64,000 nt of DNA. Source: Candidatus Omnitrophota bacterium (GTDB lineage Bacteria; Omnitrophota; Gorgyraeia; Zapsychrales; Fredricksoniimonadaceae). This document shows, one piece after another, positions 1 through 64,000 of this stretch. The position numbers and the translations under genes were made by a program. How positions within the stretch are numbered: the first letter of the stretch is position 1; each line of letters opens with the position of its first letter. The notes beneath the pieces were generated by a model. The model did not search any database. It saw only the letters and a program-made list of their open reading frames with translations, and had not been told where the DNA came from. The DNA lies in assembly GCA_015233335.1 (NCBI GenBank), contig JADFXX010000008.1, positions 11,798-75,797 on the forward strand, given 5' to 3'.

Positions 1-304
1 GACAGCAGAGTTTGAGGCCCAAGCACGAGGGGAGAAGACTTTGGCAGTCAATATGCCGTGTCTTTCTAAGAACGGGACAACGTTTTATGCTGATATCAGC
101 ACCGCTGTTTTGACATTGGATGGCAAGTCGTGCCTTATAGGCTTTTTTACTGATGTTACCAAGCGCAAAGAAGCAGAAGATATATTGTATAAGCAGACGC
201 GTGAACTAAAGATTTTTTATGATTCCTGCATGGGCAGGGAAGAGCGCATCTTAGAGTTAAAAAATGAACTTGCGAAGTTGAGGGCTGAGTTGGGAAGGTC
301 ATAA
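1..304 (+). CDS. Sensor protein C-terminal fragment with PAS/PAC-like segment, truncated at the 5' window edge
   Basis: The frame is open from nt 2 to the TAA at 302-304. The protein shows PAC-like motifs (TFYADISTAVLTLDGKS...FTDVTKRKEAE) and a coiled-coil tail. Confidence 0.45.
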   Translation, partial: TAEFEAQARGEKTLAVNMPCLSKNGTTFYADISTAVLTLDGKSCLIGFFTDVTKRKEAEDILYKQTRELKIFYDSCMGREERILELKNELAKLRAELGRS

Positions 305-314
305 AAGAGCGCAA

Positions 315-533
315 ATGGGAAATAAAGAACCTCAAAACTGTTGGGAATTCAGGGACTGCCCAGAAGAAATTAGGATAAAATGCCCTGGGTTTATTTATCC
401 GGATGAGAAATGCTGGATGATTGCAAGTCATGTTAGCGGAAAATGGTGTCCAAAGGCAAAGGGCAAAGGGATTATGTATTGTGTAGAGGATTGTGGGTGG
501 TATAAGAAATTTAATCCGAAGGCCAATCCATAG
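315..533 (+). CDS. Small cysteine-rich protein with two CW-type motifs (NCWEF..C..C / KCWMI...WC); function unknown
   Basis: 72-aa ORF with 8 Cys and two repeated C-W-x motifs. It starts 11 nt after the PAS gene stop. Confidence 0.4.
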   Translation: MGNKEPQNCWEFRDCPEEIRIKCPGFIYPDEKCWMIASHVSGKWCPKAKGKGIMYCVEDCGWYKKFNPKANP

Positions 534-614
534 CCGAATAAGCCGATACATAAAGTAAAGCATAGATGAGGAAGTCAAGAAGGCCGCCCGGATTAAGTTA
601 AACGCTCCGTTAAA

Positions 615-1502
615 TTGATCAGCGCTATTTTTATGCTTAAAACGGTAAGTCTGCGTCATAAAACATGTGCTATTTGCGGTGATTTGGTATGGACCCATCG
701 CGCCAAATATTGCCAAAGGTGCTCCGTTTTTACTCGCCGTTTACAGCGTCTTTCGCGCAAGGCTGCCAGGGCTATTCTGCGCTATGTCCATAAAAATGGC
801 TTTATCTGTTACTACACCAGGATGCCGCTTGAGATGTTTGATACGCACAGCCCCTGGTACTGCGTTTTCGATCACTGGATCCCGCATGATCCGCGTAAGG
901 TGGTGATCACATCCTCCTTGATCAACGACATGAAATCCGACCTTAGTGAAGACGAGTTTTGGTATTATGTGATTGCCTTGGCTAATAATAAGTTAAACCA
1001 TATCAAGGTTAGAGAAAAGACCCTCAAATATTGGGACAGGGATTATAGCCCCAAGGCGCTTTACCCCGATGGGTGGGAGGGTCCTACGTATGGCCCGGTG
1101 TGCAACGGCCGATGCCATATTTGCGGCAAGCGGATATTGGGCGACCATTTAAGGTATTGCCGTCCGTGCGCCATATTGGCCCACCGCATTCATATAGAGC
1201 ATGTGCTGCCGGAGGTGAAAATAAAGCTATGGGCGTATATACGTAAAAACGGCTGTGTCTGTTATTATACCGGCATGCGCCTGGAATTGGACGACCCTAG
1301 AAGCCCCTGGTATTGTGTGTTCGATCATTGTAATCCCCATGATCCCAGAAAGCTTGTCATCACCTCGGCGCTGATCAATGAAATGAAATCGGATCTCTCG
1401 GAAAGCGAATTCTGGTATTACATCAAAGCGCTTGCCGACTATAAACTTCATGGCACCAGGATCCGCAGGAAAATGCTCGTCTTCTGGTATCGTTTAAGTT
1501 AA
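615..1502 (+). CDS. Hypothetical protein with two tandem ~150-aa CxxC...CxxC (zinc-ribbon-like) modules; possibly HNH-like
   Basis: Internal duplication is clear. Unit 1: YVHKNGFICYYTRMPLEMFDTHSPWYCVFDHWIPHDPRKVVITSSLINDMKSDLSEDEFWYY. Unit 2: YIRKNGCVCYYTGMRLELDDPRSPWYCVFDHCNPHDPRKLVITSALINEMKSDLSESEFWYY. Each unit is preceded by CxxC-x9-12-CxxC. Confidence 0.55.
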   Translation: MISAIFMLKTVSLRHKTCAICGDLVWTHRAKYCQRCSVFTRRLQRLSRKAARAILRYVHKNGFICYYTRMPLEMFDTHSPWYCVFDHWIPHDPRKVVITSSLINDMKSDLSEDEFWYYVIALANNKLNHIKVREKTLKYWDRDYSPKALYPDGWEGPTYGPVCNGRCHICGKRILGDHLRYCRPCAILAHRIHIEHVLPEVKIKLWAYIRKNGCVCYYTGMRLELDDPRSPWYCVFDHCNPHDPRKLVITSALINEMKSDLSESEFWYYIKALADYKLHGTRIRRKMLVFWYRLS

Positions 1503-1573
1503 CCTCATTAAGGTAAACTGATTGACAGCAAGATTTGTAAGAATAAAATATTTCGATAAAGGAGAACGGTAAT

Positions 1574-3493
1574 ATGAAAATTTTAAGAGTTATTTTTTTC
1601 GTTGTTTTGGGGCTAGTTATTCTTATTTCATTGGCCGCATTCATTTTTATCAAGACTTTTGATGTTAACAAGTATCTTCCACAGGTTGCTCAACAAGTAG
1701 GTAAAGCCATTAACCGGCAAGTTAACATAGGGCATGCGAATTTAGAGCTTGCTCTGTTCAAGGGGATTTCTTTAGAATTAAGAAATATAACCATTAAAGA
1801 TGATCAAGAATTCAGTCGCAACAATTTTTTAACATTGGACACCGCTTATGTCGGTCTGGACGTGGGAGCGCTCATCCAAAAGCGGCAGATTAGTGTGACT
1901 GACATCATTCTAACTACCCTTCAAATATCCATTGTCCGGCTGCCCAATGGGGCCATTAATGCCCAGACCATGGCTCCTGCTCCATCAAGGGCAGGGGAGG
2001 CGTCAACGGCGAGCCCTGCTGTTCTTCCGGCCTCAAATTCCGCATCAAACCAAACGATGATGCTGCCTGTTTTATCGGTTAGGTCTATTTCCATCAAGCA
2101 TGCCCAACTGTCGTTTGAAGATCAAAATAAACAGATGCCTTTGCATGTCTTGATCAAGGATGTTGATATTCAGATCAATAACTTCTCTTTAAATGATCCA
2201 TTTGACTTTACCGTAAGTGCAAATGTTTTGGCCCAAGAAGGTCAAAAGAATATTCTTGTTGCCGGGCACTGTTTTCTTGATCTAACAAAAACTGCAGTCC
2301 GCATCAGCAATCTTCAAGTTAAAAGTGATTTAAGCCAATGGGACTGGGCTCTCGTCAGAAACATTACTCCCATGCTTCAAGCCTTGCCGGTTTGGCCTCA
2401 AACGATCAAAGGCAATATTTTAATAGGGATCCCCAGCGCAAGCGCTTCTCAAAAAGGTTTGGAAGGGCTATCGCTTCAAATAGGATTGACCGATGGGTAT
2501 GTGAAAATCAAAGAATTATTAAATCCTATTGAACAGATCAGTCTTCAAGCTGAATCAGACCTAAACAGCGTTTCTCTTAAGCGATTGGAAGCGCATATAG
2601 GAAGCGGCCAAATCAATGCTCAAGCTGATTTGAAAGATCTTTTAAATGTGCCCGGCTACACATTCGAGTTTCAGAGTAAATCCGTTAAAGTAGAAGATCT
2701 CTTAGATCAAAGCAATGCCCCTTATGTTTTAAAAGGGGAAGTGGTCGGCCAATTTTCCGGTTCAGGAAAAAGTTTTGAACCCCAATCCATGCTTAATAAT
2801 ATTAAAGGAGAGGGCGATATTGCTTTAAATAACGCAAAAGTGGAAAAGCTTAATATTTTAAAAGTCATCTTGGATAAATTAAATTTTATTCCGGGAAATA
2901 TCATTCAAAGTGCCCTTGAAGGGGCATTGCCGTCAAATATAAAGACACAACTGGATACAGATACGACAATATTAGATAAACTACAAAGTAAGATTAAAGT
3001 TGAAAACAAGGTCATTTCTCTTTCTGATGCGCAGGTCAATTCAAAACTGTTTTCCATGGCAGCAGAGGGGACAATTGATTTTGATTTAAATACCAATATC
3101 ACAGTGAATGTTTCTCTGTCGTCTGATATTTCAGCATCATTGGCTAAATCGGCCAGTCCCTTGAAAGGGCTTTTTAATGATCAAAATTGCATCTACATTC
3201 CCGGGAAAGTCTCAGGAAAGGCTCCTTCAGTCAGCTATCTGCCGCAGATCGATTATATAACCAAGAAAGTGGCGGTTTCTGAAGGGACCCAGCAAATCAC
3301 GCAGCAATTACAAAAAGTTTTTGACAAGAATCCCGGTGTGAAAAATTTATTGAATTCGATCTTACCCGGAAATTCCGAAAATACGAATTCAGATAATGGC
3401 ACTGCCCAATCTGACCAATCAACAAATAACCAAAACCAGGAAGATCCCTCTAAGAAATTAATTAACGGATTTTTAGGCAAAATTCTTCATTGA
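1574..3493 (+). CDS. AsmA-family outer-membrane assembly protein
   Basis: GGAGAA ribosome-binding site, then an N-terminal TM helix. The AsmA-like N-domain pattern is present (QVNIGHANLELALFKGISLELRNITIKDD...LTLDTAYVGLDVGALIQKRQISVTDIILTTLQISIVRLPNG). The tail is long and Asn/Ser/Gln-rich. Confidence 0.7.
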   Translation: MKILRVIFFVVLGLVILISLAAFIFIKTFDVNKYLPQVAQQVGKAINRQVNIGHANLELALFKGISLELRNITIKDDQEFSRNNFLTLDTAYVGLDVGALIQKRQISVTDIILTTLQISIVRLPNGAINAQTMAPAPSRAGEASTASPAVLPASNSASNQTMMLPVLSVRSISIKHAQLSFEDQNKQMPLHVLIKDVDIQINNFSLNDPFDFTVSANVLAQEGQKNILVAGHCFLDLTKTAVRISNLQVKSDLSQWDWALVRNITPMLQALPVWPQTIKGNILIGIPSASASQKGLEGLSLQIGLTDGYVKIKELLNPIEQISLQAESDLNSVSLKRLEAHIGSGQINAQADLKDLLNVPGYTFEFQSKSVKVEDLLDQSNAPYVLKGEVVGQFSGSGKSFEPQSMLNNIKGEGDIALNNAKVEKLNILKVILDKLNFIPGNIIQSALEGALPSNIKTQLDTDTTILDKLQSKIKVENKVISLSDAQVNSKLFSMAAEGTIDFDLNTNITVNVSLSSDISASLAKSASPLKGLFNDQNCIYIPGKVSGKAPSVSYLPQIDYITKKVAVSEGTQQITQQLQKVFDKNPGVKNLLNSILPGNSENTNSDNGTAQSDQSTNNQNQEDPSKKLINGFLGKILH

Positions 3494-3593
3494 TCAACCA
3501 AAGTTTTGCGCCATGATCCTTTTTTATAAATGGAGGAGATTGTTTGACTATCTTCTGTTACAATTATAGAAGAATTAAAAGACAGGAGAGGTT

Positions 3594-3773
3594 ATGAGAA
3601 TCAGAATTTTTATATTCTTGATCTTAGGAGTCGGTGTCGCAGGTGCTTGTTTTGCCCAGTCCAGAGAACCTTCCATGGGAAGTGAGTCTTCATCGACCGG
3701 TGTCTGGCCTTCAGCGCAAAGCGAGTCTTCGGTGGGTGGGTATGGATCCGGTGACCACGGGAATGTTTCTTAA
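3594..3773 (+). CDS. Small secreted peptide (59 aa) with signal peptide
   Basis: AGGAGAG ribosome-binding site 4 nt upstream of the ATG. Product MRIRIFIFLILGVGVAGACFAQS..., Ser/Gly-rich. Its stop overlaps the next gene's start (TAAATG). It is below the 60-aa cutoff of the ORF table. Confidence 0.3.
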   Translation: MRIRIFIFLILGVGVAGACFAQSREPSMGSESSSTGVWPSAQSESSVGGYGSGDHGNVS

Positions 3774-4826
3774 ATGATATCTCATTTATTTGATCCAATT
3801 AAGATAGGGGATATCAATGTTCCCAACCGCATCATCATGGCGCCTCTCACTCGCTGCCGGGCGTCCGAAGGGCGTATCCCTAATGCGATGATGGCAGAGT
3901 ATTATGCTCAGCGTGCCTCAGCGGGTTTGATTATCAGTGAAGCGACATCAGTGACACCTATGGGAGTGGGTTATCCCGACACACCGGGGGTTTGGTCCCG
4001 TGAGCAGGTTGAGGGCTGGAAATTAGTAACCCATGCTGTTCATTGTGCAGGCGGTCGAATATTCCTTCAGCTTTGGCATGTGGGTCGGATTTCTGATCCT
4101 GTTTATCTTAATGGCGAACTTCCGGTAGCTCCAAGCGCAATAGCTCCTGCCGGTCATGTCAGTTTACTGCGCCCTAAGAAACCATATGTGACGCCGCGGG
4201 CCCTCGAATTAAGTGAAATTCCGGCAATTATCGAGGCCTATCGCAAGGGTGCCCAAAATGCAAAAGACGCGGGGTTTGACGGCGTTGAGGTCCATGGGGC
4301 CAACGGATATCTTCTGGATCAATTTTTACAGGATGGAACAAACAAAAGAACAGATCGTTATGGCGGCAATATTGAAAATCGCGCACGGCTTATGCTAGAG
4401 GTTCTCGATGCTGTCCTTTCAGTCTGGCCTGCCGGACGTGTTGGTATGCATTTAGCTCCCCGCGGGGATTCTAATGATATCAAGGATTCTAATCCCTCAG
4501 CAACCTTTGGGTATGTGGCCCGTGAGCTAGGCCAACGGCACCTTGCTTTTATCTGTACAAGGGAGTCTCTGGGTGAAAAACGGCTCTCTCCTTCCTTGAA
4601 AAAGGCTTTTGGCGGGTGTTTTATTGCCAATGAGGGCTTTAATCAAAAAACAGCAGAAGCGGAAATTGTCTTGGGGCAAGCCGATGCTGTTGCCTTTGGT
4701 CAGCTTTTTCTTGCTAATCCTGATCTTCCAGCCCGGTTTCTTTCCCAAGCAGCTTTAAACGTTGGCGATCCCCAAACTTTTTATGGATCCGGACCAAAAG
4801 GGTATATCGATTATCCCAGTTTATGA
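3774..4826 (+). CDS. NADH:flavin oxidoreductase, Old Yellow Enzyme family (N-ethylmaleimide reductase-like)
   Basis: Canonical OYE N-terminus (PIKIGDINVPNRIIMAPLTRCRA...) with the HGANGYLLDQFL and RYGGNIENRARL motifs. Confidence 0.9.
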   Translation: MISHLFDPIKIGDINVPNRIIMAPLTRCRASEGRIPNAMMAEYYAQRASAGLIISEATSVTPMGVGYPDTPGVWSREQVEGWKLVTHAVHCAGGRIFLQLWHVGRISDPVYLNGELPVAPSAIAPAGHVSLLRPKKPYVTPRALELSEIPAIIEAYRKGAQNAKDAGFDGVEVHGANGYLLDQFLQDGTNKRTDRYGGNIENRARLMLEVLDAVLSVWPAGRVGMHLAPRGDSNDIKDSNPSATFGYVARELGQRHLAFICTRESLGEKRLSPSLKKAFGGCFIANEGFNQKTAEAEIVLGQADAVAFGQLFLANPDLPARFLSQAALNVGDPQTFYGSGPKGYIDYPSL

Positions 4827-4858
4827 GTGTCCGGCCTCGAAGTAATCAAAGGATTAAT

Positions 4859-5230
4859 TTAGGTTTGAGAGTAGGTGGCTTTATATTCTTCCTGAGTCAT
4901 GGATTGATGCAGATAATCACGAAGCAAGTTGCGTTTTTCAGAAGGCAGATCTAAGAATTCTAAACCCACGTCATACCGGTATCGGCTGTTATTGTCTCGA
5001 TCAGAGATCCTGACCACACGGGCCGTTGTCTTGATAAAATTCTTAAATTCATGCAGGCGAATGCCCACCTCGAGCAGTGAATTAATGGGAAAATAAAGGT
5101 TTAACGGGATACAGATGCCCGTTTCAGAAATGTCCTTAATCCGCGATCCGCTGATCAAATTGCTTTTCATCTTGCGGAAAGAGACATTCAAGCTCACATT
5201 CCGGCGGTCACTCTTTCTTTTATTCTGCAT
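4859..5230 (-). CDS. PilZ domain protein (c-di-GMP receptor-like)
   Basis: RxxxR (SDRRNVSLNVSF) and D-x-S-x-x-G (KDISETGICI) motifs. Confidence 0.7.
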   Translation of the reverse strand: MQNKRKSDRRNVSLNVSFRKMKSNLISGSRIKDISETGICIPLNLYFPINSLLEVGIRLHEFKNFIKTTARVVRISDRDNNSRYRYDVGLEFLDLPSEKRNLLRDYLHQSMTQEEYKATYSQT

Positions 5231-5258
5231 ACTAAACTATAACATGCCTAAAGGAAAA

Positions 5259-5290
5259 TTGCAAATTGGCAGCCAAAGAATTGGCAGCCA
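5259..5290 (-). promoter_or_regulatory. Candidate sigma-54 (-24/-12) promoter for the PilZ gene, with a duplicated -24-like element
   Basis: Minus strand reads TGGCTGCCAATTCTTTGGCTGCCAATTTGCAA. The proximal copy TGGCTGC-CAAT-TTGCA matches TGGCACG-N4-TTGCA with correct GG/GC spacing, about 30 nt upstream of the ATG at 5230. Confidence 0.3.
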
Positions 5291-5305
5291 GAGGATCTTG
5301 ACTTT

Positions 5306-5647
5306 TTATCCTATGGCCTCTGTTCCGCGATCTCCGGTACGGATCCGGATACATTCCTTAAGGTCCAGTACAAAGATCTTGCCATCCCCGGTTTTACCGG
5401 TTTTTGCGCCTTTAATAATGGCATTGATGGTAGGTTCAACGAAATTTTCATTGACCGCGATCTCCAAACGTACTTTTCTTAAGAGATTACCTGTCTCTTT
5501 GACCCCGCGATAATACTCGGTGACGCCTTTTTGCCGGCCATGACCCAGCACTTCGCTGACCGTAATCAAGTGGACTTGGGCCGCGTACAAGGCCTGTTTA
5601 ACTTCTTCCAAACGGTAAGGTTGAATAATGGCAACAATGAGTTTCAT
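5306..5647 (-). CDS. glnK: Nitrogen regulatory protein P-II
   Basis: 112-aa GlnB/GlnK family protein with a T-loop ([12 protein letters not shown]). It lies immediately downstream of amtB. Confidence 0.92.
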
Positions 5648-5658
5648 GATCGCTCCTT

Positions 5659-6945
5659 TTATTCTAGAATGGTATAGGCATGTTCACGATGCTGACTTAG
5701 ATCGACCCCGATGCTTTCTTCCTGTTCATTGATCCTCACACCTAAAAAGATGTCGATGAATTTGTAGATCAAGAATGTGACTATGACAGTGTATAGGGCA
5801 GCTATCAGGACAGCGGTCGCCTGTGTAAGCAAAAAATGCGGGTTGCCGAAGAATAACCCATCAGCGCCCTGAGGGTTAACGGCTTTTGAAGCAAAAAGCC
5901 CAACACAGATAGTCCCCAAGATCCCGCCTACGCCATGTACACCAAAAACGTCCAGTGAGTCGTCATACCCATATTTAGGTTTAACAACGGCAACGGCGAT
6001 AAAGCAGAGAATGCTGGCAAGGATACCGATCAGCATGGCCGAACCTATCCCGACATAACCGGCACCCGGTGTGACGGTCGCAAGGCCTGCCACACAGCCT
6101 GTGATAATGCCGAATACGGTCGGTCTGCCGTTACGGATCCATTCGAGCAAAGACCAAGTAATGCCTGCTGTAGCGGCGGCGGTGTTGGTCGTGATAAAAG
6201 CATTGACAGCGATTTCATTGACCCCTAAAGCGCTGCCGGCATTAAATCCGAACCATCCAAACCACAATAATCCCGTACCTAATACAACCAGCGGCAGATT
6301 ATGGGGCGCCGGAGAGTGGTTGAGGTTTTTACGTTTGCCGATGATGATTGTAGTGACCAATGCGGCCACTCCGGCGGTGGTGTGAACGACGATGCCTCCG
6401 GCAAAGTCCAAGACGCCCATTTGTTTAAGCCATCCGCCGCTTCCCCATACCCAATGGCATATAGGAGCATAAACAAAGGTGGCCCAAAGCAGGGTAAAGA
6501 TGAGATAAGCGGAAAATTTCATTCTTTCCGCAAAAGCTCCGATAATAAGAGCAGGTGTAATAACCGCAAACATGGCTTGGAAGATCATAAAAACCCTATT
6601 GGGAATGGTTGAGGAATAATCAGGCATAGGGGCATATCCTACGTTTTTTAATCCTAACCAGCCTAGTCCGCCCCAGAACCCGTTGCTTGGGGCAAAGGAG
6701 AGGCTGTAGCCTATCATGATCCACCACACGTTTAAAATACACATGGCAGCAAAACACTGCATAAGCACGCCTAAAATGTTTTTACGGCGGACCATGCCTC
6801 CGTAGAATAGCGCCAAACCCGGTGTCATCAGCATGACCAGAGCCGCAGATATCAGTACAAATAATGTATCGACCGTGTTAACAGGAAGACCGTTCATATC
6901 ATCTCCTTCGTCATTTAATCTAGGTAAAAGAGAAGTCTCCACCAA
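5659..6945 (-). CDS. amtB: Ammonium transporter
   Basis: 428-aa polytopic Amt/MEP family protein ([25 protein letters not shown] motifs). Confidence 0.95.
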
Positions 6946-7053
6946 TTTCTATGGAGACATTGCGGGGACGCTTCAATGCGTTCCTAAGGAAGTGCCAGGC
7001 ACGTCAATGCGCCCGGTAATCCAAGAATCATACTGTTGATTTATGTGAAAGAA

Positions 7054-7073
7054 AATACGTATAATTACGTATT
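7054..7073. promoter_or_regulatory. Perfect palindrome AATACGTATAATTACGTATT in the divergent amtB / lipoprotein promoter region (candidate operator)
   Basis: 8-4-8 perfect palindrome, about 110 bp upstream of the amtB start and 117 bp upstream of the ORF at 7190. Confidence 0.25.
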
Positions 7074-7189
7074 TTTATCAGTAGTCGGTAAAGATAGGCG
7101 TAATTTTCAAAATCTAATGCAACGTTAGACCAATTTTCTGCTATAATAAGAAAAATTTAAGTGCTTATAATTCAAGAAGGGGTGTTTCA

Positions 7190-7651
7190 ATGAAAAGATC
7201 ATTTAGAATGTTTCCTGTGATCATGTTCCTGTCAGTTACTTGGGGTTGTAACCCTTATAATAATACGGGTGAAGGAGCGGCTGCGGGAGGAGCTCTTGGT
7301 GCGCTAGCCGGAGGCATTATAGGCCATCAAAGTCATGATACAGGAGCCGGCATGTTAATTGGCGGGGCTGTCGGAGCCATCACCGGGGCGGCGGTCGGAT
7401 CTCAAATTCAAAAACCTGTCTATGAACAGCCTTCTCCCGTTATTGTTGCCCAGCCTGCAGGCGTTGTCGTGGCCCAACCTCCGTCAGAAATTGATACGCA
7501 AGACTCAGTGACCGTTAATGTTCCCAATAGTAACGGGTCATACACGGCGGTTGTGCTCAAAAGGACAGGCAACGGATTTGTGGGCCCTCAAGGGGAGTTT
7601 TATACCCAAGTGCCGAGCACCCAGCAGTTAAAACTCATGTACGGGACGTAA
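7190..7651 (+). CDS. Lipoprotein with glycine-zipper (17-kDa-antigen-like) domain
   Basis: Signal peptide with lipobox-like SVTWGC, followed by GxxxG repeats (GALGALAGGIIGHQ...GAVGAITGAAVG). Confidence 0.6.
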   Translation: MKRSFRMFPVIMFLSVTWGCNPYNNTGEGAAAGGALGALAGGIIGHQSHDTGAGMLIGGAVGAITGAAVGSQIQKPVYEQPSPVIVAQPAGVVVAQPPSEIDTQDSVTVNVPNSNGSYTAVVLKRTGNGFVGPQGEFYTQVPSTQQLKLMYGT

Positions 7652-7655
7652 TCTC

Positions 7656-8603
7656 TTGCCTCGCAGAACCATATATACACGATTTTTTAAAAATCTTCAA
7701 AGCCGATTGATGAGTGGGGCTCTTAGATTTTTAGAATGCGTCATGAGGGTAATACCCCGAAGGCTGATTGATTTTTTTATGGAGGGTCTGCTTTTTTTTG
7801 TTTATATGTGGACCAAGAATATCAAACAGATTTGTGTAAGAAACTTACAGTTGGTTTATCGGGACTCCAAAGATAAAAAAGAATATGAACAAATTGCCAG
7901 ACAATACATTAAGTCCATTGGCGTTGGCATGATGGACCTTCTATACTATGTCCAACGGCCCCACCAATTGCTTAAGATCGTGCATTTTGAATGTGAAAAT
8001 AATCTCAAAAAGGCGCTTGAGTCTGGCCGCGGAGTGATTGCTGTTTCCGCCCATTTAGGCAATTTTCCTCTGATGTTCGTTTCGCTGGTCCAAAAAGGGT
8101 ATAAGGTCAATGTGATCATCCGCAACATGAGGGATGAGAATTTTGGCCGGTTCATTCATCAGCTTTGTGATCGCTGTGGCATCAATATGATTACGACTAC
8201 TCCTCCAAAACAATTCCTCAAGAAAAGTTTAGAGGCCTTAAAGCGTAACGAGCTTTTATTTATTTTGCTTGATGAGGCCGTTGAGCAGGAAAATGCTGTT
8301 AAGGTCAATTTTCTTAACCGTGAGGCCATGAGAGCGACAGGCCCGATTTTATTCTTTGAACGAACAAGGTCCCCCGTTTTACCGATGTTCATCGTAAAAG
8401 ATGAGAAAAAACATTTTAAGATTTTTATTGAACAACCTTTTGAGACAGACAAGGGAAAGAACGCGCAGGAAAGTATTGTCAATAATATTACAGGTTTAAG
8501 TCGTATAATTGAGCATTTTGTCATTCAATATCCTTACCAGTGGGGTGGTTGGTTTAATAAAAGATGGTCGTTGGATGCAAAATTTATCGCCCAAAGCTTG
8601 TAA
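7656..8603 (+). CDS. Lipid A biosynthesis acyltransferase, LpxL/HtrB family
   Basis: N-terminal TM helix, then the HLGNFPLM box that corresponds to H(x)4(D/E) of the LPLAT/LpxL family. Size 315 aa. Confidence 0.7.
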   Translation: MPRRTIYTRFFKNLQSRLMSGALRFLECVMRVIPRRLIDFFMEGLLFFVYMWTKNIKQICVRNLQLVYRDSKDKKEYEQIARQYIKSIGVGMMDLLYYVQRPHQLLKIVHFECENNLKKALESGRGVIAVSAHLGNFPLMFVSLVQKGYKVNVIIRNMRDENFGRFIHQLCDRCGINMITTTPPKQFLKKSLEALKRNELLFILLDEAVEQENAVKVNFLNREAMRATGPILFFERTRSPVLPMFIVKDEKKHFKIFIEQPFETDKGKNAQESIVNNITGLSRIIEHFVIQYPYQWGGWFNKRWSLDAKFIAQSL

Positions 8604-8668
8604 ATAAATGAGTTGTGTCTTATAATTTTTAAACAAACAGTAATCTTATTTTAAAAAGGAGATTAAGC

Positions 8669-9037
8669 ATGGAGAATAAGAAAAAAATTGACCCTTTATT
8701 CGGAGTAGTTGTCATCGCTTTGCTTGTGGCTATTATTTTTTTGGTCGGTGATCTGAACTCCAAGATGTTCAATGACGAGAAAGAATATAGGGCCAATTTA
8801 GGAGCTCTCATAAAAATAAAGAATGAAAAGATACAAATTTTGTCGAGGCAATTAGCCCAAAAACAGGGTGAATATGATAGTTTGCAGAAAACATTGCTAG
8901 AGACAAGAAACAACCTTGAACTTTTAAGCAAGAAATTGACTGATCTAAGTACGCCTCCTGCAGCAGTTCCTGCGGCTGCCCCTGTAGCAGCTCCAGAAGC
9001 TGCTCCTGCAGCTGTTCCCCAAGCCGCAGCAAAATAA
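8669..9037 (+). CDS. Membrane-anchored coiled-coil protein with Ala/Pro-rich C-terminus
   Basis: AAAGGAGA ribosome-binding site, one TM helix, a coiled coil, and a PAAVPAAAPVAAPEAAPAAVP tail. Confidence 0.5.
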   Translation: MENKKKIDPLFGVVVIALLVAIIFLVGDLNSKMFNDEKEYRANLGALIKIKNEKIQILSRQLAQKQGEYDSLQKTLLETRNNLELLSKKLTDLSTPPAAVPAAAPVAAPEAAPAAVPQAAAK

Positions 9038-9040
9038 AGA

Positions 9041-9796
9041 ATGGCTGGGCGTCCTTGTGATCCGGCTGACCGGATCACAAGGACAATAGTGTTTATGGCC
9101 AATCATATTCAAAATATCCTTTTAAAAGGATCATTATTGGAAGTCCTGATAGCTGTCTGTTTTGCGGGGGCAGTTGCTTCCTTAAGTTCCTGCACTATTG
9201 TGCGTCTTCCGGTGCTGTTAGGGCTTGTCAGTACAACCGGTCAATCCAAGCACAGAGGTTTTTTACTTTCTATTGCTTTTTCTTGCGGTCTTATCATCAG
9301 TTACACCTTGATCGGCATGATTTTCGGGGCAATCGCACATATTGCTTCAAGGCTTATTAGTATCAGCATGTATTTGTATCTTTTTTTAGGGTTTGTCATG
9401 CTCCTCGGAGGGTTATTTTTTGCCGGTCTAATCCCTTTTTTGACCGGAGAACTGAATCGGCAGTGTGAGAAAGCAGTGAGGAAGGTCAAAACGCTTCCGT
9501 CGGCATTGATCTTCGGGATGTTATTTGCTTTTTTGGAGATGCCGGCCTGTCCTTGTTGCGGCGCCGTATTGCTTCTCATTGCCAGTTTGATCGCGATCAA
9601 AGGGTCTTTGTTCTATTCGGGAACAGTATTTTTTAGTTTTGCTTTAGGTCAGAGTTTTCCGATCCTAGTGATGGGTTTTTCCACAAGCGTATTAAAGCAT
9701 GTCTTACCTAAAACCCAGCACTTGGAAGGGATGATCAGTTTTCTAGTAGGTAATATTATCATTGTGTCGGGCGTATTTTTAATCATGCTCTCTTGA
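9041..9796 (+). CDS. DsbD_2/CcdA-like polytopic membrane protein with intramembrane CPCC motif (possible metal or thiol handling)
   Basis: Six or more TM helices, Cys in TM1 (LSSCTIV), and EMPACPCCG inside a TM helix. The start may instead be the internal ATG (MANHIQ). Confidence 0.5.
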   Translation: MAGRPCDPADRITRTIVFMANHIQNILLKGSLLEVLIAVCFAGAVASLSSCTIVRLPVLLGLVSTTGQSKHRGFLLSIAFSCGLIISYTLIGMIFGAIAHIASRLISISMYLYLFLGFVMLLGGLFFAGLIPFLTGELNRQCEKAVRKVKTLPSALIFGMLFAFLEMPACPCCGAVLLLIASLIAIKGSLFYSGTVFFSFALGQSFPILVMGFSTSVLKHVLPKTQHLEGMISFLVGNIIIVSGVFLIMLS

Positions 9797-10437
9797 AGGA
9801 TATGGAACATCATTCCGATCAGCGTCATCATGGCCATGGCCAAGATTGCAGCCATAGACACCCCAGTTTCGCTACTCGATGGTTATTGAGCGTATTGATG
9901 GTGGGAGTGATCTTGATTTCTTTGCGGTCTTTTCTGATAGGGCAGATGTTTGTCAGGCTGACGTCTTATTCTGCGTATTCCTATTATAATGACGCCATTC
10001 GTATATGTAAGAAAATTATTGCGATCGACCCGGGTAATAAACAAGCTTGGACGGCTCTGGGGTTTTCCTATATGGACGAGGCTCATGTGGATGGGGCTAT
10101 CAGGGCATTTGGGAAGGTCCTCGAACTTAATCCCCATGATCAAGGAGCGGCCTCCTTCGAGTTGGGCCAAGCTTATTTTTTGAAAAAGGATTACGTCCGC
10201 GCCATTGATTATTTTAAACGTGTCAGAGGCCGGGGGCCTCGCGCCGGAGTTCTGTTAGATGCGGACATTCTTAGATACCGACATGGTGTATCGGGATTTC
10301 AAAGTGTGCACAGCATGCGAATTTTACTGGGCATGCTGATCAAGTGTTATCAACAGACAGGAGACACATTAAAGGCCGCTGAGGTCCAAAAGGAATATGA
10401 TTTTTATAAAAATGAGCATAAAAAAATATTATTTTAA
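9793..10437 (+). CDS. TPR-repeat protein with His-rich N-terminus and a TM anchor
   Basis: N-terminus MKDMEHHSDQRHHGHGQDCSHRHP, then a TM helix and TPR repeats (AWTALGFSYMDEAHVDGAIRAFGKVLELNP...). Confidence 0.6.
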   Translation: MKDMEHHSDQRHHGHGQDCSHRHPSFATRWLLSVLMVGVILISLRSFLIGQMFVRLTSYSAYSYYNDAIRICKKIIAIDPGNKQAWTALGFSYMDEAHVDGAIRAFGKVLELNPHDQGAASFELGQAYFLKKDYVRAIDYFKRVRGRGPRAGVLLDADILRYRHGVSGFQSVHSMRILLGMLIKCYQQTGDTLKAAEVQKEYDFYKNEHKKILF

Positions 10438-10445
10438 TCTAAAAA

Positions 10446-10546
10446 GTGTCATTGCGATCGTCATTTTCAGTGTCAAAATGTCTTATTGCTTCGCAATCAC
10501 AGGGTTGTGTCATTGCGAGCCCTTTTATTGGGCAAAGCAATCTTTT
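10446..10546. repeat. Palindromic repeat family A copy (GTCATTGCGA.. / ..AAGCAATC, two half-units)
   Basis: The sequence gtgtcattgcgatcg...attgcttcgcaatcac...gtgtcattgcgagccc...gcaaagcaatctttt lies directly upstream of the znuA-like signal peptide. Confidence 0.8.
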
Positions 10547-11428
10547 AGAAATATCGGACTATTAGGCTTGTTTTTTGTGTTTTTCACTGTAACGCCGGCA
10601 CATGCAGATAAGATCAAAGCTGTTGCAACCTTCAGTGTTATCGCTGATATGGTTCGCCATGTTGCCGGGGACTCTATTGATTTGCTCGTTCTGGTCGGCC
10701 CCAATGCCGATGCCCATGAATATGAGCCGGTTCCCGCGGACTCCGTTCACATTTCCAAAGCGGATATTATTTTTGAGAATGGCTTACACTTAGAGCATTG
10801 GCTTGACAAGCTTTATACGGCAAGCGGCACAAAAGCAAAACGCATTATTGTCTCCCGGGGAGTTTCTGTCCGGACCATGGGGGATAATCCTCAGGAATCC
10901 GATCCGCATGCTTGGCAGGATGTCACTAATGTTATCCTTTACGCCCAAAATATTTGTGATGCGCTTGTGGTTCTCGACCCTGTGAACAGGGTGAAATATG
11001 AGGCCCAAACTAAGGATTACGTCAAACAACTGCAAGCATTGGATGGCTGGGTTAAAGCTCAGGTTGCTCTTATCTCCGTAGAAAAGCGTAAATTAGTCAC
11101 TAATCATGATGCTCTAGGGTATTTTGCCCGACGTTATGGTTTTCAAATCATTGGGGCTGTTATACCCTCTGCAACAACTGAAGCGGCAGATCCCTCTGCC
11201 TTGCAAACCGCCCAATTATTAGATATTATTAAAAAGAACAACGTGCGTGCTATATTCTCGGAAAACATGGCTAATCTTAAATTAGCCCAGACCCTTTCAA
11301 AAGAAGCAGGTGTTGCCGTTGGCCCTGAATTATACACAGATGCTTTAGGGGTGATTGGTAGTGATGCCCAGACGTATATTCAAATGATCAAACATAATGT
11401 TAAGATTTTTGTTGAGTATTTAAAATGA
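10478..11428 (+). CDS. znuA: Metal (Zn/Mn) ABC transporter periplasmic substrate-binding protein, ZnuA/TroA family
   Basis: Signal peptide ending TPAHA, then IKAVATFSVIADMVRHVAGD. TroA-fold family protein followed by the ATPase and permease. The start is uncertain: the table ORF begins at 10397 and reads through repeat A; the in-frame ATG at 10478 is preferred here. Confidence 0.75.
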   Translation: MSYCFAITGLCHCEPFYWAKQSFRNIGLLGLFFVFFTVTPAHADKIKAVATFSVIADMVRHVAGDSIDLLVLVGPNADAHEYEPVPADSVHISKADIIFENGLHLEHWLDKLYTASGTKAKRIIVSRGVSVRTMGDNPQESDPHAWQDVTNVILYAQNICDALVVLDPVNRVKYEAQTKDYVKQLQALDGWVKAQVALISVEKRKLVTNHDALGYFARRYGFQIIGAVIPSATTEAADPSALQTAQLLDIIKKNNVRAIFSENMANLKLAQTLSKEAGVAVGPELYTDALGVIGSDAQTYIQMIKHNVKIFVEYLK

Positions 11429-12177
11429 AATTCCCTTATTGTTCACACAGCCATAGTCATCCTGATCCTCACGCGCCGGCACTGGAAATCAAGGGCCTCG
11501 GAGTTTCCTATTTATCAGAGGGAAAATTTGCCCTTAAAGATTTTGATATCAGCATCAAGGCAGGTTCGGCCATGGCCTTGGTTGGGCCCAACGGTGCGGG
11601 GAAATCCACATTATTTAAAGCTATCTGCGGTCTTTTGCCTGTTCGTTGCGGGACTATCCGTGTTTTTGGTTTTCCATTGGGGGCGTGTCACAATAGGGTG
11701 GTTTTTTTGCCCCAGCGCAGTGAGATCGACTGGCAATTTCCTCTGAGTGTCTTGGACTTTGTGACTATGGGGCGGTATGTTTATTTGGGTTGGTTTTTCC
11801 CTTGTACAAAGAAAGATATCAATATTGCCCGTGATGCTTTAAAAGAAATGAACGTGCTGGATTTAGCACATCGACAGATCAGTCAATTGTCCGGAGGCCA
11901 GCAGCAAAGGGTGTTGATCGCTCGCGCCCTGACCCAAAACGCGGATTTGCTTTTACTCGATGAGCCTCTTAATGCGGTTGACGTGACCACCCGCCAGACG
12001 GTGGGGGAGGTTTTACAAAAAATTAAGGCCCAAGGAAAGACAGTTATTGTAGCGACCCATTATTACGATCATGAAGAGGGGCGTTACGATGGGGCTATTT
12101 ATTTAAAAGACGGCAAACAGATCAGTGGTACAAAAGATCAACAAGGTCCTGAAGACTTAGGATGTGATTGCCCATGA
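11425..12177 (+). CDS. znuC: Metal ABC transporter ATP-binding protein
   Basis: Walker A GPNGAGKST, signature LSGGQQQR, Walker B LLLLDEP. His-rich N-terminus SHSHSHPDPH. Confidence 0.9.
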   Translation: MKFPYCSHSHSHPDPHAPALEIKGLGVSYLSEGKFALKDFDISIKAGSAMALVGPNGAGKSTLFKAICGLLPVRCGTIRVFGFPLGACHNRVVFLPQRSEIDWQFPLSVLDFVTMGRYVYLGWFFPCTKKDINIARDALKEMNVLDLAHRQISQLSGGQQQRVLIARALTQNADLLLLDEPLNAVDVTTRQTVGEVLQKIKAQGKTVIVATHYYDHEEGRYDGAIYLKDGKQISGTKDQQGPEDLGCDCP

Positions 12178-13007
12178 TTCATTATCTTACTGACCCATTT
12201 CAATATTTGTTTATCGAACGTGCCATGATCGGTGCCGTTGTCATCGGTATTCTTTGCGCGGCATTGGGCACTTTTATAGTTTTAAGGCGGATGGCTGTCG
12301 TAGGGCATGCGCTGACGCATAGTGCTTTGCCGGGTCTCGTGGTCGCTTTTTTAATGGGGGGGAGTCTTTTTGCCGGGGCATTGACCGCCACCGTATTGAC
12401 GGCCTTTGGCATTGGTTTTCTAGCCCGTGATGAATCTGTCTATGAAGACACCTTAGTCGGCATGATCCCGAATGTCATGTTTGCTTTCGGCATTTTATTG
12501 ATCAGTACGACCAAATCATTCAGGGACCTGTTTTCCATGTTATTCGGCAACATTCTCGGGATCACTGATGGGGACTTACATTTGATCTTGCTTATTGCAG
12601 CGGTTGTGCTTGTTGCCCTGTTTTTATTTTATAAGGAGCTTAAATTATTTTCCGTTGATCCTAATTATGCCAAAACGATCGGCATGCCGGTTAATGCCAT
12701 ACGTTACGGGTTATTACTATTTTTATCTTTAACCGTAGTTGTGGGTATTCAGGCTGTAGGGACTGTTTTAACCAATGCTCTTTTGGTTGTTCCAGTGGCG
12801 TCTGCCCGTCTTTTGACGGACCGCTTGGGGCGCATGATCACATTATCCTGTATTTTTGCGGTATTATCTGCTGTGGGGGGAGTCTATGCTTCCTATTATT
12901 TGGGGACAGCTTCAGGGGCCTCGATCGTGATGTTTTGTTCTTTGATTTTCGCGCTTGCGTGGGTTTTTAAATTTGTTAAGAGCGCGTGTTTGAGGAAGGG
13001 GTCTTAA
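12168..13007 (+). CDS. znuB: Metal ABC transporter permease
   Basis: 279-aa polytopic ABC-3 family permease (ZnuB/TroC-like). Overlaps znuC by 10 nt. Confidence 0.9.
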   Translation: MPMIHYLTDPFQYLFIERAMIGAVVIGILCAALGTFIVLRRMAVVGHALTHSALPGLVVAFLMGGSLFAGALTATVLTAFGIGFLARDESVYEDTLVGMIPNVMFAFGILLISTTKSFRDLFSMLFGNILGITDGDLHLILLIAAVVLVALFLFYKELKLFSVDPNYAKTIGMPVNAIRYGLLLFLSLTVVVGIQAVGTVLTNALLVVPVASARLLTDRLGRMITLSCIFAVLSAVGGVYASYYLGTASGASIVMFCSLIFALAWVFKFVKSACLRKGS

Positions 13008-13576
13008 TGCGTTGGATTTTGATATGCGTGTGTATACTTCTGGCCGCACGACCGGCACCGGCTTGGACCCAAAATCAGCCTAAGCTTGGGGCGGCTCCTT
13101 TGAAATTTTCGAGGAATAAAATTGACTATGAGGTTGTTTCTTTTGAAAGTTTATATTTTGATTATAAACCTCCGGTGGATGTCGAACATCCAGATGGGAA
13201 TATTACCAAAGGGACAAAGGTGCCGATGCCTATTCCTGGTAATATTCAAGCATTGAATGGGAAGAAGGTCGCTATTAAAGGTTTTGTCATACCGTTAGCC
13301 AACTCTGAAGGTCAGAGCATTAAAGAGTTTTTATTTGCGGACCAGTTAGTCAGCTGTTTATTTTGCGCCATGTTAGGATACGATCAATGGATGGTTGGAA
13401 CAGTCGTGGATCCTAAGGGTTTTCAGATTAAAGAAGATGAGTTTGAAGAGCCTATCATCATATTCGGCACTTTAGAGGTCGGTCCAAAATTTGAAGACGG
13501 TGAATTTATCGGCCTATACCGCATTAAAGCAGATGGTTTCGAACCGGGCCGAAAGAAGTTCTTGGGGGTCTTATAG
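13007..13576 (+). CDS. Secreted hypothetical protein downstream of znuB
   Basis: GAGGAAGGGG ribosome-binding site. The ATG overlaps the znuB stop (TAATG). Signal peptide MRWILICVCILLAARPAPAWT. The table ORF starts 21 nt earlier in the same frame. Confidence 0.5.
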   Translation: MRWILICVCILLAARPAPAWTQNQPKLGAAPLKFSRNKIDYEVVSFESLYFDYKPPVDVEHPDGNITKGTKVPMPIPGNIQALNGKKVAIKGFVIPLANSEGQSIKEFLFADQLVSCLFCAMLGYDQWMVGTVVDPKGFQIKEDEFEEPIIIFGTLEVGPKFEDGEFIGLYRIKADGFEPGRKKFLGVL

Positions 13577-13578
13577 CT

Positions 13579-13833
13579 ATGGGCCGGATCAAATTAGATT
13601 TACATGATATTTATAATCGAGGCCGTTCGATTGACGCTGAACTAGGCCGTGTAATCCGCGAAGCGGTAGAGCACGGCATCCCTTTAGTTGAAATCATTCC
13701 GGGCAAGGGCAGCGGTCAGCTAAAGAAACACGTTTTACGTTTTTTAGAACAGAAAGACATTAAAGCGTTGTATCACCGTATTGAGAAAGATGACAAGAAT
13801 TTTGGCAGAATATTTGTCCACTTTAAAAAATAG
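13579..13833 (+). CDS. Smr-domain protein
   Basis: 84 aa with LDLHD...HGIPLVEIIPGKGSG.L, matching the Smr (small MutS-related) domain signature. Confidence 0.7.
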   Translation: MGRIKLDLHDIYNRGRSIDAELGRVIREAVEHGIPLVEIIPGKGSGQLKKHVLRFLEQKDIKALYHRIEKDDKNFGRIFVHFKK

Positions 13834-13948
13834 GGGGGCACTCTTTTTTTATTGCTCTTTTTGGGTTATATGGGTAGAATAGCCAATATGCCTGGAAATC
13901 GTCGGCATGATCATTTGAATTTGACAGATTAATTTAGGGAGGTATGAA

Positions 13949-14749
13949 GTGGCTGAAACCGTATTGAATCAGCAGGAGTCCAAGGTTGATCCTATCCTGG
14001 ATACACACGCGCAAAATATCCGTTTAAAAAGAATTATAGGCATTATTCTTTCTTTAATCTTGATTGGATTGGCCGCGTTTGTGTTTTATCTACAGAATCA
14101 AAATTCTGATATCCTTTCCCAGACAACCGATTTATCATTGAATGCCAATGTGCATGCCGCTTCTAATTATAGGAGCTATGTCCGTCATTACAAAGAAACC
14201 AAGATCCAATTGGATGAAACCACCCGAAAACTCGAAGAGGTCAACCGTCAGCTGGATCAGGTCACTTCTGAATTAACATCAACCAAAGGCATGCTTATTC
14301 AGACACAGGGCATGCTGACCCAGGCGCAGGATGAAAATAGCAAGTTAAAAGAGCAATTAAAAGGTTTGGAAGACTTGCGTAATACAGAAGGCGTGAAAAA
14401 TATAGGTGAACTGCAAGCCAGAATCACCAATTTAAAAGAAAAAGATTCTCAGATCAGCACCCAGCTAGCAGAATTAAAGAACCAGCTGCGCGCTTTTGAG
14501 GGAGAATTTTCCAATTTGGACGAAGGCCAGTCTTTGGTCGTGCTTTTTCAGAACAAGATCAAACTAGTAAAAAGCCGTATGCGCTATTTGAATCAGGAAG
14601 CTTATTTTACCAAGATCGCGGCCCAAAAAGAAAAAGACCGTTTGGCTATTTTAAACGGTAATAATGGTTTCATTGTCCGTAGCGGTCAGTTACAGAATCC
14701 CAGCAGTACCAAGAAATCATTTGCCATTGATGTTAAAATCGTCCAGTAA
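13949..14749 (+). CDS. Membrane-anchored coiled-coil protein (probable GTG start)
   Basis: One TM helix (IIGIILSLILIGLAAFVFYL), then a long coiled coil rich in Q/L/E/K. Followed by a terminator. Confidence 0.5.
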   Translation: MAETVLNQQESKVDPILDTHAQNIRLKRIIGIILSLILIGLAAFVFYLQNQNSDILSQTTDLSLNANVHAASNYRSYVRHYKETKIQLDETTRKLEEVNRQLDQVTSELTSTKGMLIQTQGMLTQAQDENSKLKEQLKGLEDLRNTEGVKNIGELQARITNLKEKDSQISTQLAELKNQLRAFEGEFSNLDEGQSLVVLFQNKIKLVKSRMRYLNQEAYFTKIAAQKEKDRLAILNGNNGFIVRSGQLQNPSSTKKSFAIDVKIVQ

Positions 14750-14773
14750 TTAGATATAATCAAGAAATTTAAG

Positions 14774-14806
14774 GGACGTATGGAGTATCATACGTCCTTT
14801 TTTTTT
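14774..14806 (+). terminator. Rho-independent terminator
   Basis: GGACGTA-tggagtatca-TACGTCC followed by T9. Confidence 0.6.
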
Positions 14807-15028
14807 ATGAAAATCCAGATCAAGGTTATTACCAATGCGAAAAGGACAATGTGGAAAGATGAGGATGGGAACATCAAGGTTTATCTGACCGCGCGCCCGA
14901 TCGATGGTCAGGCCAATGAGGCTTTGATTGATTTTTTAGCAGAGCATTGGGGGGTCAAAAAATCGGCTATCCAGATCGTAAAAGGGTTGAAATCTCATTA
15001 TAAAGTAGTTAATATATTAGGAATTTAA
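14807..15028 (+). CDS. DUF167/YggU family protein
   Basis: Motif ARPIDGQANEALIDFLAEHWGVKKSAIQIVKGLKSHYKVVNI. The start is taken at the ATG after the terminator T-run; the table ORF 14780 reads through the hairpin. Confidence 0.7.
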   Translation: MKIQIKVITNAKRTMWKDEDGNIKVYLTARPIDGQANEALIDFLAEHWGVKKSAIQIVKGLKSHYKVVNILGI

Positions 15029-15047
15029 TTTTAAGAAGGAGCGGGTT

Positions 15048-15500
15048 ATGTCTTTGGAAGATAAAATCGGACAGGATTATGTATCGGCGATGAAGGCCCG
15101 GGATTCTTTTCTCTCATCAGTATTGAGTTTTTTACGCGCGCAGATCAAGAATGTCAAAGTGGATCGTCGTCTGGAAGCCCTTCCTGATGAGGAAGTCATT
15201 GCTGTGATCAAAAAACAGGCTAAACAGCGGCAGGATTCGATCAGTCAATTCAAATCCGGCGGCCGCACGGATTTAGCCGAAAAGGAAGAAAAAGAGCTGG
15301 TTATTTTAAAAAGCTATCTTCCGCCTGAAATGTCCCCTGAGCAGTTAAAAATGATCATAGATGAAATCATCAGCTCAAGCAATGCCACATCCATCAAAGA
15401 TATGGGGCGCGTGATGAAGGATGTTTTGGCCCGTTTAGCAGGTCAAGCGGATAATCAAACCGTCAGCGCAAGAGTCAAGGAACGTTTAAGTCAAATGTAA
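15048..15500 (+). CDS. GatB/YqeY domain protein
   Basis: 150 aa with the YqeY pattern (YVSAMKARD...LSFLRAQIKN...EKEEKELVILKSYLP). Confidence 0.85.
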   Translation: MSLEDKIGQDYVSAMKARDSFLSSVLSFLRAQIKNVKVDRRLEALPDEEVIAVIKKQAKQRQDSISQFKSGGRTDLAEKEEKELVILKSYLPPEMSPEQLKMIIDEIISSSNATSIKDMGRVMKDVLARLAGQADNQTVSARVKERLSQM

Positions 15501-15507
15501 GGGGTTT

Positions 15508-16329
15508 ATGGGGATTTTTAAAAGAATTTTATTGGGTTTGTTAATCTGTACAGTAATTTTTTGTATTGGCTTTACGCTTTGGCTGCGTGACCGTTATGTG
15601 GTTCCGATCATAACATATCATCATGTGGGCATCCCATCTGTCGGAAAATACCGTCTTAATACTGTTTCGGTTGACTCATTTAAATACCAGATGTCTTTTT
15701 TGAAGAGGCATGGTTTCGAAGTGATCAGTTTTGATGATCTTGTTGAAGGGCTGAAAAAAGGTCATACATTCGCTCGCAATACCGTTGTTATTCAATTTGA
15801 TGACGGTTATGAAGATAATTATACCTTCGCGTTTCCCATTCTAAAAAAATATAATTTGCCCGCCATGGTGTTTTTAGTATCCGACAAAATAGGCGCTCCG
15901 GGGTTTTTGACATGGGATGAGATGAGAGAAATGGAAAAGGATAATTTTATGGCAGGGGCCCATACCCGGCATCATGTTTATTTACCTGAAGTTTCTTTGG
16001 CCCAAGCGCGGGATGAAATAGCCGGCAGTAAAACAATGATCGAAGATCATCTGGGGCATCAGATCAATTATTTTGCTTATCCCTCAGGAGGGTTCAGCGT
16101 GGATATCAAGCAAATTGTCCAAGAAGCCGGCTATAAGGCGGCAGTCACGACCAACCGCGGCAAGTATTATTTTAATGAGGATCTCTATGAGCTTAAACGT
16201 ATCCGGATGAGTAATACAGATAACAGGTGGTCAGGTTTGATTATGTGGTTTAAATTATCCGGTTATTACAATTTATTCCGTGAAGCCAAGGACCCCGGAT
16301 TAAAGAAAAAACTAAAGACTGTCTATTAG
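15508..16329 (+). CDS. Polysaccharide deacetylase (NodB/CE4 family)
   Basis: N-terminal TM helix, FDDGYEDNYTFAFPILKKYNLPAMVFL, HTRHH, FAYPSGGF. Confidence 0.85.
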   Translation: MGIFKRILLGLLICTVIFCIGFTLWLRDRYVVPIITYHHVGIPSVGKYRLNTVSVDSFKYQMSFLKRHGFEVISFDDLVEGLKKGHTFARNTVVIQFDDGYEDNYTFAFPILKKYNLPAMVFLVSDKIGAPGFLTWDEMREMEKDNFMAGAHTRHHVYLPEVSLAQARDEIAGSKTMIEDHLGHQINYFAYPSGGFSVDIKQIVQEAGYKAAVTTNRGKYYFNEDLYELKRIRMSNTDNRWSGLIMWFKLSGYYNLFREAKDPGLKKKLKTVY

Positions 16330-16341
16330 AAGATTACGACT

Positions 16342-17064
16342 ATGCCAAAGGATAAGCGCAATTATTTGTTAGACGGGATCATCAAACTTTTTGAAAATGA
16401 AAGCAGGGGAATGATCGCTGACCTTGGCTGTGGGGATGGTGATTATTCCATCGCTTTGACAAACATGGGCTTTAAGGTCACGGCGTGTGATCTGGATGCA
16501 GCTCGTTTTAAGCATAAAGATAAAATTAATTTCAAGGTCTGTGATATGACCCGTCCATTGCCCTTTGAAACAGCTTCTTTTGATTATGTTATTTTAGCCG
16601 AAGTGATAGAACATTTAAGAAACCCTTATCAGGTCCTACAGGAGTTAGGCCGGATTCTTAAGCCCGGCGGAAAGATGGTCCTGTCGACCCCGAATATTTT
16701 AAGTTTAAAATCAAGGATGAGGTTCCTTTTTGAAGGATGCTGGGAATATTTTAGGGAGCCGCCTCTTGAGAATTCAAAAAACCCTAAGGCGGTCATATTT
16801 AATCTTCATTTGATTCCCTGGCGGTATCATGAGCTGGAATATTTACTCCTCGATTCTCATTTTGAGGTTCAAGCCGTGGCGACGAGTATTTATGAGTGCC
16901 GCGCCTTGGGCTTTTTAAAGCCGTTGATTGAGTTTCAGTTGAGGTCTAAAGAAGCAAGTTCCCGAAAAAAAGGCGGTCTAGATTATTCACGCATCAACAG
17001 GGTCCTGTTAACGGATGAAATCCTTTTTGGCCGGCATCTCATCGTAAAGGCAGTGAAAAAATGA
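16342..17064 (+). CDS. Class I SAM-dependent methyltransferase
   Basis: Motif I DLGCGDGDYS, KVTACDLD, post-I acidic VILAEVIEHL, KPGGKMVLSTPN. Confidence 0.85.
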   Translation: MPKDKRNYLLDGIIKLFENESRGMIADLGCGDGDYSIALTNMGFKVTACDLDAARFKHKDKINFKVCDMTRPLPFETASFDYVILAEVIEHLRNPYQVLQELGRILKPGGKMVLSTPNILSLKSRMRFLFEGCWEYFREPPLENSKNPKAVIFNLHLIPWRYHELEYLLLDSHFEVQAVATSIYECRALGFLKPLIEFQLRSKEASSRKKGGLDYSRINRVLLTDEILFGRHLIVKAVKK

Positions 17065-20000
17065 ACCAATATTATTTAGATAATACCGGGGCATTTGTCA
17101 TTGAAGATTATCAGCATGCAAAACTATTCGCTGATTTCTTTCCCGGGGTTGCCGGTTTATACGGCATCCCGACATGGGCGTTTTATGTCAACCGCGGTCA
17201 GGCGGTCGGCTCATTCGGCATTGAATCCAAAGATAAGGCCATTTTAGAATTTCAACCGGCCAATAAGGCGTATCGTTTGACGTCCATACAGGGTTTTAGG
17301 ACCTTTTTAAAGATCAATGACGGCACCAAACAGAAATTTTATGAACCTTTCAGCAACAGCGTCTTGAGTCCGTTCAAGGTCCGTCAACGCATGCTGATAA
17401 CCAGCCATGATCTGACCATTGAAGAGATCAATACGACGCTGGGGCTTAAGGTTGTGATCAATTATTTTACCATGCCCGAAGAACCTTTTGCCGCGCTGGT
17501 GCGCCGGGTCAGCATTGAAAATACGGGCCGAAAGAAATTAGATATTCAATGTGTGGATGGTTTGCCGGCCATTAACCCTTATGGATTAAAAGACTGGCTG
17601 GGAAAACATTTGGGCCGAACCGTTGAGGCTTGGGTGGCTGTACGTAATATTCAAAACAAAGCTCCCTATTACCAATTTAAAGTTGAAGTGGCGGACACTC
17701 CTCAGGTGACCCCGATTTGTGAGGGGAATTTTTATTTTGCTTTTGACTCTGATTCACGCTCTTTATTGGACATGATTGTTGAGGCATCCTGTGTCTTTGG
17801 GTATGCCAGTGATTTCTCGGCCCCTGAGAATTTTTTGCGGGAAAAAGATTTTTCTCTGCCGAAACATCAGGAAACCACCAATCGCACACCGTCAGCGATG
17901 AGTTTTTCCAGATTTGTCCTCTGTGGCCAGAAGAAGCACGATATAACGGCTATCGCTGGCTTTGCTCATGATTTGGCGGAGTTAAAGAAGGTGGTCGTCA
18001 AATCCAAGAATAAAAGCTATATTGAGGACAAGGCCCGGCGTAACCGTCAGATCATCGATGAGATCAAGGGTTATTGTTCGACCCATAGCTCTTCTAATGA
18101 ATTTGACCAGTATTGCGGACAGAACTTTTTAGATAATATCCTCCGTGGCGGCCTGCCGATATCACTGCAAACGGCGGAAGGGCCGGTATCATTTAATGTG
18201 TATAGCCGCAAACATGGGGACCTGGAGCGTGATTACAACTTTTTCATGCTGGCAGCGACCTATCTTTCCCAAGGAAACGGTAATTACCGCGATGTTAACC
18301 AAAATCGCCGCAATGATATCTGGTTTAATCCCGATGTCAAGGACAGCAGTTTGGTCAATTTTTTAAATTTAATTCAGGCGGACGGGTATAACCCTTTGGT
18401 TGTTAAGGGGGCCATCTTTGTTGTTAAAGATGATGCGGCGATTGAAGAGATATGTCATGAATTTGATGTGCTTGAAGATGCGGATAAGCTAAAAGAAACT
18501 CTTAAAAAAGGCTATATGCCCGGTGAACTGTTAAAATTTGTCACACGTGAAATTGCCATTAAGGGCAAGCCTGATGATTTTTTAACAAAGGTCTTAGGGG
18601 TATCGGCCAAGCATGAATCCGCTGATCCGGGAGAAGGTTTTTGGAGCGATCATTGGACGTATAACCTGGATTTGATCGAAAGTTATCTGGGGCTTTATCC
18701 GGAAAAACTCAAAGAACTTGTTTTGGAAAAAAGGATTTTTAATTTCTTCTTGAATGATTTTTATGTGCTTCCCAGAGAAGCGCGTTTAGTTTTGACTCCG
18801 GCCGGGGTCAGGCAATACCATTCGCTCTCAGAGCATGATAAAGAGGTCAAGGCCAAGGCCAAAGGCTATAAATTACGCGGGGATGACGGACAGGGGGAGG
18901 TTTATACGACGAGTTTGTTGGTCAAATTGATCTGTATATTGGCCAATAAAGCGGCAAGCCTTGATCCCAGCGGCATCGGGATCGAAATGGAAGCGAACAA
19001 GCCTAACTGGTATGACGCGCTTAATGGCCTGCCGGGTCTTTTAGGCTCTTCGATCTCAGAGACTTTTGAAGTCAAACGTCTTGCTGTTTTTGTTAAAAAG
19101 TCCCTTGAGCAGTTAAGACTGGATGATCATGTCACAGTTTTGGTTTTTGAAGAATTAGTAGATTTTATTCAGGCTTTGACACATGTATTATCTTCAGAAA
19201 GCGAACCATTAAAATATTGGCAGAAATCCAATGATCTTAAAGAGCACTACCGTCATGCCGTCCGTTATGGCATCAGGGGACAGGAAAAATTCTTAACTAT
19301 TCCTGAAATTAAGAAATTTCTGGACGGTATTATCGAAAAATGTGATACAGGTATAACCCAAGCCCGCTACGATAACGGGCTTTTCGCGACCTATTTCTAC
19401 CATGAAGTGATTGAGTATGATCTTTTAGACCGTTCCCATCACGGCCATCATCATGTGAGGGCCAAAGCTTTTAAACGCCATGACCTGCCTTTGTTTCTGG
19501 AAGGCTTTGTCCATGCCCTTAGGACACAGACCAATTCTGAAAACGCTTCAATTCTTTATAAAGCGGTCAAATCCAGTCCTGTTTATGACCGTGCCCTTAA
19601 GATGTATAAGGTCAATACGGATTTATCCAAAGAGTCCGATGAGATCGGACGCACCCGTATTTTTCCCTCGGGGTGGCTTGAGAATGAGTCTGTCTGGCTT
19701 CATATGGAATACAAATATTTTTTAGAACTTTTGCGCCATGGATTGCCTAAGGAATTTTTCGCGGAAATCAAAGGCTCTTTGGTCCCATTTTTGGATCCGG
19801 CGATGTATGGGCGAAGTATTTTGCAGAACTCCTCATTCATTGCTTCCTCAGCCCACGAAGATAAGAATTTACATGGCCAAGGTTTTGTGGCCCGTCTTTC
19901 CGGAAGTACAGCGGAGTTCCTGCATATTTGGCTTATCATGAACATGGGGGTACGTCCCTTTACTTTGGATGCACAAGGGCGTTTGACCCTAAGCTTCAAT

Positions 20001-20273
20001 CCTTTATTGCCGTCATGGTTATTTACCACAAAGGCACAAGAAGGGTATCCTGCCCATACTTATGCGTTTAAACTGTTCGCTAAAATACTGGTTGTTTATC
20101 ATAATCCCTTCTTAAAGGACACATTTGGCTCAAAAGCTGCCCGGGCCCAAAAGACCGTATTGACCTATCCGGGCCGCAAGAGTGTTGAAGTAAGCGGTGG
20201 TGTTTTGGAAGAGGCAAGCGCGCTTGATGTGCGTGAAGGCAAGGTAGATCGTATCGATGTTTATTTTTCATGA
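17061..20273 (+). CDS. Large (1070 aa) conserved protein, possibly (alpha/alpha)6-barrel glycoside hydrolase/phosphorylase-like; function unresolved
   Basis: Long uninterrupted ORF that overlaps its neighbours by 4 nt. [15 protein letters not shown] resembles the RDxNQD catalytic-region motif of GH94/GH65 phosphorylases. No signal peptide. Confidence 0.6.
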
Positions 20274-20803
20274 AAGGATCTAATATGAATAAACCTTTGG
20301 TCGGTATTATTATGGGTAGCCAGTCAGATTTAAAGCTTATGAATGATGCCGCACAAACACTGGAGGAATTTGGCATTGCCTATGAGGTAACGATCATTTC
20401 CGCGCATCGCGCTCCTAAGCTTACCTTTAATTATGCCTCAAAGGCAGCTTCGCGCGGTTTAAAGGTTATTATTGCCGCGGCCGGAGGGGCCGCCCATCTG
20501 CCGGGTGTTATAGCTGCTGTGACGACCCTTCCTGTCATCGGAGTACCGGTCAAATCATCTAATTCGATTGAAGGGCTTGATTCATTGTTGTCTATTGTAC
20601 AGATGCCCGAAGGTGTGCCGGTTGCGACAGTGGCAGTCAATGGCGCAAGGAATGCCGCTATTTTGGCGGCGCAGATCATTTCGACTTTCGATCGAAGTGT
20701 CGCTGTTAAAATTAAAACTCATAAGGACCGTTTAAAGAAAAAAGTCCAAGTCACAGCCCGGAAAATAGCCCGTCACGGCCATCGTTCCCTGCTTGGTTTA
20801 TAA
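20270..20803 (+). CDS. purE: N5-carboxyaminoimidazole ribonucleotide mutase
   Basis: [11 protein letters not shown]...AHRAPK...[15 protein letters not shown]. The alternative ATG at 20285 is also possible. Confidence 0.92.
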
Positions 20804-20912
20804 AGGCCCTTTTAATTAAAACCCTCTTGCATTCCTTTTTCATTTTTTTATAATATATTTTACTTCGTTTTTCTCTATTCATTTGTTAACTAATTCTTAA
20901 AGGAGGTTCTTG

Positions 20913-21908
20913 ATGACAACCACCGGAGTCAGTGTCATTAATGATAAGGTTAAGAGGGAATCTGGTGTGATCGATGCGATCCGTTTTGAGACCTCTAAAG
21001 TTGTTGTTGGCCAGAACGTTTTGATCGACCGCCTGCTGATCGGCATATTGGCCAACGGTCATGTTTTGGTGGAGGGGGTTCCGGGGCTGGCCAAAACAAC
21101 CGCGGTCAAGACCTTGGCCCAGACGATACAGGCCAAGTTCCAGCGTCTGCAATTTACTCCTGATATGCTTCCGGCAGATCTTACCGGTACTCTCATTTAT
21201 GATCAGCGCACAGGAAGTTTTAATGTCAAAAAAGGTCCCTTATTCGCTAATATTATCCTGGCGGATGAGATCAACCGTGCGCCTGCCAAGGTGCAAAGCG
21301 CGCTTCTTGAGGCCATGCAGGAGCGGCAGGTGACGATCGGTGAAAATACTTTAAAATTGGATGATCCGTTTCTGGTACTGGCGACCCAAAACCCAATCGA
21401 GCAAGAGGGGACTTATCCTTTACCTGAAGCGCAGGTGGACCGTTTTATGCTTAAGGTCAAGATCACCTATCCTTCCAAAGACGAAGAGTTAAAGATCCTT
21501 AAGCGCATGGCCACGACGCGCCAGTCGATTCAGGTGCAGGCTGTCGCAACACCGGCGGATATTATCCGCCTGCGTTCGGTGGTAGATGAAATTTATATGG
21601 ATGAAAAGATCGAAGATTATATCGTTGGGATCGTTGAGGCGACGCGTGACCCCCATCGTTATAAACTAAGCGACCTTAAAGGATTAATTTTGTATGGGGC
21701 AAGTCCCCGGGCCACGATTAATCTGGCCTTGGCCGCCCGCGCGCATGCTTTTATTCAAGGCCGCGGATTCGTGACCCCGCAGGACGTCAAGAGTATCGGA
21801 ATGGATGTCCTGCGTCATCGCGTCATTCCAAGCTATGAAGCCGAGGCCGAAGGAAAAACCTCGGAAGACTTAGTTAAGCGTATTCTAGACGAAGTCGAAG
21901 TGCCGTAA
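20913..21908 (+). CDS. MoxR-family AAA+ ATPase
   Basis: Walker A GVPGLAKT, ADEINRAPAKVQSALLEAMQE. AAAGGAGG ribosome-binding site 7 nt upstream. The table ORF starts one TTG codon earlier. Confidence 0.92.
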   Translation: MTTTGVSVINDKVKRESGVIDAIRFETSKVVVGQNVLIDRLLIGILANGHVLVEGVPGLAKTTAVKTLAQTIQAKFQRLQFTPDMLPADLTGTLIYDQRTGSFNVKKGPLFANIILADEINRAPAKVQSALLEAMQERQVTIGENTLKLDDPFLVLATQNPIEQEGTYPLPEAQVDRFMLKVKITYPSKDEELKILKRMATTRQSIQVQAVATPADIIRLRSVVDEIYMDEKIEDYIVGIVEATRDPHRYKLSDLKGLILYGASPRATINLALAARAHAFIQGRGFVTPQDVKSIGMDVLRHRVIPSYEAEAEGKTSEDLVKRILDEVEVP

Positions 21909-21909
21909 A

Positions 21910-22806
21910 ATGATACCAAAAGACATTCTTGAAAAAATCCTTCGTATTGATATTACGACCAACCGTCTGGTGACGGATGTGTTTGCCGGGGCGTATCACA
22001 GTGTTTTTAAGGGGCGGGGGATGGAGTTTGATGAGGTGCGCGAGTACCAGCCCGGTGATGATATCCGCTCGATCGACTGGAATGTGACGGCCCGCACGGG
22101 TCAGGCCCATATCAAGAAATATGTGGAAGAGCGGGAATTGACCGTGATGATTTTGGTAGACGCATCGGCGTCGGTGCATTTTGCCTCAACCGGACAGATG
22201 AAGAATAAGCTGGCCGCAGAGATCGCCGCAGTGCTGGCTTTTGCCGCCATTCGCAATAATGATAAAGTCGGGCTTTTGATGTTCACGGATGGCCCGGAGC
22301 TTTTTATCCCCCCTAAAAAGGGAAAAAGTCATGTGCTTAGGGTCATTCGGGAGATTTTGTATTTTAAGCCAAAGGCCAAGGCCACCCATCTGCCCAAGGT
22401 GCTTGAATATCTCTTAAAAGTTCTTCGTCGAAGATCAACGGTTTTTGTCATTTCTGATTTTTTGGATCCCAATTCTGATTATTCAACAATGCGCAAAGCT
22501 TTGCGCATCGCCCATCAGCATCATGACCTGATCGCGGTGACCTTGACTGACCCCAGAGAAATGGACCTGCCGGATTGTTCATTAATAGAACTGACAGATG
22601 CGGAAACAGGCGCCAAAATGCTTGTCGATACGTCGTATGAACCGGTACGCCGCCAATATCATAACAAGGCCTTGGAGCAGATCAAGGCCCGCAGCCGTTT
22701 ATTTGATACGATCGGCATGGACCATATTGATATTTCAACCGATGTGCCTTATAAGAAAGCTTTAGTAAGTTTTTTTGCCCAAAGGCGACATCGCTTGGCA
22801 AGGTGA
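21910..22806 (+). CDS. DUF58 protein (MoxR-associated, vWA-like)
   Basis: EFDEVREYQPGDDIRSIDWNVTAR is the DUF58 signature. Confidence 0.88.
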   Translation: MIPKDILEKILRIDITTNRLVTDVFAGAYHSVFKGRGMEFDEVREYQPGDDIRSIDWNVTARTGQAHIKKYVEERELTVMILVDASASVHFASTGQMKNKLAAEIAAVLAFAAIRNNDKVGLLMFTDGPELFIPPKKGKSHVLRVIREILYFKPKAKATHLPKVLEYLLKVLRRRSTVFVISDFLDPNSDYSTMRKALRIAHQHHDLIAVTLTDPREMDLPDCSLIELTDAETGAKMLVDTSYEPVRRQYHNKALEQIKARSRLFDTIGMDHIDISTDVPYKKALVSFFAQRRHRLAR

Positions 22807-22815
22807 ATGTAAGGC

Positions 22816-22913
22816 ATCATTGCGAGACCTGTTGAATGTGTCATTGCGAGGAGCCGAAGGCGACGTGGCAATCTTTCTAAAAGATTGCTTCGCTTCGCTC
22901 GCAATGACACGAT
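22816..22913. repeat. Palindromic repeat family A copy (full hairpin)
   Basis: catcattgcgag..gtgtcattgcgaggagccgaaggcgacgtggcaatc...gattgcttcgcttcgctcgcaatgacacg is a long imperfect inverted repeat. Confidence 0.85.
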
Positions 22914-22942
22914 GATAAGTTTTGGATTAACATATAAAGTGG

Positions 22943-23482
22943 ATGAATATGAACGATATTAGAGATGTAAAACCTCCTCTTGACCTGCCTGACCTATGGT
23001 GGCTGTGGCTGTTGGCCTTGCTCATTGCGGCCGGAACCGGTATTTATTTCTTCCTTCGCCGTAAAAAATTGCCAAAGGCATCCCTCAAGCCGCAAGCTCC
23101 TGAATTATCAGCTTGGGAAAAAGCCTATAGTCAACTGGAAGCTTTGCGTCAAGACAACTTACTGGACCGCGGTCTTTTTAAAGAGTTTTTTACAAGGGTA
23201 GCGGATATTGCCCGTTATTATATGGAAAACCGGTTCAATATCCGTGCCCCGCATATGTCCAGCGAAGAGTTTTTGTTGTATCTGGGCAAGAGCGGCCATT
23301 TGAATGAAGATCAAAAGGCCTTATTGAAAGATTTTTTAAATTCCTGCGATATGGTTAAATTTGCCAAATACGCCCCGACCATTGCCGAGGCTTGGAAGAA
23401 TTTTGACTGCGCCCGGAAGCTAATCGACGAAACTAAACCTAACGCCGTCCAAGGAACAGAGAATGTTGATGCCCGAGTTTAA
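22943..23482 (+). CDS. DUF4381-like membrane protein (Bat operon)
   Basis: One TM helix (LWWLWLLALLIAAGTGIYFF) followed by a cytoplasmic domain, sitting before the vWA genes. Confidence 0.55.
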   Translation: MNMNDIRDVKPPLDLPDLWWLWLLALLIAAGTGIYFFLRRKKLPKASLKPQAPELSAWEKAYSQLEALRQDNLLDRGLFKEFFTRVADIARYYMENRFNIRAPHMSSEEFLLYLGKSGHLNEDQKALLKDFLNSCDMVKFAKYAPTIAEAWKNFDCARKLIDETKPNAVQGTENVDARV

Positions 23483-24467
23483 AACTCCGTTAGTTCTGCT
23501 GTTAATTCCTGTATTGCTGGCTATCGTGTATTTTGACCACAAACGAAGACAGAGCTCCTCGTTTCGATTTTCTTCGCTGTCTTTGATAGGCCAACTGGAA
23601 TCAACATGGCGCCTGCGTTGGAGCTTTGTACCGTTTCTCTTAAGGGTTTTGGTTTTAGTGTTATTATTAGTGGCATTAGCAGGCCCCCGAAAGCTTTTGG
23701 CAGTCTCTAAGTTAAATACCGAAGGCATTGATATAGTTCTCGCGCTGGATGTGTCCGGCAGCATGTCCGCTGAAGATTATGTGGTCAACGGACAGCGGAT
23801 CAGCCGGCTGGGTATTATTAAAAAAACAGTTGAGGATTTTATAGAGCAGCGCAAAACCGACCGTTTGGGATTGATCGTTTTTGGTTCACAGGCCTATACG
23901 GTGTGCCCTTTGACTCATGATCACGATTGGCTATTGGAAAATCTTCGTCAGGTGCGTTTGGGGGTCATTCAGGACAGTACCGCCATAGGCTCAGGGATCG
24001 CCACGTCATTGCTGCGATTGAAAAATAGCAAAGCTAAATCAAGGGTCATTGTTTTATTGACCGATGGGGTCAACAATTCCGGAAAGATCCTGCCGTTGGA
24101 TGCCGCTAAAATGGCCCAGGCTTTGGGGATCAAGATCTATACGATCGCTGCCGGCACCAAGGGCATCGTTCCGGTTCCGGTGACGGATGCTTTTGGCAAT
24201 CACTATTATGAGAACGCGCAGTTCGATCTGGATGAAGACAGCCTCAAGAAAATAGCGGATATGACCGGCGGTCAGTATTTTAGGGCGGCTGATACTGATT
24301 CGCTGCGTCAGATCTATCATCAGATCGATATGCTCGAAAAGACTAAGAGCGAGGAAAAAGGCTATAAGCTCTATGAGCCCACGTTCGGTTTTTTTGTGAT
24401 TGCGGCCCTGCTTTTATTGGCCTTGGAAATCATTTTAACCAATAGTTTGTTTTTGAAGATACCATGA
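23463..24467 (+). CDS. batA: vWA domain protein BatA-like
   Basis: N-terminal TM helices, then a vWA/MIDAS domain (DIVLALDVSGSM...LTDGVNN) and a C-terminal TM helix. Confidence 0.85.
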   Translation: MLMPEFKTPLVLLLIPVLLAIVYFDHKRRQSSSFRFSSLSLIGQLESTWRLRWSFVPFLLRVLVLVLLLVALAGPRKLLAVSKLNTEGIDIVLALDVSGSMSAEDYVVNGQRISRLGIIKKTVEDFIEQRKTDRLGLIVFGSQAYTVCPLTHDHDWLLENLRQVRLGVIQDSTAIGSGIATSLLRLKNSKAKSRVIVLLTDGVNNSGKILPLDAAKMAQALGIKIYTIAAGTKGIVPVPVTDAFGNHYYENAQFDLDEDSLKKIADMTGGQYFRAADTDSLRQIYHQIDMLEKTKSEEKGYKLYEPTFGFFVIAALLLLALEIILTNSLFLKIP

Positions 24468-25477
24468 ACTTTGCCAACCCCCAAGCTTGGGTATTATTGT
24501 GGCTATTGCCTTTGATCGCTCTAGCCCTGCATTTGTTTTATCAATACCGTCATCAGATGATGTCGCGTTTTATTCAAACTCATTTGCTTGATGAATTAGC
24601 TGAAGGTTTTAGTTTAAAGCGCTTACGACTCAAAGCCGTATTCCTGATGGCAGCTTTTGTATTGATGGTCGCGGCATTAAGCCGGCCCCAATGGGGATAT
24701 CATATGCGTGAAGTCAAACGTAATGGTTTAGATATTATGATAACGGTCGATGTGTCTAAAAGCATGCTGACACAGGATGTTAAGCCGTCCCGGCTTGAGA
24801 GAACCAAGCTTGCTGTCAAGGACTTGATCATGAAATTGGATGGTTCGGACCATATAGGTTTGATCGCTTTTGCGGGTGACGCGATGGTGATGTGTCCTTT
24901 AACGTATGATTATAACGGTTTTTTATTAAGCCTTGATGACCTAAGCGTTGATTCTATTCCCCGTGCCGGCACAAATCTTTCTGGGGCCATTGATGAAAGT
25001 GTTAAGGCGTATGAAGGAAGGGTTGATTCTGATAAGGCGGTGATTTTAGTGACAGATGGAGAAGAAGAAGAGGGCAATGCCTTGAATGCCGCCCGCAAGG
25101 CCCATGACAAGGGTGTGCGCATATATACAGTGGGGGTCGGCACGCAGGAAGGGGATTTGATCCAGGTGACCAATGCTGACGGACAGACAGAATTCCTCAA
25201 AGATTCTGACGGCAATGTGGTCAAGTCCCATTTAAATGAAAATTTATTACAGCAGATCGCCTATATCACAGGTGGTGCGTATGTCCGAAGTGCGGGGGCA
25301 GAATTTGGGCTGGATTATTTATATGAACGCCAATTATCAAAACTAAAGAAGCACGATATGCAGGAAAAAATGGCCAAGCTTTATGATGAGCGTTTTCAGT
25401 GGCCTTTAACTTTGGCATTTGTATTTTTATTAGCAGAAACTTTGATTTCAACTAGGAGAAGAAATGTCTTGCGGTAA
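24464..25477 (+). CDS. batB: vWA domain protein BatB-like
   Basis: TM helices, then a vWA domain (DIMITVDVSKSM...LVTDGEEEEG) and a C-terminal TM helix. Confidence 0.85.
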   Translation: MNFANPQAWVLLWLLPLIALALHLFYQYRHQMMSRFIQTHLLDELAEGFSLKRLRLKAVFLMAAFVLMVAALSRPQWGYHMREVKRNGLDIMITVDVSKSMLTQDVKPSRLERTKLAVKDLIMKLDGSDHIGLIAFAGDAMVMCPLTYDYNGFLLSLDDLSVDSIPRAGTNLSGAIDESVKAYEGRVDSDKAVILVTDGEEEEGNALNAARKAHDKGVRIYTVGVGTQEGDLIQVTNADGQTEFLKDSDGNVVKSHLNENLLQQIAYITGGAYVRSAGAEFGLDYLYERQLSKLKKHDMQEKMAKLYDERFQWPLTLAFVFLLAETLISTRRRNVLR

Positions 25478-25624
25478 AAGGGAATGGAAGAATATAGTTT
25501 TTCACGGCCGGCGCATGACCCCCATCCCCACAAGCTCGGCGCTTCGGGGGTATAGTTATAAGCACCCCCTGTGCGCCTGTGGGGTAGCTGGCCTTAGAAA
25601 AACTATATTCTTCCATTCCCTTTT
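25476..25624. repeat. 28-bp perfect inverted repeat (AAAAGGGAATGGAAGAATATAGTTTTTC) flanking a 93-bp GC-rich structured insert; candidate MITE or structured RNA
   Basis: Arms 25476-25503 and 25597-25624 are exact reverse complements. The insert has internal stems CCCCACA/TGTGGGG and GGGGG...CCCCC. Confidence 0.7.
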
Positions 25625-25634
25625 AGCTACATTC

Positions 25635-26567
25635 ATGATGCTTCCTTTTTTGGCTTGGGCTTCAGTTGAAGGTGATGTCAACAAAGCCAATGATCTTTAC
25701 AAGCAAGGCAAGTTTGATGACTCTTTAAAATTTTATCAAGAGGCCCTGGACCATGATGCAAAGTCGCCTGTTATTCCGTATGATTTGGGCACGGCCTTAT
25801 ACAAAAAAGGTGACTATGTGAAAGCCCGTGAATATTTACAAAAAGCCGCAGATGATAAAAGCTTGAAAGTGAAAACTCAAGCGGAATATAATTTAGGTAA
25901 TGTTCTTTACAAAACAGGAATACAAAAAGAGAATACTAATGTAGATGAAGCGATTTCGAATTTAGAGGACGCTTTGGGGCATTATGGACAGGCTTTAGCG
26001 CAAGAGCCTCAAGATCAGGACGCTAAATCTAATGAAGATTTCGTTAAAAAAGAGATCGAGCGTTTAAAGAAGAAAAAGCAAGAACAGCAGAAACAGAACC
26101 AACAACAGCAAAAACAGAACAAACAACAGCAACAAGATCAAAAACAGCAACAGCAAGATCAGCAGAAGCAGCCCCAGCAAAAGCAAGATCAAAAGAACCA
26201 AGAGAAGGACCAACAAAAGCAAGACCAGAAGCAACAAGAGAAGGACCAGCAAAAACAAAACGATCAGCAGAACCAACAAAGCCAACAAGATCAACAGAAA
26301 CAACAAGATCAACAGAAACAACAAGATCAACAGAAACAACAAGATCAACAAAACCAACAAGATCAGCAAAAACAACAAGATCAGCAGAAGCAACAGGACC
26401 AGCAAAAACAGCAGGACCAGCAGAATCAGCAGGAGAGTCAAAAAGACCTTGATCGTAAAGAAGCCCAAGATCTTTTAAAAGAATACCAGGACAATGAAGA
26501 GCCTAAAAAGCTTTTAAATTTTGCGCCAAAAAAAATAGACGACCGCCCTGTGCTTAAGGATTGGTAA
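25635..26567 (+). CDS. batC: TPR protein with long Gln/Lys-rich low-complexity region (BatC-like)
   Basis: Signal-like N-terminus MMLPFLAWASVEG, TPR repeats (LYKQGKFDDSLKFYQEALDHD...), then about 115 aa of QQKQ/DQQKQ repeats. The table ORF begins at 25464 and reads through the inverted-repeat element. Confidence 0.6.
   Translation: MMLPFLAWASVEGDVNKANDLYKQGKFDDSLKFYQEALDHDAKSPVIPYDLGTALYKKGDYVKAREYLQKAADDKSLKVKTQAEYNLGNVLYKTGIQKENTNVDEAISNLEDALGHYGQALAQEPQDQDAKSNEDFVKKEIERLKKKKQEQQKQNQQQQKQNKQQQQDQKQQQQDQQKQPQQKQDQKNQEKDQQKQDQKQQEKDQQKQNDQQNQQSQQDQQKQQDQQKQQDQQKQQDQQNQQDQQKQQDQQKQQDQQKQQDQQNQQESQKDLDRKEAQDLLKEYQDNEEPKKLLNFAPKKIDDRPVLKDW
26080..26440 (+). repeat. Coding tandem repeat (18-bp CAACAAGATCAACAGAAA-like units) encoding the poly-Q/K tract
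   Basis: Many near-identical units (caacaagatcaacagaaa x3, caagatcagcagaagcaacag...). The antisense reading gives a spurious poly-Leu ORF (26064-26468). Confidence 0.75.
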
Positions 26568-26568
26568 T

Positions 26569-29500
26569 ATGCAAGTGTCATTGCGAGCTCTCGTACCAGT
26601 GTCATTGCGAGCGAAGCGAAGCAATCTTTTCCTTTGTCTTTTGATGCTTCTGTCTTCAACCGGCACCTTAAAAGCTGACACTGTCAGCTTTGAGGCGAGT
26701 GTCAATTCTTCCAGAATTTCTTTAAGCGAAGTCCTGCAGTTGAACTTGACCGTGACCGGACTTAAGGACAATATTGACCCCATCAGCCTTCCTGTTCTTG
26801 ACGGTTTTTCAGCCAAATATCTTGGACCTTCGACCCGGGTGTCGATCGTGAATGGTGATTATCACAGCGAACGGTCTTTTGTTTATGACCTGTTTCCCAA
26901 CAAAGTAGGCCATTTCCAAATTCCGCCTATCAGCGCCACCATTGCAGGGCAGACCTATGTGACCAAACCTATTGATATTGAGGTCGTCGCGGACTCCGCT
27001 GGGGCTCAGGCACCTGCACCCCAACAAGCCCAAGATCAAGCCCCCAGCATCCAGAGCCTAAAAGACAAGATTTTGATCCTAGTTTCTTTAGAGAAAGAAG
27101 AAGTTTATTTGAATGAGCGTGTGCCGTTGAGCGTCAAACTTCTTGTTAACGATGTGCCCATACGGGACATTCAATTCCCTCAATTTGACAAGCAAGGCTT
27201 TGCGGTTGATGATTTTCAAAAGCCTCAGCAATATTCGCAGGTGCTCAACGGGGTCAAATATGATGCAGTGGAATTTAAGTCATATATTTATCCTACCCAT
27301 TTAGGGGATGTTCCCATCGGGCCTTTTCAAATTGCCGGTAATGTTGTTTATAAAAACGGCAATAACAATCCTTTTAATCAGGACATGAATCCTTTCGGAG
27401 GCGGTCTTTTTAAAGATTTTTTTGATTCCTATGCCACCCGTCCTGTGACCGTGACTTCCCGGCCGTTACCTATGCATGTTAGGGCCTTGCCGCAGGAAGG
27501 CCGTCCGCGGGATTTTTCCGGGGCTGTCGGCCAGTTTGATTTTCAGGCGAGTGTTTCTCCGTTACAGGTCAAGGCCGGAGATCCGATAACCTTAAAGATG
27601 TCTCTCAAAGGCAACGGCAATTTTAAGAGTGTGACAATGCCTGTCTTTCAAGGCGCTGGCTTTAAAACGTATGAGCCTAAGATAAAGGACCAAGCAGATG
27701 AAAAAACAGCAGAGGAAGTGATCATTCCCACCTCAGCCCAAGTCACCCAAGTGCCTGCCTTGCATTTTTCTTATTTTGATACATCCCTTAAAGATTACAA
27801 AACGATCACTCAGGGTCCTTTTGCCATTCAAGTCATGCCTAACGCTCCTGATGAAGGGTTTAAAGCAGTTGGTTTTTCTGATGTCAGCCGGGAGCCGGCA
27901 ACCTTGCATATAGACCAGTTTTCTTTTGGGAAAATGTTCCATACGATCCGCAAGGGTTTAAGCAAGCTATGCAAATCAATAGGTTTTTGGCTGACACTAG
28001 GATTGATTATTGTAGGAGGAGGGTCTTATTTTTTGTGGCGGCGTTTTCAGGAACGCCTTGAAAATGATCCCGCGTTTGCCCGCAGGCTTAAGGCCTATAC
28101 GGAAGCTAAACAAACCTTACGTATGGCGCAGGGTTATATTTCGACCGGTAAGTCTAAGGATTTCTACACGCTTTTATCAAGGGCCATCCGCGAATATCTG
28201 GCCAATAAATGGCATCAATCGCCGGCAAGTTTAAGTATTGAGGAAATACTAAAACAGCTTAAATCCGCAGGGATTGATGAAACTCACATCGAAGGGGCAA
28301 AAAATATCCTAACCACAAGTGATCTGGTCTGTTTTGCGGGCGCAAACCGCGATGCCAGCCAGATGCAATCCGACCTTTCTTTGACCCAAAACCTGATCAA
28401 TCATTTGCATATCTCATTGCGAGCCCCGAAGGGGCGAAGCAATCTTTTATCTCTATTTTTCTCCATCAGTCTTCTTTTAACTGCCACCGCTTGGGCAGAT
28501 CTGCCTTGGGTCAAACAGCAGAGTTCAGCGTTTTCCGGTGAGGGGGTCTGGTTCGGTGCCGCGATGTCCGCTGACGGGAGTCGTTTGATACTGTTGGATG
28601 TGTATAATGGTTTGTATATCTCAACTAATGGAGGAGCCAGTTGGAGTCAGTATAATCCCAGTACATATCATTATACATATTGGCGTGCTGTTCCTGCTAT
28701 GTCTAGCGACGGTAGTCATGTGATGGCGGGGAGTTATCAATATCATGGAAGATTATATCTTTCGGTCAATGGTGGTGTGATTTGGAGTGAAACCCGGCCA
28801 GCAGGTGATAATGATCTAAATTGGAGTGTGACTGCCATGTCGGGTGACGCAAGTCATTTGCTGGCTGGAGTAGGTAGTTTGTCAGGACGTTTATATCTAT
28901 CGAGCGATGGGGGAGCTCACTGGGTTGAGATCCAGCCTGATGGGAATAACGATGAAAATTGGAATACGGCCGCCATCTCCAGTGATGGAAGTCATTTGAT
29001 CGTAGGTGAATATAACAATGGCACGACTAATCGGGGACGTTTGTTTTTTTCGAAAGATGGAGGTGCTACTTGGTCTGAAACTCAGCCGGCAGGTGCTACG
29101 GAACAATATTGGAAGTTTGTAACCACTTCCAGTGATGGCAGTCATTTTATGGCTGGAATTAATGGTGGGCAAATATATACCGGTGTTTTGTCCGGTGGGA
29201 TCATCTCATGGACCGGAGGTGTCAGTAGGGGTTGGTATGTTGGCGCCAGTTCCAGTGACGAGAGTTATTTGCTGGCGGGAGTATATGTTGGACGTCTGTA
29301 TTATTCAACCAATGGGACTGCCGGGACTCCGACTTGGACTGAAACTCGACCCGCAGGGGCTAATAATTATGTATGGAATGCAGGATCTATAAGTAGTGAC
29401 GGGACTCATATGATGGCAGGGATTCAGGGGGGCGAGGTGTTTATTTCGACAAATGGGGCAACGAGTTGGAGTGAAACTAAGCCTCAAATAGATCAAAATT

Positions 29501-30510
29501 GGGATACTGTTGCCAGCTCTCGTGACGGAAAATATTTGATGGCCGGGCATGACAGGCATTTGTATCATTCAGTCGACGGAGGATCAACTTGGAGCGAAAA
29601 TCAGCCAGCGGGAAATTTGAATAGATATTGGTATTTGACCGCCAGTTCCGGGGATGGGACAATTTTGTTAGCAGGAGTGGCAGGGGCACGATTATATCTT
29701 TCGACCAATGGCACTGTTTCAACTCCCACTTGGGCGACAACTAATCCCGTCACTTCAGGGGGTGTGAATAGATCTTGGTATACAGGCGCTATATCCCGCG
29801 ATGGCAGTCATGTGATTGTGGGAAGCTATAGCAACACCGGACGTTTATGGGTTGGGGTTGTAAACGCAGGGACGATCACATGGTCTGAGGCTGGTACAGC
29901 GGCAATTGGTCTTCACAGAGACTGGCAGACAACTGCCATTTCCAGTGACGGAACCTATGTGATGGCAGGGAATTATCTTGATAGTAACTATTACGCAGGA
30001 CGGCTATATGTTGGCGTTTTAAGCGGCGGGGTTTATAGTTGGAACGAGAAACAACCGGCAGGAAATTTGGATGTGGACTGGGTTGTGACAGCCATGTCCG
30101 CTGACGGGAGTCATATGATGGCCGCAACAATACCCGACAGTAATGGTGATCCGGGGGGCTTATATCTCTCGTATGATGGGGGCACGACTTGGTCAAGCCC
30201 CACTGATCTGTGGATAGTAAATAGTGATCAATATTGGCAGATAGGTTTTATGTCCAGTGACGGAAATTATATTGTTGTAGGAGATGATTCAAGTTTGTAT
30301 GAGTCGACAGACGCAGGTATCACATGGAGACCCCTCAATTTCCCGGCAGATGTTAGCTATAATGGTTATTCTCTTAATGCTGTTGCCGGTTCCAGCGACG
30401 CTAGCCATTTGATAGCGGCATCAAATGGTATTGGTTTATATGTCTCCGCCGTCGGCGGAAAAGCCTCCAATCTAACTCAAGTCCAAAATCTAACACAGGT
30501 GACGTTTTAG
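26569..30510 (+). CDS. batD: BatD-like aerotolerance protein (N-terminal ~610 aa) continuous with a BNR/Asp-box beta-propeller domain (C-terminal ~690 aa); possibly two genes
   Basis: BatD-like N-domain and TM helix (FWLTLGLIIVGGGSYFLWRRF). After the in-frame repeat at 28414 comes a second hydrophobic segment (LLSLFFSISLLLTATAWA), then more than 15 copies of S-x-D/N-G-G-x-x-W (STNGGASWSQ, SVDGGSTWSE, SYDGGTTWSS...) alternating with SSDGSHL/MAG. Confidence 0.7.
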   Translation: MQVSLRALVPVSLRAKRSNLFLCLLMLLSSTGTLKADTVSFEASVNSSRISLSEVLQLNLTVTGLKDNIDPISLPVLDGFSAKYLGPSTRVSIVNGDYHSERSFVYDLFPNKVGHFQIPPISATIAGQTYVTKPIDIEVVADSAGAQAPAPQQAQDQAPSIQSLKDKILILVSLEKEEVYLNERVPLSVKLLVNDVPIRDIQFPQFDKQGFAVDDFQKPQQYSQVLNGVKYDAVEFKSYIYPTHLGDVPIGPFQIAGNVVYKNGNNNPFNQDMNPFGGGLFKDFFDSYATRPVTVTSRPLPMHVRALPQEGRPRDFSGAVGQFDFQASVSPLQVKAGDPITLKMSLKGNGNFKSVTMPVFQGAGFKTYEPKIKDQADEKTAEEVIIPTSAQVTQVPALHFSYFDTSLKDYKTITQGPFAIQVMPNAPDEGFKAVGFSDVSREPATLHIDQFSFGKMFHTIRKGLSKLCKSIGFWLTLGLIIVGGGSYFLWRRFQERLENDPAFARRLKAYTEAKQTLRMAQGYISTGKSKDFYTLLSRAIREYLANKWHQSPASLSIEEILKQLKSAGIDETHIEGAKNILTTSDLVCFAGANRDASQMQSDLSLTQNLINHLHISLRAPKGRSNLLSLFFSISLLLTATAWADLPWVKQQSSAFSGEGVWFGAAMSADGSRLILLDVYNGLYISTNGGASWSQYNPSTYHYTYWRAVPAMSSDGSHVMAGSYQYHGRLYLSVNGGVIWSETRPAGDNDLNWSVTAMSGDASHLLAGVGSLSGRLYLSSDGGAHWVEIQPDGNNDENWNTAAISSDGSHLIVGEYNNGTTNRGRLFFSKDGGATWSETQPAGATEQYWKFVTTSSDGSHFMAGINGGQIYTGVLSGGIISWTGGVSRGWYVGASSSDESYLLAGVYVGRLYYSTNGTAGTPTWTETRPAGANNYVWNAGSISSDGTHMMAGIQGGEVFISTNGATSWSETKPQIDQNWDTVASSRDGKYLMAGHDRHLYHSVDGGSTWSENQPAGNLNRYWYLTASSGDGTILLAGVAGARLYLSTNGTVSTPTWATTNPVTSGGVNRSWYTGAISRDGSHVIVGSYSNTGRLWVGVVNAGTITWSEAGTAAIGLHRDWQTTAISSDGTYVMAGNYLDSNYYAGRLYVGVLSGGVYSWNEKQPAGNLDVDWVVTAMSADGSHMMAATIPDSNGDPGGLYLSYDGGTTWSSPTDLWIVNSDQYWQIGFMSSDGNYIVVGDDSSLYESTDAGITWRPLNFPADVSYNGYSLNAVAGSSDASHLIAASNGIGLYVSAVGGKASNLTQVQNLTQVTF
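26574..26630. repeat. Palindromic repeat family A copy (double unit) at the 5' end of the batD-like gene
   Basis: gtgtcattgcgagctctcgtaccagtgtcattgcgagcgaagcgaagcaatctttt. It encodes the N-terminal VSLRALVPVSLRAKRSNLF of the ORF. Confidence 0.85.
28414..28448 (+). repeat. Palindromic repeat family A copy inserted in-frame inside the batD/BNR ORF
   Basis: ctcattgcgagccccgaaggggcgaagcaatctttta differs by two substitutions (C/G at the first base, C/T at base 12) from the copy inside lpxB. It encodes SLRAPKGRSNLLS. Confidence 0.8.
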
Positions 30511-30655
30511 GTTGTCATATCGTCATTCGCGATGAATTTTAAGATGTCTTAAGGTCCTTCGCTTTGCTCAGGACGACGAAAATAAAGGTGACGGGCGTAT
30601 TTATTATTAAGACGTCTTAAGGTCCTTCGCTTTGCTCAGGACGACGGGTACAGGA
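30511..30655. repeat. Repeat family B: two tandem copies of AAGA(T/C)GTCTTAAGGTCCTTCGCTTTGCTCAGGACGAC plus a CGTCATTCGCGATGA half-site
   Basis: Direct repeat at about 30541-30587 and 30609-30655, in the convergent intergenic region between the batD/BNR ORF and lpxB. Confidence 0.8.
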
Positions 30656-30662
30656 TTACGGA

Positions 30663-31844
30663 TTAATATGCCAATTCGTTGAGGACTATATGTGCCGCGC
30701 GTAGGCTGGCTCCGGGCTCGCCTAAGGATGTTTTAACTGCGGCTAATTCATTAACGATTTGTTTATTATTTAAAGCATTTTCTACAGCACGGGCGATTGT
30801 CTCGGGCTTGGCATCATTTTGGATCAGTTCTTCCGCCACTTTTTTTCCGGCTACAATATTGACCAAACCAATATAAGGAATTTTGATCACAGCTTTTGCT
30901 ATTGCATAGGTCAGCCAAGAGGTCTTATAAATGATGACCATGGGTTTAAGGAGCAATGCGGTTTCTAAAGTGGCGGTGCCTGAGGCCACCATGGCGGCAT
31001 CCATGGCATTGATACCGTCATAAGTTGTTCCGTCGTAGATTTTTATAGGAAGGTCTTTTAATGCAGTGTCATTGCGAGTCCCGAAGGGGCGAAGCAATCT
31101 TTTAAGTGACCGTCCCATTAGCACAGATTCAATAAATTTTAACGGGATGGTCGATGCTTTAAGCAAAACGAACTGGCGGTCATGGTCTTGTTCGAAAAGC
31201 TTTTGGGCCGCTTCCAGCATACAGGGCAGATGGCGTTCGACTTCTTTAGCGCGCGAACCGGGCATAAGTCCTATGGTCGTTTTACCCTCGGATAAGCCAA
31301 TGTTTCTTAAAACCTCTGACGGTGTTTTGCTGACTACGATTTCATCAACTAATGGATGTCCGACATAATCGACCTTCATGCCGTATTTGGTGTAAGTTTC
31401 CTGTTCAAAAGGGAATAACACGATCATGCGGTTAACCAATTCTTTGATCTTTTTGACCCGTGCCTCTTTCCAAGCCCATACCTGCGGGGATATATAGTAG
31501 ATGATCTTGATGCCGCGTTTTTTTATTTCACGGGCCAAGCGCAAATTAAAACCCGGATAATCGACGAGGATGACGGCGTCAGGGTGGGTGGTATCGATTT
31601 GGACTAACGCCTGATCAAAAACTTTTTTGATGCGGCCTAAATTTTTAAGCACTTCGACAAAGCCGATAACTGCAAGTTCGGTGATATCCGTAAAACATTC
31701 AACTCCGGCTTGGCGCATATGCGCACCGCCGATCCCGCTTAAACGCAGGGATGGCTGAAGCTGTTTTAAAGCGCGAGCCAGACCGGCCGCGCGCATATCA
31801 CCGGACGCTTCACCAGCTATGACCATTAAATGATAATTTTTCAT
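30663..31844 (-). CDS. lpxB: Lipid-A-disaccharide synthase
   Basis: N-terminus MKNYHLMVIAGEASGD, YYISPQVWAW, and conserved VASGTATLE. AAGGGTG ribosome-binding site upstream of the ATG at 31844. The table ORF extends to 31874. Confidence 0.92.
   Translation of the reverse strand: MKNYHLMVIAGEASGDMRAAGLARALKQLQPSLRLSGIGGAHMRQAGVECFTDITELAVIGFVEVLKNLGRIKKVFDQALVQIDTTHPDAVILVDYPGFNLRLAREIKKRGIKIIYYISPQVWAWKEARVKKIKELVNRMIVLFPFEQETYTKYGMKVDYVGHPLVDEIVVSKTPSEVLRNIGLSEGKTTIGLMPGSRAKEVERHLPCMLEAAQKLFEQDHDRQFVLLKASTIPLKFIESVLMGRSLKRLLRPFGTRNDTALKDLPIKIYDGTTYDGINAMDAAMVASGTATLETALLLKPMVIIYKTSWLTYAIAKAVIKIPYIGLVNIVAGKKVAEELIQNDAKPETIARAVENALNNKQIVNELAAVKTSLGEPGASLRAAHIVLNELAY
31066..31103 (-). repeat. 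Palindromic repeat family A copy inserted in-frame within lpxB coding sequence
   Basis: gtcattgcgagtcccgaaggggcgaagcaatctttta. On the lpxB strand it encodes KRLLRPFGTRNDT immediately N-terminal to the conserved KIYDGTTYD...VASGTATLE block. Confidence 0.8.
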
Positions 31845-31887
31845 AAATGAGACACCCTTACGGATTCGAAGCAATAGGGGATATCAA

Positions 31888-32859
31888 TCATGATATGCTT
31901 TGTCGGTGTTCCCATATTTTTTGGTTGATATCCAAAGCCACCTTGAGGGCTTCCCGGCCTTCGACTCCGGAGACTTTGGGCTTAAGGTTGTCACGAACAC
32001 AGTCGAGAAAGTGTTCAAGTTCTTTTTTGAGGGGTTCTTCTTTTTCAATGGGGATGCCGCGTTTGTGGATGCCGCGTTCATCCTTGGTGAACATATTGGC
32101 TTCCTGCTTGGCATAGTCGAGCGAGATGTAGGCGTTTTTGGTGAACATCCGTATTTTTCGGGTGACTTCCGGTGAGATCCTGCTGGCGGTCACATTACAC
32201 ACACAGCCGTTGGCAAAGGTCAAGCGCGCATTGGCAATATCTTCCTTGTCTGTCAAAACATTGATCCCCACCGCCTGAATGTCTTTTAAAGGGGATTTCA
32301 CTAATCCCAGAATAATATCGATATCATGGATCATCAAGTCCATGACAACCCCGATATCGAGCGAACGGTTGGGGAACATATTCAAGCGGTGGCATTCGAT
32401 AAATAAGGGGTTTTGGGCAATGGGTTCGATCGTCGTAAAGGCGCTGTTAAAGCGTTCCACATGTCCGACTTGTAGTTTGAGATTATTTTGTGCGGCCAAA
32501 GCGATCAGCTGATCTGCTTCCTTTAAACTATAGGTGATAGGTTTTTCCACGAAGGTGTGCACGCCTTTCTTAAGGAAGAAGGAGGCGATCTCGGCATGGG
32601 TCACGGTCGGGGTGCAGACGCTTACAGCTTCGATATTTCCGGAAAGTTCCTGATAATCACCGACAACAGGCAAATGGTATTGACGGCCTAAGGATTTGGC
32701 ATGCTCAAGGTTTTGGTCACAAATGGCTGTGATATTGGCTTTGTTTTTTAGGGCATGCAGGCACTTTAAATGGCGCTGGCCTAAGAAACCGCAACCGATA
32801 AGCGCGATGTTGATCTTTTTCATAACATCAACAATAACAAAGCCCTCGACAAAAGTCAA
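31888..32859 (-). CDS. Gfo/Idh/MocA family NAD-dependent oxidoreductase; candidate GnnA (UDP-GlcNAc 3-dehydrogenase)
   Basis: Rossmann N-terminus KINIALIGCGFLGQRH and the EKP motif (VEKPIT). It lies directly adjacent to lpxB. Confidence 0.8.
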   Translation of the reverse strand: MTFVEGFVIVDVMKKINIALIGCGFLGQRHLKCLHALKNKANITAICDQNLEHAKSLGRQYHLPVVGDYQELSGNIEAVSVCTPTVTHAEIASFFLKKGVHTFVEKPITYSLKEADQLIALAAQNNLKLQVGHVERFNSAFTTIEPIAQNPLFIECHRLNMFPNRSLDIGVVMDLMIHDIDIILGLVKSPLKDIQAVGINVLTDKEDIANARLTFANGCVCNVTASRISPEVTRKIRMFTKNAYISLDYAKQEANMFTKDERGIHKRGIPIEKEEPLKKELEHFLDCVRDNLKPKVSGVEGREALKVALDINQKIWEHRQSIS

Positions 32860-32905
32860 ACACCATGCTAAATTACGTTTTCTTTAAATTAGGGGTAACA
32901 GAGAG

Positions 32906-34711
32906 ATGAAAAACTATTTTAAAATGCTGCGCTTTCTCAAAGGCCATGAGGGGCGTTTTGGGCTTGCCATTATTTTTATCATACTCTCCTCGATGTTTGA
33001 AGGCGTCCAGCTGTCTTTCATATTGCCGGTGGTTGACCGTATTTTTGAAAATAAACCGATCGTCATCCCTAATAAAATCCCTTTATTTCTTGCCCATTTT
33101 ATAGACCGTCTTAACAGCATGGATGTTCAAACCCTGTTTTGGATGACTCCGCTGTGCTTTATACTGCTTTTTACCATCAAACAAGTGGTCTCGTTTTTTT
33201 CGGAATATTTAATGAATGATATCGCGCAGGGTGTCATGCGCGATGTGCGCTCCAAGCTTTTTGAGCGCATACAGACCTTGTCTTTGGATTATTTTTCACG
33301 CAAGCGCACCGGCGAGTTGGTGTCCCGTATTACCAATGATGTGGGCACCATCGAAAACGCGATTTCCTACGCGATCACGGATTTGTTCAAACAGCCTTTT
33401 TTAATTTTAGTTTTTTTAGTGATTTCCTTCCTGATGAATACCAAGGGTACCCTCATCGTATTTTTGATGTTTCCTTTGATCGGCTGGCCCATGATGCTGA
33501 TCAACAAGAAACTGCGTAAAATCGCGAAAAATACGCAGGAAAAGATGGCGGACATCAATTCGCTGTTGATGGAGACAATATCAGGTGTGCGCATACTTAA
33601 GGCTTTTGGGACGGAAAAATATGAAATCAAGCGATTCTGGCAGCAAAACTATGATTACTACAAATTGCGCATGAAATCCATCCGTAACATGGTCTTAATG
33701 GGGCCTATTACCGAGATGGTGGGGGCCTTTTGCGGGATGGCGATCCTTTTGATTCTGGGCAAAGATGTTTTAAAGGGCCATTTGTCTTTTGGTGTTTTTC
33801 TGCTTTCCATGATCTCTATCACATCGGTCCTGCGTCCGATCAAACGGATGGCTAATGTTGTAACCATTATTCAGCAGGCCTTGGTTGCCAATAAACGTAT
33901 TTATGAGGTTTTAGAGACCAAGCCTACGGTTGTCGAGAAAACGGACGCTGTTGAGCTGGAAACCTTTAAAGAAAAAATAGAGATCAAGGATGTTTCATTC
34001 CATTATGATGCCGCCTCAGGGGATGTTTTGCAGGGCATTAATTTGTCGATCAACAAAGGGGAATTGGTTGCCATTGTGGGGCCTACGGGATCGGGTAAAT
34101 CGACCTTGGTTAATTTGATTCCCCGTTTTTATGATGTAGCCCAAGGGCATATTTTATTTGACGGGGTGGATGTCAGGGATGTTCTTTTTAAATCTTTGCG
34201 CGGTCAGGTTGGTATCGTGACCCAAGAGGCAATTCTATTTAACGATTCTGTCAAAAATAATATTGCCTACGGGACTTTTGATGTGACCATGGAGCAGATC
34301 GAGGATGTGGCCAGAATGGCCTTTGCCCATAATTTCATTGAGAAAATGCCGAAAGGCTATGAAACGTTCGTCGGGGACCGTGGATTCAGGCTTTCAGGCG
34401 GAGAAAAGCAGCGTTTGACGATCGCACGGGCCATTTTAAAGAACCCGCCGATTTTGATATTGGATGAGGCCACCTCACAGCTTGATTCCGAGTCAGAAAA
34501 ATTCGTGCAGGAAGCTTTGGACAAACTGATGCAGGGGCGTACCGTTATTGCCATTGCCCATCGTTTGTCAACCATCATGAAGGCGGATAAAATTGTAGTT
34601 TTGGAAGCCGGTAAAATTGTCGGAATAGGCAAACACGATGATCTGCTTTTTACCACACCCCTTTATCGCAGACTTTATGAAAATCAGTTCAGGCCTAGCA
34701 GTCCTGTATAA
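32906..34711 (+). CDS. msbA: ABC transporter ATP-binding/permease, lipid A exporter MsbA-like
   Basis: Six-TM domain plus NBD with Walker A GPTGSGKST, signature LSGGEKQR and Walker B ILILDEATS. Located in the lipid A neighbourhood. Confidence 0.85.
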   Translation: MKNYFKMLRFLKGHEGRFGLAIIFIILSSMFEGVQLSFILPVVDRIFENKPIVIPNKIPLFLAHFIDRLNSMDVQTLFWMTPLCFILLFTIKQVVSFFSEYLMNDIAQGVMRDVRSKLFERIQTLSLDYFSRKRTGELVSRITNDVGTIENAISYAITDLFKQPFLILVFLVISFLMNTKGTLIVFLMFPLIGWPMMLINKKLRKIAKNTQEKMADINSLLMETISGVRILKAFGTEKYEIKRFWQQNYDYYKLRMKSIRNMVLMGPITEMVGAFCGMAILLILGKDVLKGHLSFGVFLLSMISITSVLRPIKRMANVVTIIQQALVANKRIYEVLETKPTVVEKTDAVELETFKEKIEIKDVSFHYDAASGDVLQGINLSINKGELVAIVGPTGSGKSTLVNLIPRFYDVAQGHILFDGVDVRDVLFKSLRGQVGIVTQEAILFNDSVKNNIAYGTFDVTMEQIEDVARMAFAHNFIEKMPKGYETFVGDRGFRLSGGEKQRLTIARAILKNPPILILDEATSQLDSESEKFVQEALDKLMQGRTVIAIAHRLSTIMKADKIVVLEAGKIVGIGKHDDLLFTTPLYRRLYENQFRPSSPV

Positions 34712-34902
34712 AATCATCCCAAAATTTAAAATTTTATTGCAAATATCAGAGTCTTTGTTATAGTAAATGTTCAATTTAACCCAAATGGCCGCCTTTGAGG
34801 GCATGAGGCTTAAATCAAAGGCAGGTTAAAACTAAAAGTCTCGCTTTGACCTGGGGTTTGGACCATCTGCCAGCGAGATACAGAAGAGAGGAAGTAAAAT
34901 TT

Positions 34903-35640
34903 ATGGCAACAGAATTGATCAAGCAGTTACTGGAAGCAGGTGTTCACTTCGGTCATCAAAGCCGCCGCTGGAATCCCAAAATGAAAAGATTTATTTTTGG
35001 GGAACGCGGCGGCATTTATATTATTGACCTTGAAAAAACTGTGGAGAGGCTTAGTGCCGCGCGCGATGCCATCCGTGATATCGCGGCCCGCGGAGGCAAG
35101 ATCCTTTTTGTGGGCACTAAAAAACAGGCCCAGCAGGTCATCGAAGAAGAAGCCATCCGCTGCGGCATGTTTTATGTCAAAAACCGCTGGATGGGCGGGC
35201 TATTGACTAATCTTGAAACCGTCAAAAAATCAGTCCGAAAATTAATCGATATTGAAAAGATGGAAACTAACGGCACGGTAGGGCGTCTGACTAAGAAAGA
35301 AGCTTCACTGTTGATGAAAGAAAAAGACCGTTTGATCCGTGATCTGGGTGGTATTCGCGATATGGCCGTTCCTCCTCAGGCAATTTTTATTGTGGATACC
35401 AAGAAAGAAGAGATTGCCGTAGCAGAAGCCAATCGTCTGGGAATTCCGGTCATAGGCTTGATCGATACGAATTCAGATCCGGAGTTGATCCAATATCCTA
35501 TTCCGGGCAATGATGACGCCGTCAAGGCTATTAAATTTATTACCGGCCTTATTGTTGACAGCATCATTGAGGGCCGTCAGGAATTTTTGGCGGGAAAGAA
35601 AGTACAAAAAGAAGCTCAAGTGCAGGAAGTAGCGGCTTAA
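34903..35640 (+). CDS. rpsB: 30S ribosomal protein S2
   Basis: MATELIKQLLEAGVHFGHQSRRWNPKM. AGAGGAAG ribosome-binding site. The table ORF starts at an upstream TTG at 34846. Confidence 0.95.
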   Translation: MATELIKQLLEAGVHFGHQSRRWNPKMKRFIFGERGGIYIIDLEKTVERLSAARDAIRDIAARGGKILFVGTKKQAQQVIEEEAIRCGMFYVKNRWMGGLLTNLETVKKSVRKLIDIEKMETNGTVGRLTKKEASLLMKEKDRLIRDLGGIRDMAVPPQAIFIVDTKKEEIAVAEANRLGIPVIGLIDTNSDPELIQYPIPGNDDAVKAIKFITGLIVDSIIEGRQEFLAGKKVQKEAQVQEVAA

Positions 35641-35695
35641 TTGACATTGAACGAAACGTTCAATGTCATCCTGAGGCAACGGCCGAGGGAACTTA
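35641..35695. repeat. Repeat family B variant with perfect 11-bp hairpin (GACATTGAACG-aaa-CGTTCAATGTC) followed by ATCCTGAGGC
   Basis: In the rpsB-tsf intergenic region. No T-run, so it is not a classical terminator. Confidence 0.6.
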
Positions 35696-35726
35696 ATTTA
35701 GAATTATAGAATTGGAGAAATAAGAA

Positions 35727-36254
35727 ATGATGGCAACGACAGCGGATGATATTAAACGCCTTCGGGAAGAAACGTCCTGCGGTGTTATTGATTGCAAAAA
35801 AGCGCTCGAAGAAGCTCAGGGCGACTTTAATAAAGCCAAAGAATTTTTGCGTAAACGGGGATTAGAGATGGCCGCTAAAAAAAGCGACCGCCTGGCTCGC
35901 GAAGGCAGGGTTGAGTCCTATATCCATAACGGCAATAAAATCGGAGTAGTAGTTGAAGTTAACTGTGAAACCGATTTTGTGGCCCGAAGTGAAGATTTTT
36001 GCAAATTTACGAAAGATGTGGCATTGCATATCGCCGCATTAAGTCCCAAGTATATAAGAAAAGAGGATGTCCCGGCTGATATATTGGCTAAGGAATCGGA
36101 CAAAGAGGCTTTTTATAAAGCCCATTGTTTGTTAGCTCAGGCGTATGTCAAGGACCCCGGTAAAAATGTACAGGACTTGTTAAATGAGCTGATCGCGAAG
36201 ATAGGCGAAAATATTATGGTAGGGCGTTTTGTGCGTTATAAAGTAGGGGAATAA
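35727..36254 (+). CDS. tsf: Elongation factor Ts (short form)
   Basis: 175 aa with [34 protein letters not shown] (UBA-like N-terminus) and [16 protein letters not shown]. Confidence 0.9.
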
Positions 36255-36258
36255 ACTG

Positions 36259-36978
36259 TTGAATAAAGCGCCGGTTTTTAAAAGAGTATTACTGAAATTA
36301 AGCGGAGAGGCCCTGCTCGGGCGCCTGCAGCACGGCATCGACGTTGAAATGTGTGCATCCCTGGCCCGTGAGATCAAAGAAGTGCATGAGGCCGGGGTTG
36401 AGATGTCCTTGGTCGTGGGCGGTGGGAATATTTTTCGCGGGCAGGTCGAATCCAAACGTTTTGGGCTGGATCGTTCCGTGGCTGATTATATGGGGATGCT
36501 GGCCACTGTCCTTAACGGTTTAGCTTTACAAAACGCTCTGGAGAAGATCAATGTGCAGACAAGGGTCATGACGGCCATTCAAATGCACGCGATTGCCGAG
36601 CCTTATATCCTGCGCCGGGCCATACGCCATTTAGAGAAGCGCCGTGTGATCATTTTTGTTGCCGGTACCGGCAACCCCTATTTTACGACCGATACGGCAG
36701 CGGCTTTACGCGCCACTGAGATCGGATGCGATGTGATCATGAAAGCCACCAAGGTGGATGGTGTTTATTCCGCGGATCCTGTGAAATTTAAAGATGCTAA
36801 AAAATTTAAGAGTCTGAAATTCATTGATGTATTAAAGAAAGATCTGAAGGTTATGGACGCGACTGCCATTAGCATGTGTATGGATAATAGTCTGCCGATT
36901 ATTGTTTTCAATCTTCTGCAGCCGGGTAATATTAAAAAAGCTATTTACGGTGAAAATATCGGTACGATTGTCCGTTAA
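36259..36978 (+). CDS. pyrH: UMP kinase (TTG start)
   Basis: [10 protein letters not shown]...[10 protein letters not shown]... Confidence 0.95.
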
Positions 36979-37008
36979 TTCAAGTTTTTTGTATTTTAGG
37001 AGGTTACT

Positions 37009-37569
37009 ATGACCGCCAAAGAGATTTTAAAAGAGACTGAAGGCAAAATGAAGAAGACCATGGAAACGGTCTACCGCGAGTTTTCGGAAGTGCGTACCGG
37101 CCGCGCTCAACCTGCTTTGATCGAGGACATGCACATCAATTATTATGAAACTTCAACTCCTATCAAGCAGCTGGCCGCAGTTTCTTCTCCGGACCCCCGA
37201 CAGATTGTGATCCAGCCCTGGGATGCCAACGCGATTAAAGATATTGAAGCGGCCATTTCTAGTTCTAAATTGGGCATTACGCCGACTAATGACGGCAAAA
37301 TCATTCGTTTGGTTTTTCCGGCTTTATCAACCGAACGCCGGGAAGAGTTTATTAAGGTATGCAAGGACATGTCCGAACGCGGCCGCGTCACTCTGCGTTC
37401 AATCCGCCGCGATGCCAATGAAAAGATCAAAAAAATGCAAGGTGAAGGTCACGTCAGTGAAGATGAGAAGTTCAAGGGAGAAGAAGAAGTCCAGAAGATG
37501 ACGGACCGTTTTATTAAAGAAATTGATGCTCTGCTAGAGCGAAAAAGCAAAGAGTTGCGCGAAGTTTGA
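37009..37569 (+). CDS. frr: Ribosome recycling factor
   Basis: 186-aa RRF. GGAGG ribosome-binding site. Confidence 0.95.
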   Translation: MTAKEILKETEGKMKKTMETVYREFSEVRTGRAQPALIEDMHINYYETSTPIKQLAAVSSPDPRQIVIQPWDANAIKDIEAAISSSKLGITPTNDGKIIRLVFPALSTERREEFIKVCKDMSERGRVTLRSIRRDANEKIKKMQGEGHVSEDEKFKGEEEVQKMTDRFIKEIDALLERKSKELREV

Positions 37570-37643
37570 GACCGACTAGCTCACCCTGGTAGAGCACTAC
37601 ACTTTTAATGTAGGGGTACCGCGTTCGAGTCGCGGGTCGGTCA
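37570..37643 (+). tRNA. tRNA-Lys (anticodon UUU)
   Basis: Acceptor stem GACCGAC/GTCGGTC, anticodon loop CTTTTAA, T-arm GTTCGAGTC. No encoded CCA. Starts immediately after the frr stop. Confidence 0.75.
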
Positions 37644-37678
37644 TTTTTTTAAAACCGCCTTGGATCTTTTTAAAAGAT

Positions 37679-37759
37679 GGGCGGGTGGCGGAATGGCAGA
37701 CGCGCATGCCTTAGGAGCATGTGGGGAAACCCGTGGAGGTTCAAGTCCTCTCCCGCCCA
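37679..37759 (+). tRNA. tRNA-Leu (anticodon UAG), type II with long variable arm
   Basis: Acceptor stem GGGCGGG/CCCGCCC, anticodon stem CATGC/GCATG with loop CTTAGGA, variable arm TGGGGAAACCCGT, T-arm GGTTCAAGTCC. No encoded CCA. Confidence 0.7.
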
Positions 37760-37787
37760 CTAGTGTTCTTTAAATGTTTCATGGGAT

Positions 37788-37863
37788 GCGGCGGTAATTC
37801 AGTTGGTAGAATGCCACCTTGCCAAGGTGGATGTCATGGGTTCGAGCCCCATTCGCCGCTCCA
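37788..37863 (+). tRNA. tRNA-Gly (anticodon GCC)
   Basis: Acceptor stem GCGGCGG/TCGCCGC, anticodon stem CCACC/GGTGG with loop TTGCCAA, T-arm GGTTCGAGCCC, discriminator U plus encoded CCA. Confidence 0.75.
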
Positions 37864-37922
37864 ATATAAAATTATATAGGCTTTTTAGCCAAACCGGATT
37901 TAATACTTTGTTGGAGAATTAA

Positions 37923-38393
37923 ATGAAAATTAATGAATTTTTAAGTAATAAAGCAATTACCACAGATTTAAAATCATCAACAAAGTTGGATGTCGTTTCA
38001 GAAATGGTGACCTTGCTGGTTGACTGCGGTGATATTGAAAAAAAGAATAAAAATAAGATAGTCGAAAGCTTAATGGCCCGTGAGGCCTTAGGTTCAACCG
38101 CCATAGGTCAGGGAATTGCCATTCCGCATACCAAATCAGATACTGTGACGCAATTGATTTCGGCGCTGGCGGTTAGTAAAAAAGGCGTTGATTTTGATTC
38201 TCTCGACGGAGAGCCAGCATTTATTTTCTTTCTTTTAATAGCTCCTTCTGATTCTGCCGGTCCGCATTTAAAGGCCTTAGCTCGTGTTTCACGACTTCTA
38301 AAGGATAAATTTTTCCGCGATAGCCTCAAGAATACCAAAACCGCTAAAGATATTATGGATCTGGTCGTTCAGGAAGATTCACGCATCGGTTGA
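37923..38393 (+). CDS. ptsN: PTS EIIA(Ntr)-type nitrogen regulatory protein
   Basis: PTS_EIIA_2 fold with the active-site region GQGIAIPHTK. Confidence 0.85.
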   Translation: MKINEFLSNKAITTDLKSSTKLDVVSEMVTLLVDCGDIEKKNKNKIVESLMAREALGSTAIGQGIAIPHTKSDTVTQLISALAVSKKGVDFDSLDGEPAFIFFLLIAPSDSAGPHLKALARVSRLLKDKFFRDSLKNTKTAKDIMDLVVQEDSRIG

Positions 38394-39649
38394 CGGCGAC
38401 TTACATGTCTCAAAATTTCTCTAAATGGCTTTATCCGGGTATTAAAGTCAAGCGCTGGGTGTTTGCTTCCCTTTTTGGCGTCTTGATCGTAGGTATCGGC
38501 GCTGTTTTTGCTGTCTACCCCTATCCTTTTGTCAGCGGTTTTGGCATTGTCATTATCCTCTGCGGGATCGTATTTATTGTCCTTGGGATGGGCAAGATGA
38601 TTGTTTCGCTGATTACGCTTTTTTTGCCCCAGCGCGAAAGGGACATTGTTGATATTCTTTATCAGCGCCGGTATCTTGAACGAGGGCCTAAGATTGTGGC
38701 CATTGGAGGCGGACACGGATTATCACATTTATTGTTAGGCTTAAAGGAATATACGGCCAATTTGACAGCCATTGTCACGGTGGCTGACAGCGGGGGTTCT
38801 TCCGGGCGCTTGCGTGAGGAATTTAATATTGTGGCTCCCGGTGATATCCGCAATTGTCTGGTGGCTTTAGCCGACACCCCGGCACTGATGGGGGAACTTT
38901 TTCAATACCGTTTTTCCGAAGGGGACGGACTTAAAGGTCATAATTTTGGGAATTTATTTTTGACCGCCATGGTTCAGATCACCAAGGGTGATTTTAAAAA
39001 AGCTGTAGAGGAATCTAGCAAGGTTTTGGCGATCAGGGGCAAGGTGATCCCTTCGACCGTCCACAATGTGCATTTGGTGGCGGAGTATGCAGATGGTACA
39101 AGGACACAGGGAGAGGCGCTCATTCCCAAAGTCAATGCTCTGATTAAACGCTTATATTTGACTCCTGAAGATGCTGTCCCGACGGATGATGCTTTGACAG
39201 CCATCAGTCAGGCAGACATTATAGTCATGGGCCCCGGAAGTTTGTACACAAGCGTTTTACCTAACTTGATCATTAGAGGGATGACGGAAGCAATCAAGCG
39301 ATCATTAGCCTATAAAATTTATGTCTGTAACGTGATGACCCAGCCCGGAGAGACGGATGGATTTTCGGCATCTGACCATGTGAGGGTTTTGCTTGAGCAC
39401 ACCTTTCCTCATTTGCTGGATGCTTGCCTCATCAATAATGCCGTGGTCAGTAATGAAGAAGCCTTAAGCCGTTATCATAAAGAGAATGCCTATCCTGTGG
39501 CGGCCGATAGCGAACGCATCAAGGCCTTAGGGGTAAAAGTTGTAGCCGCTGACCTTTTAAGTGTGGCTGATTATGTCCGTCACGATTCAAAGAAGTTAAC
39601 TAAGGAATTGATCAGGCTGATTGAAACCCAGCGGGTCATCAAAAGATAG
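38390..39649 (+). CDS. yvcK: YvcK/CofD-family gluconeogenesis factor (UPF0052) with an N-terminal ~90-aa two-TM extension
   Basis: KIVAIGGGHGLSHLLLGLK...TAIVTVADSGGSSGRLR. Two predicted TM helices precede the domain. Confidence 0.85.
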   Translation: MTATYMSQNFSKWLYPGIKVKRWVFASLFGVLIVGIGAVFAVYPYPFVSGFGIVIILCGIVFIVLGMGKMIVSLITLFLPQRERDIVDILYQRRYLERGPKIVAIGGGHGLSHLLLGLKEYTANLTAIVTVADSGGSSGRLREEFNIVAPGDIRNCLVALADTPALMGELFQYRFSEGDGLKGHNFGNLFLTAMVQITKGDFKKAVEESSKVLAIRGKVIPSTVHNVHLVAEYADGTRTQGEALIPKVNALIKRLYLTPEDAVPTDDALTAISQADIIVMGPGSLYTSVLPNLIIRGMTEAIKRSLAYKIYVCNVMTQPGETDGFSASDHVRVLLEHTFPHLLDACLINNAVVSNEEALSRYHKENAYPVAADSERIKALGVKVVAADLLSVADYVRHDSKKLTKELIRLIETQRVIKR

Positions 39650-39656
39650 CATTGAT

Positions 39657-39935
39657 ATGAACAAGATTGAACGCGATGTGACCGTTACCAATAAAAAAGG
39701 CATGCATGCCCGTCCGGCGGCATTGTTTGTTGGTCTGGTTGAAAAATTTGGCGTGAGTGTGACCATAAGTAACGGCCATGAAACAGTCAACGGCAAGTCT
39801 ATCATGGGGATTTTGATGCTGGGTGCGGCAGGCGGCTCAATATTGAAGTTAACCGTTGAGGGCCCTGCGGCCCAAGAGGCCATGGATGAATTTGAAAAAT
39901 TTTTTAATAAACAGGAAGAAGAGTTAGGCCCATGA
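39657..39935 (+). CDS. ptsH: Phosphocarrier protein HPr
   Basis: MNKIERDVTVTNKKGMHARPAALFV (His15 region) and GKSIMGILMLGA. The table ORF starts at an upstream ATG at 39621. Confidence 0.9.
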   Translation: MNKIERDVTVTNKKGMHARPAALFVGLVEKFGVSVTISNGHETVNGKSIMGILMLGAAGGSILKLTVEGPAAQEAMDEFEKFFNKQEEELGP

Positions 39936-41689
39936 AAGAAATTGTTTTAAAAGGGATCCCTGCGGCCTCGGGCATTGCTTATGGTCCAGCCTTTATATTA
40001 GATAAGGGTGAGTTTATTGTGCCCAAACGCATCATTTCCTCTTTGGAAGTTGATTCAGAAATTGCCCGTTTCGAAGAAGCTGTTAACAATGCCAAGAAGG
40101 AAATTTTAGCCCTGAAGGCTAAGATCAACCAAAACATGAGGCCCGGACATGCGCAGATCTTTGATGCGCACCTTCTGGTTCTTGAAGACGCGCTATTGCT
40201 GGACCAGGTCACAGGCGCCATACGGGAGACCGAGCTATCCGCGGAATATGTGTTTTCAAGCGTCATTAAGAAATTTGTTGAAGCTTTTACTAAGATTCCT
40301 GATGAATATTTGCGCGAGCGTGCCACCGATGTCAACGATATCAGCAAGCGTGTTTTAAAATATTTGATGGATGAAAGCAAACTGCATGATCTAGACAGTC
40401 TTCAGGATGACCTGATTATCGTGGCCCATGATCTATCCCCTTCGGATGCGGTGAGTTTGTATAACAAAAAGATCAAAGGTTTCTTGACGGATATCGGAGG
40501 CCGGACCTCGCACACGGCCATTATTGCCAAGTCGCTGGGGGTCCCGGCGGTTGTTGGTTTAAAAGATGCCACCCTGCAGATCAACAATCAAGATGATGTT
40601 GTTATCGACGGAAAAAAAGGGCTTGTAATTATCAATCCCGGAGTGGAGACCAAAGAGCTTTACATTAAAGAGCAGCACAAGATCACGATTTCCTTAAAAA
40701 AACTTGATGATCTCAAAGACCTTCCGGCCGAAACCCTAGACGGTAAGAAAATTTCTCTGATGGCGAATTTGGAACTGTCTGAAGAAATATCAACGGTGCG
40801 CAAATATGGCGGTGAAGGGGTAGGCTTATACCGTACGGAATTCTTATACATGAATCGTCTTGATTTGCCTTCTGAAGAAGAGCAATATAAGGCTTATCGC
40901 AATGTTGCTGAGGCTGTCGCCCCGTTTGCGGTAACGATCAGGACCCTTGATCTAGGGGGGGATAAATTTATCTCCAGTGTGCAGATCCCTAAGGACATGT
41001 CCCCGTTTTTAGGATGCCGTGCCGTCCGTTTTTGTCTGGAACGGCCTGATATTTTTCAAATACAGCTGCGTGCTATTCTACGCGCCTCTGTACACGGACG
41101 AGTGTCGATGATGTATCCCATGATTTCGGGGTTAGCAGAATTGCGCCGGGCCAATGCTATTTTAGAGCAGGTCAAACACTCTTTACGCTCTGAAAATATT
41201 CCTTTTGATGAAAAGATAAAAGTCGGGATCATGATTGAAGTCCCGGCCGCTGTCATGACTGCCGAAGATCTGGCCCGTGAAACGGATTTTTTCTCGATCG
41301 GAACAAATGATTTGATCCAATATACCCTGGCTGTCGATCGCGTCAATGAAAAAACGGCGCATTTATATGAACCCGCTCATCCGGGGGTTTTGAAAATGAT
41401 CCAAAAGACCATTGATGCCGCGCACAATGAGGGCATTCCTGTTGCCATTTGCGGGGAAGTGGCCTCTGACCCTCTGCTGGCTTTTTTGTTACTGGGGATG
41501 GGGATTGATGAGTTTAGCATGCCTGCGGCATTGATGCTCTCTGTCAAGAAAATGATCCGCTGCATCAAGTTTCAGGACGCGCAGCGGATTGCCTATGAAG
41601 CTCTTCAATTGACGACAGGCCAGGAAGTCGAAGAATTTATTGATCTTCAATTACATGCCCTGATGGAAGGGTATAAAGCAGGGGGATAA
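39932..41689 (+). CDS. ptsI: Phosphoenolpyruvate-protein phosphotransferase (PTS enzyme I)
   Basis: GGRTSHTAIIAKSLGVPAVVG (phospho-His domain) and a PEP-utilising C-domain (GTNDLIQYTLAVDR). Confidence 0.95.
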   Translation: MKEIVLKGIPAASGIAYGPAFILDKGEFIVPKRIISSLEVDSEIARFEEAVNNAKKEILALKAKINQNMRPGHAQIFDAHLLVLEDALLLDQVTGAIRETELSAEYVFSSVIKKFVEAFTKIPDEYLRERATDVNDISKRVLKYLMDESKLHDLDSLQDDLIIVAHDLSPSDAVSLYNKKIKGFLTDIGGRTSHTAIIAKSLGVPAVVGLKDATLQINNQDDVVIDGKKGLVIINPGVETKELYIKEQHKITISLKKLDDLKDLPAETLDGKKISLMANLELSEEISTVRKYGGEGVGLYRTEFLYMNRLDLPSEEEQYKAYRNVAEAVAPFAVTIRTLDLGGDKFISSVQIPKDMSPFLGCRAVRFCLERPDIFQIQLRAILRASVHGRVSMMYPMISGLAELRRANAILEQVKHSLRSENIPFDEKIKVGIMIEVPAAVMTAEDLARETDFFSIGTNDLIQYTLAVDRVNEKTAHLYEPAHPGVLKMIQKTIDAAHNEGIPVAICGEVASDPLLAFLLLGMGIDEFSMPAALMLSVKKMIRCIKFQDAQRIAYEALQLTTGQEVEEFIDLQLHALMEGYKAGG

Positions 41690-41696
41690 GAGATCT

Positions 41697-42437
41697 ATGA
41701 AAGCGTTAATATTAGCTGCCGGTTACGGAACACGCTTAGCTTCGGTCATTCAGGATACGCCTAAGCCGTTGATCCCGGTCGGTCAGAGACCTTTGATCGA
41801 TTATGTGGTTGATAAGCTTGGGGACATTAAACTTTTAACCGAAATCGTTGTTGTGACCAACAATAAATTTACCGGCCATTTTCAAAAATGGTCAGCCTCT
41901 CAAGCTAAAAAGTTACCCATACGGGTGGTCAATGACGGAACAAACACTCCTGAAGAGCGTTTAGGGTCGGTGGGTGACATTCGTTTTGTCTGGGCTCAAG
42001 AGTCTTCCCCGCAGGACTGGCTGATTATCGGAGGGGACAATCTATTTGACCAGGATATGTCTGTTTTTATGGATTTTGCCATTCAAAAAACTCCGGCTGT
42101 GAGTATTGGTGTTTTTGACATCAAGGATATCAGTGCCGCAACCAAGTTTGGGGTAGTAGGTTTAGACAACCATCAAAAGATCACCAGTTTTCAGGAGAAA
42201 CCAAAGGATCCCGTTTCAAGTCATATCGCCATGTGCGTGTATTATTTTCCAAAACAGACGCTCGGCTTTTTAGGGGAATATTTAAGCCAATCCAAAGCGG
42301 TGGATGCGGCAGGCAGTTATATCCAATGGTTATCAGAAAATAAAACTGTTTATGGTTTTCAATTTTCCGGAAAATGGTATGATATCGGAAGTATTGAATC
42401 CCTGAATGAAGCTAGACGAGCATTTTCCAACAAATAG
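41697..42437 (+). CDS. Sugar-phosphate nucleotidyltransferase (NTP_transferase family)
   Basis: [14 protein letters not shown]...KPLIPV is the G-x-G-T-R nucleotidyltransferase motif. Confidence 0.8.
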
Positions 42438-42459
42438 ACAATATAGAAAGGTGGTTTTT

Positions 42460-43611
42460 GTGAAAGGACGTTATCTATTTACCTCTGAATCCGTTGGCAA
42501 CGGCCATCCGGATAAGGTTTGTGATCAAATTTCTGACTCGGTTTTGGATGCTGTTTTTAAAGTTGATCCCAAGGGCCGTGTCGCCTGTGAGACATTTTGT
42601 TCCACAGGTTTAGTTATTGTCGGCGGGGAAATAACGACGACAACCTATGTGGATGTCCATAAGTTGGTCCGTCAGGTACTTCTGGATATTGGTTACAACC
42701 ATCCCAAATATGGTTTTGATGCCAATACCTGTTCGATCTTAAACGCTATTAATAAACAGTCACCGGACATCTCCCAAGGGGTGGATACCGGCGGCGCGGG
42801 TGATCAGGGCATTATGTTTGGATATGCCTGTAATGAAACCCCCGAACTTATGCCGTTGGCGATCATGTTGGCCCATCGTTTGGTCCAGCGGGTTGAAGAG
42901 GTGCGTAAAAAAGGCATTCTGAAATATTTGGGACCTGATTGCAAGTCTCAGGTGACTATCGAATATGAAGATGACAAGCCGCTCAGGGTTGATGCGGTGG
43001 TTCTGGCCTGTCAGCATACCGAAGAAATTCTTGATCGGACCGGCAAGCGTATCACCGAACGCGCCAAGCAGGAGATTATTAAAGTCATAGCTCATCCGAT
43101 CGTCGGAAAAATGATCGACAAGAAAACGAAATTTTACGTCAATGAAACCGGCAAGTTCGTTGTCGGAGGCCCGCAGTCTGATACCGGGGTCACCGGCCGC
43201 AAGATCATTGTAGACACCTACGGCGGTGTTGTTCCTCATGGAGGTGGCGCGTTCTCCGGCAAAGACCCCACTAAGGTGGATCGTTCCGCGGCTTACATGG
43301 CCCGTTATATTTGTAAGAATATCGTCGCGGCAGGGCTTGCCCGCAAGTGTATGCTGCAAGTCGGCTATGCCATAGGATTTCCCCAACCGGTGTCGGTAAT
43401 GGTGGAGACCTATGGGACGGGTAAAGTTTCCGAACAGCATTTAGTGTCCTTAGTGCGTAAGCATTTTGATTTATCCCCGCGCGGGATCATTAGTACCTTG
43501 GATTTGCGCCGTCCGATTTATCTAAAGACAGCCTCCTACGGCCATTTCGGACGCCCCGGATTTTCATGGGAAAAAACAGATAAGGCTGAGGCCTTAAAGA
43601 AAGATGCGTAA
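42460..43611 (+). CDS. metK: S-adenosylmethionine synthetase (GTG start)
   Basis: [26 protein letters not shown] and [27 protein letters not shown] ribosome-binding site. The table ORF starts at the upstream ATG at 42406. Confidence 0.93.
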
Positions 43612-44938
43612 AACTATGATTAAACCTATCAATAAACCGCCAGTCTCTGATTTTAAGGTCAAGGACTTAGGGTTAGCTCCATGGGGCCGCAAAGAAATTG
43701 AAATTGCTCAAACCGAAATGCCGGGGCTTATGGCCATCCGCAAGGAATATGAAGGCAAACAGCCTTTAAAGGGTGCTCGGATTGCCGGTTGCATTCATAT
43801 GACCATTGAAACTGCGGTATTGATCGAAACCCTGATTAAATTAGGGGCACAGGTCCGCTGGTCATCCTGCAATATTTTTTCAACACAGGACCATGCAGCA
43901 GCCGCGATTGCCGCTGCCGGTATTCCGGTTTTTGCCTGGAAAGGTGAAAGTCTTGAAGAATATGACTGGTGTGTGGAGCAAACGATCCATTGGCCTGACG
44001 GTCAGGGGCCCAATATGCTTTTAGATGACGGAGGGGATTTGACCATTATGGTGCATGATAAATATCCCCAATACTTAAAAGACATCCATGGTCTTTCGGA
44101 AGAGACTACGACCGGGGTCCATCGTTTATATGAGATGACAAAGAAGGGGACATTAAAGGTACCGGCGATCAATGTCAATGATTCGGTGACAAAGTCGAAG
44201 TTTGACAATTTATACGGCTGCCGTGAGTCATTGATCGATGGTATCAAGCGCGCGACTGACCGCATGATCGCCGGAAAAGTGTGCGTTGTTGCCGGTTACG
44301 GGGATGTTGGGAAGGGTTGTGTCCAGTCTTTTAAAGGGCTTGGGGGGCGGGTTGTTGTCACAGAAATAGACCCCATCTGTGCTTTACAGGCGGCGATGGA
44401 GGGCTATCAAGTCATGCCTATGAATGATGCCGCTAAAATCGGCGACATTTTCGTCACCGCGACAGGCTGTGTTAATGTTATTACAGGCAAACATTTAGAC
44501 ATGATGAAAAGCGGGGCTATTGTCTGTAATATCGGTCATTTTGATTCAGAAATAGAGATCGCTTATTTGAACAAACGCAAAGATATTAAAAAAATACAGA
44601 TCAAGCCTCAGGTCGATGAATATGTCTATCCAGATAAAAAGAAGATCATTGTTCTGGCCGAAGGCAGGCTGGTCAATTTGGGTTGTGCCATGGGCCATCC
44701 TTCATTTGTGATGAGCAATTCATTTACCAATCAGGTTTTAGCACAGATCGAGCTCTGGCAGAACGGTCGTAAATATGAAAATAAAGTTTACACACTGCCT
44801 AAATATCTGGATGAAAAAGTGGCGAGCCTCCATTTAGCCAAGGTCGGCGCCAAGCTTGACGTTTTGACTGCCGAACAGGCCAAATATCTAGGTGTGAAGC
44901 CCCAGGGGCCGTTTAAGCCGGACCATTACAGATATTAA
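43604..44938 (+). CDS. ahcY: Adenosylhomocysteinase
   Basis: [26 protein letters not shown] and the NAD-binding [12 protein letters not shown]. Confidence 0.93.
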
Positions 44939-44943
44939 TTAGA

Positions 44944-45915
44944 ATGGCTAATAAGATTAAAAAGATCGGAATTTTAACATCTGGCGGGGACGGGCCCGGC
45001 ATGAATGCGGCCATACGTTCGGCGGTGCGCTATTCTTTGCATTTTGGCCTTGAAGTTGCCGGTATTATGCGCGGGTATCAGGGGCTTATGGAGAATGACA
45101 TCATGCCTTTGAACCACCGCTCGGTATCTAATATTATCAACCGCGGCGGGACCATATTAAAAACCGCCCGTTCCAAAGAATTTGCGACAACCGATGGGGT
45201 GGCCCGTGCCGCGGATATATTACGCCGTAATAATATTGACGCTTTAGTGGCAATCGGAGGGGATGGCACTTACAAGGGTGCGAGTTGTTTATACGAAAAT
45301 CATGGGATTGCGGTTGTTGGCCTGCCGGGGACGATCGACAATGATTTAAACGGCACAGACCAGACCATCGGCTGTTCGACGGCGATCAATACGGCCCTTG
45401 AATCCATTGACAAGATCCGTGATACAGCCCAGAGTATGGAGCGGATTTTTGTGGTGGAGGTCATGGGCAACAGGTCGGGATATATCGCCATGGAAGTAGC
45501 CCTTGCAGCCGGTGCGGAAGATGTTATAATACCCGAACGTTCTTTTGATTATGAGACCATGTATAAGGGAATTAAAGAAGGCAATGCCAAGGGCAAGATC
45601 AGCTGGATCATCGTTGTCGCTGAAGGAGCGGCCCGGGCTCAAGTGGTCGCAGAAAATATTACCAAGTCGATTGGTTTAGAGACCCGTTATGTGGTTTTAG
45701 GTCATGTGCAGCGGGGCGGCACACCCAGCGGTCAGGATAGAATATTATCGACACGATTAGGAGCGGCTGCGGTTGATCTATTGCTTAACGGTATATACGG
45801 TCGAGCAGTCGGTGTTTTGCAGGATAAAATCAATGTGGTCGAACTTAAAGACGCAACACGTCGTGTTCATGAGGACATGGGCCGGCGTTATGATTTATTA
45901 AAGATTTTAACATAA
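44944..45915 (+). CDS. pfkA: 6-phosphofructokinase
   Basis: IGILTSGGDGPGMNAAIR...GGDGT...GTIDND. Confidence 0.9.
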   Translation: MANKIKKIGILTSGGDGPGMNAAIRSAVRYSLHFGLEVAGIMRGYQGLMENDIMPLNHRSVSNIINRGGTILKTARSKEFATTDGVARAADILRRNNIDALVAIGGDGTYKGASCLYENHGIAVVGLPGTIDNDLNGTDQTIGCSTAINTALESIDKIRDTAQSMERIFVVEVMGNRSGYIAMEVALAAGAEDVIIPERSFDYETMYKGIKEGNAKGKISWIIVVAEGAARAQVVAENITKSIGLETRYVVLGHVQRGGTPSGQDRILSTRLGAAAVDLLLNGIYGRAVGVLQDKINVVELKDATRRVHEDMGRRYDLLKILT

Positions 45916-45927
45916 GAGGAGGGGCAA

Positions 45928-47250
45928 ATGGCTGTCAATTTTGGTTTTGATGTGGATGCGGCAGTAAAGAAATTGGTCATGACCGATAATGTCAAGGAAA
46001 AAGAGATCTTAGCCAAGGAAATTCAGGCCAAAGCTAAGGACAAAGGAATATTTTTAGCCTCCATTCAGGATGTTTATATGGCGCGAGGGAAAGGTAAAGG
46101 TAAGAATTTCACCGTACCTGCCATGAATTTACGTTCATTAACTTATTATTTAGCCCGTGCCATATTTCGTACAGCCAAACGTCTTAATGCGGGAGCTTTT
46201 ATTTTTGAAATTGCCAAGTCTGAAATGGGTTACACCAATCAGCCGCCGGTGGAATATTCTGCTGTTATTCTGGCAGCAGCTATTAAAGAAGGCTACAGCG
46301 GCCCGGTGTTTGTGCAGGCAGACCATTGTCAGATCAAAGCCACTGCTTATTTTGAAAATAAGGCCAAAGAAGTTGCTGGTCTGAAGGATTTAGTTGCGGA
46401 TTGTGTTGCCGCCGGTTTCTATAATATTGATGTGGATTCCTCAACCACCGTAGTATTAGAACGCCCGACCTTAAATGAGCAGCAGAGGGATAATTTTGAA
46501 ATTTGCGCTGAAATGACTAAATTTATCCGGGAGATACAGCCCAAAGGTCTTGAGATATCTGTTGGTGGGGAGATCGGTGAAGTCGGCCACAAAAACAGTA
46601 CGGTCGAAGAATTAACGGCATTCATGGATGGTTACAATAGTTCGTTACCCAAAGGCTTGACGGGTTTAAGCAAGCTTTCCGTACAGACCGGCACCTCACA
46701 CGGCGGGGTGGTATTACCCGACGGCACTATTGCCAGCGTGAAGGTGGATTTTGATACTTTAAAGGCTCTTTCCAAAGCAGGTCAGCAGAAATATGGATTA
46801 GGCGGCGCGGTACAGCATGGAGCTTCCACCTTGCCGGATGAAGCCTTTAACAAATTCCCGGAAATTAATACCATAGAGATCCACTTGGCGACCAATTTTC
46901 AAAACAAGATCTTAGACAGTAAATTATTCCCTAAAGATCTGTATGCCAAAATGGTTGAGTGGAGCAAGATCAACTGTGCCGGTGAACGCAAACCTAAGGA
47001 CAGCGAAGAGCAATTTATATACAAAGCCCGTAAACGCGCATTAGGGCAATTTAAAAAGGATATTTACGGCCTGCCTGAAAATATCAAAGATGGTATAGCC
47101 GCGGAAATTGAAAAGAATTTTGAATTTTTATTTAAGCAGCTCAATGTCCAGGACACCAAAGATTTTGTAACTTCTATTATTAAACCCGTGCATGCAACGA
47201 TCGGTTTGCGCCATGCACAGGCCCATTTAGACGGAGAAGGGGACGATTAA
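45928..47250 (+). CDS. fba: Fructose-bisphosphate aldolase, class II (long ~440 aa form)
   Basis: QADHC, VGGEIGEVGHKNSTVEE and QTGTSHGG correspond to class II FBA catalytic motifs. Confidence 0.75.
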   Translation: MAVNFGFDVDAAVKKLVMTDNVKEKEILAKEIQAKAKDKGIFLASIQDVYMARGKGKGKNFTVPAMNLRSLTYYLARAIFRTAKRLNAGAFIFEIAKSEMGYTNQPPVEYSAVILAAAIKEGYSGPVFVQADHCQIKATAYFENKAKEVAGLKDLVADCVAAGFYNIDVDSSTTVVLERPTLNEQQRDNFEICAEMTKFIREIQPKGLEISVGGEIGEVGHKNSTVEELTAFMDGYNSSLPKGLTGLSKLSVQTGTSHGGVVLPDGTIASVKVDFDTLKALSKAGQQKYGLGGAVQHGASTLPDEAFNKFPEINTIEIHLATNFQNKILDSKLFPKDLYAKMVEWSKINCAGERKPKDSEEQFIYKARKRALGQFKKDIYGLPENIKDGIAAEIEKNFEFLFKQLNVQDTKDFVTSIIKPVHATIGLRHAQAHLDGEGDD

Positions 47251-47257
47251 ACAATTG

Positions 47258-47360
47258 TCGTCATTCTGAGGCGAAGGTCCTCAAACCGGACACTCACAGT
47301 TGTTCGCCGAAGAATCTTAATGAGCATTAAGCTTCGTTGCTCTGCTCAGGACGACAAATA
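47258..47360. repeat. Repeat family B copy (CGTCATTCTGAGGCGAAGGTCCTC...GCTTCGTTGCTCTGCTCAGGACGAC)
   Basis: Imperfect inverted repeat in the fba-ilvC intergenic region. It shares GTCGTCCTGAGCA.AGC.AAG with the 30511-30655 copies. Confidence 0.8.
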
Positions 47361-47371
47361 TAAAGGGACAT

Positions 47372-48364
47372 ATGGCTAAAATATTCTACGATAAAGATTG
47401 TAACATCGATGACATTAAGGATAAAACGATCGCGGTGGTCGGCTACGGCATTCAGGGCCGCGGCCAAGCCCTGAATTTGCGTGATAGCGGGTTAAAGGTG
47501 ATTGTGGCGCAAAGGCCGGGCGGGGTCAATTATGACCGTGCCATCAAGGATGGTTTTAAACCCATGTCTGTTCAAGAAGCCGCGAAAATCGCGGATGTGA
47601 TCATCATTTTAACGCAGGATCATTTACAGGCGGATATTTACAAAGATTCGATTAAGCCGTATTTGGCCCCGGGCAAGGCTTTGGCCTTTTCACACGGGTT
47701 TAATATCCATTTTAAATTCATAGTTCCTCCCAAAGACGTAGATGTCTTTATGATCGCGCCCAAAGGGCCGGGAGCATTGGTTCGCCGTCAGTTTGAAGAG
47801 GGGCGTGGAGTGCCGTGTTTGGTGGCGGTCGATCAGAATGCCACAGGCAAGGCTTTAAAAATCGCCTTGGCCTATGCCAAAGGTATCGGCGGTTCACGTG
47901 CGGGGATCATTCAGACGACCTTCAAAGAAGAAACTGAAACTGATTTGTTCGGCGAGCAAGCGGTTTTGTGCGGTGGGGCCAGCGAATTGATCAAGGCCGG
48001 TTTTGAAACCTTAGTCAAAGCCGGATACCAGCCGGAAATCGCGTATTTTGAATGTTGCCATGAATTGAAGTTGATCGTGGATTTGATCTATGAAGACGGT
48101 ATCCAGGGCATGCGCAAACGCGTCTCTGATACGGCCGAATACGGCGATATGACGCGTGGTCCACGCATTGTCAATGAGAGAACCCGCCGTGAAATGCAGA
48201 AAATACTCAAAGAGATCCAAAAAGGTCAATTTGCCAAGGAATGGATGGCAGAAAACAAGAACGGCCGCAAGAATTTCCTTAAGATGCGAAAAGCCGGCGA
48301 AAAGCACCTCGTTGAAAAGGTAGGCGCTCGACTTCGGGCTATGATGAGCTGGATGAAAAAGTAA
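47372..48364 (+). CDS. ilvC: Ketol-acid reductoisomerase
   Basis: [21 protein letters not shown]..., 330 aa. Confidence 0.95.
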
Positions 48365-48402
48365 AACTGTTGATACCAATACGCATAAGTAGTATATAAT
48401 CT

Positions 48403-48426
48403 AAGGGCGGCTCAACAGCCGCCCTT
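48403..48426 (+). terminator. Stem-loop terminator after ilvC
   Basis: AAGGGCGGCT-caac-AGCCGCCCTT (10-bp GC-rich stem), followed by an AT-rich tract. Confidence 0.55.
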
Positions 48427-48484
48427 AATGTTTAATACGAAGATAAATTTAGCATTGTTTGTGTTGATTATTTATAGCATGGAC

Positions 48485-48702
48485 GAAGGGATAGGGTTGT
48501 TGTTTTCAACTCACGGTCATTTTCTTAACGTCAAAAATTGCCTATTTTTTAGGTGTCTGAACAACTCGCCTTCAGCTTCTCTGGAAGCTTCAGGCTCGAA
48601 CAAGTTCAGACATCCCTCGCCCTTCGGCTCGGGATTCCCTAAAAAACAGTCAATTTTTAACTAAAAATGACAGTGAGTTGAAAACAACAACCCTATCCCT
48701 TC
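48485..48702 (+). repeat. Structured intergenic element copy 1, bracketed by a 39-bp inverted repeat (1 mismatch); candidate ncRNA or MITE
   Basis: Arm 48485-48523 (gaagggatagggttgttgttttcaactcacggtcatttt) pairs with the reverse-complementary arm 48664-48702. The ~140-nt core contains the hairpin AGCTTC-tctg-GAAGCT and the conserved block GTTCAGACATCCCTCGCCCTTCGGCTCGGGATTCCCT. Confidence 0.6.
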
Positions 48703-48744
48703 TCCGATTACTATTGCAACATTTGTACGCGTCTATTTGGGTTT

Positions 48745-48895
48745 AAGTTGTAAGGGAATCCCGAGCCGAGGGGCGAGGGATGGCTGAACTTGTCTGAGCT
48801 CTTTATTTCCAGAGAAATAAAGAGCGAGTTGTTCAGCCACCGCGACAACATAAGATTTTTGCCGTGAATAAAATGACCGTGATCTTTAAAAAACA
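48745..48895 (-). repeat. Structured intergenic element copy 2 (~80% identical to the copy 1 core), opposite orientation
   Basis: On the minus strand: TCACGGTCATTTT...CTGAACAACTCGC...GCTCTTTATTT-ctctgg-AAATAAAGAGC...GTTCAGCCATCCCTCGCCCCTCGGCTCGGGATTCCCT. The hairpin position is the same as in copy 1 and the stems are compensatory. Confidence 0.6.
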
Positions 48896-48948
48896 AATTA
48901 AACCCAAATAGCTGCTACTAAAGGGACAATTTTATAAAGGATAATTAT

Positions 48949-50475
48949 ATGAAAAACGACAAAGTTTTGATTTTCGATACAACTTTACGGGACGGAGAAC
49001 AAGCGCCGGGTGCGACGATGAGCGCTGAAGAAAAGTTGGAAATTGCTTTCTCTTTGGAGCGTTTAGGGGTTGACATCATTGAGGCGGGTTTTCCTGTATC
49101 TTCCAAAGGGGATTTTGACTCGGTGCAAAATGTGGCCCGCCATCTGAAGAATTCATGTGTCTGCGGTTTGGCGCGTTCAATCACCAAGGACATTGATGCG
49201 GTGATTGATGCGATCAAGCCGGCCCGGCATAGGCGCATCCATATTTTTTTAGCCACGTCCAAGATCCACCTGCAGCATAAATTAAAAAAGAGCCAGGATG
49301 AGATTGTGAAAATGGCTGTCGAATCAGTCAAATATGCCCGCAAGCGTATAGACAATATTGAATTTTCACCTGAAGATGCTTCTCGTACCGAAAAGACATT
49401 TTTGTACCGCATCTTAGAAGAGGTCATCAAGGCGGGTGCTACCACAGTCAACATCCCCGACACGGTCGGTTACAGCACTCCGCGGGAATATGGGGCTGTG
49501 ATTGCAGGGATCCGTAATAATGTTCCCAATATAGGCCGTTGTGTCATCTCAACCCATTGCCATGATGATTTGGGTTTAGGTGTCGCAAATTCGCTGAGCG
49601 GCGTCGAGAATGGGGCGCGTCAGGTGGAATGCACCATTAACGGTATCGGTGAGCGTGCGGGCAACGCCTCGATGGAAGAGGTTGTCATGGGCTTAAAAAC
49701 CCGTTGGGATTTTTACGGCTTGTCGACTAATATCAATACAAAAGAATTTTACCGCGCATCACGCCTGGTTTCAAAAGCTTCGGGATTTATAGTTCCGCCC
49801 AACAAGGCCGTTGTTGGCGCCAATGCCTTTCGTCACGAGTCAGGTATACATCAGGATGGAGTTTTAAAGGAACGGCGCACCTATGAAATTATGAACCCTG
49901 AGGATGTGGGTGTTCCTTCTCATGAGGGGTTGGTGTTAGGCAAACATTCCGGTCGGCATGCTTTTATAGACCGTTTGAAAAGATTAGGCATTGTGCTGTC
50001 TGAAACAGATGTGGCTTTAGCCTTTGTCCGTTTTAAGGATTTGGCGGATAAAAAGAAAGAAGTTTATGACGAGGATTTGTGGGCGTTGATCGAAGATGAA
50101 GGTCATCGTACGCATGTGGCCTACACCCTTGTTGATTTGATTTCAACCAGCGGCTCAAATATAGCGCCCAGGGTCGTTGTCACCTTGCAGTATAAAGGGA
50201 AAAAACAAACCAAAGAATCAACCGGCGACGGTCCGGTGGATGCCTGTTATAAGGCCATTGAGTCTTTGACCCAATTAAAGGTCAACTTGCTCGACTACAG
50301 CATTAAATCGGTCACCCAAGGGAAAGATGCGTTGGGTGAGGTGACGGTAAAAACTTCTATTGACGGACAGGCGTTTATCGGCCGGGCCGCCACGACCGAT
50401 ATCATAGAGGCTTCTGCTAAAGCCTATATCAACGCGATTAATAAATTTATGGCTCAGCAAAATCTAAAAAGATGA
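48949..50475 (+). CDS. leuA: 2-isopropylmalate synthase / (R)-citramalate synthase family (LeuA with C-terminal regulatory domain)
   Basis: FDTTLRDGEQAPG..., a HCHDDLG-type metal site, 508 aa with a LeuA dimerisation/regulatory C-domain. Confidence 0.85.
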   Translation: MKNDKVLIFDTTLRDGEQAPGATMSAEEKLEIAFSLERLGVDIIEAGFPVSSKGDFDSVQNVARHLKNSCVCGLARSITKDIDAVIDAIKPARHRRIHIFLATSKIHLQHKLKKSQDEIVKMAVESVKYARKRIDNIEFSPEDASRTEKTFLYRILEEVIKAGATTVNIPDTVGYSTPREYGAVIAGIRNNVPNIGRCVISTHCHDDLGLGVANSLSGVENGARQVECTINGIGERAGNASMEEVVMGLKTRWDFYGLSTNINTKEFYRASRLVSKASGFIVPPNKAVVGANAFRHESGIHQDGVLKERRTYEIMNPEDVGVPSHEGLVLGKHSGRHAFIDRLKRLGIVLSETDVALAFVRFKDLADKKKEVYDEDLWALIEDEGHRTHVAYTLVDLISTSGSNIAPRVVVTLQYKGKKQTKESTGDGPVDACYKAIESLTQLKVNLLDYSIKSVTQGKDALGEVTVKTSIDGQAFIGRAATTDIIEASAKAYINAINKFMAQQNLKR

Positions 50476-51350
50476 CGTACTACGAACCTCCGGCAATATA
50501 TGGGATTATTGGGTGCCCTGTTCATCACAGCCTTTCGCCTGTGATGCAAAATGCCGCTTTTCAAGTCTTGGACGTCAATGCGGTTTATAAGTTGTTTCCG
50601 CTCTCTGACACCGATGAGCTCAAACTTTTTATGGAAGATTTGAAAGAAGAGAATAATCCTATTTTCGGGCTTAATGTCACAGTTCCGTATAAAGAAAAAG
50701 TGATCCCTTTTCTTAACAGCGTAGACCCGTTGGCCCAAAAAATAGGGGCGGTTAATACCATAGTGATTGACCACAATCGAAGAATGCACGGGTTTAATAC
50801 CGACGGTCCCGGATTCTTGAGTCATTTGGAAGAATTGAAATTCGATCTTGATGGTAAAACTGTCGTAGTTTTAGGAGCAGGAGGCACGGCCCGTGCGATC
50901 ATAAGCGTGTTATGCCTTTTACCGAAGGGGCCCGGACGAATTATAATCCATAACAGAACCCGTGCCCATGCCGAGGCTTTATTAGAAGAAATTACTAACA
51001 AGATGAAAACAAATATTGTTGCGATCGCCCCTGACCTTCAGGGCTTGAATATAGCATCAGCAGATCTCCTCATCAATACGACGAATGTAGGGATGAAGAC
51101 AGGTGACCCGCTTTTAATTGATCCGGATTTAATACATGCCGACATGTTTGTGTATGATGTTATTTATAGTCCTTCTGAAACGGAATTCTTAAAAGCCGCA
51201 CGCAGGCAGGGGGCAAGAACGGCCAACGGTTTAGGAATGTTATTTTATCAGGGGGTTTTGGCCTTAAGCCATTGGTCAGGTGAAGAGTTAGATGAGGATG
51301 TTAAGAAAATAATGAGAAAAACATTGGAGGATGCCAGCCATGGATTTTAA
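50472..51350 (+). CDS. aroE: Shikimate dehydrogenase
   Basis: YGIIGCPVHHSLSPVMQNAAF...NVTVPYKE...LGAGGTARA. Confidence 0.9.
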   Translation: MTYYEPPAIYGIIGCPVHHSLSPVMQNAAFQVLDVNAVYKLFPLSDTDELKLFMEDLKEENNPIFGLNVTVPYKEKVIPFLNSVDPLAQKIGAVNTIVIDHNRRMHGFNTDGPGFLSHLEELKFDLDGKTVVVLGAGGTARAIISVLCLLPKGPGRIIIHNRTRAHAEALLEEITNKMKTNIVAIAPDLQGLNIASADLLINTTNVGMKTGDPLLIDPDLIHADMFVYDVIYSPSETEFLKAARRQGARTANGLGMLFYQGVLALSHWSGEELDEDVKKIMRKTLEDASHGF

Positions 51351-52140
51351 CGTTTTGTCAGGTCTTTTTTTCTTTGTGGTCGGTTCCATCACAGGAAGTT
51401 TCCTTAATGTATGTATTGTTCGTCTTCCTGTAGAGAAATCCATCGTATTTCCGGGGTCACATTGTGTATCCTGCGCGGCGCCGATCAAGTGGTACGACAA
51501 TATTCCTCTGATCAGCTGGATTGTTTTAAAAGGCCGCTGCCGGTCCTGTCAGGCTAGGATATCATTCCGGTACCTGTTGGTTGAGCTATTGACGGCTTTG
51601 ACATTCTTATTTTTCTTTAAATATTATGGCTGGCAGCTTGTCTTGTTTCCCTATCTGGTCATGGTCAGCGGTTTTATTGTCGCGATTTTTGTTGATTTCG
51701 CTTTTCGCATCATTCCCGACGAGGTCTCGATAGGAGGCATGATTGCGGGCCTTATTTTCAGCTTTTTTATTCCACAACTGCATGGCTGTCATTCTGCGTT
51801 TTTGGGTGCCGGGTATTCTCTTGTAGGTATCTTAGTGGGGGGAGGCTCCATTTATCTGATGGGTGCTTTAGGAGATTTTGTTTTCAAAAAAGAAACCATG
51901 GGAGGCGGAGATGTCAAACTCGTAGGAATGGTAGGGGCCTTTATGGGTTGGAAACTGGCGCTGTTGACTTTCTTTTTAGCACCGTTTTTTGGGGCAGTTT
52001 ATGGTATAATTGAAAAAATTCGTACCAAAGACAGCACGATCGCTTATGGGCCCTTTTTAATCATGGGGGCATTGGTCAGCTTATTCTGGGGGAATCAGAT
52101 CATTAATTTTATTCTTACAGGAGGCATATACCATCTATGA
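51331..52140 (+). CDS. pilD: Prepilin leader peptidase / N-methyltransferase (A24 family)
   Basis: GSFLNVCIVRLP...CVSCAAPIKWYDNIPLISW..GRCRSC zinc-binding CxxC pairs and a polytopic peptidase domain with GGGDVKL. Confidence 0.9.
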   Translation: MPAMDFNVLSGLFFFVVGSITGSFLNVCIVRLPVEKSIVFPGSHCVSCAAPIKWYDNIPLISWIVLKGRCRSCQARISFRYLLVELLTALTFLFFFKYYGWQLVLFPYLVMVSGFIVAIFVDFAFRIIPDEVSIGGMIAGLIFSFFIPQLHGCHSAFLGAGYSLVGILVGGGSIYLMGALGDFVFKKETMGGGDVKLVGMVGAFMGWKLALLTFFLAPFFGAVYGIIEKIRTKDSTIAYGPFLIMGALVSLFWGNQIINFILTGGIYHL

Positions 52141-52487
52141 AAAATATCCTATTTGTCTTGTTTCTGTTATTTAATTGTCCGGTGTCCTGGGCGACACCTC
52201 CCACCAGCATCACTCAGACTTATGATCTAGATAAAGCTTCTTTACATGTTGATGCTGTCCATCCGTCAGACCTTTTAGACAAGAGTTATGTGCGCATGAT
52301 GACAGTGTCCCTAAATAACAAGCCCGTTCAAACATTTTATTATTATCGTCAGAAGGATCATGCGGGGTTTTCGGAGGATGTCTCGCTTAAGGCCAAAGTG
52401 GGTGATGTGATCAAGGTCGACCTGTTTTGTACACAGGGTGGCAGTTTATCGGATGAACTGACGGTCCCTGCGCCGGATAAAAAATAA
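52137..52487 (+). CDS. Secreted hypothetical protein
   Basis: Signal peptide MKNILFVLFLLFNCPVSWA. 116 aa. Confidence 0.5.
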   Translation: MKNILFVLFLLFNCPVSWATPPTSITQTYDLDKASLHVDAVHPSDLLDKSYVRMMTVSLNNKPVQTFYYYRQKDHAGFSEDVSLKAKVGDVIKVDLFCTQGGSLSDELTVPAPDKK

Positions 52488-52503
52488 CCATAGGGGATAA
52501 CAC

Positions 52504-52827
52504 ATGTTTTACTGTATTTTTGCTTTATTTTTAATATTTTCCGGCCCTGCATCAGCCCAGAATCTGGTTTCACCTCAGAGTGCCTCACTGGCTCAAAACA
52601 CATTGATCCAGAGCATTAGCATAGAGGGGTTTCTTTTGCAGGATAAAAACAGGTTTTTCAAATTATTTAAACCTTACCGCAATAAAAATCTCTCTAAAGT
52701 TGAAATGGATGCGATCCTTCAAAAGGTCCAGGATATCTATGATCAGGAGGGCTACCAGCAACTGGTGTCTATTACTTATTCTGTAAAAAAACATCGGTTG
52801 GTTTTTATGGTTTCCCTGACATCATAA
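52504..52827 (+). CDS. Small secreted protein with a POTRA-like fold signature
   Basis: Signal peptide ending ASA, then IQSISIEGFLLQDKNRFFKLFKPYRNKNLSKVEMDAILQKVQDIYDQEGYQQLVSITY, which resembles the ShlB/FhaC-type POTRA pattern. Confidence 0.4.
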   Translation: MFYCIFALFLIFSGPASAQNLVSPQSASLAQNTLIQSISIEGFLLQDKNRFFKLFKPYRNKNLSKVEMDAILQKVQDIYDQEGYQQLVSITYSVKKHRLVFMVSLTS

Positions 52828-53327
52828 TGAATAAGAATATTGTTCTGATTGGTTTTATGGGTTCGGGCAAATCCATGGTGGCTCAGGCTTTAAGTCAGCG
52901 GCTAAAGCGCGAATGTGTCGCGACAGACCATCTTATCGAAACGAGAGAAGGGCAGTCTATCGCCCGGATCTTTGAAAAAAAGGGACAATCCTATTTTCGT
53001 GATTTGGAACATCAGGTCATAGAAGAAATCAGTCAAAGATCGGAAATCGTTATCGACTGCGGCGGAGGAGTTGTCTTAAATCCAGAAAACTTGAAACTTT
53101 TAAAGACCAATGGTATTGTGTTTTATCTGCAAGCGTCCTTGGATGTGATCTATGCGCGTATCAGGAATGAAAGCCATCGACCATTGCTTTTGGTGCCCGA
53201 CCCCCTTAGGGCTTTAGAGCAGCTCTATCAACAAAGACTCCCCCTGTACAATCAGGCCGACTATACCATTGATGCCAATGATGCATCAATTGAAGGCCCG
53301 ATTGCCGAAATCCTCAAAAGAATATAA
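52827..53327 (+). CDS. aroK: Shikimate kinase
   Basis: IVLIGFMGSGKS P-loop. 166 aa. Confidence 0.9.
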   Translation: MNKNIVLIGFMGSGKSMVAQALSQRLKRECVATDHLIETREGQSIARIFEKKGQSYFRDLEHQVIEEISQRSEIVIDCGGGVVLNPENLKLLKTNGIVFYLQASLDVIYARIRNESHRPLLLVPDPLRALEQLYQQRLPLYNQADYTIDANDASIEGPIAEILKRI

Positions 53328-53356
53328 CACACCATATGTGTTAAGGGGGGGGAATC

Positions 53357-54451
53357 ATGACTGAACAAGAGGCGTTGCTTGTTTTAAATGCCGTACCTGA
53401 TTTAGGGGCTATCCGGATCCGACGGCTTTTAGGATTTTTTAATAGTGCTTTGGGAGTTTTGCGGGCTTCTCTTGAAGAGTTGCAAGGATGCGGCATACTT
53501 GCCTTCCAGACTGCCGAAAATATATTCTACTTTTCTAAAGACAAATTCCTGCAAGACGAATATAATTTGATGCAACGCAAAGGGGTCGTTGTTCTGACCT
53601 GTGCTGATCAAAAATACCCGGTCTCTTTTAAAGAATTGGAAGATGCGCCGGCTGTTTTGTATGTCAAGGGTGATACGGAAGCCTTAAGTCAGATGTCAGT
53701 GGCGATCGTGGGCTCCAGAGCGGCAAGTTTTTATGGCTGCAGGTCCGCCAAGATATTTGCCGGGGCATTTGTTCGCTCGGGATTGATTGTTGTTTCAGGT
53801 TTGGCCCGCGGGATTGATACTGCCGCTCATCAGGGCAGTTTAGAGGCTGGCGGCAAAACTATTGCCGTGATCGGTTGTGGTTTTAACTATATGTACCCTA
53901 AGGAAAATTTATTGTTAATGGAGACGATCGCTCAACAAGGGGCCGTGGTTTCGGAATTTGCTTTTGCAACACCACCGTTAAAACAGAATTTTCCCTGGCG
54001 TAATAGGATCATCAGCGCCTTGAGCCGGGCGACTGTTGTCATTGAAGCCGGCAGGAAAAGCGGGGCCTTGATCACCGTTGATTATGCCATAGCCCAAAAT
54101 AAGGACGTGTTTGTCATACCTTCTAATATCGATAATGAAACAGCCATGGGCAGTAATCAGTTGATCCAGGAAGGGGCCCGTATGGCTTTGCATCCTGATG
54201 ATGTTTTATCCGCAATCAAACCGGGTTTTGTCCCGTTATCTTGCGATGATCGCCAACCATTGCTTTCTTTAACCGATGAACAGTTGAAAGTGTACCCCCA
54301 TATTAAGAATCAGCCGGTGCATTTGGATCAACTGGTCAGACAATCAGGTTTGAATATCAGCAGTCTTATGAATATTACCTTAAGCCTTGTATTAAAACGC
54401 GTGATCAGGCAATTGCCCGGTCAATATTATGTAAGGAATGAGCATGCCTAA
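53357..54451 (+). CDS. dprA: DNA-processing protein DprA (Smf)
   Basis: VSGLARGIDTAAHQGSLEAGGKTIAVIGCGFNYMYPKEN is the Rossmann-like DprA core. Confidence 0.9.
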   Translation: MTEQEALLVLNAVPDLGAIRIRRLLGFFNSALGVLRASLEELQGCGILAFQTAENIFYFSKDKFLQDEYNLMQRKGVVVLTCADQKYPVSFKELEDAPAVLYVKGDTEALSQMSVAIVGSRAASFYGCRSAKIFAGAFVRSGLIVVSGLARGIDTAAHQGSLEAGGKTIAVIGCGFNYMYPKENLLLMETIAQQGAVVSEFAFATPPLKQNFPWRNRIISALSRATVVIEAGRKSGALITVDYAIAQNKDVFVIPSNIDNETAMGSNQLIQEGARMALHPDDVLSAIKPGFVPLSCDDRQPLLSLTDEQLKVYPHIKNQPVHLDQLVRQSGLNISSLMNITLSLVLKRVIRQLPGQYYVRNEHA

Positions 54452-56405
54452 GATTTTAGTCATTGTTGAGTCGCCGGCCAAGGTAAAAACTATTAATAAG
54501 ATTTTAGGGCCAAAATATAAAGTCACGGCTTCTATGGGGCATTTGATCGATCTGCCTAAATCGACCATAGGGGTCGATGTGGACCATGGCTTCGCCGCTA
54601 AATTTATTGTGGTGCGTGATAAACAGAAGACCCTTATCAAATTAAAAAAAGAAGCCAAGGGGGTGGACGAAATTTTTATAGCGACCGACCCTGACCGCGA
54701 AGGAGAGGCTATCGGCTGGAATTTAATACAGCATATTGGTCAGGGTAAAAAGGTGTGCCGGGTTGTATTCCATGAAATTACCAAGGATGCGGTCAAGAAG
54801 GCTTTTGCGCATCCTCGGGAATTTAACCGCAAACTGGTAGATGCCCAGAATGCCCGGCGGGTATTGGACCGTATTGTGGGTTATCAGATTAGCCCTTTAC
54901 TGTGGAAAAAAGTCGGTTCACGTTTGAGTGCCGGCCGTGTACAGTCTGTTGCCCTGCGCTTGGTTGTTGAACGAGAGGAGGCGATCAGAAGTTTTGTTCC
55001 TCAGGAATATTGGCAAATTTCGGTTGATTTGCAAAAAAAGGGACTTCAGGAAATTTTGAATGCCAATCTGGAGCGTATTGACGGTGAAAAAATAGAACTT
55101 AAAAATGAGATATTGACCAATGATATCGTTCATGAAATTAAAAAAGAATCTTTTAAAATCAATGCCATTACCACCAAACAAGTCAAACGAAACGCTCCGC
55201 CGCCATTTATCACAAGTACCTTGCAGCAAGAGGCGTTCAGTAAGTTAGGGTTTAACACATCTAAAACTATGATGATTGCCCAACAGCTTTATGAAGGCGT
55301 TGAAATCGGTGATGAGGAGCCTGAAGGTTTGATCACGTATATGCGTACGGATTCCGTTAACATTGCCTTGGAGGCTATAGAAAAAGTTCGGGGATTGATC
55401 AAAAAAGAGTACGGCGCTGATTATTTACCCGCGGAGCCTAATCGTTTTAAATCTAAGAAAAGCGCTCAAGAAGCGCATGAGGCCATACGGCCCAGTGATG
55501 TTCATCGCAAACCTGCCGACGTCAAAAGATACTTAAGTGATGATCAATTTCAATTGTATGACCTTATTTGGAAGAGATTTATCAGCTGTCAGATGATGAA
55601 TGCTGTTTTTGAGCAGACTAAGATCGAAATTCTAAGCGGGCGTTTTCAATGGGGTGTTTCAGGTTCTATTTTGGCTTTTCCCGGATATTTGGCGATTTAT
55701 AAGGATCAGGAAGATCAGGACATTAAGCTTGATCCTTCTTTATATGCGCAGGGGGATAGCCTTCATTTAATTGCAATCAACCCCAGTCAGCATTTTACTA
55801 AACCTCCGGCAAGATACTCGGAAGCCAGTTTAGTCAAGGCCTTAGAAGAGCAAGGTATAGGACGGCCATCGACTTATGCCTCGATCATTCACACATTAGT
55901 CTACCGAAATTATGTGATGCGTGACCGTGGTTATTTTACAGCCACAGATTTGGGGATCAAGATTTGCCATTTGCTGGTAGAATATTTTAAGAAGATCATG
56001 GATATAGGTTTTACGGCAACCATGGAAGAGGAGTTAGACTCGATCGAAGACGGCACGAATGATTACGCCAAGGTGCTGGGTGATTTTTGGGGCCCTTTCA
56101 AGGAAGAATTAGATTTTGCTTCGGCCAATATTCAAAAGACCGAGGTGACTATAGAAAAACCGTGCCCCGAATGTGCCAGGCCCATGACGGTTAAATGGGG
56201 ACGCCGGGGACGTTTTATCAGCTGTACGGGTTTCCCTGAATGTAAGCATGCCGAACCATTTACGACTGGTATCAAATGTCCTCAGGAAAACTGCACCGGA
56301 GAGCTTGTTGAGCGCCGTTCCCATCGTTCCGCTGTTTTTTACGGTTGCAGCCGTTATCCGGATTGCAAGTTTATAGCTAATAAACTGCCGTCTGTCAGCC
56401 AATGA
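54438..56405 (+). CDS. topA: DNA topoisomerase I
   Basis: TOPRIM N-terminus (KILVIVESPAKVKTINKILG), catalytic Tyr region, and C-terminal zinc ribbons (CPECARPM..., CPQENCTGEL...). Confidence 0.95.
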   Translation: MSMPKILVIVESPAKVKTINKILGPKYKVTASMGHLIDLPKSTIGVDVDHGFAAKFIVVRDKQKTLIKLKKEAKGVDEIFIATDPDREGEAIGWNLIQHIGQGKKVCRVVFHEITKDAVKKAFAHPREFNRKLVDAQNARRVLDRIVGYQISPLLWKKVGSRLSAGRVQSVALRLVVEREEAIRSFVPQEYWQISVDLQKKGLQEILNANLERIDGEKIELKNEILTNDIVHEIKKESFKINAITTKQVKRNAPPPFITSTLQQEAFSKLGFNTSKTMMIAQQLYEGVEIGDEEPEGLITYMRTDSVNIALEAIEKVRGLIKKEYGADYLPAEPNRFKSKKSAQEAHEAIRPSDVHRKPADVKRYLSDDQFQLYDLIWKRFISCQMMNAVFEQTKIEILSGRFQWGVSGSILAFPGYLAIYKDQEDQDIKLDPSLYAQGDSLHLIAINPSQHFTKPPARYSEASLVKALEEQGIGRPSTYASIIHTLVYRNYVMRDRGYFTATDLGIKICHLLVEYFKKIMDIGFTATMEEELDSIEDGTNDYAKVLGDFWGPFKEELDFASANIQKTEVTIEKPCPECARPMTVKWGRRGRFISCTGFPECKHAEPFTTGIKCPQENCTGELVERRSHRSAVFYGCSRYPDCKFIANKLPSVSQ

Positions 56406-57271
56406 ACAGCAATCTGCGCTATTTGGATAAGTTTTTTACCTATCTTGAAGTAGAGAAAAATTATTCCAAACACACCGCTTTAAATTACCGTATTGATCTG
56501 GAAGAATTTATGGTATTTCTTGAAAAAACTTCCTTTGAAGATGTGCGCTACTCTGATTTACGCCGGTTTTTGGCACAGCTTAAGGGCCGCAACTTAAAAC
56601 CTCGCACTCTGGCACGAAAACTTTCGAGCTTGCGTTCCTTTTTCAAATTTCTACAGCGCGAGAAAATCATTCAAGCCAACCCTGCCAAACTTCTTGTTAC
56701 TCCCAAGTTGGATAAGCCCTTGCCTCATTTTATGAGTGAAGAGGAGGCTGTCATAATCATCGAAGCCCCTAACAATAAAAAATCAGCTTCTTTGCGTGAC
56801 AGGGCTATTTTAGAAACTCTTTATTCGACAGGAATTCGGGTGAGCGAACTGGTGGGTCTTAATGTTGAGGATGTTGATTTTATAAGCAATATCATAAAAG
56901 TCATGGGTAAGGGAAAAAAAGAGCGTATGGTCCCTATAGGGGACAAAGCGTTAAATGCCCTAAAAGAGTATTTGGATCAATGTCAGAGGGACAACAAGTT
57001 TGTTTTTGTTAACAAAAACGGCACACGTTTAACCGACCGCAGTGTTCGTAACATCATTAACAAGTATATTCTGCAGCAGGCCGTAAGCCAGCACGTAAGT
57101 CCTCACATGTTCCGTCATTCCTTTGCCACACATCTTCTTAACCATGGCGCAGATTTACGTTCTGTACAGGAACTGTTAGGGCATGTTAATTTATCCACTA
57201 CTCAAATTTATACTCACCTAACAACCGAAAAACTGAAAAAAGTCTACGATCAAGCCCATCCCCGAGCGTAA
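56402..57271 (+). CDS. xerC: Tyrosine recombinase XerC/XerD
   Basis: SAM-like N-domain plus catalytic R...HxxR...Y (HMFRHSFATHLL...TQIYTH). Confidence 0.9.
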   Translation: MNSNLRYLDKFFTYLEVEKNYSKHTALNYRIDLEEFMVFLEKTSFEDVRYSDLRRFLAQLKGRNLKPRTLARKLSSLRSFFKFLQREKIIQANPAKLLVTPKLDKPLPHFMSEEEAVIIIEAPNNKKSASLRDRAILETLYSTGIRVSELVGLNVEDVDFISNIIKVMGKGKKERMVPIGDKALNALKEYLDQCQRDNKFVFVNKNGTRLTDRSVRNIINKYILQQAVSQHVSPHMFRHSFATHLLNHGADLRSVQELLGHVNLSTTQIYTHLTTEKLKKVYDQAHPRA

Positions 57272-57368
57272 TATATATAAAAGATTTAATTAGCATAGAA
57301 TGAAGCGCATATAGTAGTTCGTTCAAACTCATATTGTTATTTAAATAACTAAACGTTATAATATTGAA

Positions 57369-58637
57369 ATGTTTCTTTTGTATGATCTCCTTTTTTTAAT
57401 TTACGCGATTCTTTACCTGCCCTATTTGCTGATAACCAACCGAGGATACGCAGGTTATGCCATTCGTTTTGGTTTTTTCCCCCCGTCGATACAAAAGCGG
57501 GTCAAGGGTATGGCCAATATATGGGTGCATGCGGTCAGTGTGGGCGAGGTGATGGTGGCGGAGGGGTTTATCGAGCAGTTAAGAAAGAAATTCCCTTCTT
57601 ACCAGCTGGTCTTGACGGTGACGACCAAAACCGGTTATGCGCTGGCTCTCAAACGACTGCAGCATAGTGCGGTCGTTATCCCGTCGCCTTTGGATTTCAG
57701 TTTTGTCGCAGGAAGGTTTTCCGATCTTATCAATCCAAAGATATACATCGCGGCCGAAACAGAAATTTGGCCTAATCTTTACGTTCAATTATACCGCAAG
57801 CGTATTCCCATAGCGGTCATTAACGGTCGCATTTCGGATAAATCTTTTGATTGTTACAAGATTATCGGATTTATATTAAAAGGCGTTCTAAGCCGGGTTT
57901 CCGTTTGGTGTATGCAGACTCCTCAAGATGCGGGGAGGATCTTGGCCCTCGGAGCTGAAGCTTCACGGGTCTTTGTGACGGGTAATTTAAAGTTTGATGG
58001 TTTGACCCGGTTTTCGCAAGGATCATCCGGTCAATTAACAAGCGCACATGGAGAACTTTGGTGGGTCGCGGGCTCTACGCATCCGGGTGAAGAAGACATT
58101 GTGCTTGACGTCTATGCGAAAATTATAAAAGAAAACTCCAATTGGCGCTTAGTGATTGCTCCTCGTCATATTGAAAGGGCAGATAAAATCATAGAGCTGG
58201 CCACACATCGCGGATTTAAAGCGCTCAAATTTTCGCATATTCTCAATCACGGTGAAAAGAGAGATTTAGACAAAGCTGTTATAGTGGTCGATACCATCGG
58301 ACATCTGCGCTCTTTATATGCAAAGGCTTCTTTGGTTTTTGTCGGGAAAACTTTACGGGTCGGAGGAGGGCAAAATATCATTGAACCGTCATTTTACGGT
58401 AAGGCTATTATCATTGGGCCGCGGTCTGAGAATTTCAGGGATATTGTTTCCTGTTTTAAAGAGAGAAATGCCCTTGTGCAGGTCAAGGATGATCAAGCTT
58501 TTGAGACTGCCGTCAGAGACTTATGCGCCGATCCGGCAAAACGTGAGGCTCAAGGAGCTAGGGCCCGGGAAGTTGTTTGTGCCAATCAGGGAGCCACACT
58601 GCGCAGTATAGCTCGCTTGGAGGATTATTTGAAATGA
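57369..58637 (+). CDS. waaA: 3-deoxy-D-manno-octulosonic acid (Kdo) transferase
   Basis: IWVHAVSVGEV...TKTGY. GT30 family. Followed by lpxK. Confidence 0.9.
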   Translation: MFLLYDLLFLIYAILYLPYLLITNRGYAGYAIRFGFFPPSIQKRVKGMANIWVHAVSVGEVMVAEGFIEQLRKKFPSYQLVLTVTTKTGYALALKRLQHSAVVIPSPLDFSFVAGRFSDLINPKIYIAAETEIWPNLYVQLYRKRIPIAVINGRISDKSFDCYKIIGFILKGVLSRVSVWCMQTPQDAGRILALGAEASRVFVTGNLKFDGLTRFSQGSSGQLTSAHGELWWVAGSTHPGEEDIVLDVYAKIIKENSNWRLVIAPRHIERADKIIELATHRGFKALKFSHILNHGEKRDLDKAVIVVDTIGHLRSLYAKASLVFVGKTLRVGGGQNIIEPSFYGKAIIIGPRSENFRDIVSCFKERNALVQVKDDQAFETAVRDLCADPAKREAQGARAREVVCANQGATLRSIARLEDYLK

Positions 58638-59677
58638 ATCCATATTTACTTTCTGTGTTAAAGGGGGAGAGAAATAGTTTTTTTGCGTTATTGATCACCT
58701 ATTTGTTGCTGCCTTGGACTTTAATCTACGCTCTGGGTGTTTTTTGTCATCGCAATTTTTATCGTTTAAGGGGGGCTTACAAGGCCCCCAAACCGGTCAT
58801 CAGCATTGGCAATATTACTGTCGGAGGGACAGGCAAGACCCCATTGGTGATTTGGCTGGCACGTCATTTGCAGGATAAGGGGTATAAATCCGTTATTTTA
58901 ACTCGAGGGTATATGGCGTCGGGGGCCAAAGACAGCGATGAGGCGGATATGTTCAATGAACAAATCCCCTATATTCCTGTTTTGAAAGGGGCCGACCGTG
59001 TCGCCAATATCAAGAAATCTCTGGGCGTTTTGCCGGTCGATGTGTTTATATGTGACGATGCTTTTCAGCATTGGCCGCTGAGACGCGATTTAAACATTGT
59101 CACAATCGATGCCGTTAATCCGTTTGGACGCGGTTATCTTTTACCCGCAGGGATTTTGCGCGAAGGTTTATCTGCCTTAAAGCGAGCGGATGTCATTGTG
59201 TTGACAAAAACAGACGGGACCAATAACGTTCAGGCCCTGTCTGCCAAGCTTAAGAAGATTAATGCCCGTGCGTTGATTGTTGAAAGCCTTCATAAAGGCG
59301 GTGACGCGGTGGATGTTTTTGGAAAAGATGCTTTGCCCGTAGATTTCTTAAAAAACATTCCTGTCGCAGGATTTTGCGCTATCGGAGATCCTGTTTCTTT
59401 TGTCTCGGAATTAAAAAATTCCGGGGCCCGTATTATGGGGGTATTTACTTACAGGGACCATCACATTTATCATCAAAAGGACATTCAAGGGATGGTTGAC
59501 TTTTGCCGTGCCCAAACGGTCCCGATACTCGTGACAACCCATAAAGATGCCGTCAAGTTGCATAAATTTAAAGGATTATTTAACGGGCTTCGCTTAGTTT
59601 ATATCCCGATACAGCTAGAAATTACTAAAGGGTCTGATGAATTCATTCAAAAAATTGTGTCTGCTTGCCGCGGTTAA
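58634..59677 (+). CDS. lpxK: Tetraacyldisaccharide 4'-kinase
   Basis: VISIGNITVGGTGKTPLVIWLA P-loop. ATGA overlap with waaA. The table ORF starts at the upstream in-frame ATG at 58577. Confidence 0.9.
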   Translation: MNPYLLSVLKGERNSFFALLITYLLLPWTLIYALGVFCHRNFYRLRGAYKAPKPVISIGNITVGGTGKTPLVIWLARHLQDKGYKSVILTRGYMASGAKDSDEADMFNEQIPYIPVLKGADRVANIKKSLGVLPVDVFICDDAFQHWPLRRDLNIVTIDAVNPFGRGYLLPAGILREGLSALKRADVIVLTKTDGTNNVQALSAKLKKINARALIVESLHKGGDAVDVFGKDALPVDFLKNIPVAGFCAIGDPVSFVSELKNSGARIMGVFTYRDHHIYHQKDIQGMVDFCRAQTVPILVTTHKDAVKLHKFKGLFNGLRLVYIPIQLEITKGSDEFIQKIVSACRG

Positions 59678-61604
59678 ATCAGCGGCTGTGTTTTTTATGC
59701 TTTTACCTTTTGGCATCGCTCTTTGGATGGGGCGTTGTATCGGTTGGGTCGGCTGGTGTCTTATTCCCCGAAAGAGAGCGGTCGTTTATGCTAATTTAAA
59801 AACAGCGTTCTCCTCAGAGCGTTCACCTTCGGAAATATGTGATTTAACCAAGAGCGTCTTTATTAATTTTGCCCAGAGCTTTGTTGAGCTGTTATGTCTG
59901 CCTAAAATCAAACGTGCAGGTTTTGAACGATTTGTCGATTTGCAAAATAAGGAAAACATCGATCATGCCCTAAAGCTTGGCCGTGGGGTCATTCTTTTGG
60001 CGATCCATTCTGGAAGCTGGGAATTAGCCAGTGTGGTAGGCAGCGTGACAAAACGAGCCTATCATGTGGTCGCCAACGATCAACCCAAGTTGCCTCAATT
60101 AGATGTTATGCTCAATGAATACCGCACCATCGCCGGCGCGCATGTGATACACGAGGGAGCGGCTGCTAAAGAAATTATAACTGCTTTGCATAACAATGAA
60201 ATTATTTCATTAGTGGTAGATCAAGGGGGACGGGAAGGCCAGCCGGTGCCTTTTTTGGGGAAGACGGCATCTATGTCAACAGGGGCTATTCGAATAGCCA
60301 TGAAATATGGTGCTAGCGTATGTCCGGTCTGGATGGAACGCAGGTCTTTGGGGAAACATACTTTAAAGATCTTTCCCGCCATGTCATTAGTATCAACCGG
60401 TAATTTTGAAAAAGATGTTACCGCGAACATTAACCAAGCGGTCAGTATATTTGAAGGCTTGTTAAGAGAGCATCCTCAGGAGTATTTTTGGTTTTATAAA
60501 GTGTTCAAACATTCGAACCAAGCCCGGGTTGTCATTGTGGATGACGGACGCACCGGGCATTTACGTCAGTCTCAATCAGTGGCCCGTAGTTTGGGGGTGG
60601 TTTTAAAGAAAAAAGGCAAGCTGGTTACAGAGGATATTATTTCACTGCAATGGCGCGCTCCCTGGGCTATTTTGGTCTTTTCTCTTTACATATTTTTAGG
60701 CCAGTTTTTTGGTTTTTTAAGAAGAGAAAGTTTCTTAAAATATTTTCTAACCAAAGCCTGTTTTGATGACTTGATGAAACTTAAAGCGGATTTTGTAATC
60801 TCTTGTGGGGCACAGGCCGCGGGGATCAATTATCTATTAAGCCGAAATCATCTGGCCCGCTCCATTGCGATATTAATGCCTTCTCTTCTGTCTTTGGATT
60901 GTTTTGATGTGGTGATTTTACCGGAGCACGACCGTCTCAAGGCCCCCCGTAAGGCCCGGCTGATTAAACTTAAAGTCGCGCCTAATTTGATTGATGGGGC
61001 TTATTTGAAGGACCAGAGTGAGGGGTTAGTCAGACATTATTCTCATTTAAAAAATAGCGTGCGCACCAAATTCGGTGTGCTGATCGGCGGGAATGCCAAG
61101 GGGGTTGTTTTTGACGAGTCTAAAATCCGTCAATTGATCAATCAGCTTAAAGAGACTGCTCTGTATTATAACGCAGATATTTTATTGACTACCTCAAGGC
61201 GTACGCCTCCAGCGATTGAACAGTTGATTTCCAAGGAGCTTAAGAACTTCGAACGCTGTTCTTTATGTATTATTGCCAATCAGCGCAATATCCCTGAAGC
61301 CGTAGGCGGCATTTTAGGCTTGTCTGATTTGGTCATAGTTTCCGGGGAGAGTGTTTCTATGGTTTCGGAAGCTTTGAGTTCAGGTAAAAGCACTATTGTA
61401 TTTTCAGCGGGATTACAGTATGGTGATGTGCCCAGGGACAAATATGACGATTTTGTGTTTAAATTAAATGAACAGGGCTATTTAATGATAACAAGCGTCA
61501 AGGGGTTATCGATGAAAATAGCCCAATTGCTAAGCCGTAAAATAACATTAAAGAATTTGGATGATCAAAGTGTCATTCAAAAGGCCTTAGGGGAGATTGT
61601 TTAA
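59637..61604 (+). CDS. Fusion protein: LpxL/HtrB-like lipid A acyltransferase (N-terminal) plus ELM1/DUF1022-like putative glycosyltransferase (C-terminal)
   Basis: N-half has LLAIHSGSWELA (the HxxxxE/D LPLAT box). C-half has VVIVDDGRTGHLRQSQSVARSLG...GVLIGGNAKG...ILLTTSRRTP, typical of the ELM1/GtrOC1 family. Confidence 0.7.
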   Translation: MNSFKKLCLLAAVKSAAVFFMLLPFGIALWMGRCIGWVGWCLIPRKRAVVYANLKTAFSSERSPSEICDLTKSVFINFAQSFVELLCLPKIKRAGFERFVDLQNKENIDHALKLGRGVILLAIHSGSWELASVVGSVTKRAYHVVANDQPKLPQLDVMLNEYRTIAGAHVIHEGAAAKEIITALHNNEIISLVVDQGGREGQPVPFLGKTASMSTGAIRIAMKYGASVCPVWMERRSLGKHTLKIFPAMSLVSTGNFEKDVTANINQAVSIFEGLLREHPQEYFWFYKVFKHSNQARVVIVDDGRTGHLRQSQSVARSLGVVLKKKGKLVTEDIISLQWRAPWAILVFSLYIFLGQFFGFLRRESFLKYFLTKACFDDLMKLKADFVISCGAQAAGINYLLSRNHLARSIAILMPSLLSLDCFDVVILPEHDRLKAPRKARLIKLKVAPNLIDGAYLKDQSEGLVRHYSHLKNSVRTKFGVLIGGNAKGVVFDESKIRQLINQLKETALYYNADILLTTSRRTPPAIEQLISKELKNFERCSLCIIANQRNIPEAVGGILGLSDLVIVSGESVSMVSEALSSGKSTIVFSAGLQYGDVPRDKYDDFVFKLNEQGYLMITSVKGLSMKIAQLLSRKITLKNLDDQSVIQKALGEIV

Positions 61605-61610
61605 AGAATT

Positions 61611-63698
61611 ATGAATATTTTACAAATTCTTCCAGAACTTAATGTAGGAGGGGTTGAGACCGGGACCGTGGATATGGCCAGATATTTGGCCGCCCATGGA
61701 CATAAGTCCATCGTTGTCTCTAATGGCGGCGGTCTAGTCGAGGTGCTTGAGACGCAAGGATGTAAACACTATACGTTGCCGGTGCACAAGAAGAATCTAT
61801 TTACGATGTTTCGTTGTATCTCTAAGCTTGTCGCAATCATCAACTATGAAAAGATTGATATTGTTCACGCCCGTTCGAGAGTCCCTGCATGGATTGCTTT
61901 TTTTGCCTGCAGGCGGACACAAGCCCATTTTGTGACCACATGTCATGGTTACTATTCCCGGCATTTGTTCAGCCGTGTGATGGGCTGGGGGAAACTGGTC
62001 ATTGCCATCAGCGATGTCATCGGACGGCACATGGTGGAAGATCTGGCAACTCCTGCGGAAAATATCCGTGTCATTGCGCGTTCCGTTGATGTTGAGAAAT
62101 TTAACCTGCCCAGAACTCCTAAAACACCTTCTGATCCAATGACTGTTGTCATGATCAGTCGTATTACCCCCCTCAAAGGGCATGCCTACTTTATAAAAGC
62201 CATGGGGCATGTGATCAATCAAATGCCTTCTGTTAAAGTCCAGTTGATCGGGGATGCCCCGGCGAAAAAACAAGCCTATAAGGATGAATTGGTCCTTTTG
62301 GTCAAACGGCTTGGGATAGAAGAACAGGTTGAATTCTTAGGGAATCGCAGGGACATTCCCGAACTTTTATCTAAAGCCGATTGTTTAGTGCTGTCGACGG
62401 TCACTCATGAGGCTTTTGGCCGGGTGATCATTGAAGCCCAGGCTGCAGGGGTGCCTGTCGTAGCGACACGGGTCGGTGGGGTGGCGGAGATCATTGACCA
62501 TGAAAAAACCGGTCTGTTGGTGCTGCCCAAGGATGCTGACGGGATTTCTCGAGCCGTATTGCGTATTTTAAAAGATCCCGCCTTAGCCGCAGGTTTTGTG
62601 CTTGAGGCAAAAAAGAAAATTGAGGACCGGTACACCTTAGTTAAGATGGCGGATGCGACTGTCGCTGTTTATCAAGAGCTTATGCAAACGATGAAAATTT
62701 TGATCATTAAACTGACGGCCGTCGGAGACGTGGTATTAACGACCGCGGCCTTTGCCGCCATTCGCAATAAATTTCCCAATGCGCAAATTTTCTGTTTAAC
62801 CTCTTATGAGGCCAGCGCCATTGTGCAGAATTGCCCTCATTTAAATGGGACCATTGTTGTTAATCCTAAAGCCAAAAGACTACCGGAGCTTTGGCGTATG
62901 AGTCAAGAACTCCGTCGCTATCATTTTGACAAAGTCGTAGATTTACAAAATAACCGCACAAGCCACTTATTGGCTTTTTTGGCCATGGCTCATGAGTCCT
63001 ATGGGTATAATAATGGCAAGTTCGCGTTTTTATTGTCTAGAAAATTGGATAATGATATCCGCAATATTCCACCCGTAGAACATCAATTTCGTATATTGAA
63101 AATGCTCAACATTAATTATGATGCTAATGTCAGGCTTAAGCTATGGCCTTCGGCTAAAGACGAGGCTTATGTGCAGTCCCTTCTGGACAGCGAATGGTTG
63201 AGCGGTTCACAGATTTTTGTAGGATTAAATGTGTCCGCATCCAAGCAATGGCCTACTAAGAATTGGCCTTTGGAATACATAGCTAAATTATGCGATATCT
63301 TAGGACAAAAAAATATACGACTGATTTTAACCGGTGAAAATAAAGATAAAGCTTTAGTCAGGAAGATCTTGCATAAGGCCCATGCCAAGCCCGCCAATTT
63401 TGCGGGGAAAACGACCATTTTGCAGTTGGCGGCGCTTGTTAAGCGCTGCCGGGTCTATATTTCTATGGATTCGGCGCCTTTGCATGTGGCCGCGGCCATG
63501 CAGGTGCCGGTCATAGCTTTTTTTGGGCCAACGGATTTCCGTCGTCATATGCCGCCTTCAGATCGATTTGTGGTGTTGCATAAACCGATGAAATGTTCAC
63601 CTTGTTACTCTAGCATCTGTAAGATCAAGACCCATGCATGCATGAATGATATTGTACCGGAAGAAGTGGCCCGTCAGGTCATCCAATTAATCAAATGA
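61611..63698 (+). CDS. Bifunctional glycosyltransferase: GT4 (family 1) domain plus ADP-heptose:LPS heptosyltransferase (GT9) domain
   Basis: N-half has the GT4 pattern (ILPELNVGGVETGTVDMARYL...EAFGRVIIEAQAAGVPVVAT). C-half has KILIIKLTAVGDVVLTT...KQWP..NW...DSAPLHVAAAMQVPVIAFFGPTD, the RfaF/WaaC signature. No stop between the two domains. Confidence 0.7.
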   Translation: MNILQILPELNVGGVETGTVDMARYLAAHGHKSIVVSNGGGLVEVLETQGCKHYTLPVHKKNLFTMFRCISKLVAIINYEKIDIVHARSRVPAWIAFFACRRTQAHFVTTCHGYYSRHLFSRVMGWGKLVIAISDVIGRHMVEDLATPAENIRVIARSVDVEKFNLPRTPKTPSDPMTVVMISRITPLKGHAYFIKAMGHVINQMPSVKVQLIGDAPAKKQAYKDELVLLVKRLGIEEQVEFLGNRRDIPELLSKADCLVLSTVTHEAFGRVIIEAQAAGVPVVATRVGGVAEIIDHEKTGLLVLPKDADGISRAVLRILKDPALAAGFVLEAKKKIEDRYTLVKMADATVAVYQELMQTMKILIIKLTAVGDVVLTTAAFAAIRNKFPNAQIFCLTSYEASAIVQNCPHLNGTIVVNPKAKRLPELWRMSQELRRYHFDKVVDLQNNRTSHLLAFLAMAHESYGYNNGKFAFLLSRKLDNDIRNIPPVEHQFRILKMLNINYDANVRLKLWPSAKDEAYVQSLLDSEWLSGSQIFVGLNVSASKQWPTKNWPLEYIAKLCDILGQKNIRLILTGENKDKALVRKILHKAHAKPANFAGKTTILQLAALVKRCRVYISMDSAPLHVAAAMQVPVIAFFGPTDFRRHMPPSDRFVVLHKPMKCSPCYSSICKIKTHACMNDIVPEEVARQVIQLIK

Positions 63699-64000
63699 AT
63701 ATTCTTTTTTTAACAACGCATCTGAATACGGGGGGGATCACCAGCTATCTTTTGACCTTAGGGCAAGCTTTAGTTAAGAAGGGCCACAGACTGCTGGTGG
63801 CCTCAAGTGGGGGCAATTGCGTTGCTAGATTTGAGGAGGCCGGAATACGGCATGTACAAATGAACATCCGTACAAAATCCGAAGTGCATCCAAAATTATT
63901 ATTTGCATGGCCCGTTTTGAATCGTTTGATCCGTCAGGAAAATATAAATATCATACATGCTCAGACACGAGTCACCCAAGTGTTAGGTTATGGGCTTAGT
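63695..64000 (+). CDS. Glycosyltransferase family 1 (GT4), N-terminal part (truncated by the window end)
   Basis: MNILFLTTHLNTGGITSYLLTLGQALVKKGHRLLVASSGG. The ATG overlaps the previous stop. Confidence 0.65.
   Translation, partial: MNILFLTTHLNTGGITSYLLTLGQALVKKGHRLLVASSGGNCVARFEEAGIRHVQMNIRTKSEVHPKLLFAWPVLNRLIRQENINIIHAQTRVTQVLGYGLS

Follow-up and report, generated by a model that had tools for sequence, protein, structure and literature searches.

The closest described relatives of the repeats analysed here are the CGTC-tagged REPs, a superfamily introduced by Di Nocera, De Gregorio and Rocco (2013, BMC Genomics 14:522; PMC3733652). According to that paper, intragenic copies are present, no dedicated transposase was found, and the ends of R. 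conorii RPEs are placed in the same superfamily, with RPE-4 and RPE-6 corresponding to CGTC units. The peptides given there for the CGTC-1 family are VIPAKAGI, SFPRKRES, CHSRESGNP and DSRFRGND; they are translations of GTCATTCCCGCGAAAGCGGGAATC, which we also found in Omnitrophica relatives. Translational fusions arise from about half of the RPEs in some families (PMC10969869).

We studied a stretch of 64,000 nucleotides (the window) from a Candidatus Omnitrophica MAG, in which the initial annotation had recognized hairpin repeats at eight loci and had likened them to REP/RPE-type selfish elements. All eight loci could be read directly and the repeats are real: about 15 units with one common architecture lie within 37 kb. 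The comparison was also right and can be made precise, as the units fit the definition of CGTC-tagged REPs in PMC3733652. In all probability, the window repeats are CGTC/TGTC-tagged REPs and so belong to an established superfamily of selfish DNA hairpins that are not autonomous. The features are as follows.

10447..10500, + strand: degenerate unit, head TGTCATTGCGAT with inverted partial arm ATTGCTTCGCAATCAC, located at, or within, the znuA 5' end
10508..10546, + strand: complete A-type unit TGTC ATTGC GA GCCC TTTTATT GGGC AAA GCAAT CTTTTA, translated as ..CHCEPFYWAKQSFRN.. directly before the ZnuA h-region
22815..22826, + strand: orphan head box (c)ATCATTGCGAG in the DUF58-DUF4381 spacer, 24 nt upstream of the next unit
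22839..22876, + strand: complete A-type unit, inner stem GGAGCC-GAA-GGCGAC, left half of an inverted doublet
22880..22909, - strand: complete A-type unit GTCATTGCGAGCGAAGCGAAGCAATC, right half of the doublet, 100% identical to 26599-26630
26576..26599, + strand: orphan head box and 13-nt spacer, within batD codons 3-10
26600..26630, + strand: complete A-type unit within batD codons 11-19 (VSLRAKRSN)
28412..28448, + strand: complete A-type unit whose tag is TCTC and whose inner stem is GCCCC-GAA-GGGGC, replacing the last codons and stop of batD
30520..30545, + strand: degenerate B-like unit CGTCATTCGCGATGAATTTTAAG, from direct reading, in the spacer on which the BNR ORF and lpxB converge
30550..30578, - strand: complete B-type unit CGTC GTCCT GA GC AAA GC GA AGGAC CTTAAG
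30618..30646, - strand: another complete B-type unit, repeating the previous one directly at a distance of 68 nt
31067..31104, + strand: complete A-type unit within lpxB (gene on the - strand), antisense reading ..SLKRLLRPFGTRNDT..
35643-35669: perfect 11-bp hairpin adjoining the next unit
35664..35698, + strand: degenerate B-type unit TGTC ATCCT GA GGC AAC GGCC GA GGGAA CTTAAT in the rpsB-tsf spacer
47259..47319, + strand: B-type unit whose inner hairpin is large, CGTC ATTCT GA GGCGAA..TTCGCC GA AGAAT CTTAAT, upstream of ilvC
47322..47357, - strand: degenerate B-type unit (TGTC GTCCT GA GC AGA GC ...), inverted partner of the previous one

The motif GTCATTGCGAG, with at most one mismatch, occurs 10 times against 1.02 expected, and none of 100 shuffles reached 10. 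The repeat search pairs 28414 with 31069 (36 nt, 97%) and, in inverted orientation, 22879-22910 with 26599-26630 (32 nt, 100%), and it also recovers the B units 30530/30598/47308. The layout varies: loci 22816, 26577 and 10448 open with an orphan head box followed 24 nt downstream by a complete unit, inverted doublets are found at 22840/22908 and 47260/47355, the segment 30511-30655 consists of one degenerate plus unit and two minus units, and the copy at 28413 has TCTC as its tag. Further convincing copies were not found in the rest of the window. An isolated head with one mismatch lies within a gene at 62070. The minus-strand ORFs described earlier as pseudo-peptides of the repeat indeed read KRLLRFARNDTGTRARNDT and DCFASLAMTLVRELAMT.

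Some of these features would also be expected if the repeats were relics or end repeats of an ordinary MITE or IS whose movement depends on a DDE transposase, since the units begin with TGT, the head boxes recur every ~24 nt like multiple transposase-binding sites, and the copy at 31068 is flanked by a direct repeat of 7-8 nt. However, the units are just 25-40 nt long and target-site duplication is not general: none was seen in 190 single units, and the mean of 4.65, against 4.17 in the control, exceeds it on account of tandem arrays. No transposase gene recurs beside the units, the sole "transposase" under a match being a Mu-like MuA gene with a weak internal match. We therefore regard such an origin as extremely improbable.

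With regard to anatomy, the common frame proposed earlier, beginning GTC-N6-GAGC, is here refined to (C/T)GTC - S5 - GA - inner hairpin - GA(A) - S5' - C-TTWW. In order, a unit comprises the unpaired tag (C/T)GTC, an outer stem of 5 bp, an internal loop of tandem G·A, an inner stem whose cap is GAA or AAA, the complementary arm and, last, the tail C-TT(T/A). The outer stem is ATTGC/GCAAT in the A type, and GTCCT/AGGAC, ATTCT/AGAAT or ATCCT in the B type. Folding predicts the same two-stem structure for all copies, although the predicted energies are modest (z from +0.2 to -2.8), which counts against our explanation. In the 2.1 Mb of other loci that were fetched, cognate head-tail pairing far exceeds non-cognate pairing (ATTCC 32 vs 0.9, ATTCT 15 vs 0.8, ATCCC 16 vs 0.9, GTCCC 8 vs 0.5). 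The inner pairs, counted only where they had been left out of unit selection, covary (GC 7, CG 6, AU 2, UA 1), and the observed score was reached in none of 500 shuffles. The base before GTC in the tag is T in 95 and C in 78 cases (n=181), the stem opens with the pairs A-T and T-A, and the tail is C, then C/T, then C/A. The apical loops have the form C-GNA-G (CGAAGC 28, CGCAGC 10, CGTAGC 8, CGGAGC 7), which matches the DNA mini-hairpin GCGNAGC/GCGNNAGC (PMC13037366) and recurs on RAYT-associated enterobacterial REPs (PMC2817692).

Hairpins of this kind might instead be functional RNAs that selection maintains site by site, acting as terminators, mRNA stabilisers or translational control elements, with the coding copies being incidental. 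In agreement with this, the units lie mostly between tandem or convergent genes, as is also stated in PMC3733652, C-TTTT directly follows the hairpin in the window genome, the copy at 35664 adjoins a perfect hairpin after rpsB, and in IMG/VR contigs units are found between phage structural genes. On the other hand, there is no Rfam match even at E<=5, no unit scored as terminator-like while terminator-like sites are as frequent as in shuffles (16 vs 15.4), and orientation relative to flanking tandem genes shows no preference (31 co vs 22 anti in genomes, 42 vs 39 in viral contigs). Moreover, close relatives are empty at orthologous sites, one sense-oriented copy sits in mid-operon two codons into batD, and GNA triloops typify DNA and not RNA hairpins (PMC13037366). 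Selection for an RNA function is thus an unlikely explanation.

The copies vary in presence between relatives. Over ~21 kb, the syntenic relative L001 has a single weak unit, located in the ABC-GFO_IDH spacer, L246 has none, and neither has a unit at a position orthologous to a window copy. At batC|batD, DUF58|DUF4381 and the lpxB loop, different subfamilies occupy the same junctions in different genomes. The repeat core was found in many phyla as well as in phage contigs. Beside the units no neighbouring gene recurs, and a phmmer search of the 2.1 Mb, translated in six frames, with the E. coli RAYT as query gave no match. The cores are nearly identical across phyla, unlike GTAG REPs that co-evolve with their RAYT, so a dedicated-transposase model does not explain them. 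A strictly lagging-strand single-stranded DNA mechanism predicts a bias with GC skew, and the absence of such a bias in the genome loci (50:40) counts against it.

The copies in batD and lpxB are in-frame parts of their genes, and so is that in znuA on its predicted start. The batD ATG directly follows the batC stop and is kept in the REP-free L001 and L246 (TGGTAAT-ATG and TGGTGAG-ATG, respectively), where the protein starts MKRFILCFF.. and MKKFILCFF.., compared with MQ[VSLRALVPVSLRAKRSN]LFLCLL.. in the window; head and unit thus form a 51-nt in-frame insertion after codon 2. Four syntenic relatives have an ordinary BatD signal peptide, and its ancestral KR is missing in the window outside the insertion. 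ZnuA orthologues are mostly 303 aa long with ordinary starts such as MSKLTKLLDVGKVMLLALFIMSLALTPAHA followed by DK. In the window protein the apparent n-region is replaced by repeat-derived ..CHCEPFYWAKQSFRN, and starts downstream of the repeat would leave just MFFVFFTVTPAHA; the repeat cluster would thus have replaced the n-region of the predicted signal peptide. The claim that repeat translation supplies signal-peptide n-regions is therefore supported by orthologue comparison for BatD and ZnuA, two of the three cases put forward. In the third, the unit at 28412..28448 reads SLRAPKGRSN and is followed by a signal-peptide-like start of the BNR segment, which is fused in frame to BatD, is absent in four syntenic relatives and has an N-terminally truncated fragment as its closest representative. 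This copy, which now precedes the BNR segment, may have taken out the batD stop codon, although the junction, lying at repeats in a MAG, could be a mis-join.

These cases raise the question of whether the repeat is reused as a selected 5' module that gives a start codon and a positive n-region to exported proteins, as the initial annotation had suggested. Three of the eight window loci precede a hydrophobic h-region and an AXA cleavage site, BatD and BNR share a frame with a charge of +3 (SLRAKRSN/SLRAPKGRSN), GTG and TTG codons occur in frame within the unit, and the loss of the KR in BatD points the same way. However, among hundreds of units in the other 2.1 Mb, only ~4 more are close to an ORF start with a hydrophobic stretch behind it, and in at least one of these cases (L141) the unit is followed by an ordinary Met start. 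Of 120 ZnuA homologues retrieved, 60 N-termini were inspected and only the window's own is repeat-derived; the ordinary BatD signal peptides of the relatives argue in the same direction, and PMC3733652 warns that many N-terminal REPs are probably extragenic. The lpxB copy is an in-frame insertion relative to L001 and lies in a surface loop, a recurrent insertion site with extra residues in 45 of 120 homologues. All three sense frames and both subfamilies occur there, which points to tolerated passengers and away from selection of a particular peptide. Selection as a 5' module is accordingly very unlikely; the signal-peptide link is overstated as a general rule.

We propose instead that the top strand of these selfish hairpins, most plausibly in single-stranded DNA, folds back into a stem that tandem G·A mismatches interrupt and a mini-hairpin of GNA or GNNA caps; the unpaired tag (C/T)GTC flanks this stem on the 5' side and a short tail on the 3' side. 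Single-stranded DNA would be the active form and an enzyme acting in trans would mobilise it. Within a genome, copies would multiply singly, in inverted doublets, and in arrays of tandem units or of heads; they would turn over rapidly between related genomes, and pile up at gene boundaries and at the few coding positions that tolerate in-frame insertion. SLRAKRSN and AKQSFRN happen to be positively charged, which enables the translated repeat to act as the n-region of a signal peptide. The parallel with GTAG REPs and RAYT tentatively suggests a Y1/HUH-type nuclease as the most likely candidate enzyme. We know of no dedicated enzyme for the CGTC superfamily.

It is useful to compare these units with the known systems. 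The mini-hairpins d(GCGNAGC)/d(GCGNNAGC) of Hirao and co-workers (reviewed in PMC13037366) resemble most unit apices, which are exactly C-GNA-G or C-GAAA-G with G-C closure and a variable N, but they are structural motifs at phage and plasmid origins and not a dispersed repeat family. GTAG REPs and REPINs, served by RAYT (TnpA-REP), are likewise short imperfect palindromes with a conserved unpaired tag at the 5' foot, a GCGNAGC apex (in Citrobacter, Cronobacter and Klebsiella; PMC2817692), inverted doublets, intergenic positions between tandem and convergent genes, and no target-site duplication. The tag, however, is YGTC instead of GT[AG]G, a flanking RAYT gene ("REPtron") is not known for YGTC units and was not found beside them here, and GTAG REPs are species-specific. 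Rickettsia RPEs are also palindromic and in frame within functional genes, with encoded peptides tolerated in surface regions; yet classical RPEs are ~100-150 bp long and confined to Rickettsia, whereas the window units are singlets or doublets of 25-60 nt in a free-living or episymbiotic candidate phylum and include synteny-verified insertions in signal peptides. The likeness is greatest with the CGTC-1 to CGTC-4 REPs of PMC3733652, which share the unpaired 5' tag CGTC (often TGTC or CCTC), A-T and T-A as the first two stem pairs, a short loop, a 3-nt tail, frequent inverted dimers, several subfamilies per genome, intragenic in-frame copies and the lack of an associated transposase gene, and occur in Bradyrhizobium, Micavibrio, Sphingomonads and Bacteroidetes. 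Compared with that description, the window units have a 5-bp outer stem with tandem G·A mismatches instead of a perfect stem of 8-9 bp, an apical loop of 3 nt (GAA/AAA) or a larger inner hairpin, and the tail CTT instead of CCA; head arrays are not described in the sections of PMC3733652 drawn on here. Beyond the five phyla that PMC3733652 names for CGTC REPs, the units extend to Omnitrophica, Chloroflexota, Cyanobacteria, Patescibacteria, Zixibacteria, Planctomycetota, Bacillota and phage contigs.

All eight repeat loci were read, and the claim of the initial annotation that they form a real family proved correct. The 11-mer GTCATTGCGAG occurs 10 times at up to one mismatch as against 1.02 expected, a count that none of 100 dinucleotide-preserving shuffles reached, and a repeat search independently paired the copies at 28414 and 31069 (36 nt, 97% identity), found a perfect inverted pair of 32 nt (22879-22910 and 26599-26630) and recovered the B units 30530, 30598 and 47308 together. 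About 15 units are packed into 37 kb of the window, at the following places.

Repeat loci of the window and their gene context (Pfam)
10.4 kb: in or before znuA
22.8 kb: between the DUF58 gene and the DUF4381-like gene, bat operon
26.6 kb: two codons into batD
28.4 kb: junction of batD and the BNR/sortilin-like segment
30.5 kb: convergent spacer before lpxB
31.07 kb: inside lpxB
35.7 kb: between rpsB and tsf
47.3 kb: upstream of ilvC

Units by tag (window positions; minus strand where marked)
10508, 22839, 22909 (minus), 26576, 26600, 31067, 35664, 47357 (minus): TGTC-tagged
30578 (minus), 30646 (minus), 47259, 30520: CGTC-tagged
28412: TCTC-tagged

Aligned by eye and with a script, the units share the architecture (C/T)GTC - S5 - GA - inner stem/loop - GA(A) - S5' - C - TT(T/A)(T/A). 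Subfamily A has ATTGC/GCAAT as its outer stem S5/S5', subfamily B has GTCCT/AGGAC, ATTCT/AGAAT or ATCCT, and the inner stems are GC/GC, GCCC/GGGC, GCCCC/GGGGC, GGAGCC/GGCGAC or GGCGAA/TTCGCC. The stem starts with A-T and T-A in the A units and in units 47259 and 35664, with G-C and T-A in the B units 30550 and 30618, and a length of 9 bp results only with the tandem G·A mismatches included (5 + 2 + at least 2). Loops are of 3 nt (GAA or AAA), of 7 nt or replaced by a nested hairpin, and the tail is CTT. The proposed hairpin was borne out when the copies were folded as single-stranded DNA, i.e. every unit gave the same two-stem structure, with modest energies (z from +0.2 to -2.8). An orphan head, that is a lone 5' box, stands 24 nt 5' of a complete unit at three loci (22816, 26577 and 10448), and inverted doublets are found at two (22839/22909 and 47259/47357). 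The minus-strand ORFs described earlier as pseudo-peptides do indeed read KRLLRFARNDTGTRARNDT and DCFASLAMT.

IMG/VR contigs and one genome per species were scanned with the pattern GTCATTGCGAG-N3-30-GAAGCAATC, at least 120 loci being covered in each set. Among the matches listed for the IMG/VR contigs (181 units), GTC is preceded by T in 95, by C in 78, by G in 4 and by A in 4, and the segment between the arms is mostly C-GNA-GC (CGAAGC 28, CGCAGC 10, CGTAGC 8, CGGAGC 7); longer versions have extra G-C pairs and G·A tandems, e.g. GAGC-GAA-GCGAC. C-GNA-G or C-GNNA-G closed by G-C pairs is the 'mini-hairpin DNA' motif GCGNAGC/GCGNNAGC (PMC13037366), and the same apex is present in RAYT-associated enterobacterial REPs, e.g. 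GTAGGCCcGgTAAGCGaaGCGCC.. (PMC2817692). The fetched loci had been selected for the ATTGC subfamily alone, the remaining head types being found within them, and there the heads are followed by their cognate tails far more often than by non-cognate ones: ATTCC 32 vs 0.9, ATTCT 15 vs 0.8, ATCCC 16 vs 0.9, ATCGC 10 vs 2.1 and GTCCC 8 vs 0.5. Altogether 22 distinct units of 27 nt were aligned without gaps, and the three inner pairs, which had played no role in selection, were followed in them. Here 76% of cells are paired, as compared to 54% after shuffling and 21-33% with the partner slid, pair 10-19 changes between GC (7), CG (6), AU (2) and UA (1), and the covariation score was matched by none of 500 shuffles. 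Head arrays with the 24-nt spacing were found repeatedly in phage contigs as well, and the inverted doublets of the fetched loci have a modal spacer of 22-26 nt, with the tags pointing outward.

We conclude that the structure is constrained and that the acting form is most likely a single-stranded DNA hairpin of the top strand; this strand is favoured because the GNA apex is asymmetric and its complement would carry TNC. The head arrays and the GNA mini-hairpin apices constrain any model of the mechanism. The other way to read such a hairpin, namely that the units act as RNA elements, is argued against by several points. Firstly, neither orientation of the units is preferred where the flanking genes are co-directional, and those inside genes lie in either orientation. 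Secondly, Rfam does not match them: at the gathering threshold it returned three tRNAs alone and no unit, and the region 22700-31200 gave nothing at E<=5. Thirdly, they are not terminator-like, in as much as no unit is among the 16 terminator-like sites of 22000-36000, a number equal to the shuffle expectation. A hammerhead-like reading (GUC...CUGA...GAA) was discarded on inspection, stem I being absent and the UGA of the CUGAUGA box missing. As a separate observation, three tRNA genes stand in series at 37570-37860, 3' of frr.

LpxB and ZnuA of the window are identical to proteins of a Candidatus Omnitrophica MAG. Four loci of related Omnitrophica (L001, L003, L246 and L247) show synteny to 21-36 kb of the window, in the order MoxR, DUF58, DUF4381, BatA, BatB, TPR, BatD, convergent LpxB, GFO/IDH, ABC, rpsB, tsf, pyrH, frr. 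In about 21 kb, L246 is without a convincing unit and L001 shows a single weak one, whose site is not related to those of the window copies; the units of L003 are confined to lpxB, and L247 carries doublets at other junctions. L246 and L003 have tight batC/batD and DUF58/DUF4381 junctions, and the second of these is tight in L001, too; in the window and in L247 they hold REPs of different subfamilies. The units are thus polymorphic for presence and absence, and the same sites have been colonised repeatedly. The batC/batD junction of L001 and L247 also holds an unrelated MITE-like palindrome, an insertion of about 200-250 nt (L247 13080-13320, L001 12830-13070) with long terminal inverted repeats (ATGGATGAATAGCTATTATGTGTGAGGCACAATAAGG...) and with the end of batC (..AAGGA(A/T)TGGTAA) seemingly duplicated on its far side, i.e. 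a second kind of mobile element at this junction. In L003 the batC/batD spacer contains an 84-nt G+C-rich insertion at 12930-13030 (GGGTGACCGAGGGTGGGGCATCCCCAGCGAGCGCAGGCTTTGGCGAGCACGCTCTGGAG).

The syntenic loci make it possible to compare filled and empty sites at batD. The window and L001 (both TGG TAA T ATG) as well as L246 (TGG TGA G ATG) have a conserved ATG straight after the batC stop codon, and BatD of the relatives starts with MKRFILCFFMLMAASGIARA/DA, with MKKFILCFFML.. or, in L003, with MKNIILCFLML... The window protein starts with MQ-[VSLRALVPVSLRAKRSN]-LFLCLLMLLSSTGTLKA/DT, where the bracket marks 51 nt composed of one head box and one unit, so that batD has gained 17 codons after codon 2. 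Since the ATG is conserved and nothing but MMLLSSTGTLKA would remain if translation began 3' of the repeat, the repeat lies in frame inside the coding sequence, and the sole positive charges of the BatD n-region are now encoded by it. A REP can therefore sit inside a signal peptide, 3' of a conserved start codon. The TPR protein encoded upstream of batD (ORF 25464-26567) has a long, low-complexity tail rich in Q, K, D and N (26067-26449), which is encoded by degenerate 9-nt periodic repeats.

In znuA the repeat is very probably in frame and coding, too. Most of 120 ZnuA homologues have 303 aa, and the 60 N-termini inspected are ordinary signal peptides, typically MSKLTKLLDVGKVMLLALFIMSLALTPAHA/DKIKAIATIS; the window protein reads ..CHCEPFYWAKQSFRN-IGLLGLFFVFFTVTPAHA/DKIKAVATFS, the ancestral n-region being gone. 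Possible starts are TTG 10505 (inside the unit), ATG 10397 and ATG 10412 (the NCBI choice, 338 aa), while the downstream starts TTG 10568 and GTG 10577 would shorten the h-region. The ZnuA locus of a further relative (L244) is not syntenic with the window.

The third proposed case is the BNR segment. BatD of the relatives ends in ..HLERFL* or ..FFEKSL* and abuts lpxB; in the window it continues as ..NHLH-ISLRAPKGRSN-LLSLFFSISLLLTATAWA/DLPW.. without a stop, giving an ORF of 1313 aa, and separate BNR starts are possible at the in-frame TTG codons 28405 and 28417. None of the four syntenic relatives has the 2.1-kb BNR/sortilin-like gene (28413-30646), which has REPs on both flanks; its closest representative is a truncated fragment, the others being diverse multi-repeat proteins. 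Its presence may be due to a REP-flanked insertion or to a mis-join that arose at the repeats during MAG assembly.

The unit within lpxB is in frame and inside the coding sequence. The window LpxB reads ..IESVL-MGRSLKRLLRPFGTRNDTA-LKDLPIKIYDG.. where L001 has ..IESIL-F-LKNLPIKIYDG.., and E. coli LpxB (5w8s) is likewise without the inserted segment. The gene is about 18 codons longer, and Pfam LpxB is still matched at 4e-99 over residues 17-373. When 120 homologues were aligned (53-100% identical to the window protein), the loop had the short form in 75 and at least 4 extra residues in 45, about 35 of the latter being recognisable REP translations.

REP translations in the LpxB loop (type, peptide, count)
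A-type frame 1, VIARSEATKQS: 10
A-type frame 2, CHCEERSDEAIS: 9
A-type frame 3, VSLRAKRSN: 3
Antisense, RLLRxxxRND: 2
CGTC-1 type, CHSRESGNP or SFPRKRES: 14

Units at this site show a strong sense bias, and arrays occur as well, i.e. an inverted doublet in homologue P0030 and a tandem array of five units with a 39-nt period in P0022. The insertion points in the DNA lie a few codons apart in different genomes, so that these are recurrent events in a permissive loop rather than a single inherited insertion. The loop, filled by different subfamilies, frames and arrays in more than one third of the 120 homologues, provides a natural system for studying the rate and tolerance of insertion. Other short insertions recur close by (P0007, P0044, P0064, P0106): three homologues have ..NAKRPNCFDIYNG.. 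and one has ..APRLRSGQG.., both probably being translated from additional repeat families.

The idea that the repeat supplies the n-region of signal peptides thus stands for BatD (conserved ATG, 51-nt insertion) and ZnuA (n-region replaced), and the relatives' BatD and the inspected ZnuA N-termini are ordinary signal peptides, but the link is not general. All fetched loci were searched for units read through by an ORF with at least 150 further codons, lying no more than 45 codons from the earliest start and followed by a hydrophobic 12-mer. The qualifying rows were three from the window (the znuA and batD sites, batD twice, for head box and unit) and only four others, at least one of which (L141, ..VIASKAKQSLF-MRKMLMVILFVML..) has an ordinary Met start 3' of the unit. 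The suggestion of an exapted 5' module is overstated in view of these few other cases and of LpxB, where units are read in every frame, which speaks against one peptide being selected. The BatD and ZnuA cases look like tolerated insertions at very tight junctions, one frame of which happens to be basic, and not like a selected module. The most useful novelties are the synteny-verified signal-peptide insertion, the LpxB hot-spot and the head arrays.

The units also have consequences for annotation. They generate spurious small ORFs (RLLRFARND, DCFASLAMT) and extended or shifted start calls, as in ZnuA, annotated with 338 aa vs 303 aa in most orthologues, and they are a possible source of mis-joins in MAG assemblies. 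Another element of the window, a nested imperfect palindrome of about 400 nt in the spacer that separates ilvC from the following gene (48365-48948; arms 48485-48523/48664-48702, 97%; 48594-48645/48748-48799, 88%; 48497-48586/48807-48896, 73%), has a 76-78% identical copy in the DUF58-MoxR spacer of L001 (17441-17650). It probably represents a MITE family common to these Omnitrophica and unrelated to the CGTC units.

The host range is broad. Among the matches listed are Bradyrhizobium, Sphingomonas, Micavibrio and Bacteroidetes, in agreement with PMC3733652, and, beyond the five phyla named there, Omnitrophica, Chloroflexota, Cyanobacteria, Patescibacteria, Zixibacteria, Planctomycetota, Bacillota (with the complete genome of Sporomusa malonica), Helicobacter rodentium and others; attributions based on MAGs call for some caution. 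In IMG/VR, units are present in contigs that are genuinely of phage origin and carry genes for portal, capsid and terminase. Matches in deposited phage genomes were restricted to prophage records of the Helicobacter canis type and to phage contigs from human faeces. One such record, a Helicobacter sp. prophage (L249, BK070154.1), is Mu-like (Gam, AAA ATPase) and has a 90%-identical match to the REP core at 3001-3029, within the gene of an 839-aa Mu-like transposase; this weak match may be an intragenic unit or due to chance, and the transposase is not a candidate for the mobilising enzyme.

The search for such an enzyme gave negative results. Pfam analysis of 94 unit-flanking ORFs in at least 120 genome loci yielded 175 families, none recurrent and none of them Y1_Tnp; clustering of ORFs near the units found nothing recurrent in the genome loci and phage core genes only (portal, capsid, terminase) in IMG/VR; and phmmer with E. 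coli RAYT, the transposase of GTAG REPs, gave no match in 2.1 Mb including the window and the loci with 10 kb on either side. A suspected association with small multi-copy genes (GIY-YIG, the four-helix-bundle 23S-IVS protein, GxxExxY) or with RAYT found no support in clustering, Pfam or phmmer. Target-site duplications beyond the shuffled control were absent in 190 single units. As regards strands, the plus strand of the window is G-rich throughout and carries most of its single units, a small sample. In the IMG/VR contigs (L004-L123) single units prefer the C-rich strand (97:39, p ~7e-7), a bias that relatedness among the phages may cause; the 12 nt 5' of the tag are pyrimidine-rich there.

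We infer that the units would be propagated in trans by an enzyme. Our best guess, offered tentatively and as somewhat less than an even bet, is a Y1/HUH-type nuclease, on account of the analogy with the GTAG REP/RAYT system, the common GCGNAGC apex and the lack of target-site duplications. For TnpA-Y1 subclasses 2.1 and 2.3 no REP is known (PMC6006769). A simple RAYT-like model of mobilisation is, even so, difficult to reconcile with a core that is near-identical across phyla, with the lack of a linked gene and with the finding that units of the genome loci prefer neither strand with respect to GC skew (50:40, 90 single units). It is also conceivable, if rather unlikely, that there is no dedicated transposase and that the units are a pan-bacterial, phage-carried ssDNA mini-hairpin copied by general replication or repair, or by a widely shared unrecognised enzyme. 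Hairpin-primed or template-switch synthesis at stalled forks would then be the candidate processes, and the footprints might be the near-identical core in more than 10 phyla, the lack of target-site duplications and of a linked gene, the orphan-head arrays with their 24-nt period, and the re-colonised gene junctions and LpxB loop. Were this so, REP-rich lineages such as Omnitrophica would steadily gain peptides inserted in frame, fused genes and new n-regions for signal peptides.

A literature search with the raw sequence and the pseudo-peptides returned primer coincidences at most. Di Nocera, De Gregorio and Rocco divided REPs into GTAG-tagged and CGTC-tagged superfamilies in 2013 (PMC3733652). 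According to that paper, CGTC repeats, reported for five phyla, have a terminal CGTC, frequently TGTC or CCTC, stems of 8-9 bp that nearly always start with A-T then T-A, loops of 4-5 nt (variable in Bradyrhizobium CGTC-1) and 3-nt tails, mainly CCA; inverted dimers prevail, a genome holds several families, some copies are intragenic, no dedicated transposase gene is adjacent, and the ends of the R. conorii RPE (Rickettsia palindromic element) are included. The paper considers many N-terminal REPs probably extragenic and leaves their coding status open in general, R. conorii proteins with an N-terminal RPE-1 being expressed in vivo. The window units resemble this superfamily, as there described, in the CGTC/TGTC tag (one TCTC), high copy number, dispersal, inverted dimers and the absence of a dedicated transposase gene beside the units of the fetched loci. 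The doublet layout, with tags outward, also matches the dimer peptides SFPRKRES...DSRFRGND. The CGTC-1 peptides VIPAKAGI, SFPRKRES, CHSRESGNP and DSRFRGND (Additional file 3 of PMC3733652) are translations of GTCATTCCCGCGAAAGCGGGAATC, which is present in L247, in a further relative (L002) and in many LpxB homologues; perfect 8-bp stems (ATTCCCGC/GCGGGAAT) occur in L247 and L002, and tails outside the window genome are mostly CCA or CTC. The differences from the published description are the 5-bp outer stem with G·A tandems in place of a perfect 8-9 bp stem, the 3-nt loop and the CTT tail.

In contrast to GTAG REPs and REPINs, the tag is YGTC throughout the window and IMG/VR and not GT[AG]G, even though the GCGNAGC apex and the absence of target-site duplications are common to both. 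With RPE the units share in-frame palindromic insertion that leaves genes intact (lpxB, batD), but they measure 25-60 nt and reside in Candidatus Omnitrophica, whereas RPE-1 to RPE-10 have consensus lengths of 100-150 bp and are confined to Rickettsia; the common part is the CGTC-tagged core only. The initial annotation had rightly recognised the kind as REP/RPE-type, since the units fit the CGTC-tagged superfamily, which according to PMC3733652 embraces the R. conorii RPE ends. A candidate phylum known almost only from MAGs and many uncultured phage contigs thereby join this superfamily. The repeats belong to the CGTC-tagged REPs and, because stem, loop and tail differ from the four published families, we file them as a new member, distinguished by a new phylum, a variant stem and carriage by phages.

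Follow-up and report, generated by a model that had tools for sequence, protein, structure and literature searches.

A BatD reading frame continuous with a 14-blade double propeller across a palindromic repeat in one Omnitrophota assembly

In a stretch of 64,000 nucleotides from a Candidatus Omnitrophota bacterium (hereafter the window, from whose first letter all positions are counted), a single open frame of 1313 codons starts with ATG and spans 26569-30510 on the plus strand, exactly where a sequence-only reading had placed a 1313-aa protein. The deposited record of this frame is MBF0504546.1, from a Candidatus Omnitrophica MAG, and its automatic label, 'BatD family protein', conceals a composite of 1313 aa. 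The sequence-only reading had offered two interpretations: (a) a genuine fusion of BatD to a BNR propeller, or (b) two genes, of which the second starts at a TTG inside a repeat. Does the locus encode one protein or two, and how did the frame arise?

The two halves of the reading frame

The frame and its surroundings were divided into the following features.

26569-26676, plus strand: BatD signal peptide, MQVSLRALVPVSLRAKRSNLFLCLLMLLSSTGTLKA followed by D; at this position orthologues show TAAnATG, then MKKFILCFFMLMATSSVLWA followed by D
26575-26630, plus strand: 1.5 hairpin repeat copies, in frame after batD codon 2 (DNA comparison with L047-L051; repeat matches)
26677-27978, plus strand: exported BatD body with BatD/DUF11-like domains (PF13584 in three stretches; orthologue identity)
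27979-28038, plus strand: BatD transmembrane (TM) helix IGFWLTLGLIIVGGGSYFLW (hydropathy; conserved in orthologues)
28039-28419, plus strand: conserved BatD cytoplasmic tail, to ...NLINHLHISL (alignment A2, 3' DNA of orthologues, phmmer)
28414-28449, plus strand: junction hairpin repeat TCATTGCGAGCCCCGAAGGGGCGAAGCAATCTTTTA, in frame, encoding SLRAPKGRSNLL then S (fold -15.1 kcal/mol)
28417-28497, plus strand: putative former propeller signal peptide, L/M-RAPKGRSN plus LLSLFFSISLLLTATAWA, followed by D (hydropathy, charges, A-x-A)
28498-30510, plus strand: 14-blade BNR/Asp-box double beta-propeller (two seven-bladed) with TAG stop (Pfam, periodicity, AF2, Foldseek)
30539-30646, no strand assigned: second hairpin repeat family, two copies (reverse complement GTCGTCCTGAGCAAAGCGAAGGACC)
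30663-31844, minus strand: lpxB, convergent to batD (synteny in L047, L048-50, L051 and L052; alignment A4)
31069-31104, plus strand: sister repeat copy inside lpxB, in frame (RLLRPFGTRNDT on the minus strand; alignment A4)

Residues 1 to about 616 form a complete BatD. Pfam PF13584 (BatD) matched this part in three stretches (106.2 bits; cut-off 24.1), and alignment A2 and hydropathy showed residues 1-616 to be collinear with the orthologues in signal peptide, domains, single TM helix and cytoplasmic tail, which bears out the N-terminal BatD with exported domain, helix and tail proposed earlier. The batD ATG is the ancestral start, one base past the batC stop. The TM helix gave a 19-residue Kyte-Doolittle peak of 1.73 and is followed by RRFQERLE. 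The gene lies in a moxR-DUF58-batA-batB-batC-batD operon (Pfam on the neighbours), and the same order was found in L047-L058.

The 120 BatD orthologues listed, out of 374 hits, were 36-72% identical, more than 100 of them at 60-72% and with lengths of 590-630 aa. Complete orthologues have about 560-640 aa with the BatD domain alone, and those of ~600 aa gave a query coverage of 96-98%. The phmmer matches finished at query positions 497-504 (residues 610-617), and all 13 aligned orthologues end at the residue where the junction repeat begins, with ...HLEKSL(K)-stop where the tail here reads ...NLINHLHISL. In contrast to the orthologues, the stop codon expected after the tail (...HLEKSLK-stop) is absent here and 697 more codons follow; the n-region of the signal peptide is also swapped for a repeat-encoded sequence. 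The comparison suggested by the sequence-only reading thus found batD to be a separate gene of ~600 aa with its stop at the junction. That reading had held that a fusion would be refuted by a stop in orthologues together with a sequencing or assembly error here; the stop was seen at the junction in relatives, and the error is weighed below.

The propeller part comprises residues 644-1313. Pfam matched it with Sortilin-Vps10 (PF15902, 55.9 vs 33) and BNR (PF02012, 29.9 vs 27), and its DNA consists of 138-150-nt periodic repeats. There are 14 blades with one SxDGxH(L/M/V) strand each, and the Asp-box S-x-[DN]-G-x-x-W is recognisable in ~10 of them and degenerate in 4. The AF2 model of the propeller had a mean pLDDT of 84.5 and was all-beta with ~56 strands, and the top Foldseek matches were double seven-bladed propellers (probability 1.00) and GH74 enzymes. 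The claim of a C-terminal propeller therefore held on Pfam, AF2 and Foldseek; of the more than 15 Asp-box/BNR motifs announced with it, the repetition was confirmed but the count came down to these 14 blades. A PDB sequence search with the propeller gave no match to any solved structure, and the NCBIfam glycosylhydrolase model F510_1955 stayed sub-threshold (66 vs a cut-off of 175).

The homologues of the propeller, whose comparison had likewise been suggested, are separate stand-alone secreted proteins with classical N-terminal signal peptides followed by W-x-E-T-Q-P. Only one relative is close, at 67% identity, and it looks like a paralogue, seemingly from the same MAG. At the N-terminus of the propeller, the h- and c-regions of a signal peptide are there, and in-frame start candidates are limited to TTGs within the repeat or ahead of it. 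No fused homologue was found among the 150 best phmmer hits (1.84e9 representatives), each of which matches one half only, and JGI metagenome contigs, scanned for the exact pattern of the batD end plus the junction repeat, gave no match. The fusion is known from one MAG and one assembly.

Gene order and repeats at the junction

The conserved order in relatives is moxR-DUF58-x-batA-batB-batC-batD, then lpxB-Gfo/Idh/MocA-msbA, and in relatives without an extra gene lpxB lies 0-25 nt from the batD stop or overlaps it. The ancestral batD had ~600 codons, ended in ...HLxxSL(K)-stop and faced lpxB, and in this lineage a secreted 14-blade double-propeller gene came between the two. A propeller gene was absent from the batD-lpxB gap in 7 of 7 relative contexts, so the insertion is lineage-specific. 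Three of the 7 hold a different, unrelated secreted-protein gene in the gap, with its own spacer; the one in L055 has an AGGAGA Shine-Dalgarno and an ATG. Judged from homologues and gene order, BatD and the propeller are ancestrally separate genes, a result that reaches beyond both reading (a) and reading (b).

The junction repeat is 36 nt long, with a stem ATTGC/GCAAT and an inner stem GCCCC/GGGGC, and stands in place of the batD stop, the propeller start codon and the n-region. It is identical to the lpxB copy at 31069-31104 in 35 of 36 positions, with a chance expectation of zero matches; the near-identical in-frame copy noticed earlier was thus confirmed, with a span of 28414-28449, and the repeat matches also agree with the idea of a multi-copy repeat bridging BatD and propeller. 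The lpxB copy is an insertion relative to L051 and falls in an lpxB loop. In batD, codons 3-20 are repeat-made, a point absent from the sequence-only reading, and the 'KK' n-region of the orthologues has become VSLRALVPVSLRAKRSN. Further in-frame copies were found just ahead of the core of the znuA signal peptide, and 9 other BatD orthologues carry the repeat at their N-terminus. The 10-mer TCATTGCGAG had 8 matches in the 64 kb against 0.16 expected, and the repeat copies fold into hairpins of -12 to -41 kcal/mol. In one frame, the ATTGC hairpin repeat encodes the basic peptide SLRAKRSNL or SLRAPKGRSNL. The copies in batD, lpxB, znuA and the 9 BatD orthologues show that the repeat tolerates being translated. 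The second repeat family takes up the spacer that separates the stops of the propeller and of lpxB, and so borders the inserted segment on its right; a related copy lies directly past the batD stop in L048-L050.

Directly 3' of the junction repeat stands LFFSISLLLTATAWA, which together with the preceding LLS makes an 18-residue hydrophobic stretch that ends in A-W-A, with D next. Signal-peptide and TM calls were made from hydropathy plus the -3/-1 rule. The hydropathy profile, which the sequence-only reading had proposed to check, showed two peaks, that of the BatD TM helix (1.73) and one of 1.58 next to the repeat (residues 624-645), with a charge of +3 before it and -1 after it. The repeat does supply positive charges ahead of the second hydrophobic segment, as had been claimed. 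The former signal peptide is predicted to be a second membrane-spanning segment in the fusion, possibly with a signal-peptidase site.

Origin of the frame and competing explanations

The assembled DNA encodes a BatD-propeller fusion. On balance we favour its origin as a lineage-specific gene fusion at a small palindromic repeat, probably a tolerated accident and not a designed BatD-propeller machine. Before the join, the signal-peptide n-region of the propeller gene probably contained a copy of the ATTGC hairpin repeat, as do those of batD and znuA in the window. The final batD codons and the repeat share a short match, TCATT(A/G); recombination or deletion there would have taken out the stop codon of batD, any spacer with its ribosome-binding site, and the propeller start codon, and the join would be in frame by chance. 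One chain would then be translated from the batD ATG, with a cleaved signal peptide, the periplasmic BatD body, TM helix 1 and a cytoplasmic tail of ~125 aa, followed by RAPKGRSN on the inside, the former signal peptide as TM helix 2 (inside to outside) and the periplasmic double propeller. Such a fusion would be tolerable because both modules keep their original membrane side, and signal peptidase I could free the propeller afterwards at the retained site between A-W-A and D. Membrane insertion may be inefficient for a two-pass protein of 145 kDa whose 670-aa periplasmic domain comes behind a cytoplasmic tail.

An artefact of assembly or consensus is, in our estimate, an unlikely source of the junction; the real batD would then have a stop and the propeller its own ribosome-binding site and start, and the segment between would have been lost or the repeats misjoined. 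One MAG stands behind the junction, the join falls on a multi-copy repeat with a near-identical copy 2.6 kb away, the relatives all keep a stop there and the genes that follow batD have a spacer. However, synteny is correct on both flanks, and since it resumes on both sides, an artefact would need two compensating misjoins. A repeat of 36 nt is shorter than the k-mers generally used in final metagenome assembly, which also counts against an artefact. An indel error within the repeat is made less likely by the sister copy, which is also 36 nt long and leaves lpxB, an essential gene, in frame. From the repeat to the signal-peptide core there is no other start codon, and more than the loss of a single base would therefore be needed. 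Less probable again, and quite unlikely, is reading (b) in the form that independent initiation at TTG 28417 (or 28405) is the main source of the propeller, the repeat donating the start and the n-region M-RAPKGRSN. The sequence MRAPKGRSN-LLSLFFSISLLLTATAWA followed by D has the look of a textbook signal peptide, in batD, too, the n-region of the signal peptide is made of the repeat, in znuA a copy adjoins the signal-peptide core, and about one third of the genes in the window have no clear Shine-Dalgarno. But the search for an internal ribosome-binding site, which had been proposed earlier, gave none: the Shine-Dalgarno pairing was +2.2 kcal/mol for TTG 28417 and +0.6 kcal/mol for TTG 28405, whereas many genes of the window reach -5 to -12. 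The hairpin (~-15 kcal/mol) holds TTG 28417 paired in its stem, no promoter-like site was found upstream of the TTG, and the conserved batD start is the ancestral ATG and not the TTG of the repeat. Neither a stop codon nor a spacer occurs between the two parts in the assembled sequence, and reading (b) is therefore unable to restore a normal BatD, as ribosomes from batD would read through anyway and leave BatD with the propeller attached.

A real DNA fusion could also be the first step of decay, with an extra propeller copy or BatD inactivated and the frame open only through recency; we regard this as very unlikely. The event is unique, a diverged second copy exists as the apparent paralogue in the same MAG, and accessory genes come and go in the variable slot between batD and lpxB. 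Against this, 697 of 697 downstream codons are open, 14 of 14 blades are intact with a confident predicted fold, and the bat operon is otherwise conserved; the 67% identity to the apparent paralogue implies a long divergence without acquired stops. Of reading (a), the fusion as such stands in the assembled sequence and has a precedent in BatD-BatE proteins, while the word 'genuine' depends on one MAG.

Provided that the junction is real, this one locus shows how a stop and a start codon can be erased together by a very short palindrome, so that an exported membrane protein and a secreted one become a single chain with the topology of both intact. This offers a concrete way for envelope proteins to gain domains. 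A broader and doubtful idea is that the ATTGC repeats of this Omnitrophota clade preferentially insert into, or persist in, the n-regions of signal peptides, where copies occur in batD here and in 9 other lineages; in the window, copies also stand ahead of the signal-peptide cores of znuA and the propeller gene. Were this preference true, homology between copies could recombine adjacent secreted-protein genes into multi-pass fusions, with a donor signal peptide turned into an internal membrane anchor. Repeats would then drive the emergence of new envelope-protein architectures, and the BatD-propeller protein would be a functional example in which the propeller is tethered to the Bat complex. 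For long frames of MAGs that cross repeat copies, read-level validation is needed.

Comparison with known fusions, propellers and palindromic elements

The locus is a one-off variant of known phenomena and no new molecular system. Fusions of bat genes have been reported in several phyla (PMC3557215). The protein has a likeness to natural BatD-BatE fusions of 820-900 aa (BatD plus TPR and SH3b; P0002-P0017, P0352 and P0392), one of which, P0006 from Deltaproteobacteria, is also annotated 'BatD family protein'. They share the BatD body, TM helix 1, a tail of ~120 aa, an internal signal-peptide-like segment with A-x-A and the module of a downstream gene. In contrast to BatE, what follows BatD here is a double propeller of the BNR type, for which no link to the Bat system is known and in which Pfam gave no TPR or SH3 hit; moreover, the joint is a mobile-looking repeat, and the fusion occurs in one genome and not in a clade.

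The propeller itself has 14 Asp-box blades like known double propellers, whose members homologous to it are secreted and stand-alone. The predicted model resembles GH74 enzymes (PDB 6p2l, 5jwz, 4lgn and 2cn2) in fold, with two seven-bladed propellers forming a cleft and TM-scores of 0.54-0.59; over GH74 enzymes and other double seven-bladed propellers the TM-scores were 0.55-0.64.

Intragenic palindromic elements such as Rickettsia palindromic elements and MITE/REP-like elements lie in frame and make translational fusions with their host ORFs (PMC10969869). The repeat described here is like them in its properties, as a multi-copy palindrome placed in frame at tolerant sites of conserved genes. 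It is shorter, ~32-36 nt vs ~100-150 bp in Rickettsia palindromic elements and their kin, and whereas copies of those elements add only a peptide, the repeat here joins two whole genes.

The reading frame and its two halves

The region 26569..30510 (+) held one uninterrupted, ATG-started frame of 1313 codons, in which a BatD-like part runs on into a BNR propeller as the sequence-only reading had described. An identical protein has been deposited as MBF0504546.1 ([quoted passage not shown], 81.7-kb contig). Pfam supported both halves, with BatD domains in the first (106 bits vs a cut-off of 24.1) and Sortilin-Vps10 and BNR repeats in the second. The features around the junction are as follows.

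28322: GATCTGGTCTGTTTTGCGGG, late batD, upstream of the junction repeat
28414-28449, plus strand: junction repeat, TCATTGCGAGCCCCGAAGGGGCGAAGCAATCTTTTA, in frame as SLRAPKGRSNLL
directly after the junction repeat: LFFSISLLLTATAWA, the signal-peptide/TM-like segment already recognized at this place

Residues 1-616 are a complete BatD. A total of 374 homologues of this part were found, and the best 120 of 374 shared 36-72% identity with it (60-72% for the closer ones), covered 96-98% of it, carried the BatD domain alone and were mostly 590-630 aa long, which bore out the earlier expectation about BatD length. The neighbours of batD were moxR, a DUF58 gene, batA and batB (VWA proteins) and batC (TPR). 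The BatDs of the 13 close orthologues that were aligned all ended in ...LI(N/A)HLEKSL(K)-stop, opposite ...LINHLHISL of the window protein, and the repeat (TCA TTG CGA...) therefore starts exactly where other BatDs stop. A sequence search among PDB structures gave no match for either the BatD half or the propeller half.

The propeller DNA consisted of periodic units of 138-150 nt. The propeller-like repeats that had been proposed were present, while the count of more than 15 Asp-boxes did not hold: there were 14 blades, about 10 of them with a clear Asp-box. The AlphaFold2 model of the part after A-W-A was all-beta, with about 56 strands and a mean pLDDT of 84.5, and its best Foldseek matches in the PDB were proteins with two seven-bladed propellers, namely 2ymu, Aip1 (1nr0) and the GH74 xyloglucanases 6p2l/5jwz/4lgn (TM-score 0.55-0.64). 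Two findings had been named as refuting the fusion. Of the first, a stop codon in the orthologues together with a sequencing or assembly error at this locus, the stop in the orthologues was indeed seen; the second, a C-terminal part that fails to form a propeller, was not.

The homologues of the propeller part stood alone, with a classical signal peptide followed directly by a W-x-E-T-Q-P first blade, and AWA|DLPWVKQQ of the window protein agreed with this pattern. The two parts are thus separate genes in relatives, a point that the sequence-only reading had left for comparison. The sole close relative of the propeller part was P0026 (MBF0504004.1, HQL14_02760; 538 aa), with 67% identity over residues 159-697. 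Because P0026 and the fused protein share an organism name and their accessions are 542 numbers apart, P0026 is probably a paralogue from a different contig of this MAG and not an orthologue. Although its contig spans 169 kb, P0026 was annotated without a signal peptide and with a start halfway through blade 4 (MWVSSDWGAHW...); what lies upstream may be disrupted, or may have been called as a gene of its own.

At the C-terminus of the propeller protein, the final 18 residues (GGKASNLTQVQNLTQVTF, 30457-30507), which include an NLTQV duplication, were identical in the otherwise 67%-identical P0026 and are a possible sorting or anchoring tail. Their DNA had no second copy in the window, and the conserved tail motif NLTQVQNLTQVTF had 0 matches in a pattern scan of JGI metagenome contigs. 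In GTDB genomes, single-protein patterns had no match, and alignment-derived propeller patterns, which are generic Asp-box words, found distant propellers alone. A recent foreign origin of the propeller segment was unsupported (GC 0.47-0.50 vs 0.44-0.47 in the flanks).

In the upstream batC (ORF 25464-26567), the low-complexity Gln/Lys-rich region (QQKQQDQQK..., 26040-26450) was expanded and made of 9-nt-periodic repeats, and BatC was 367 aa long vs 278-313 aa in relatives. Near the batC start, an in-frame element of 151 nt whose inverted ends match perfectly over 29 nt (TAAAAGGGAATGGAAGAATATAGTTTTTC, 25475-25625) placed about 45 extra residues ahead of the signal-peptide core; no second copy was present in the window. 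This 5' extension was common to the window and L051, and was missing in L053 and L057.

Gene order in relatives and the case for one protein

The ancestral state was two genes, and the propeller gene is an insertion. In four independent relatives (L047, L048-50, L051 and L052) the batD stop lay 0-25 nt from, or overlapped, the stop of the convergent lpxB, and beyond lpxB, where the contig reached, came Gfo/Idh/MocA and msbA, matching the window after 30663. In three other Omnitrophota lineages (L053/54, L055/56 and L057/58) batD was followed, after a spacer of 40-123 nt, by a different, mutually related gene for a large secreted protein, which in L055-L057 lay between batD and lpxB and in L055 had an AGGAGA Shine-Dalgarno and ATG. 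Since its contents differ among relatives, the batD-lpxB gap is a variable slot, whose occupant is joined to batD in the window only.

The secreted proteins of these slots (L053:6927-, L055:6989-10483, L057:6892-10527) ranged from 1164 to 2837 aa, lacked a solid Pfam match and had a common N-terminal region at 51-65% identity. Beside the L057 gene stood a PhdYeFM/ParE toxin-antitoxin pair. The C-terminus ...FLRNDA of the BatD orthologue P0146 was considered as repeat-derived and rejected, as its DNA showed an overlap with lpxB instead.

A phmmer search with residues 114-1313 of the fused protein against 1.84 billion representatives returned no protein matching both halves among the best 150 matches. 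In query coordinates, the BatD matches of 590-630 aa ended at 484-504 (residues 597-617), two BatD-TPR fusions reached 528 and 539, and the propeller matches began at 533 at least. The pattern "batD DLVCFAG + 55-85 nt + repeat" had 0 matches in JGI metagenome contigs.

The sequence-only reading had allowed for a second gene starting at the TTG inside the repeat (28417). No stop codon was found anywhere between batD and the propeller part, so ribosomes from the batD ATG must read through, whatever else happens. Predicted anti-Shine-Dalgarno pairing was +2.2 kcal/mol before TTG 28417 and +0.6 before TTG 28405, compared with -5 to -12 for many window genes and a background mean of -2.4; moreover, TTG 28417 lay within the outer hairpin stem of the repeat, and no sigma-70-like or other promoter-like site was called upstream of the propeller part on the + strand. 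With no stop and no support for independent initiation, what the assembly encodes is therefore a fusion, and internal initiation can be a minor addition at most. That this assembled junction is itself an artefact is unlikely. It is known from one MAG, which leaves some room for such an error, but synteny was intact on both flanks of the fused ORF, the sister copy in lpxB had the same length and left an essential gene in frame, and a single wrong base would not suffice, since there is no alternative start between the repeat and the signal-peptide core.

The hairpin repeats

The repeat unit was GTGTCATTGCGAG-[variable inner hairpin]-CGAAGCAATCTTTT, whose fold (-12 to -15 kcal/mol) has an outer ATTGC/GCAAT stem and a GC-rich inner stem with a GA/GAA internal loop between them. 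The 10-mer TCATTGCGAG occurred 8 times in the 64 kb vs 0.16 expected. A generic "stem5-GA...AA-stem5" hairpin family was not clearly above shuffled controls (36 vs 15-29), and among the generic hairpins scanned the ATTGC family alone is real. The junction copy proved near-identical to that in lpxB, as had been claimed, with 35/36 bases matching 31069-31104 and 0/100 shuffles matching. Further in-frame copies are listed below.

31069-31104, lpxB minus strand: in-frame 12-17-aa loop insertion (RLLRPFGTRNDT)
10510-10545, znuA (ORF 10397-11428): in frame (CHCEPFYWAKQSF), directly upstream of the signal-peptide core
L052:600-660: repeat-derived batD 5' end
BatD orthologues with N-terminal repeat peptides: P0146, P0157, P0164, P0169, P0176, P0180, P0183, P0206, P0233

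The ATTGC copies behave like intragenic palindromic elements. The lpxB of L048 (L048:9839-11035) had a copy in the opposite orientation (VSLRAKRSNL) at the loop that is used in the window and, in a different loop, an insertion from a third repeat family (MCHSRDLLCHSRESGNP); both insertions were missing from L051 lpxB. In the window, batD codons 3-20 were 1.5 repeat copies after a conserved ATG-CAA, with the "KK" of the orthologues replaced by VSLRALVPVSLRAKRSN. Repeat-derived peptides in both orientations (VSLRG...EAIF, KDCFASLAMT, RLLRSL.SLAMT) directly followed the start codon in 9/120 BatD orthologues, which makes the batD 5' end look like a place where the repeat has landed or been retained time and again. 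The znuA product is a ZnuA-type periplasmic binding protein, with no usable start codon between repeat and signal-peptide core. A repeat just ahead of a signal-peptide core was thus seen in three cases in the window (batD, the propeller gene and znuA).

This recurrence in signal-peptide n-regions was the most intriguing side observation. A cluster at 22817-22910, between the DUF58 gene and the next gene, consisted of a partial copy and an inverted pair (22841-22910) forming a long hairpin (-41.3 kcal/mol, z = -6.45). A second family (GTCGTCCTGAGCAAAGCGAAGGACC) had two copies between the propeller stop and lpxB, and also occurred directly after the batD stop in L048-50. An Rfam scan of 20-34 kb (E<=1) gave no family for either hairpin repeat, full-text literature searches with the repeat strings and peptide translations returned unrelated primer matches alone, and the junction repeat was not called as an intrinsic terminator.

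Origin of the join and comparison with known fusions

In relatives, batD ended in the codons TCT TTA TAA (L051) or TTA AAA TAA (L047, L048), which resemble TCA TTG CGA at the start of the repeat, and the junction copy lacked the GTG found ahead of other copies. In the simplest history, which we infer to have had two steps, the propeller gene, like batD and znuA, would have had a repeat in the n-region of its signal peptide by the time it entered the variable slot, and deletion or recombination at the TCATT microhomology would then have removed stop, spacer and start. The chance that such a join falls in frame and meets no stop is not small, at a rough estimate of about 1/3 (frame) times about half (no stop over ~12 codons).

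Hydropathy showed two internal hydrophobic segments in the fused protein. The first is the BatD helix (residues 471-490), followed by RRFQERLE; the second is LLSLFFSISLLLTATAWA (residues 626-643), preceded by the repeat-encoded RAPKGRSN with a net charge of +3 and followed by a net charge of -1. The predicted order is a periplasmic BatD body, TM1, a cytoplasmic tail, TM2 running inside-to-outside and a periplasmic propeller, so that each module would keep its pre-fusion side of the membrane. The A-W-A|D site could let signal peptidase I free the propeller.

BNR double propellers are already known; their combination with BatD is new, as is the use of a ~36-nt repeat as a weld that removes stop and start together. 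The event is a singleton and probably a tolerated accident. In-frame intragenic palindromic repeats have precedents such as the Rickettsia palindromic elements, among other MITEs (review PMC10969869), and fusions among bat genes are on record for Leptospira, Borrelia, Spirochaeta and Francisella (PMC3557215). A parallel in architecture is given by BatD-BatE fusions of 820-900 aa (P0002-P0017, P0352, P0392), which have TM1 and a ~120-aa tail as in the window protein, then an internal signal-peptide-like segment, e.g., MNAKYILITFFLLSLSACACA|ADF, and a TPR/SH3 module. BatE is the usual downstream neighbour of BatD, whereas the window protein is joined to a propeller instead.

Follow-up and report, generated by a model that had tools for sequence, protein, structure and literature searches.

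A short imperfectly palindromic repeat lodged in frame in lpxB of an Omnitrophota bacterium and probably translated as a passenger peptide

We conclude, with a probability of roughly 0.88, that the element found within the lpxB gene of this Omnitrophota genome is a copy of a short, non-autonomous, imperfectly palindromic interspersed repeat, which lodged in frame in the gene and is translated as a passenger peptide. With this, the in-frame colonisation of housekeeping genes by selfish palindromic repeats, classically a feature of Rickettsia, would reach a free-living candidate phylum and would include a REP-like element of much smaller size. The comparative record is rich, with what appear to be dozens of independent insertions at a single loop of the LpxB protein, in every usable reading frame.

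Results

The host gene and the repeat within it

The window, by which we mean the whole stretch of DNA that was analysed (64 kb), contains the following features at the lpxB locus:

30663..31874, minus strand: lpxB (lipid-A-disaccharide synthase), intact ORF, supported by Pfam, the structure 5W8S, an AlphaFold2 (AF2) model and dN/dS
31066..31104, plus strand (antisense to the gene): family A repeat unit, GTGTCATTGCGAG-TCCCGAAGGGGC-GAAGCAATCTTTTA, 39 nt, identical at 35 of 37 positions to 28413-28449
31065..31118, minus strand: the whole extra LpxB segment, M253-T270 of the 403-aa ORF (MGRSLKRLLRPFGTRNDT), 18 codons, boundaries approximate

The ORF codes for 403 amino acids from a TTG codon and for 393 amino acids from the ATG at 31844, which is the likely start. 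The 393-aa protein is 100% identical to P0001, a protein from an NCBI 'Candidatus Omnitrophica' metagenome-assembled genome (81.7-kb contig); apart from this entry, the nearest orthologue in a collection of 5.8 billion proteins is 79% identical. The protein is a full-length LpxB by its match to the Pfam profile PF02684 (E=4e-99), in which residues 17-373 align to profile positions 2-344 of 374, and by its match to the solved E. coli enzyme 5W8S (E=2.5e-56), which is also the best Foldseek / PDB match of the AF2 model. In an alignment of 74 sequences, the query keeps the universal residue at every invariant column. The dN/dS ratio against seven orthologues is 0.08-0.10, with dS near saturation, indicating that lpxB is under purifying selection. 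From the open frame and this selection, we infer that the insert-bearing LpxB is translated. The window also codes for two lipid A acyltransferase homologues, a Kdo transferase, a heptosyltransferase fusion and an MsbA-like ABC exporter, and thus the lipid A/LPS pathway is present in this organism. LpxB is essential in E. coli, and we assume the same for the Omnitrophota host.

The 37-nt string reported in the initial annotation matches exactly at window positions 31068-31104 (+). The element placed there at 31066-31103 is real, but its ends were off by 1-2 nt, as the unit covers 31066-31104 with a conserved GT in front and reads GTGTCATTGCGAGTCCCGAAGGGGCGAAGCAATCTTTTA. Family A units in the window have the layout GTGTCATTGCGAG-[variable centre]-GAAGCAATCTTTT; the family as a whole is defined by the ends GTCATTGCGAG and GAAGCAATCT with a variable, usually self-complementary centre between them, and its units are 27-40 bp long (39 bp in lpxB). 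When up to three mismatches were allowed, the 37-nt string had 2 matches in the window versus 0 in 100 dinucleotide shuffles, and the looser pattern CATTGCGAG-N6-30-GAAGCAATC had 5 matches versus 0 expected. The string TCTTTTAA is present at the 3' end of the lpxB repeat (31098-31105) and again just outside its 5' end (31055-31062); the first part of this string belongs to the repeat consensus.

It had been claimed that the element lies in the lpxB reading frame on the minus strand and leaves the frame unbroken, and both statements are borne out: within the ORF 30663..31874, the repeat is translated through as SLKRLLRPFGTRNDT, followed by ALKDLPIKIYDGTTYDGINAMDAAMVASGTA, and the antisense translation of the unit itself is (S)LKRLLRPFGTRNDT, followed by ALKDLPIKIYDGTTYDG. 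The length of 13 codons given earlier fits the 39-nt core; at this point, however, lpxB exceeds its insert-free orthologues by 17-18 codons. The extra segment was placed by protein and codon alignments, in which the insert falls after query residue 252; it amounts to 51-54 nt in all, 12-15 nt beyond the core. At 79% identity, even the nearest orthologue is too distant for the precise ends of the insertion, or a possible target-site duplication, to be read off.

Other repeat loci in the window

With one mismatch tolerated in either half-site, five family A loci were counted in the window, namely the lpxB copy and the following four:

10446..10548, plus strand: degenerate and intact family A units, between a TPR gene and znuA
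22816..22910, unstranded: intergenic cluster of a half unit, a forward unit and an inverted unit
26575..26630, plus strand: 1.5 family A units that open the batD ORF, with the ATG-proximal peptide MQVSLRALVPVSLRAKRSNL, where orthologues have MKKF...
28413..28449, plus strand: closest sister copy (35/37 positions identical to the lpxB copy), at the point where orthologous BatD proteins end (...HLEKSLK*)

One locus is thus inside a conserved gene (lpxB), one is cleanly intergenic and three are at gene ends (the 5' ends of two ORFs and the batD stop). Same-family copies had been listed near 10446, 22816 and 26574, and all three are present, but the list overlooked the closest one at 28413-28449. 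The lpxB and 28413 copies have the centre CCCGAAGGGGC in common, which is absent from the other three loci. This makes the two copies, which are on the same strand at a distance of 2.6 kb, the closest relatives of one another. At the 28413 copy, batD has no stop codon; its frame continues across the repeat (HISLRAPKGRSNLLS) to a signal-peptide-like stretch and then a BNR/sortilin-like repeat protein, resulting in a batD-BNR ORF of 1313 aa (26569..30510). The 10446 cluster is in frame with the mechanically called ZnuA ORF (10397..11428), upstream of the signal peptide, and the ZnuA domain starts at residue 76.

A further family, which we call C, has a layout like that of family A (GTCGTCCT-GAG-CAAAGC-GAA-GGACCT) and occurs in the window at 30530-30588, 30598-30656 and 47308-47366. 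Two of these copies are located just downstream of the lpxB stop codon.

An Rfam search of the whole window at gathering thresholds returned three tRNAs and no family for the repeat. No transposase, including the HUH/Y1 type, was found in Pfam scans of the 56 non-overlapping ORFs of at least 90 aa in the 64-kb window; the sole recombinase is a XerC/D-like protein (56402-57271), encoded beside topA and dprA.

Hairpin potential

Each family A unit has a 5-bp outer stem (ATTGC/GCAAT), adjoining conserved GAG and GAA trinucleotides and a variable centre. The description of the lpxB copy as palindromic is weakly true: the outer stem is present, but the copy folds no better than shuffled sequences (z -0.45 as DNA, +0.24 as the mRNA strand). 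Its inner stem of 3-5 bp is predicted to have 5 bp on the plus strand and 3 bp on the mRNA strand. As the copy has no significant stability when folded alone, we dropped a regulatory hairpin as the leading explanation for its presence in lpxB. The batD-end copy folds somewhat better than shuffles (z about -2), and a strong hairpin is predicted for the inverted pair at 22838-22910 (-29 kcal/mol, z -8.7). Among the matches listed from other genomes, the commonest family A centres are CGAAGC, CGCAGC, CGTAGC and CAAAGC; where the centre is longer, it is self-complementary and folds more stably than shuffled sequence (mean -3.5 versus -1.5 kcal/mol). Together with the flanking G, the centre reads GCGNAGC, which we take to be the GNA-triloop DNA mini-hairpin motif and offer as a lead.

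The same loop in orthologous LpxB proteins

The query was aligned with the best 120 LpxB sequences in the database. A short connector of 18-20 residues between the conserved anchors, typically IPLKLIEDQLFSYKHLPLKIYDG and in some cases LIEDQLFSYKHLPLKIYDG, is found in 74 of these orthologues, which lack the repeat motif. Repeat-derived peptides occupy the same loop in 38 of the 120 (this number includes P0001, that is, the query); 23 of them are of family A and 16 of family B, one sequence having both. Other, unclassified inserts are present at the loop in five sequences, and three could not be parsed. The family B peptides, CHSRESGNP or SFPRKRESI, derive from GTCATTCCCGC-GAAA-GCGGGAATCC.

The DNA of seven orthologous loci was compared codon by codon. 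Repeats are present at the site in five of them, belonging to family A (GTCATTGCGAG...GAAGCAATC, in various frames and orientations) in four cases and to family B in the fifth. The remaining two are empty:

P0034: family A forward, frame 1 (GTG TCA TTG CGA GCG AAG CGA AGC AAT CTC)
P0022: family A forward, frame 2, five tandem 39-nt units
P0009: family A forward, frame 3
P0024: family A forward and reverse pair, head-to-head like the intergenic cluster 22838-22910
P0003: family B at the site
P0013 and P0037: empty at the site

Only one of the six family A frames, the reverse frame TCG CAA TGA, contains a stop codon. The LpxB loop has inserts in each of the five open frames, and in no case in the TGA-containing one. 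Tandem arrays at the loop consist of 2-5 units of 13 codons. P0017, P0042, P0043 and P0022 have identical flanking protein (362-368 matching residues) and carry 2, 3, 4 and 5 units, respectively; short-read assemblies can miscount tandem units, but as it stands this series of sequences suggests expansion in place by slippage or unequal exchange. In a neighbour-joining LpxB tree, built without the variable segment and poorly resolved, filled and empty alleles of different types are intermixed within the close clade (at least 68% identity), and the more distant Omnitrophota LpxB sequences are nearly all empty. Given the differing frames, orientations and families, descent from one insertion would need further events.

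A scan of the whole alignment for insertions revealed a second hot spot after query residues 119-122, which is filled in about 20 sequences, mostly with CHSRESGNPL. Three sequences have an insert (KRPNCFD...) at a minor site, which follows residues 286-288. Within the seven orthologous loci, genuine copies are located in lpxB or between genes, and none was found in the bodies of the neighbouring ABC, GFO/IDH/MocA and BatD genes. With two hot spots in lpxB and its neighbours spared, tolerance may by itself be an insufficient explanation for this distribution.

Position of the insert in the predicted structure

The AF2 model of LpxB was built with 73 orthologues (numbering is that of the 403-aa ORF minus 10) and has a mean pLDDT of 90.1 and a pTM of 0.87. 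The insert corresponds to model residues 243-260. Helix 235-251 extends into its first half, the only stretch of the model with a pLDDT below 50 is inside it (residues 254-259, FGTRND), and strand 267-270 (IKIY) comes after the loop. The initial annotation had expected a surface loop; in the model, the insert is an excursion of low confidence that links a helix to the strand following it. A helix-to-strand connector is also the site of the second hot spot (helix 97-108, strand 113-118).

Spread beyond this genome

Using one genome per species, a scan for GTCATTGCGAG-N4-30-GAAGCAATCT returned at least 120 loci. The matches listed are from Chloroflexota, Patescibacteria, Planctomycetota, Desulfobacterota, Omnitrophota, Atribacterota, Sporomusa and others; they also include Bacteroidota isolates (Pedobacter, Mucilaginibacter, Flavobacterium, Chryseobacterium, Hymenobacter) and one copy in the genome of a Candidatus Tisiphia (Rickettsiaceae; L084). 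A separate scan, of IMG/VR viral contigs, found the family there too, the matches listed being a minimum. Of the 154 copies listed from other genomes, 12 are flanked on either side by 80 or more codons without a stop in some frame, and three of these are within a single conserved domain as assigned by Pfam:

L043: repeat in frame inside the GuaA GATase domain
L067 (Curtissbacteria): repeat inside the adenylation domain of an ATP-dependent DNA ligase
L077 (Omnitrophica): repeat inside a PfkB kinase

A full-text search of the searchable paper library with the repeat sequence, its sub-strings and its six-frame peptides returned unrelated primer matches only, and nothing specific was found in the literature on such repeats in Omnitrophota or Patescibacteria.

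Discussion

We propose that a repeat copy, which shares its most recent common source with the copy at the batD end 2.6 kb away, became lodged in lpxB at a site that, in the model, is a helix-to-beta-strand connector of the C-terminal Rossmann-like domain. The added DNA is a multiple of three, and with no stop codon in five of the six frames the gene stays open and the repeat would be translated as a passenger peptide. According to the model, the first half of this peptide prolongs the preceding helix and the remainder is a disordered loop. The ligands of Rossmann-like domains are bound where the strands have their C-terminal ends, on the edge opposite to the helix-to-strand connectors. Applying this rule to LpxB, an insert at such a connector is likely to be tolerated, which would explain the build-up of inserts at this loop and at the equivalent loop of the N-terminal domain across the clade. 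The insert would then be neutral, and the hot spot would probably be due to the survival of tolerated inserts rather than to targeting. Such a hot spot could arise from surviving insertions, but equally from a preference for a DNA target or from an old seed insertion that has since turned over; in the poorly resolved tree, an ancestral seed insertion with later turnover and loss could also account for the pattern. As for the movement of the repeat, by analogy with REPs and their RAYT transposases (PMC3733652) we infer that it is mobilised as single-stranded hairpin DNA by an enzyme supplied in trans, to which local slippage would be added.

A different view would be that the insert is kept for a function and that its recurrence at one loop reflects positive selection. 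This could be a function of the peptide, for example as a basic amphipathic extension (SLKRLLRPF) that helps LpxB, a peripheral enzyme, to bind the membrane, or of the nucleic acid, with a DNA or mRNA hairpin modulating expression or the pace of translation. The occupancy of the same loop in 38 of 120 orthologues and of a second one in about 20, the lack of copies in the neighbouring genes, the predicted continuation of the preceding helix into the first half of the insert and the better hairpin retained by the sister copy at the batD end (z about -2) all fit with such a role. However, the peptides differ radically with frame and family, examples being the acidic CHCEEQRDEAI, the basic SLRAKRSNL and also VIASEAKQS and CHSRESGNP, which makes a common function at the protein level implausible. 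Both orientations are found and 74 of the 120 orthologues do without an insert, and a hairpin function sits poorly with an lpxB copy whose inner stem is weakened and which folds no better than shuffles. We therefore regard selection for a function as improbable.

We consider it very unlikely that the insertion disabled lpxB and left a pseudogene, or that it arose artificially when the metagenome was assembled across a repeat. The sequence does come from a metagenome-assembled genome, in which short repeats can give rise to chimeric joins, but both flanks carry on in the same LpxB frame and alignment, and the kept invariant residues, the dN/dS of 0.08-0.10 and the confident AF2 fold speak for an intact gene. 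Moreover, comparable inserts are present in dozens of independent JGI, ENA and NCBI assemblies, in which the GFO-lpxB-batD synteny is conserved. Almost no weight is left for the idea that the segment is ancestral LpxB sequence, its likeness to the intergenic repeat being coincidental or the intergenic copies being derived from the gene. Its in-frame position is the one observation in favour of this, and it is refuted by the shuffle test (0 matches in 100 shuffles), the orthologue alignment and the DNA of the orthologous loci: the repeat-free LpxB proteins, 74 of 120 and including nearly all the more distant ones, lack these residues and have the short connector instead, the DNA is identical at 35 of 37 positions to a copy outside lpxB, and the family is present in many phyla. 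A coincidental likeness is also at odds with the repeat peptides at the same loop in 38 of the 120 orthologues and with the copies in other genes. A passenger repeat, lodged in frame and translated, is thus the reading that we prefer.

The element had been described as similar to the Rickettsia palindromic elements (RPEs). According to the summary of Ogata et al. (2000, 2002) in PMC10969869, RPEs are about 100-150 bp long and are found in Rickettsia, in frame within genes. The likeness in behaviour stands: like RPEs, the element is a hairpin-forming, non-coding repeat found between genes and in frame in unrelated housekeeping genes, several families coexist, and its translation would add a peptide to the protein at a place where the fold can accommodate and tolerate it. 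Membership is not supported; set against the published description, the family A unit is far shorter (27-40 bp, with a core of 39 nt and an extra segment of 51-54 nt in lpxB), the host belongs to the Omnitrophota, and the family extends to many phyla and viral contigs. The repeat also resembles the REP/REPIN/BIME class, as it is a 20-40 bp imperfect palindrome, mostly intergenic, repeated at five loci in 64 kb and often arranged in inverted pairs (22838-22910 in the window and the lpxB gene of P0024), with ends that are conserved while the stems vary. In contrast to REPs, the conserved ends of family A are GTCATT... and ...AATCT, and the GTAG or CGTC tag is absent from all copies in the window and from the 154 copies from other genomes among the matches listed. 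The 64-kb window has no RAYT gene. Family A has kept its sequence between phyla, in contrast to the species-specific families of classical REPs. REPs inside genes are known, and different REPs have been described at about the same recB site in two Xanthomonas species (Di Nocera et al. 2013, PMC3733652). The Coxiella elements QMITE1/2 are MITEs that make in-frame fusions, QMITE2 providing a C-terminal extension of enhC (PMC5896051), and intragenic ERIC elements are cited in PMC10969869 as in-frame repeats. As a non-autonomous repeat that overlaps ORFs and adds residues or extends gene ends, family A is similar to these, and its batD-end copy behaves like the QMITE2 extension of enhC; MITEs are 100-400 bp long (50-500 bp at the widest) with terminal inverted repeats and target-site duplications, whereas the family A unit is far shorter.

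On a broader and more doubtful level, it is possible that families A, B (GTCATTCCCGC-GAAA-GCGGGAATCC) and C form an undescribed pan-bacterial, phage-carried superfamily of mini-hairpins that routinely colonises coding regions such as those of LpxB, GuaA, DNA ligase and the PfkB kinase. If this tentative idea is true, the ends of these elements would be conserved across more than 15 phyla with centres that vary and yet stay self-complementary, and they would be the general counterpart of the RPE phenomenon in Rickettsia. For a sequence to be conserved over so many phyla, there would have to be a conserved trans-acting enzyme or a vector that moves horizontally, and at the LpxB loop nature would have run a massively replicated test of insertion tolerance. 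The wide spread of one conserved repeat in any case raises the question of what moves family A. The LpxB hot spots mark apparently permissive loops, which might be of use in protein engineering. Repeats of this kind also inflate or fuse gene calls in metagenome-assembled genomes, as seen for the extended batD and znuA ORFs and the 1313-aa batD-BNR ORF, and they give rise to spurious peptide motifs such as VIASEAKQS, CHCEERSDEAIS, SLRAKRSNL and RLLRRFAPRND.

Family A beyond the window and further insertion sites in LpxB

The sequence of family A, the short and imperfectly palindromic repeat found in frame inside lpxB, is conserved in bacteria from more than 15 phyla, some of them cultured isolates, among the matches listed from the genome scan (loci L009-L128), and it is also frequent in viral contigs among the IMG/VR matches listed (L129 onward). 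Among the matches listed, copies in other phyla are located within domains of GuaA, of a DNA ligase and of a PfkB kinase, and arrays of four to five copies are present on several contigs.

Comparison of the LpxB orthologues revealed a second insertion hot spot after residues 119-122 (numbering of the LpxB of the window) in approximately 20 orthologues, which corresponds to a helix-to-strand loop of the N-terminal domain and is mostly occupied by the family B peptide CHSRESGNPL. A minor third site after residues 286-288 carries the peptide KRPNCFD... in three orthologues. In the same comparison, the LpxB protein of the window has no insert at 119-122 or at 286-288.

Repeats in the Bat operon and next to lpxB

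The Bat operon (20910-30510) codes for MoxR, DUF58, BatA/B VWA, TPR and BatD proteins. Of the seven loci fetched (from the set L001-L008), five keep the operon and the GFO-lpxB-batD synteny, and in these five batD directly adjoins lpxB. Repeats are located in and around these genes, as well as in the znuA ORF and, with one copy of the third family, at 47308-47366:

10446-10548, family A units, in frame at the 5' end of the znuA ORF, upstream of the signal peptide
26575-26630, family A units, in frame at the 5' end of the batD ORF, upstream of the signal peptide
30530-30588, 30598-30656 and 47308-47366, three copies of a third repeat family (GTCGTCCTGAGCAAAGCGAAGGACCTTAAG...)

The predicted N-termini of the batD and znuA ORFs are probably inflated by these in-frame units. 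For batD, both the sole upstream ATG and the basic residues preceding the hydrophobic core are derived from the repeat region.

BatD is 575-606 aa long in five orthologous loci. ORF 26569..30510 of the window encodes 1313 aa and reads through from BatD via a repeat and a signal-peptide-like stretch into a BNR/sortilin-like repeat protein. This ORF either reflects a genuine fusion or the loss of the stop, or it takes in a separate gene downstream whose own start was masked by the mechanical ORF call. A BNR-repeat gene between batD and lpxB was not observed in any of the seven fetched loci. The family A copy at 28413-28449, the one closest to the lpxB copy, covers the site of the batD stop codon.

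The spacer directly downstream of the lpxB stop codon is filled by two tandem third-family copies (30530-30588 and 30598-30656); this family and family A share the layout GTC-stem-GAG-CNAAGC-GAA-stem.

Other repeats in the window

25475-25625, element of 151 bp, GC-rich in its interior and bounded by perfect terminal inverted repeats of 29 bp
26067-26449, long Q/K/D-rich low-complexity tandem region with 9-nt periodicities, inside the BatC-like TPR ORF 25464..26567
48485-48896, nested long inverted repeats filling the ilvC-leuA spacer

The 151-bp element, which looks MITE-like, is located at the batB stop and the start of the BatC-like ORF and is read through in frame. The ilvC-leuA inverted repeats had no Rfam match at the gathering threshold; their complementarity is 97% over 39 nt, 88% over 52 nt and 73% over 90 nt.

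Follow-up and report, generated by a model that had tools for sequence, protein, structure and literature searches.

Two probable insertions of a MITE-like fold-back element in the ilvC-leuA spacer of an Omnitrophota genome

The unusually long spacer between ilvC and leuA in the 64,000-nucleotide stretch of Omnitrophota DNA analyzed here (the window) is probably made up of two old insertions, independent of each other, of a non-coding fold-back element of ~220 bp that resembles the MITE, ERIC, and Correia elements. The family to which both copies belong, named type-1 here, exists beyond the window, and its members fold back end to end into seven helices preserved by paired changes. Moreover, the family is present or absent at orthologous sites. 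The original prediction had offered three readings for the spacer, namely a miniature mobile element, a pair of structured sRNAs, and a type I toxin-antitoxin locus; the first is now favored, the signatures expected of the second are absent, and the third was rejected.

The ilvC-leuA spacer and its two copies

The genes ilvC (47372-48364; Pfam KARI_N/KARI_C) and leuA (48949-50475; HMGL-like/LeuA_dimer) are separated by 584 bp, close to the 580 bp originally reported, and the gap is indeed oversized; the corresponding spacers of the relatives measure 86-177 nt. The elements recognized in the spacer are the following:

48370 to 48400, + strand: possible sigma-70-type promoter of leuA (TTGATA, 17 nt, TATATAAT), directly 3' of the ilvC stop codon
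48402 to 48427, + strand: G+C-rich, terminator-like hairpin after ilvC (TAAGGGCGGCT-CAAC-AGCCGCCCTTA; terminator scan), outside the element
48439 to 48470, + strand: possible repeat-terminus remnants (GAAGATAAATTTAGCATTGTTTGTGTTGATT), seen by eye, low confidence
48485 to 48702, + strand: copy 1, full-length type-1 fold-back element, 218 bp
48485 to 48523 and 48664 to 48702: 39-bp inverted repeat forming the terminal stem P1/P1b/P2 of copy 1, followed inward by stems P3-P4
48703 to 48732, no strand assigned: 30-nt spacer between the copies (TCCGATTACTATTGCAACATTTGTACGCGT), by eye like the sequence beside the nested repeats in L057
48733 to 48911, - strand: copy 2, type-1 element of another subfamily, 3'-truncated
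48733 to 48751 and 48893 to 48911: closing inverted repeat of copy 2 itself, 19 nt, 95% (repeat finder)
48919 to 48934, + strand: TAAAGGGACAATTTTA, seen by eye against the empty sites in L052 and L053, low confidence

Copy 1 is recognized by the profile HMM of the family with E = 8e-54 and by the covariance model with 155.6 bits for the core at 48516-48671, and it aligns with the family. Its three-way junction bears P5 with P6, whose tip hairpin is AGCTTC-TCTG-GAAGCT, and P7, which reads ATCCCTCGCC-CTTC-GGCTCGGGAT. The 39-bp repeat had been described as enclosing copy 1; the repeat is real (97% complementary), but rather than a separate bracket it is the terminal stem of the family, P1 plus P2. 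It is unusually perfect for a type-1 copy because the internal loop of the family is replaced by the complementary stretches TCAACTC/GAGTTGA, and because a three-base change from AAATTT to AGGGTT is mirrored on the opposite arm.

Copy 2 scores lower (profile HMM E = 1.8e-41 over model positions 3-167; covariance model 112.4 bits) and its alignment to the family lacks the 3' strands of P2-P4, so that it is truncated. Its termini, CTATTTGG...CCAAATAG, are shared with L027 and L013b, and its P6 tip, GCTCTTTATTTC-TCTG-GAAATAAAGAGC, with L013b. The 19-bp closing repeat of copy 2 was overlooked in the original prediction and is unrelated to the 39-bp repeat of copy 1.

The two inverted, diverged copies, put at about 80% identity from the letters, were recovered by the repeat finder as two pairs of arms, 48594-48645/48748-48799 (52 nt, 88% complementary) and 48497-48586/48807-48896 (90 nt, 73% complementary), and pairwise alignment gave a mean column identity of 78%. 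Over their full length, the copies share 68% identity, which does not exceed their identity with copies from other genomes and argues for two old, separate insertions and against a local inverted duplication. The conserved blocks quoted for them occur in the 64-kb window only within the ilvC-leuA spacer, once per copy, with an additional one-mismatch occurrence of TCACGGTCATTTT in the 3' arm of copy 1; the 30-nt block had no matches in shuffles. The stems of the tip hairpin are compensated as described, AGCTTC/GAAGCT in copy 1 vs. GCTCTTTATTT/AAATAAAGAGC in copy 2, the latter 12-bp hairpin being also recovered by the repeat finder; however, we prefer to read the proposed CTCTGG loop as a C-G pair closing a TCTG tetraloop. 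Both copies fold far better than shuffled sequence on either strand, copy 1 with -116 kcal/mol (z = -16.6) and copy 2 with -69 kcal/mol (z about -7.4).

In the DNA outside the copies, both hexamers of the putative promoter at 48370-48400 are conserved in the relatives while the intervening sequence varies, and the promoter scan did not call it; judged on its letters, it may be the promoter from which leuA is transcribed. In that case, or if leuA is reached via read-through from ilvC, both copies would lie in the leuA leader. The hairpin after ilvC is kept in all the spacers of the relatives (L046, L047, L050, L052, and L053). The stretch at 48439-48470 resembles the type-1 terminus, GTAAGGGATAAATTT, and the 'type-3' arm, CATTGTNTTT, a likeness that falls below the threshold of the profile search. 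The fragment at 48919-48934 could be, with low confidence, either terminus-like or a duplicate of the native ribosome-binding region of leuA (TAAAGGATAATTATATG comes right after it).

Census, anatomy, and covariation of the type-1 family

The original prediction proposed to look for further copies and to ask whether the compensation holds among them. Pattern scans and profile searches gathered about 24 type-1 copies from MAGs of Omnitrophota and from metagenomes, the contigs deriving from peat and groundwater samples. The compensated stems do hold among the copies, and, as far as searched, the family is limited to one clade of Omnitrophota. A degenerate pattern spanning the second hairpin and its flank junction matched two Omnitrophota MAGs among 185,579 GTDB species genomes, a figure that counts strict matches only since such a pattern misses type-1 variants. 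With the 24-nt hairpin as the pattern, metagenome contigs yielded 43 loci, of two classes: about 20 low-GC contigs with the whole ~220-bp element, and 25 matches in high-GC soil contigs that have just the short hairpin, a generic REP-like palindrome.

Profile searches added two divergent copies invisible to the pattern, L013:5122-5346 (L013b) and L057:4172-4391. In L013b, P7 is swapped for an unrelated perfect hairpin, ATTTAAGAC-TGAA-GTCTTAAAT, and P5 is also different; in L057, the inner stem of P7 is flipped from GCC/GGC to GGC/GCC. We therefore attribute the invariance of P7 among the pattern-found copies to ascertainment, and rejected the idea that this hairpin is truly invariant.

The covariance model of the 156-nt core retrieved only the known copies in 283 kb, with exactly two in the window, and neither this model nor the profile HMM found further copies in the window or in ~129 kb from the ilvC relatives. 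Contigs carry one or two copies, even those of 0.27-1.3 Mb: the pattern matched once on each of the 0.27-, 0.34-, and 1.29-Mb contigs, and the contig of L013 has two copies plus a mini-derivative.

Full-length copies measure 217-225 bp. In most of them the terminal inverted repeats, of ~26 bp, are (CATTG)TAAGGGATAAATTTGTTCTTT / AAAGAACAAATTTATCCCTTA(CAATG), and a second subfamily has CTATTTGGATTCAATTT.... Read on the strand of copy 1, the anatomy of the element is as follows:

P1, terminal stem: (CATTG)TAAGGGATAAATTTGTTCTTT
Internal loop after P1: TCGCTCC / GTCGCTTC, with a small helix inside
P2: GTCGATTTT, then a fixed TTAAC bulge
P3: GCCAAAGG
P4: TCTCATGCTTC, then the three-way junction
P5: CTGAAC/GTTCAG, enclosing the fixed internal loop AACTC/TCAAACA and the variable tip hairpin P6 (TCTG loop)
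P7: after P5/P6

The covariation noticed between the two copies of the window proved stronger than two copies could show, as it extends to seven helices over ~21 copies. The test used 21 sequences and 79 pairs of a structure derived from L042, with 500 shuffles and with controls in which the partner was slid. Standard pairs were formed in 90.5% of the cells, vs. 80.9% in the shuffles and 32-53% in the partner-slid controls. Changes on both sides were found in 43 of the 79 pairs (18.0 +/- 2.6 in the shuffles; at most 16 with slid partners) and in 129 cells (31.6 in the shuffles; at most 35 with slid partners), and none of the 500 shuffles attained any of the observed measures. All seven helices covary, and the fold persists between copies that are just 57-70% identical. 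Independently, RNAalifold predicted 55 pairs, with compensatory changes in 28. The copies free of mismatches are L019, the partial L045, and L042, which is the source of the structure.

We then considered whether the pairing carries the marks of RNA. Over the 79 pairs and 21 sequences, G.U pairs (23) are not in excess over A.C pairs (24), and there is no strand bias in G.U vs. A.C, either overall or after splitting the copies by their orientation to the neighboring genes. From this we infer that the palindrome is kept at the level of DNA and not as the RNA of one strand. The lack of a G.U preference is compatible with selection on folded single-stranded DNA as well as with templated correction of a quasi-palindrome; the upkeep could proceed via selection for hairpin formation or via 'quasi-palindrome' correction at replication. 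Template-switch mutagenesis produces multi-base mirrored changes of the kind seen in copy 1, AAATTT to AGGGTT. The TTAAC bulge, the AACTC/TCAAACA internal loop, and the junction bases are fixed while every helix covaries, and invariant bases amount to 26 of 60 in the unpaired junction vs. 32 of 157 among the paired positions. Simple neutral decay of a selfish repeat would not lead one to expect this, such that the greater invariance of the unpaired bases hints at a function of the folded form.

Presence, absence, and turnover of the copies

Comparison of the ilvC-leuA spacer among relatives, also proposed at the outset, revealed the empty site in five of them. These relatives have IlvC proteins 91-92% identical to that of the window and the same gene order, fba-ilvC-leuA-aroE-pilD, and their spacers are without the element:

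L046: 89 nt
L047/L048: 177 nt
L050/L051: 138 nt
L052: 86 nt
L053: 88 nt

Similarly, the ribF-mraZ spacer is empty in L060/L061, where 143 nt contain a terminator only, and filled in L057 (606 nt), in L003 (~500 nt), and in L062, which has an internally deleted copy.

The type-1 copies are intergenic, located at the ends of genes, and occur in both orientations; their neighbors include ilvC/leuA, ribF, pgk, icd/lipB-like, recG-like, and DUF819 genes, and only ribF recurs, at three ribF-mraZ sites. With respect to the upstream gene, about 9 copies are co-oriented and about 11 are antisense or divergent. At four sites, the three of ribF (L003, L040, and L062) and L033, the stop codon of the neighboring gene is inside the terminus, as in the end of ribF, ...YFCKG*, encoded by TGT AAG GGN TAA. 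Several copies are damaged or rearranged: L040 retains an inverted solo 5' arm, L062 has the internal deletion, and L013:5358-5443 is an 86-bp mini-derivative consisting of the two termini only.

Type-1 copies often adjoin or sit within other fold-back repeats. In L057, the type-1 copy and a member of a second fold-back family (type-2, ~175 nt) are both inside a third element with perfect arms of 24 bp, CATTGTATTTCCTTCTCAGGCACG; the arms of this outer element account for the 'CAGGCACG' that often precedes type-1 elsewhere. In L002, a 909-bp IS of the IS1595 family lies within the left type-1 terminus, with its own termini, GGTAATTATAAAAAGTTTGG / CCAAATCTTTTATAATCACC, and an 8-bp duplication, TAAATTTA. 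We considered type-1 as a derivative of this IS and rejected it, as the termini are different, the IS is itself the inserted element, and its transposase is absent at all the other loci.

The boundaries of the copies are less informative. A TA dinucleotide borders 15 of 18 copies on both sides; however, TA is palindromic, and in the two exceptions (GA/TC and TC/GA) the flanks are complementary and not direct repeats, as expected if the stem merely extends. A search for target-site duplications of 2-10 bp at several candidate boundaries found only this ambiguous TA. CGTG is present on both flanks in the L057 copy only, and the available empty sites are too diverged to fix the junctions. We found no autonomous IS with type-1 termini in the 488 kb of sequence searched, and an all-against-all comparison of the neighboring ORFs found no linked protein gene; what recurred was limited to ribF, at a single shared site, and a few flanks that are orthologous. 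There was no true type-1 match in viral contigs (four pattern scans) or in plasmids and phages (blastn), the three viral matches to the terminus pattern being due to chance.

The nature of the element and known systems

The empty sites in relatives, the unrelated loci occupied in both orientations, and the truncated, deleted, and nested copies favor the reading of type-1 as a mobile element. It has the properties of a MITE: it is small (under ~500 bp) and without coding capacity, it ends in terminal inverted repeats, and it is polymorphic for presence at orthologous sites. Counted against this reading are the low apparent copy number, the lack of a clear target-site duplication and of an autonomous partner in our searches, the maintenance of the fold at 57-70% identity, and the unusual invariance of the junction bases. 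We propose that a trans-acting enzyme recognizing the termini, perhaps while these are folded as single-stranded DNA, mobilizes the element or did so formerly. The copies of the window would be passengers in the leuA leader or in an intercistronic transcript, where each would fold into a very stable hairpin and the two might pair into a duplex of ~150 bp.

In comparison with known systems, MITEs have terminal repeats around a core, form long stem-loops, lie at the 3' ends of genes, and are co-transcribed with them, a description that type-1 fits, and elements of the ERIC type have TA at both termini (PMC3184786). The ERIC or IRU sequences of Enterobacteriaceae, imperfect palindromes of 127 bp, are like type-1 non-coding and found in either orientation in transcribed intergenic regions, with TA at both termini, a long stem-loop, and presence or absence at orthologous sites (PMC3184786). 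In contrast, type-1 has no sequence similarity to ERIC, is longer (~220 bp), has a branched tip with a three-way junction and two additional hairpins, apparently occurs in far fewer copies, and belongs to a different phylum.

The Correia elements of Neisseria (CREE/NEMIS) share with type-1 the MITE-like organization, the terminal inverted repeats of ~26 bp, the TA at the likely insertion site, and the closeness to genes, whose 3' or 5' ends they sometimes form; their transcripts form hairpins. To our knowledge, no cognate transposase is known for them either. Unlike Correia elements, type-1 has no identified IHF site or promoter, it is in low copy instead of hundreds per genome, and its internal structure is far more elaborate and covaries.

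A third likeness is to the REP/BIME sequences. The P7 of type-1, ATCCCTCGCC-CTTC-GGCTCGGGAT, is the same G+C-rich palindrome that stands alone in the high-GC soil contigs and in L047, and both kinds of repeats cluster in mosaics. However, REPs are single hairpins of 20-40 nt, whereas in type-1 the REP-like hairpin is one replaceable module of a 220-bp element. We found no match in Rfam, plasmids, phages, or viruses, and the best reading of type-1 is a new family of MITE/ERIC-like fold-back element.

The covariation leads to a second group of explanations, in which type-1 is not a transposon remnant in decay but a folded nucleic acid that is itself functional, either as hairpin-dependent mobile DNA read by a structure-specific enzyme or as a mobile non-coding RNA with a cellular role. 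We consider this group unlikely as a whole; if true, the first possibility would add a previously undescribed kind of mobile DNA, dependent on hairpins, from a phylum without cultivated members. In this first form, type-1 would be a site recognized as folded single-stranded DNA by a recombinase or transposase that reads structure; it differs from the MITE reading in mechanism without opposing it, and seems to us rather improbable. It would agree with the covarying helices around fixed unpaired bases (the TTAAC bulge, the AACTC/TCAAACA loop, and the junction), with G.U pairs not being preferred over A.C, with the replacement of P7 and P6 by unrelated perfect hairpins in L013b and L057, and with the tendency to insert beside or into other hairpin repeats. 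The IS200/IS605-derived PATEs and the integron attC sites likewise conserve structure over sequence, with fixed unpaired bases in variable stems, a likeness that makes the recognition of type-1 as folded single-stranded DNA plausible. However, long terminal inverted repeats are missing from PATEs and attC sites and occur more typically in derivatives of DDE transposons. PATEs and attC sites also go together with Y1/HUH transposases or with the integrases of integrons, and no tyrosine or HUH recombinase, Y1 transposase, or integrase gene is linked to any type-1 copy. The R-box pair of attC (RYYYAAC/GTTRRRY) and its L-box motifs are also absent from the type-1 alignment, as judged by reading it.

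The second form is a structured non-coding RNA gene, perhaps mobile, with a closing stem that mimics terminal repeats and with the copies of the window as an sRNA pair; we hold it to be improbable too. The strength of the covariation (43 of 79 pairs doubly changed, 0 of 500 shuffles), the conserved loop sequences, the very negative folding z-scores, and a possible extra G.U pair (GGTG/CATC) that would favor the forward strand all speak for an RNA. Nonetheless, G.U pairs equal A.C pairs in number, the orientation to the neighboring genes is random, the terminus overlaps the stop codon of the neighbor at L003, L040, L062, and L033, some copies are truncated or nested, an IS disrupts one copy, and close relatives are missing the element. 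In addition, a scan of the window gave no promoter or terminator call in the spacer except for the ilvC hairpin. The Rfam search suggested in the original prediction returned no family at threshold, neither over the whole window at gathering thresholds, where only three tRNAs appeared, nor over the spacer at permissive E-values. The best sub-threshold matches were long hairpins of the microRNA type, and MicX on the ilvC terminator with 21.9 bits against a threshold of 75.

The position of the copies between ilvC and leuA, 3' of a possible promoter, could suggest a cis-regulatory leader or attenuator of leuA for the control of branched-chain amino acids, an explanation that appears very improbable. 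The same element is found at loci unrelated to amino acid synthesis, five relatives are without it at the exact site, and one of the two copies is antisense. As originally stated, the spacer has no T-box or leader-peptide feature, and Rfam found no T-box, leader-peptide, or riboswitch match. The distribution of the element thus excludes the role of a leucine-specific regulator. Finally, both ORFs proposed for a type I toxin-antitoxin or small-protein locus, 48428-48664 (+) and 48711-48896 (-), are present in the window, but this scarcely tenable reading was rejected, since most family members have frame shifts or same-frame stop codons, the region differs in length among copies by non-multiples of three, the longest ORF lies in different frames and on different strands depending on the copy, Pfam gave no match for either ORF, and the compensatory changes of the stems would mean radical amino acid changes.

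If type-1 is a MITE-type fold-back element, as we think probable, then the 584-bp spacer of a conserved amino acid biosynthesis operon would consist of repeat insertions and no new regulator, and its recognition would keep two spurious ORFs and a 'novel sRNA' out of the annotation. The compensation of seven helices with no preference for G.U pairs offers a natural test case for hairpin selection vs. templated palindrome correction in bacterial DNA. In the Omnitrophota, at least three families of nested fold-back repeats reshape the intergenic regions and give stop codons to the neighboring genes, and such repeats probably break metagenome assemblies.

Fold-back elements neighbouring type-1

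Beside type-1, the ~220-bp non-coding fold-back element found twice in the ilvC-leuA spacer, we observed a second fold-back family, type-2 (~175 nt, GAGATGAATAGCTATTATG...CATAATAGCTGTTCATCTC), which in five loci lies 14-80 nt from type-1, on the 3' side of the latter. Covariation is seen in the type-2 stems too, and the fold of the element as DNA has a z of -12. A third fold-back element, type-3, has perfect 24-bp arms (CATTGTATTTCCTTCTCAGGCACG / CGTGCCTGAGAAGGAAATACAATG), and its terminus starts with CATTGT, in common with the type-1 terminus. In L057, a contig with a filled ribF-mraZ spacer, both type-2 and type-1 are found inside type-3; in L003, where this spacer is also filled, type-3 surrounds another core, which is G+C-rich and unlike the content in L057.

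Positions of the elements in the window and in comparison loci
L013, 419-592: type-2 (also in L001, L040, L042 and L057)
L057, ~3953-4415: type-3
L003, ~4700-4860: type-3
L013, 5358-5443: deletion derivative of type-1
L062, 1070-1100: deletion derivative of type-1
L002, 554-1462: IS1595-family insertion sequence, 909 bp
L005-L010 and other high-GC loci: stand-alone P7-type repeat
L047, 11010-11040 and 11090-11165: palindromes in the ilvC-leuA spacer
Window, 25475-25625: further fold-back element
Window, 48370-48400: candidate leuA promoter

The 1559-nt contig L040 carries two convergent ribF 3' ends, 78% identical in nucleotides, and between them type-1, type-2 and an inverted solo type-1 arm; this layout could be a true inverted duplication or an assembly chimera across fold-back repeats.

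Derivatives, insertions and the P7 palindrome

Two deletion derivatives of type-1 were found. The 86-bp unit of L013 consists of just two type-1 termini flanking a 43-nt core; in L062, a contig with a ribF site, the 5' arm is reduced to its first ~30 nt, and the sequence abutting this remnant is present in L003, 37 nt past the type-1 element. In L002 a type-1 element is interrupted, within its left terminus, by the IS1595-family insertion sequence, which encodes DDE_Tnp_IS1595 (1.6e-33) and Zn_ribbon_IS1595 domains, ends in GGTAATTATAAAAAGTTTGG / CCAAATCTTTTATAATCACC and is flanked by an 8-bp target duplication, TAAATTTA.

Many high-GC soil contigs also contain the hairpin sequence of the type-1 helix P7, ATCCCGAGCC-NNNN-GGCGAGGGAT, on its own as a REP-like repeat, and such stand-alone repeats often form tandem or inverted arrays. 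In the relative L047, the P7 palindrome and a second palindrome (GTGTCTTGCGAGCGAAGCAATC...GATTGCCACGTCGCCTTCGGCTCCTCGCAATGACAC) occupy the ilvC-leuA spacer in place of type-1.

Other features of the window

The further fold-back element of the window has perfect 29-bp terminal inverted repeats (TAAAAGGGAATGGAAGAATATAGTTTTTC / GAAAAACTATATTCTTCCATTCCCTTTTA) and, between them, a G+C-rich core of 93 bp. Its left repeat contains the stop codon of ORF 24464-25477, and ORF 25464-26567 would run through the element.

Immediately 3' of the ilvC stop codon lies TTGATA-17-TATATAAT, and a terminator-like hairpin (48402-48427) begins 1-2 nt 3' of its candidate -10 box. Both hexamers are kept in L046, L050, L052 and L053, relatives whose spacer is empty of type-1, and the intervening sequence is variable. 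Judged from its sequence, this is a possible leuA promoter.
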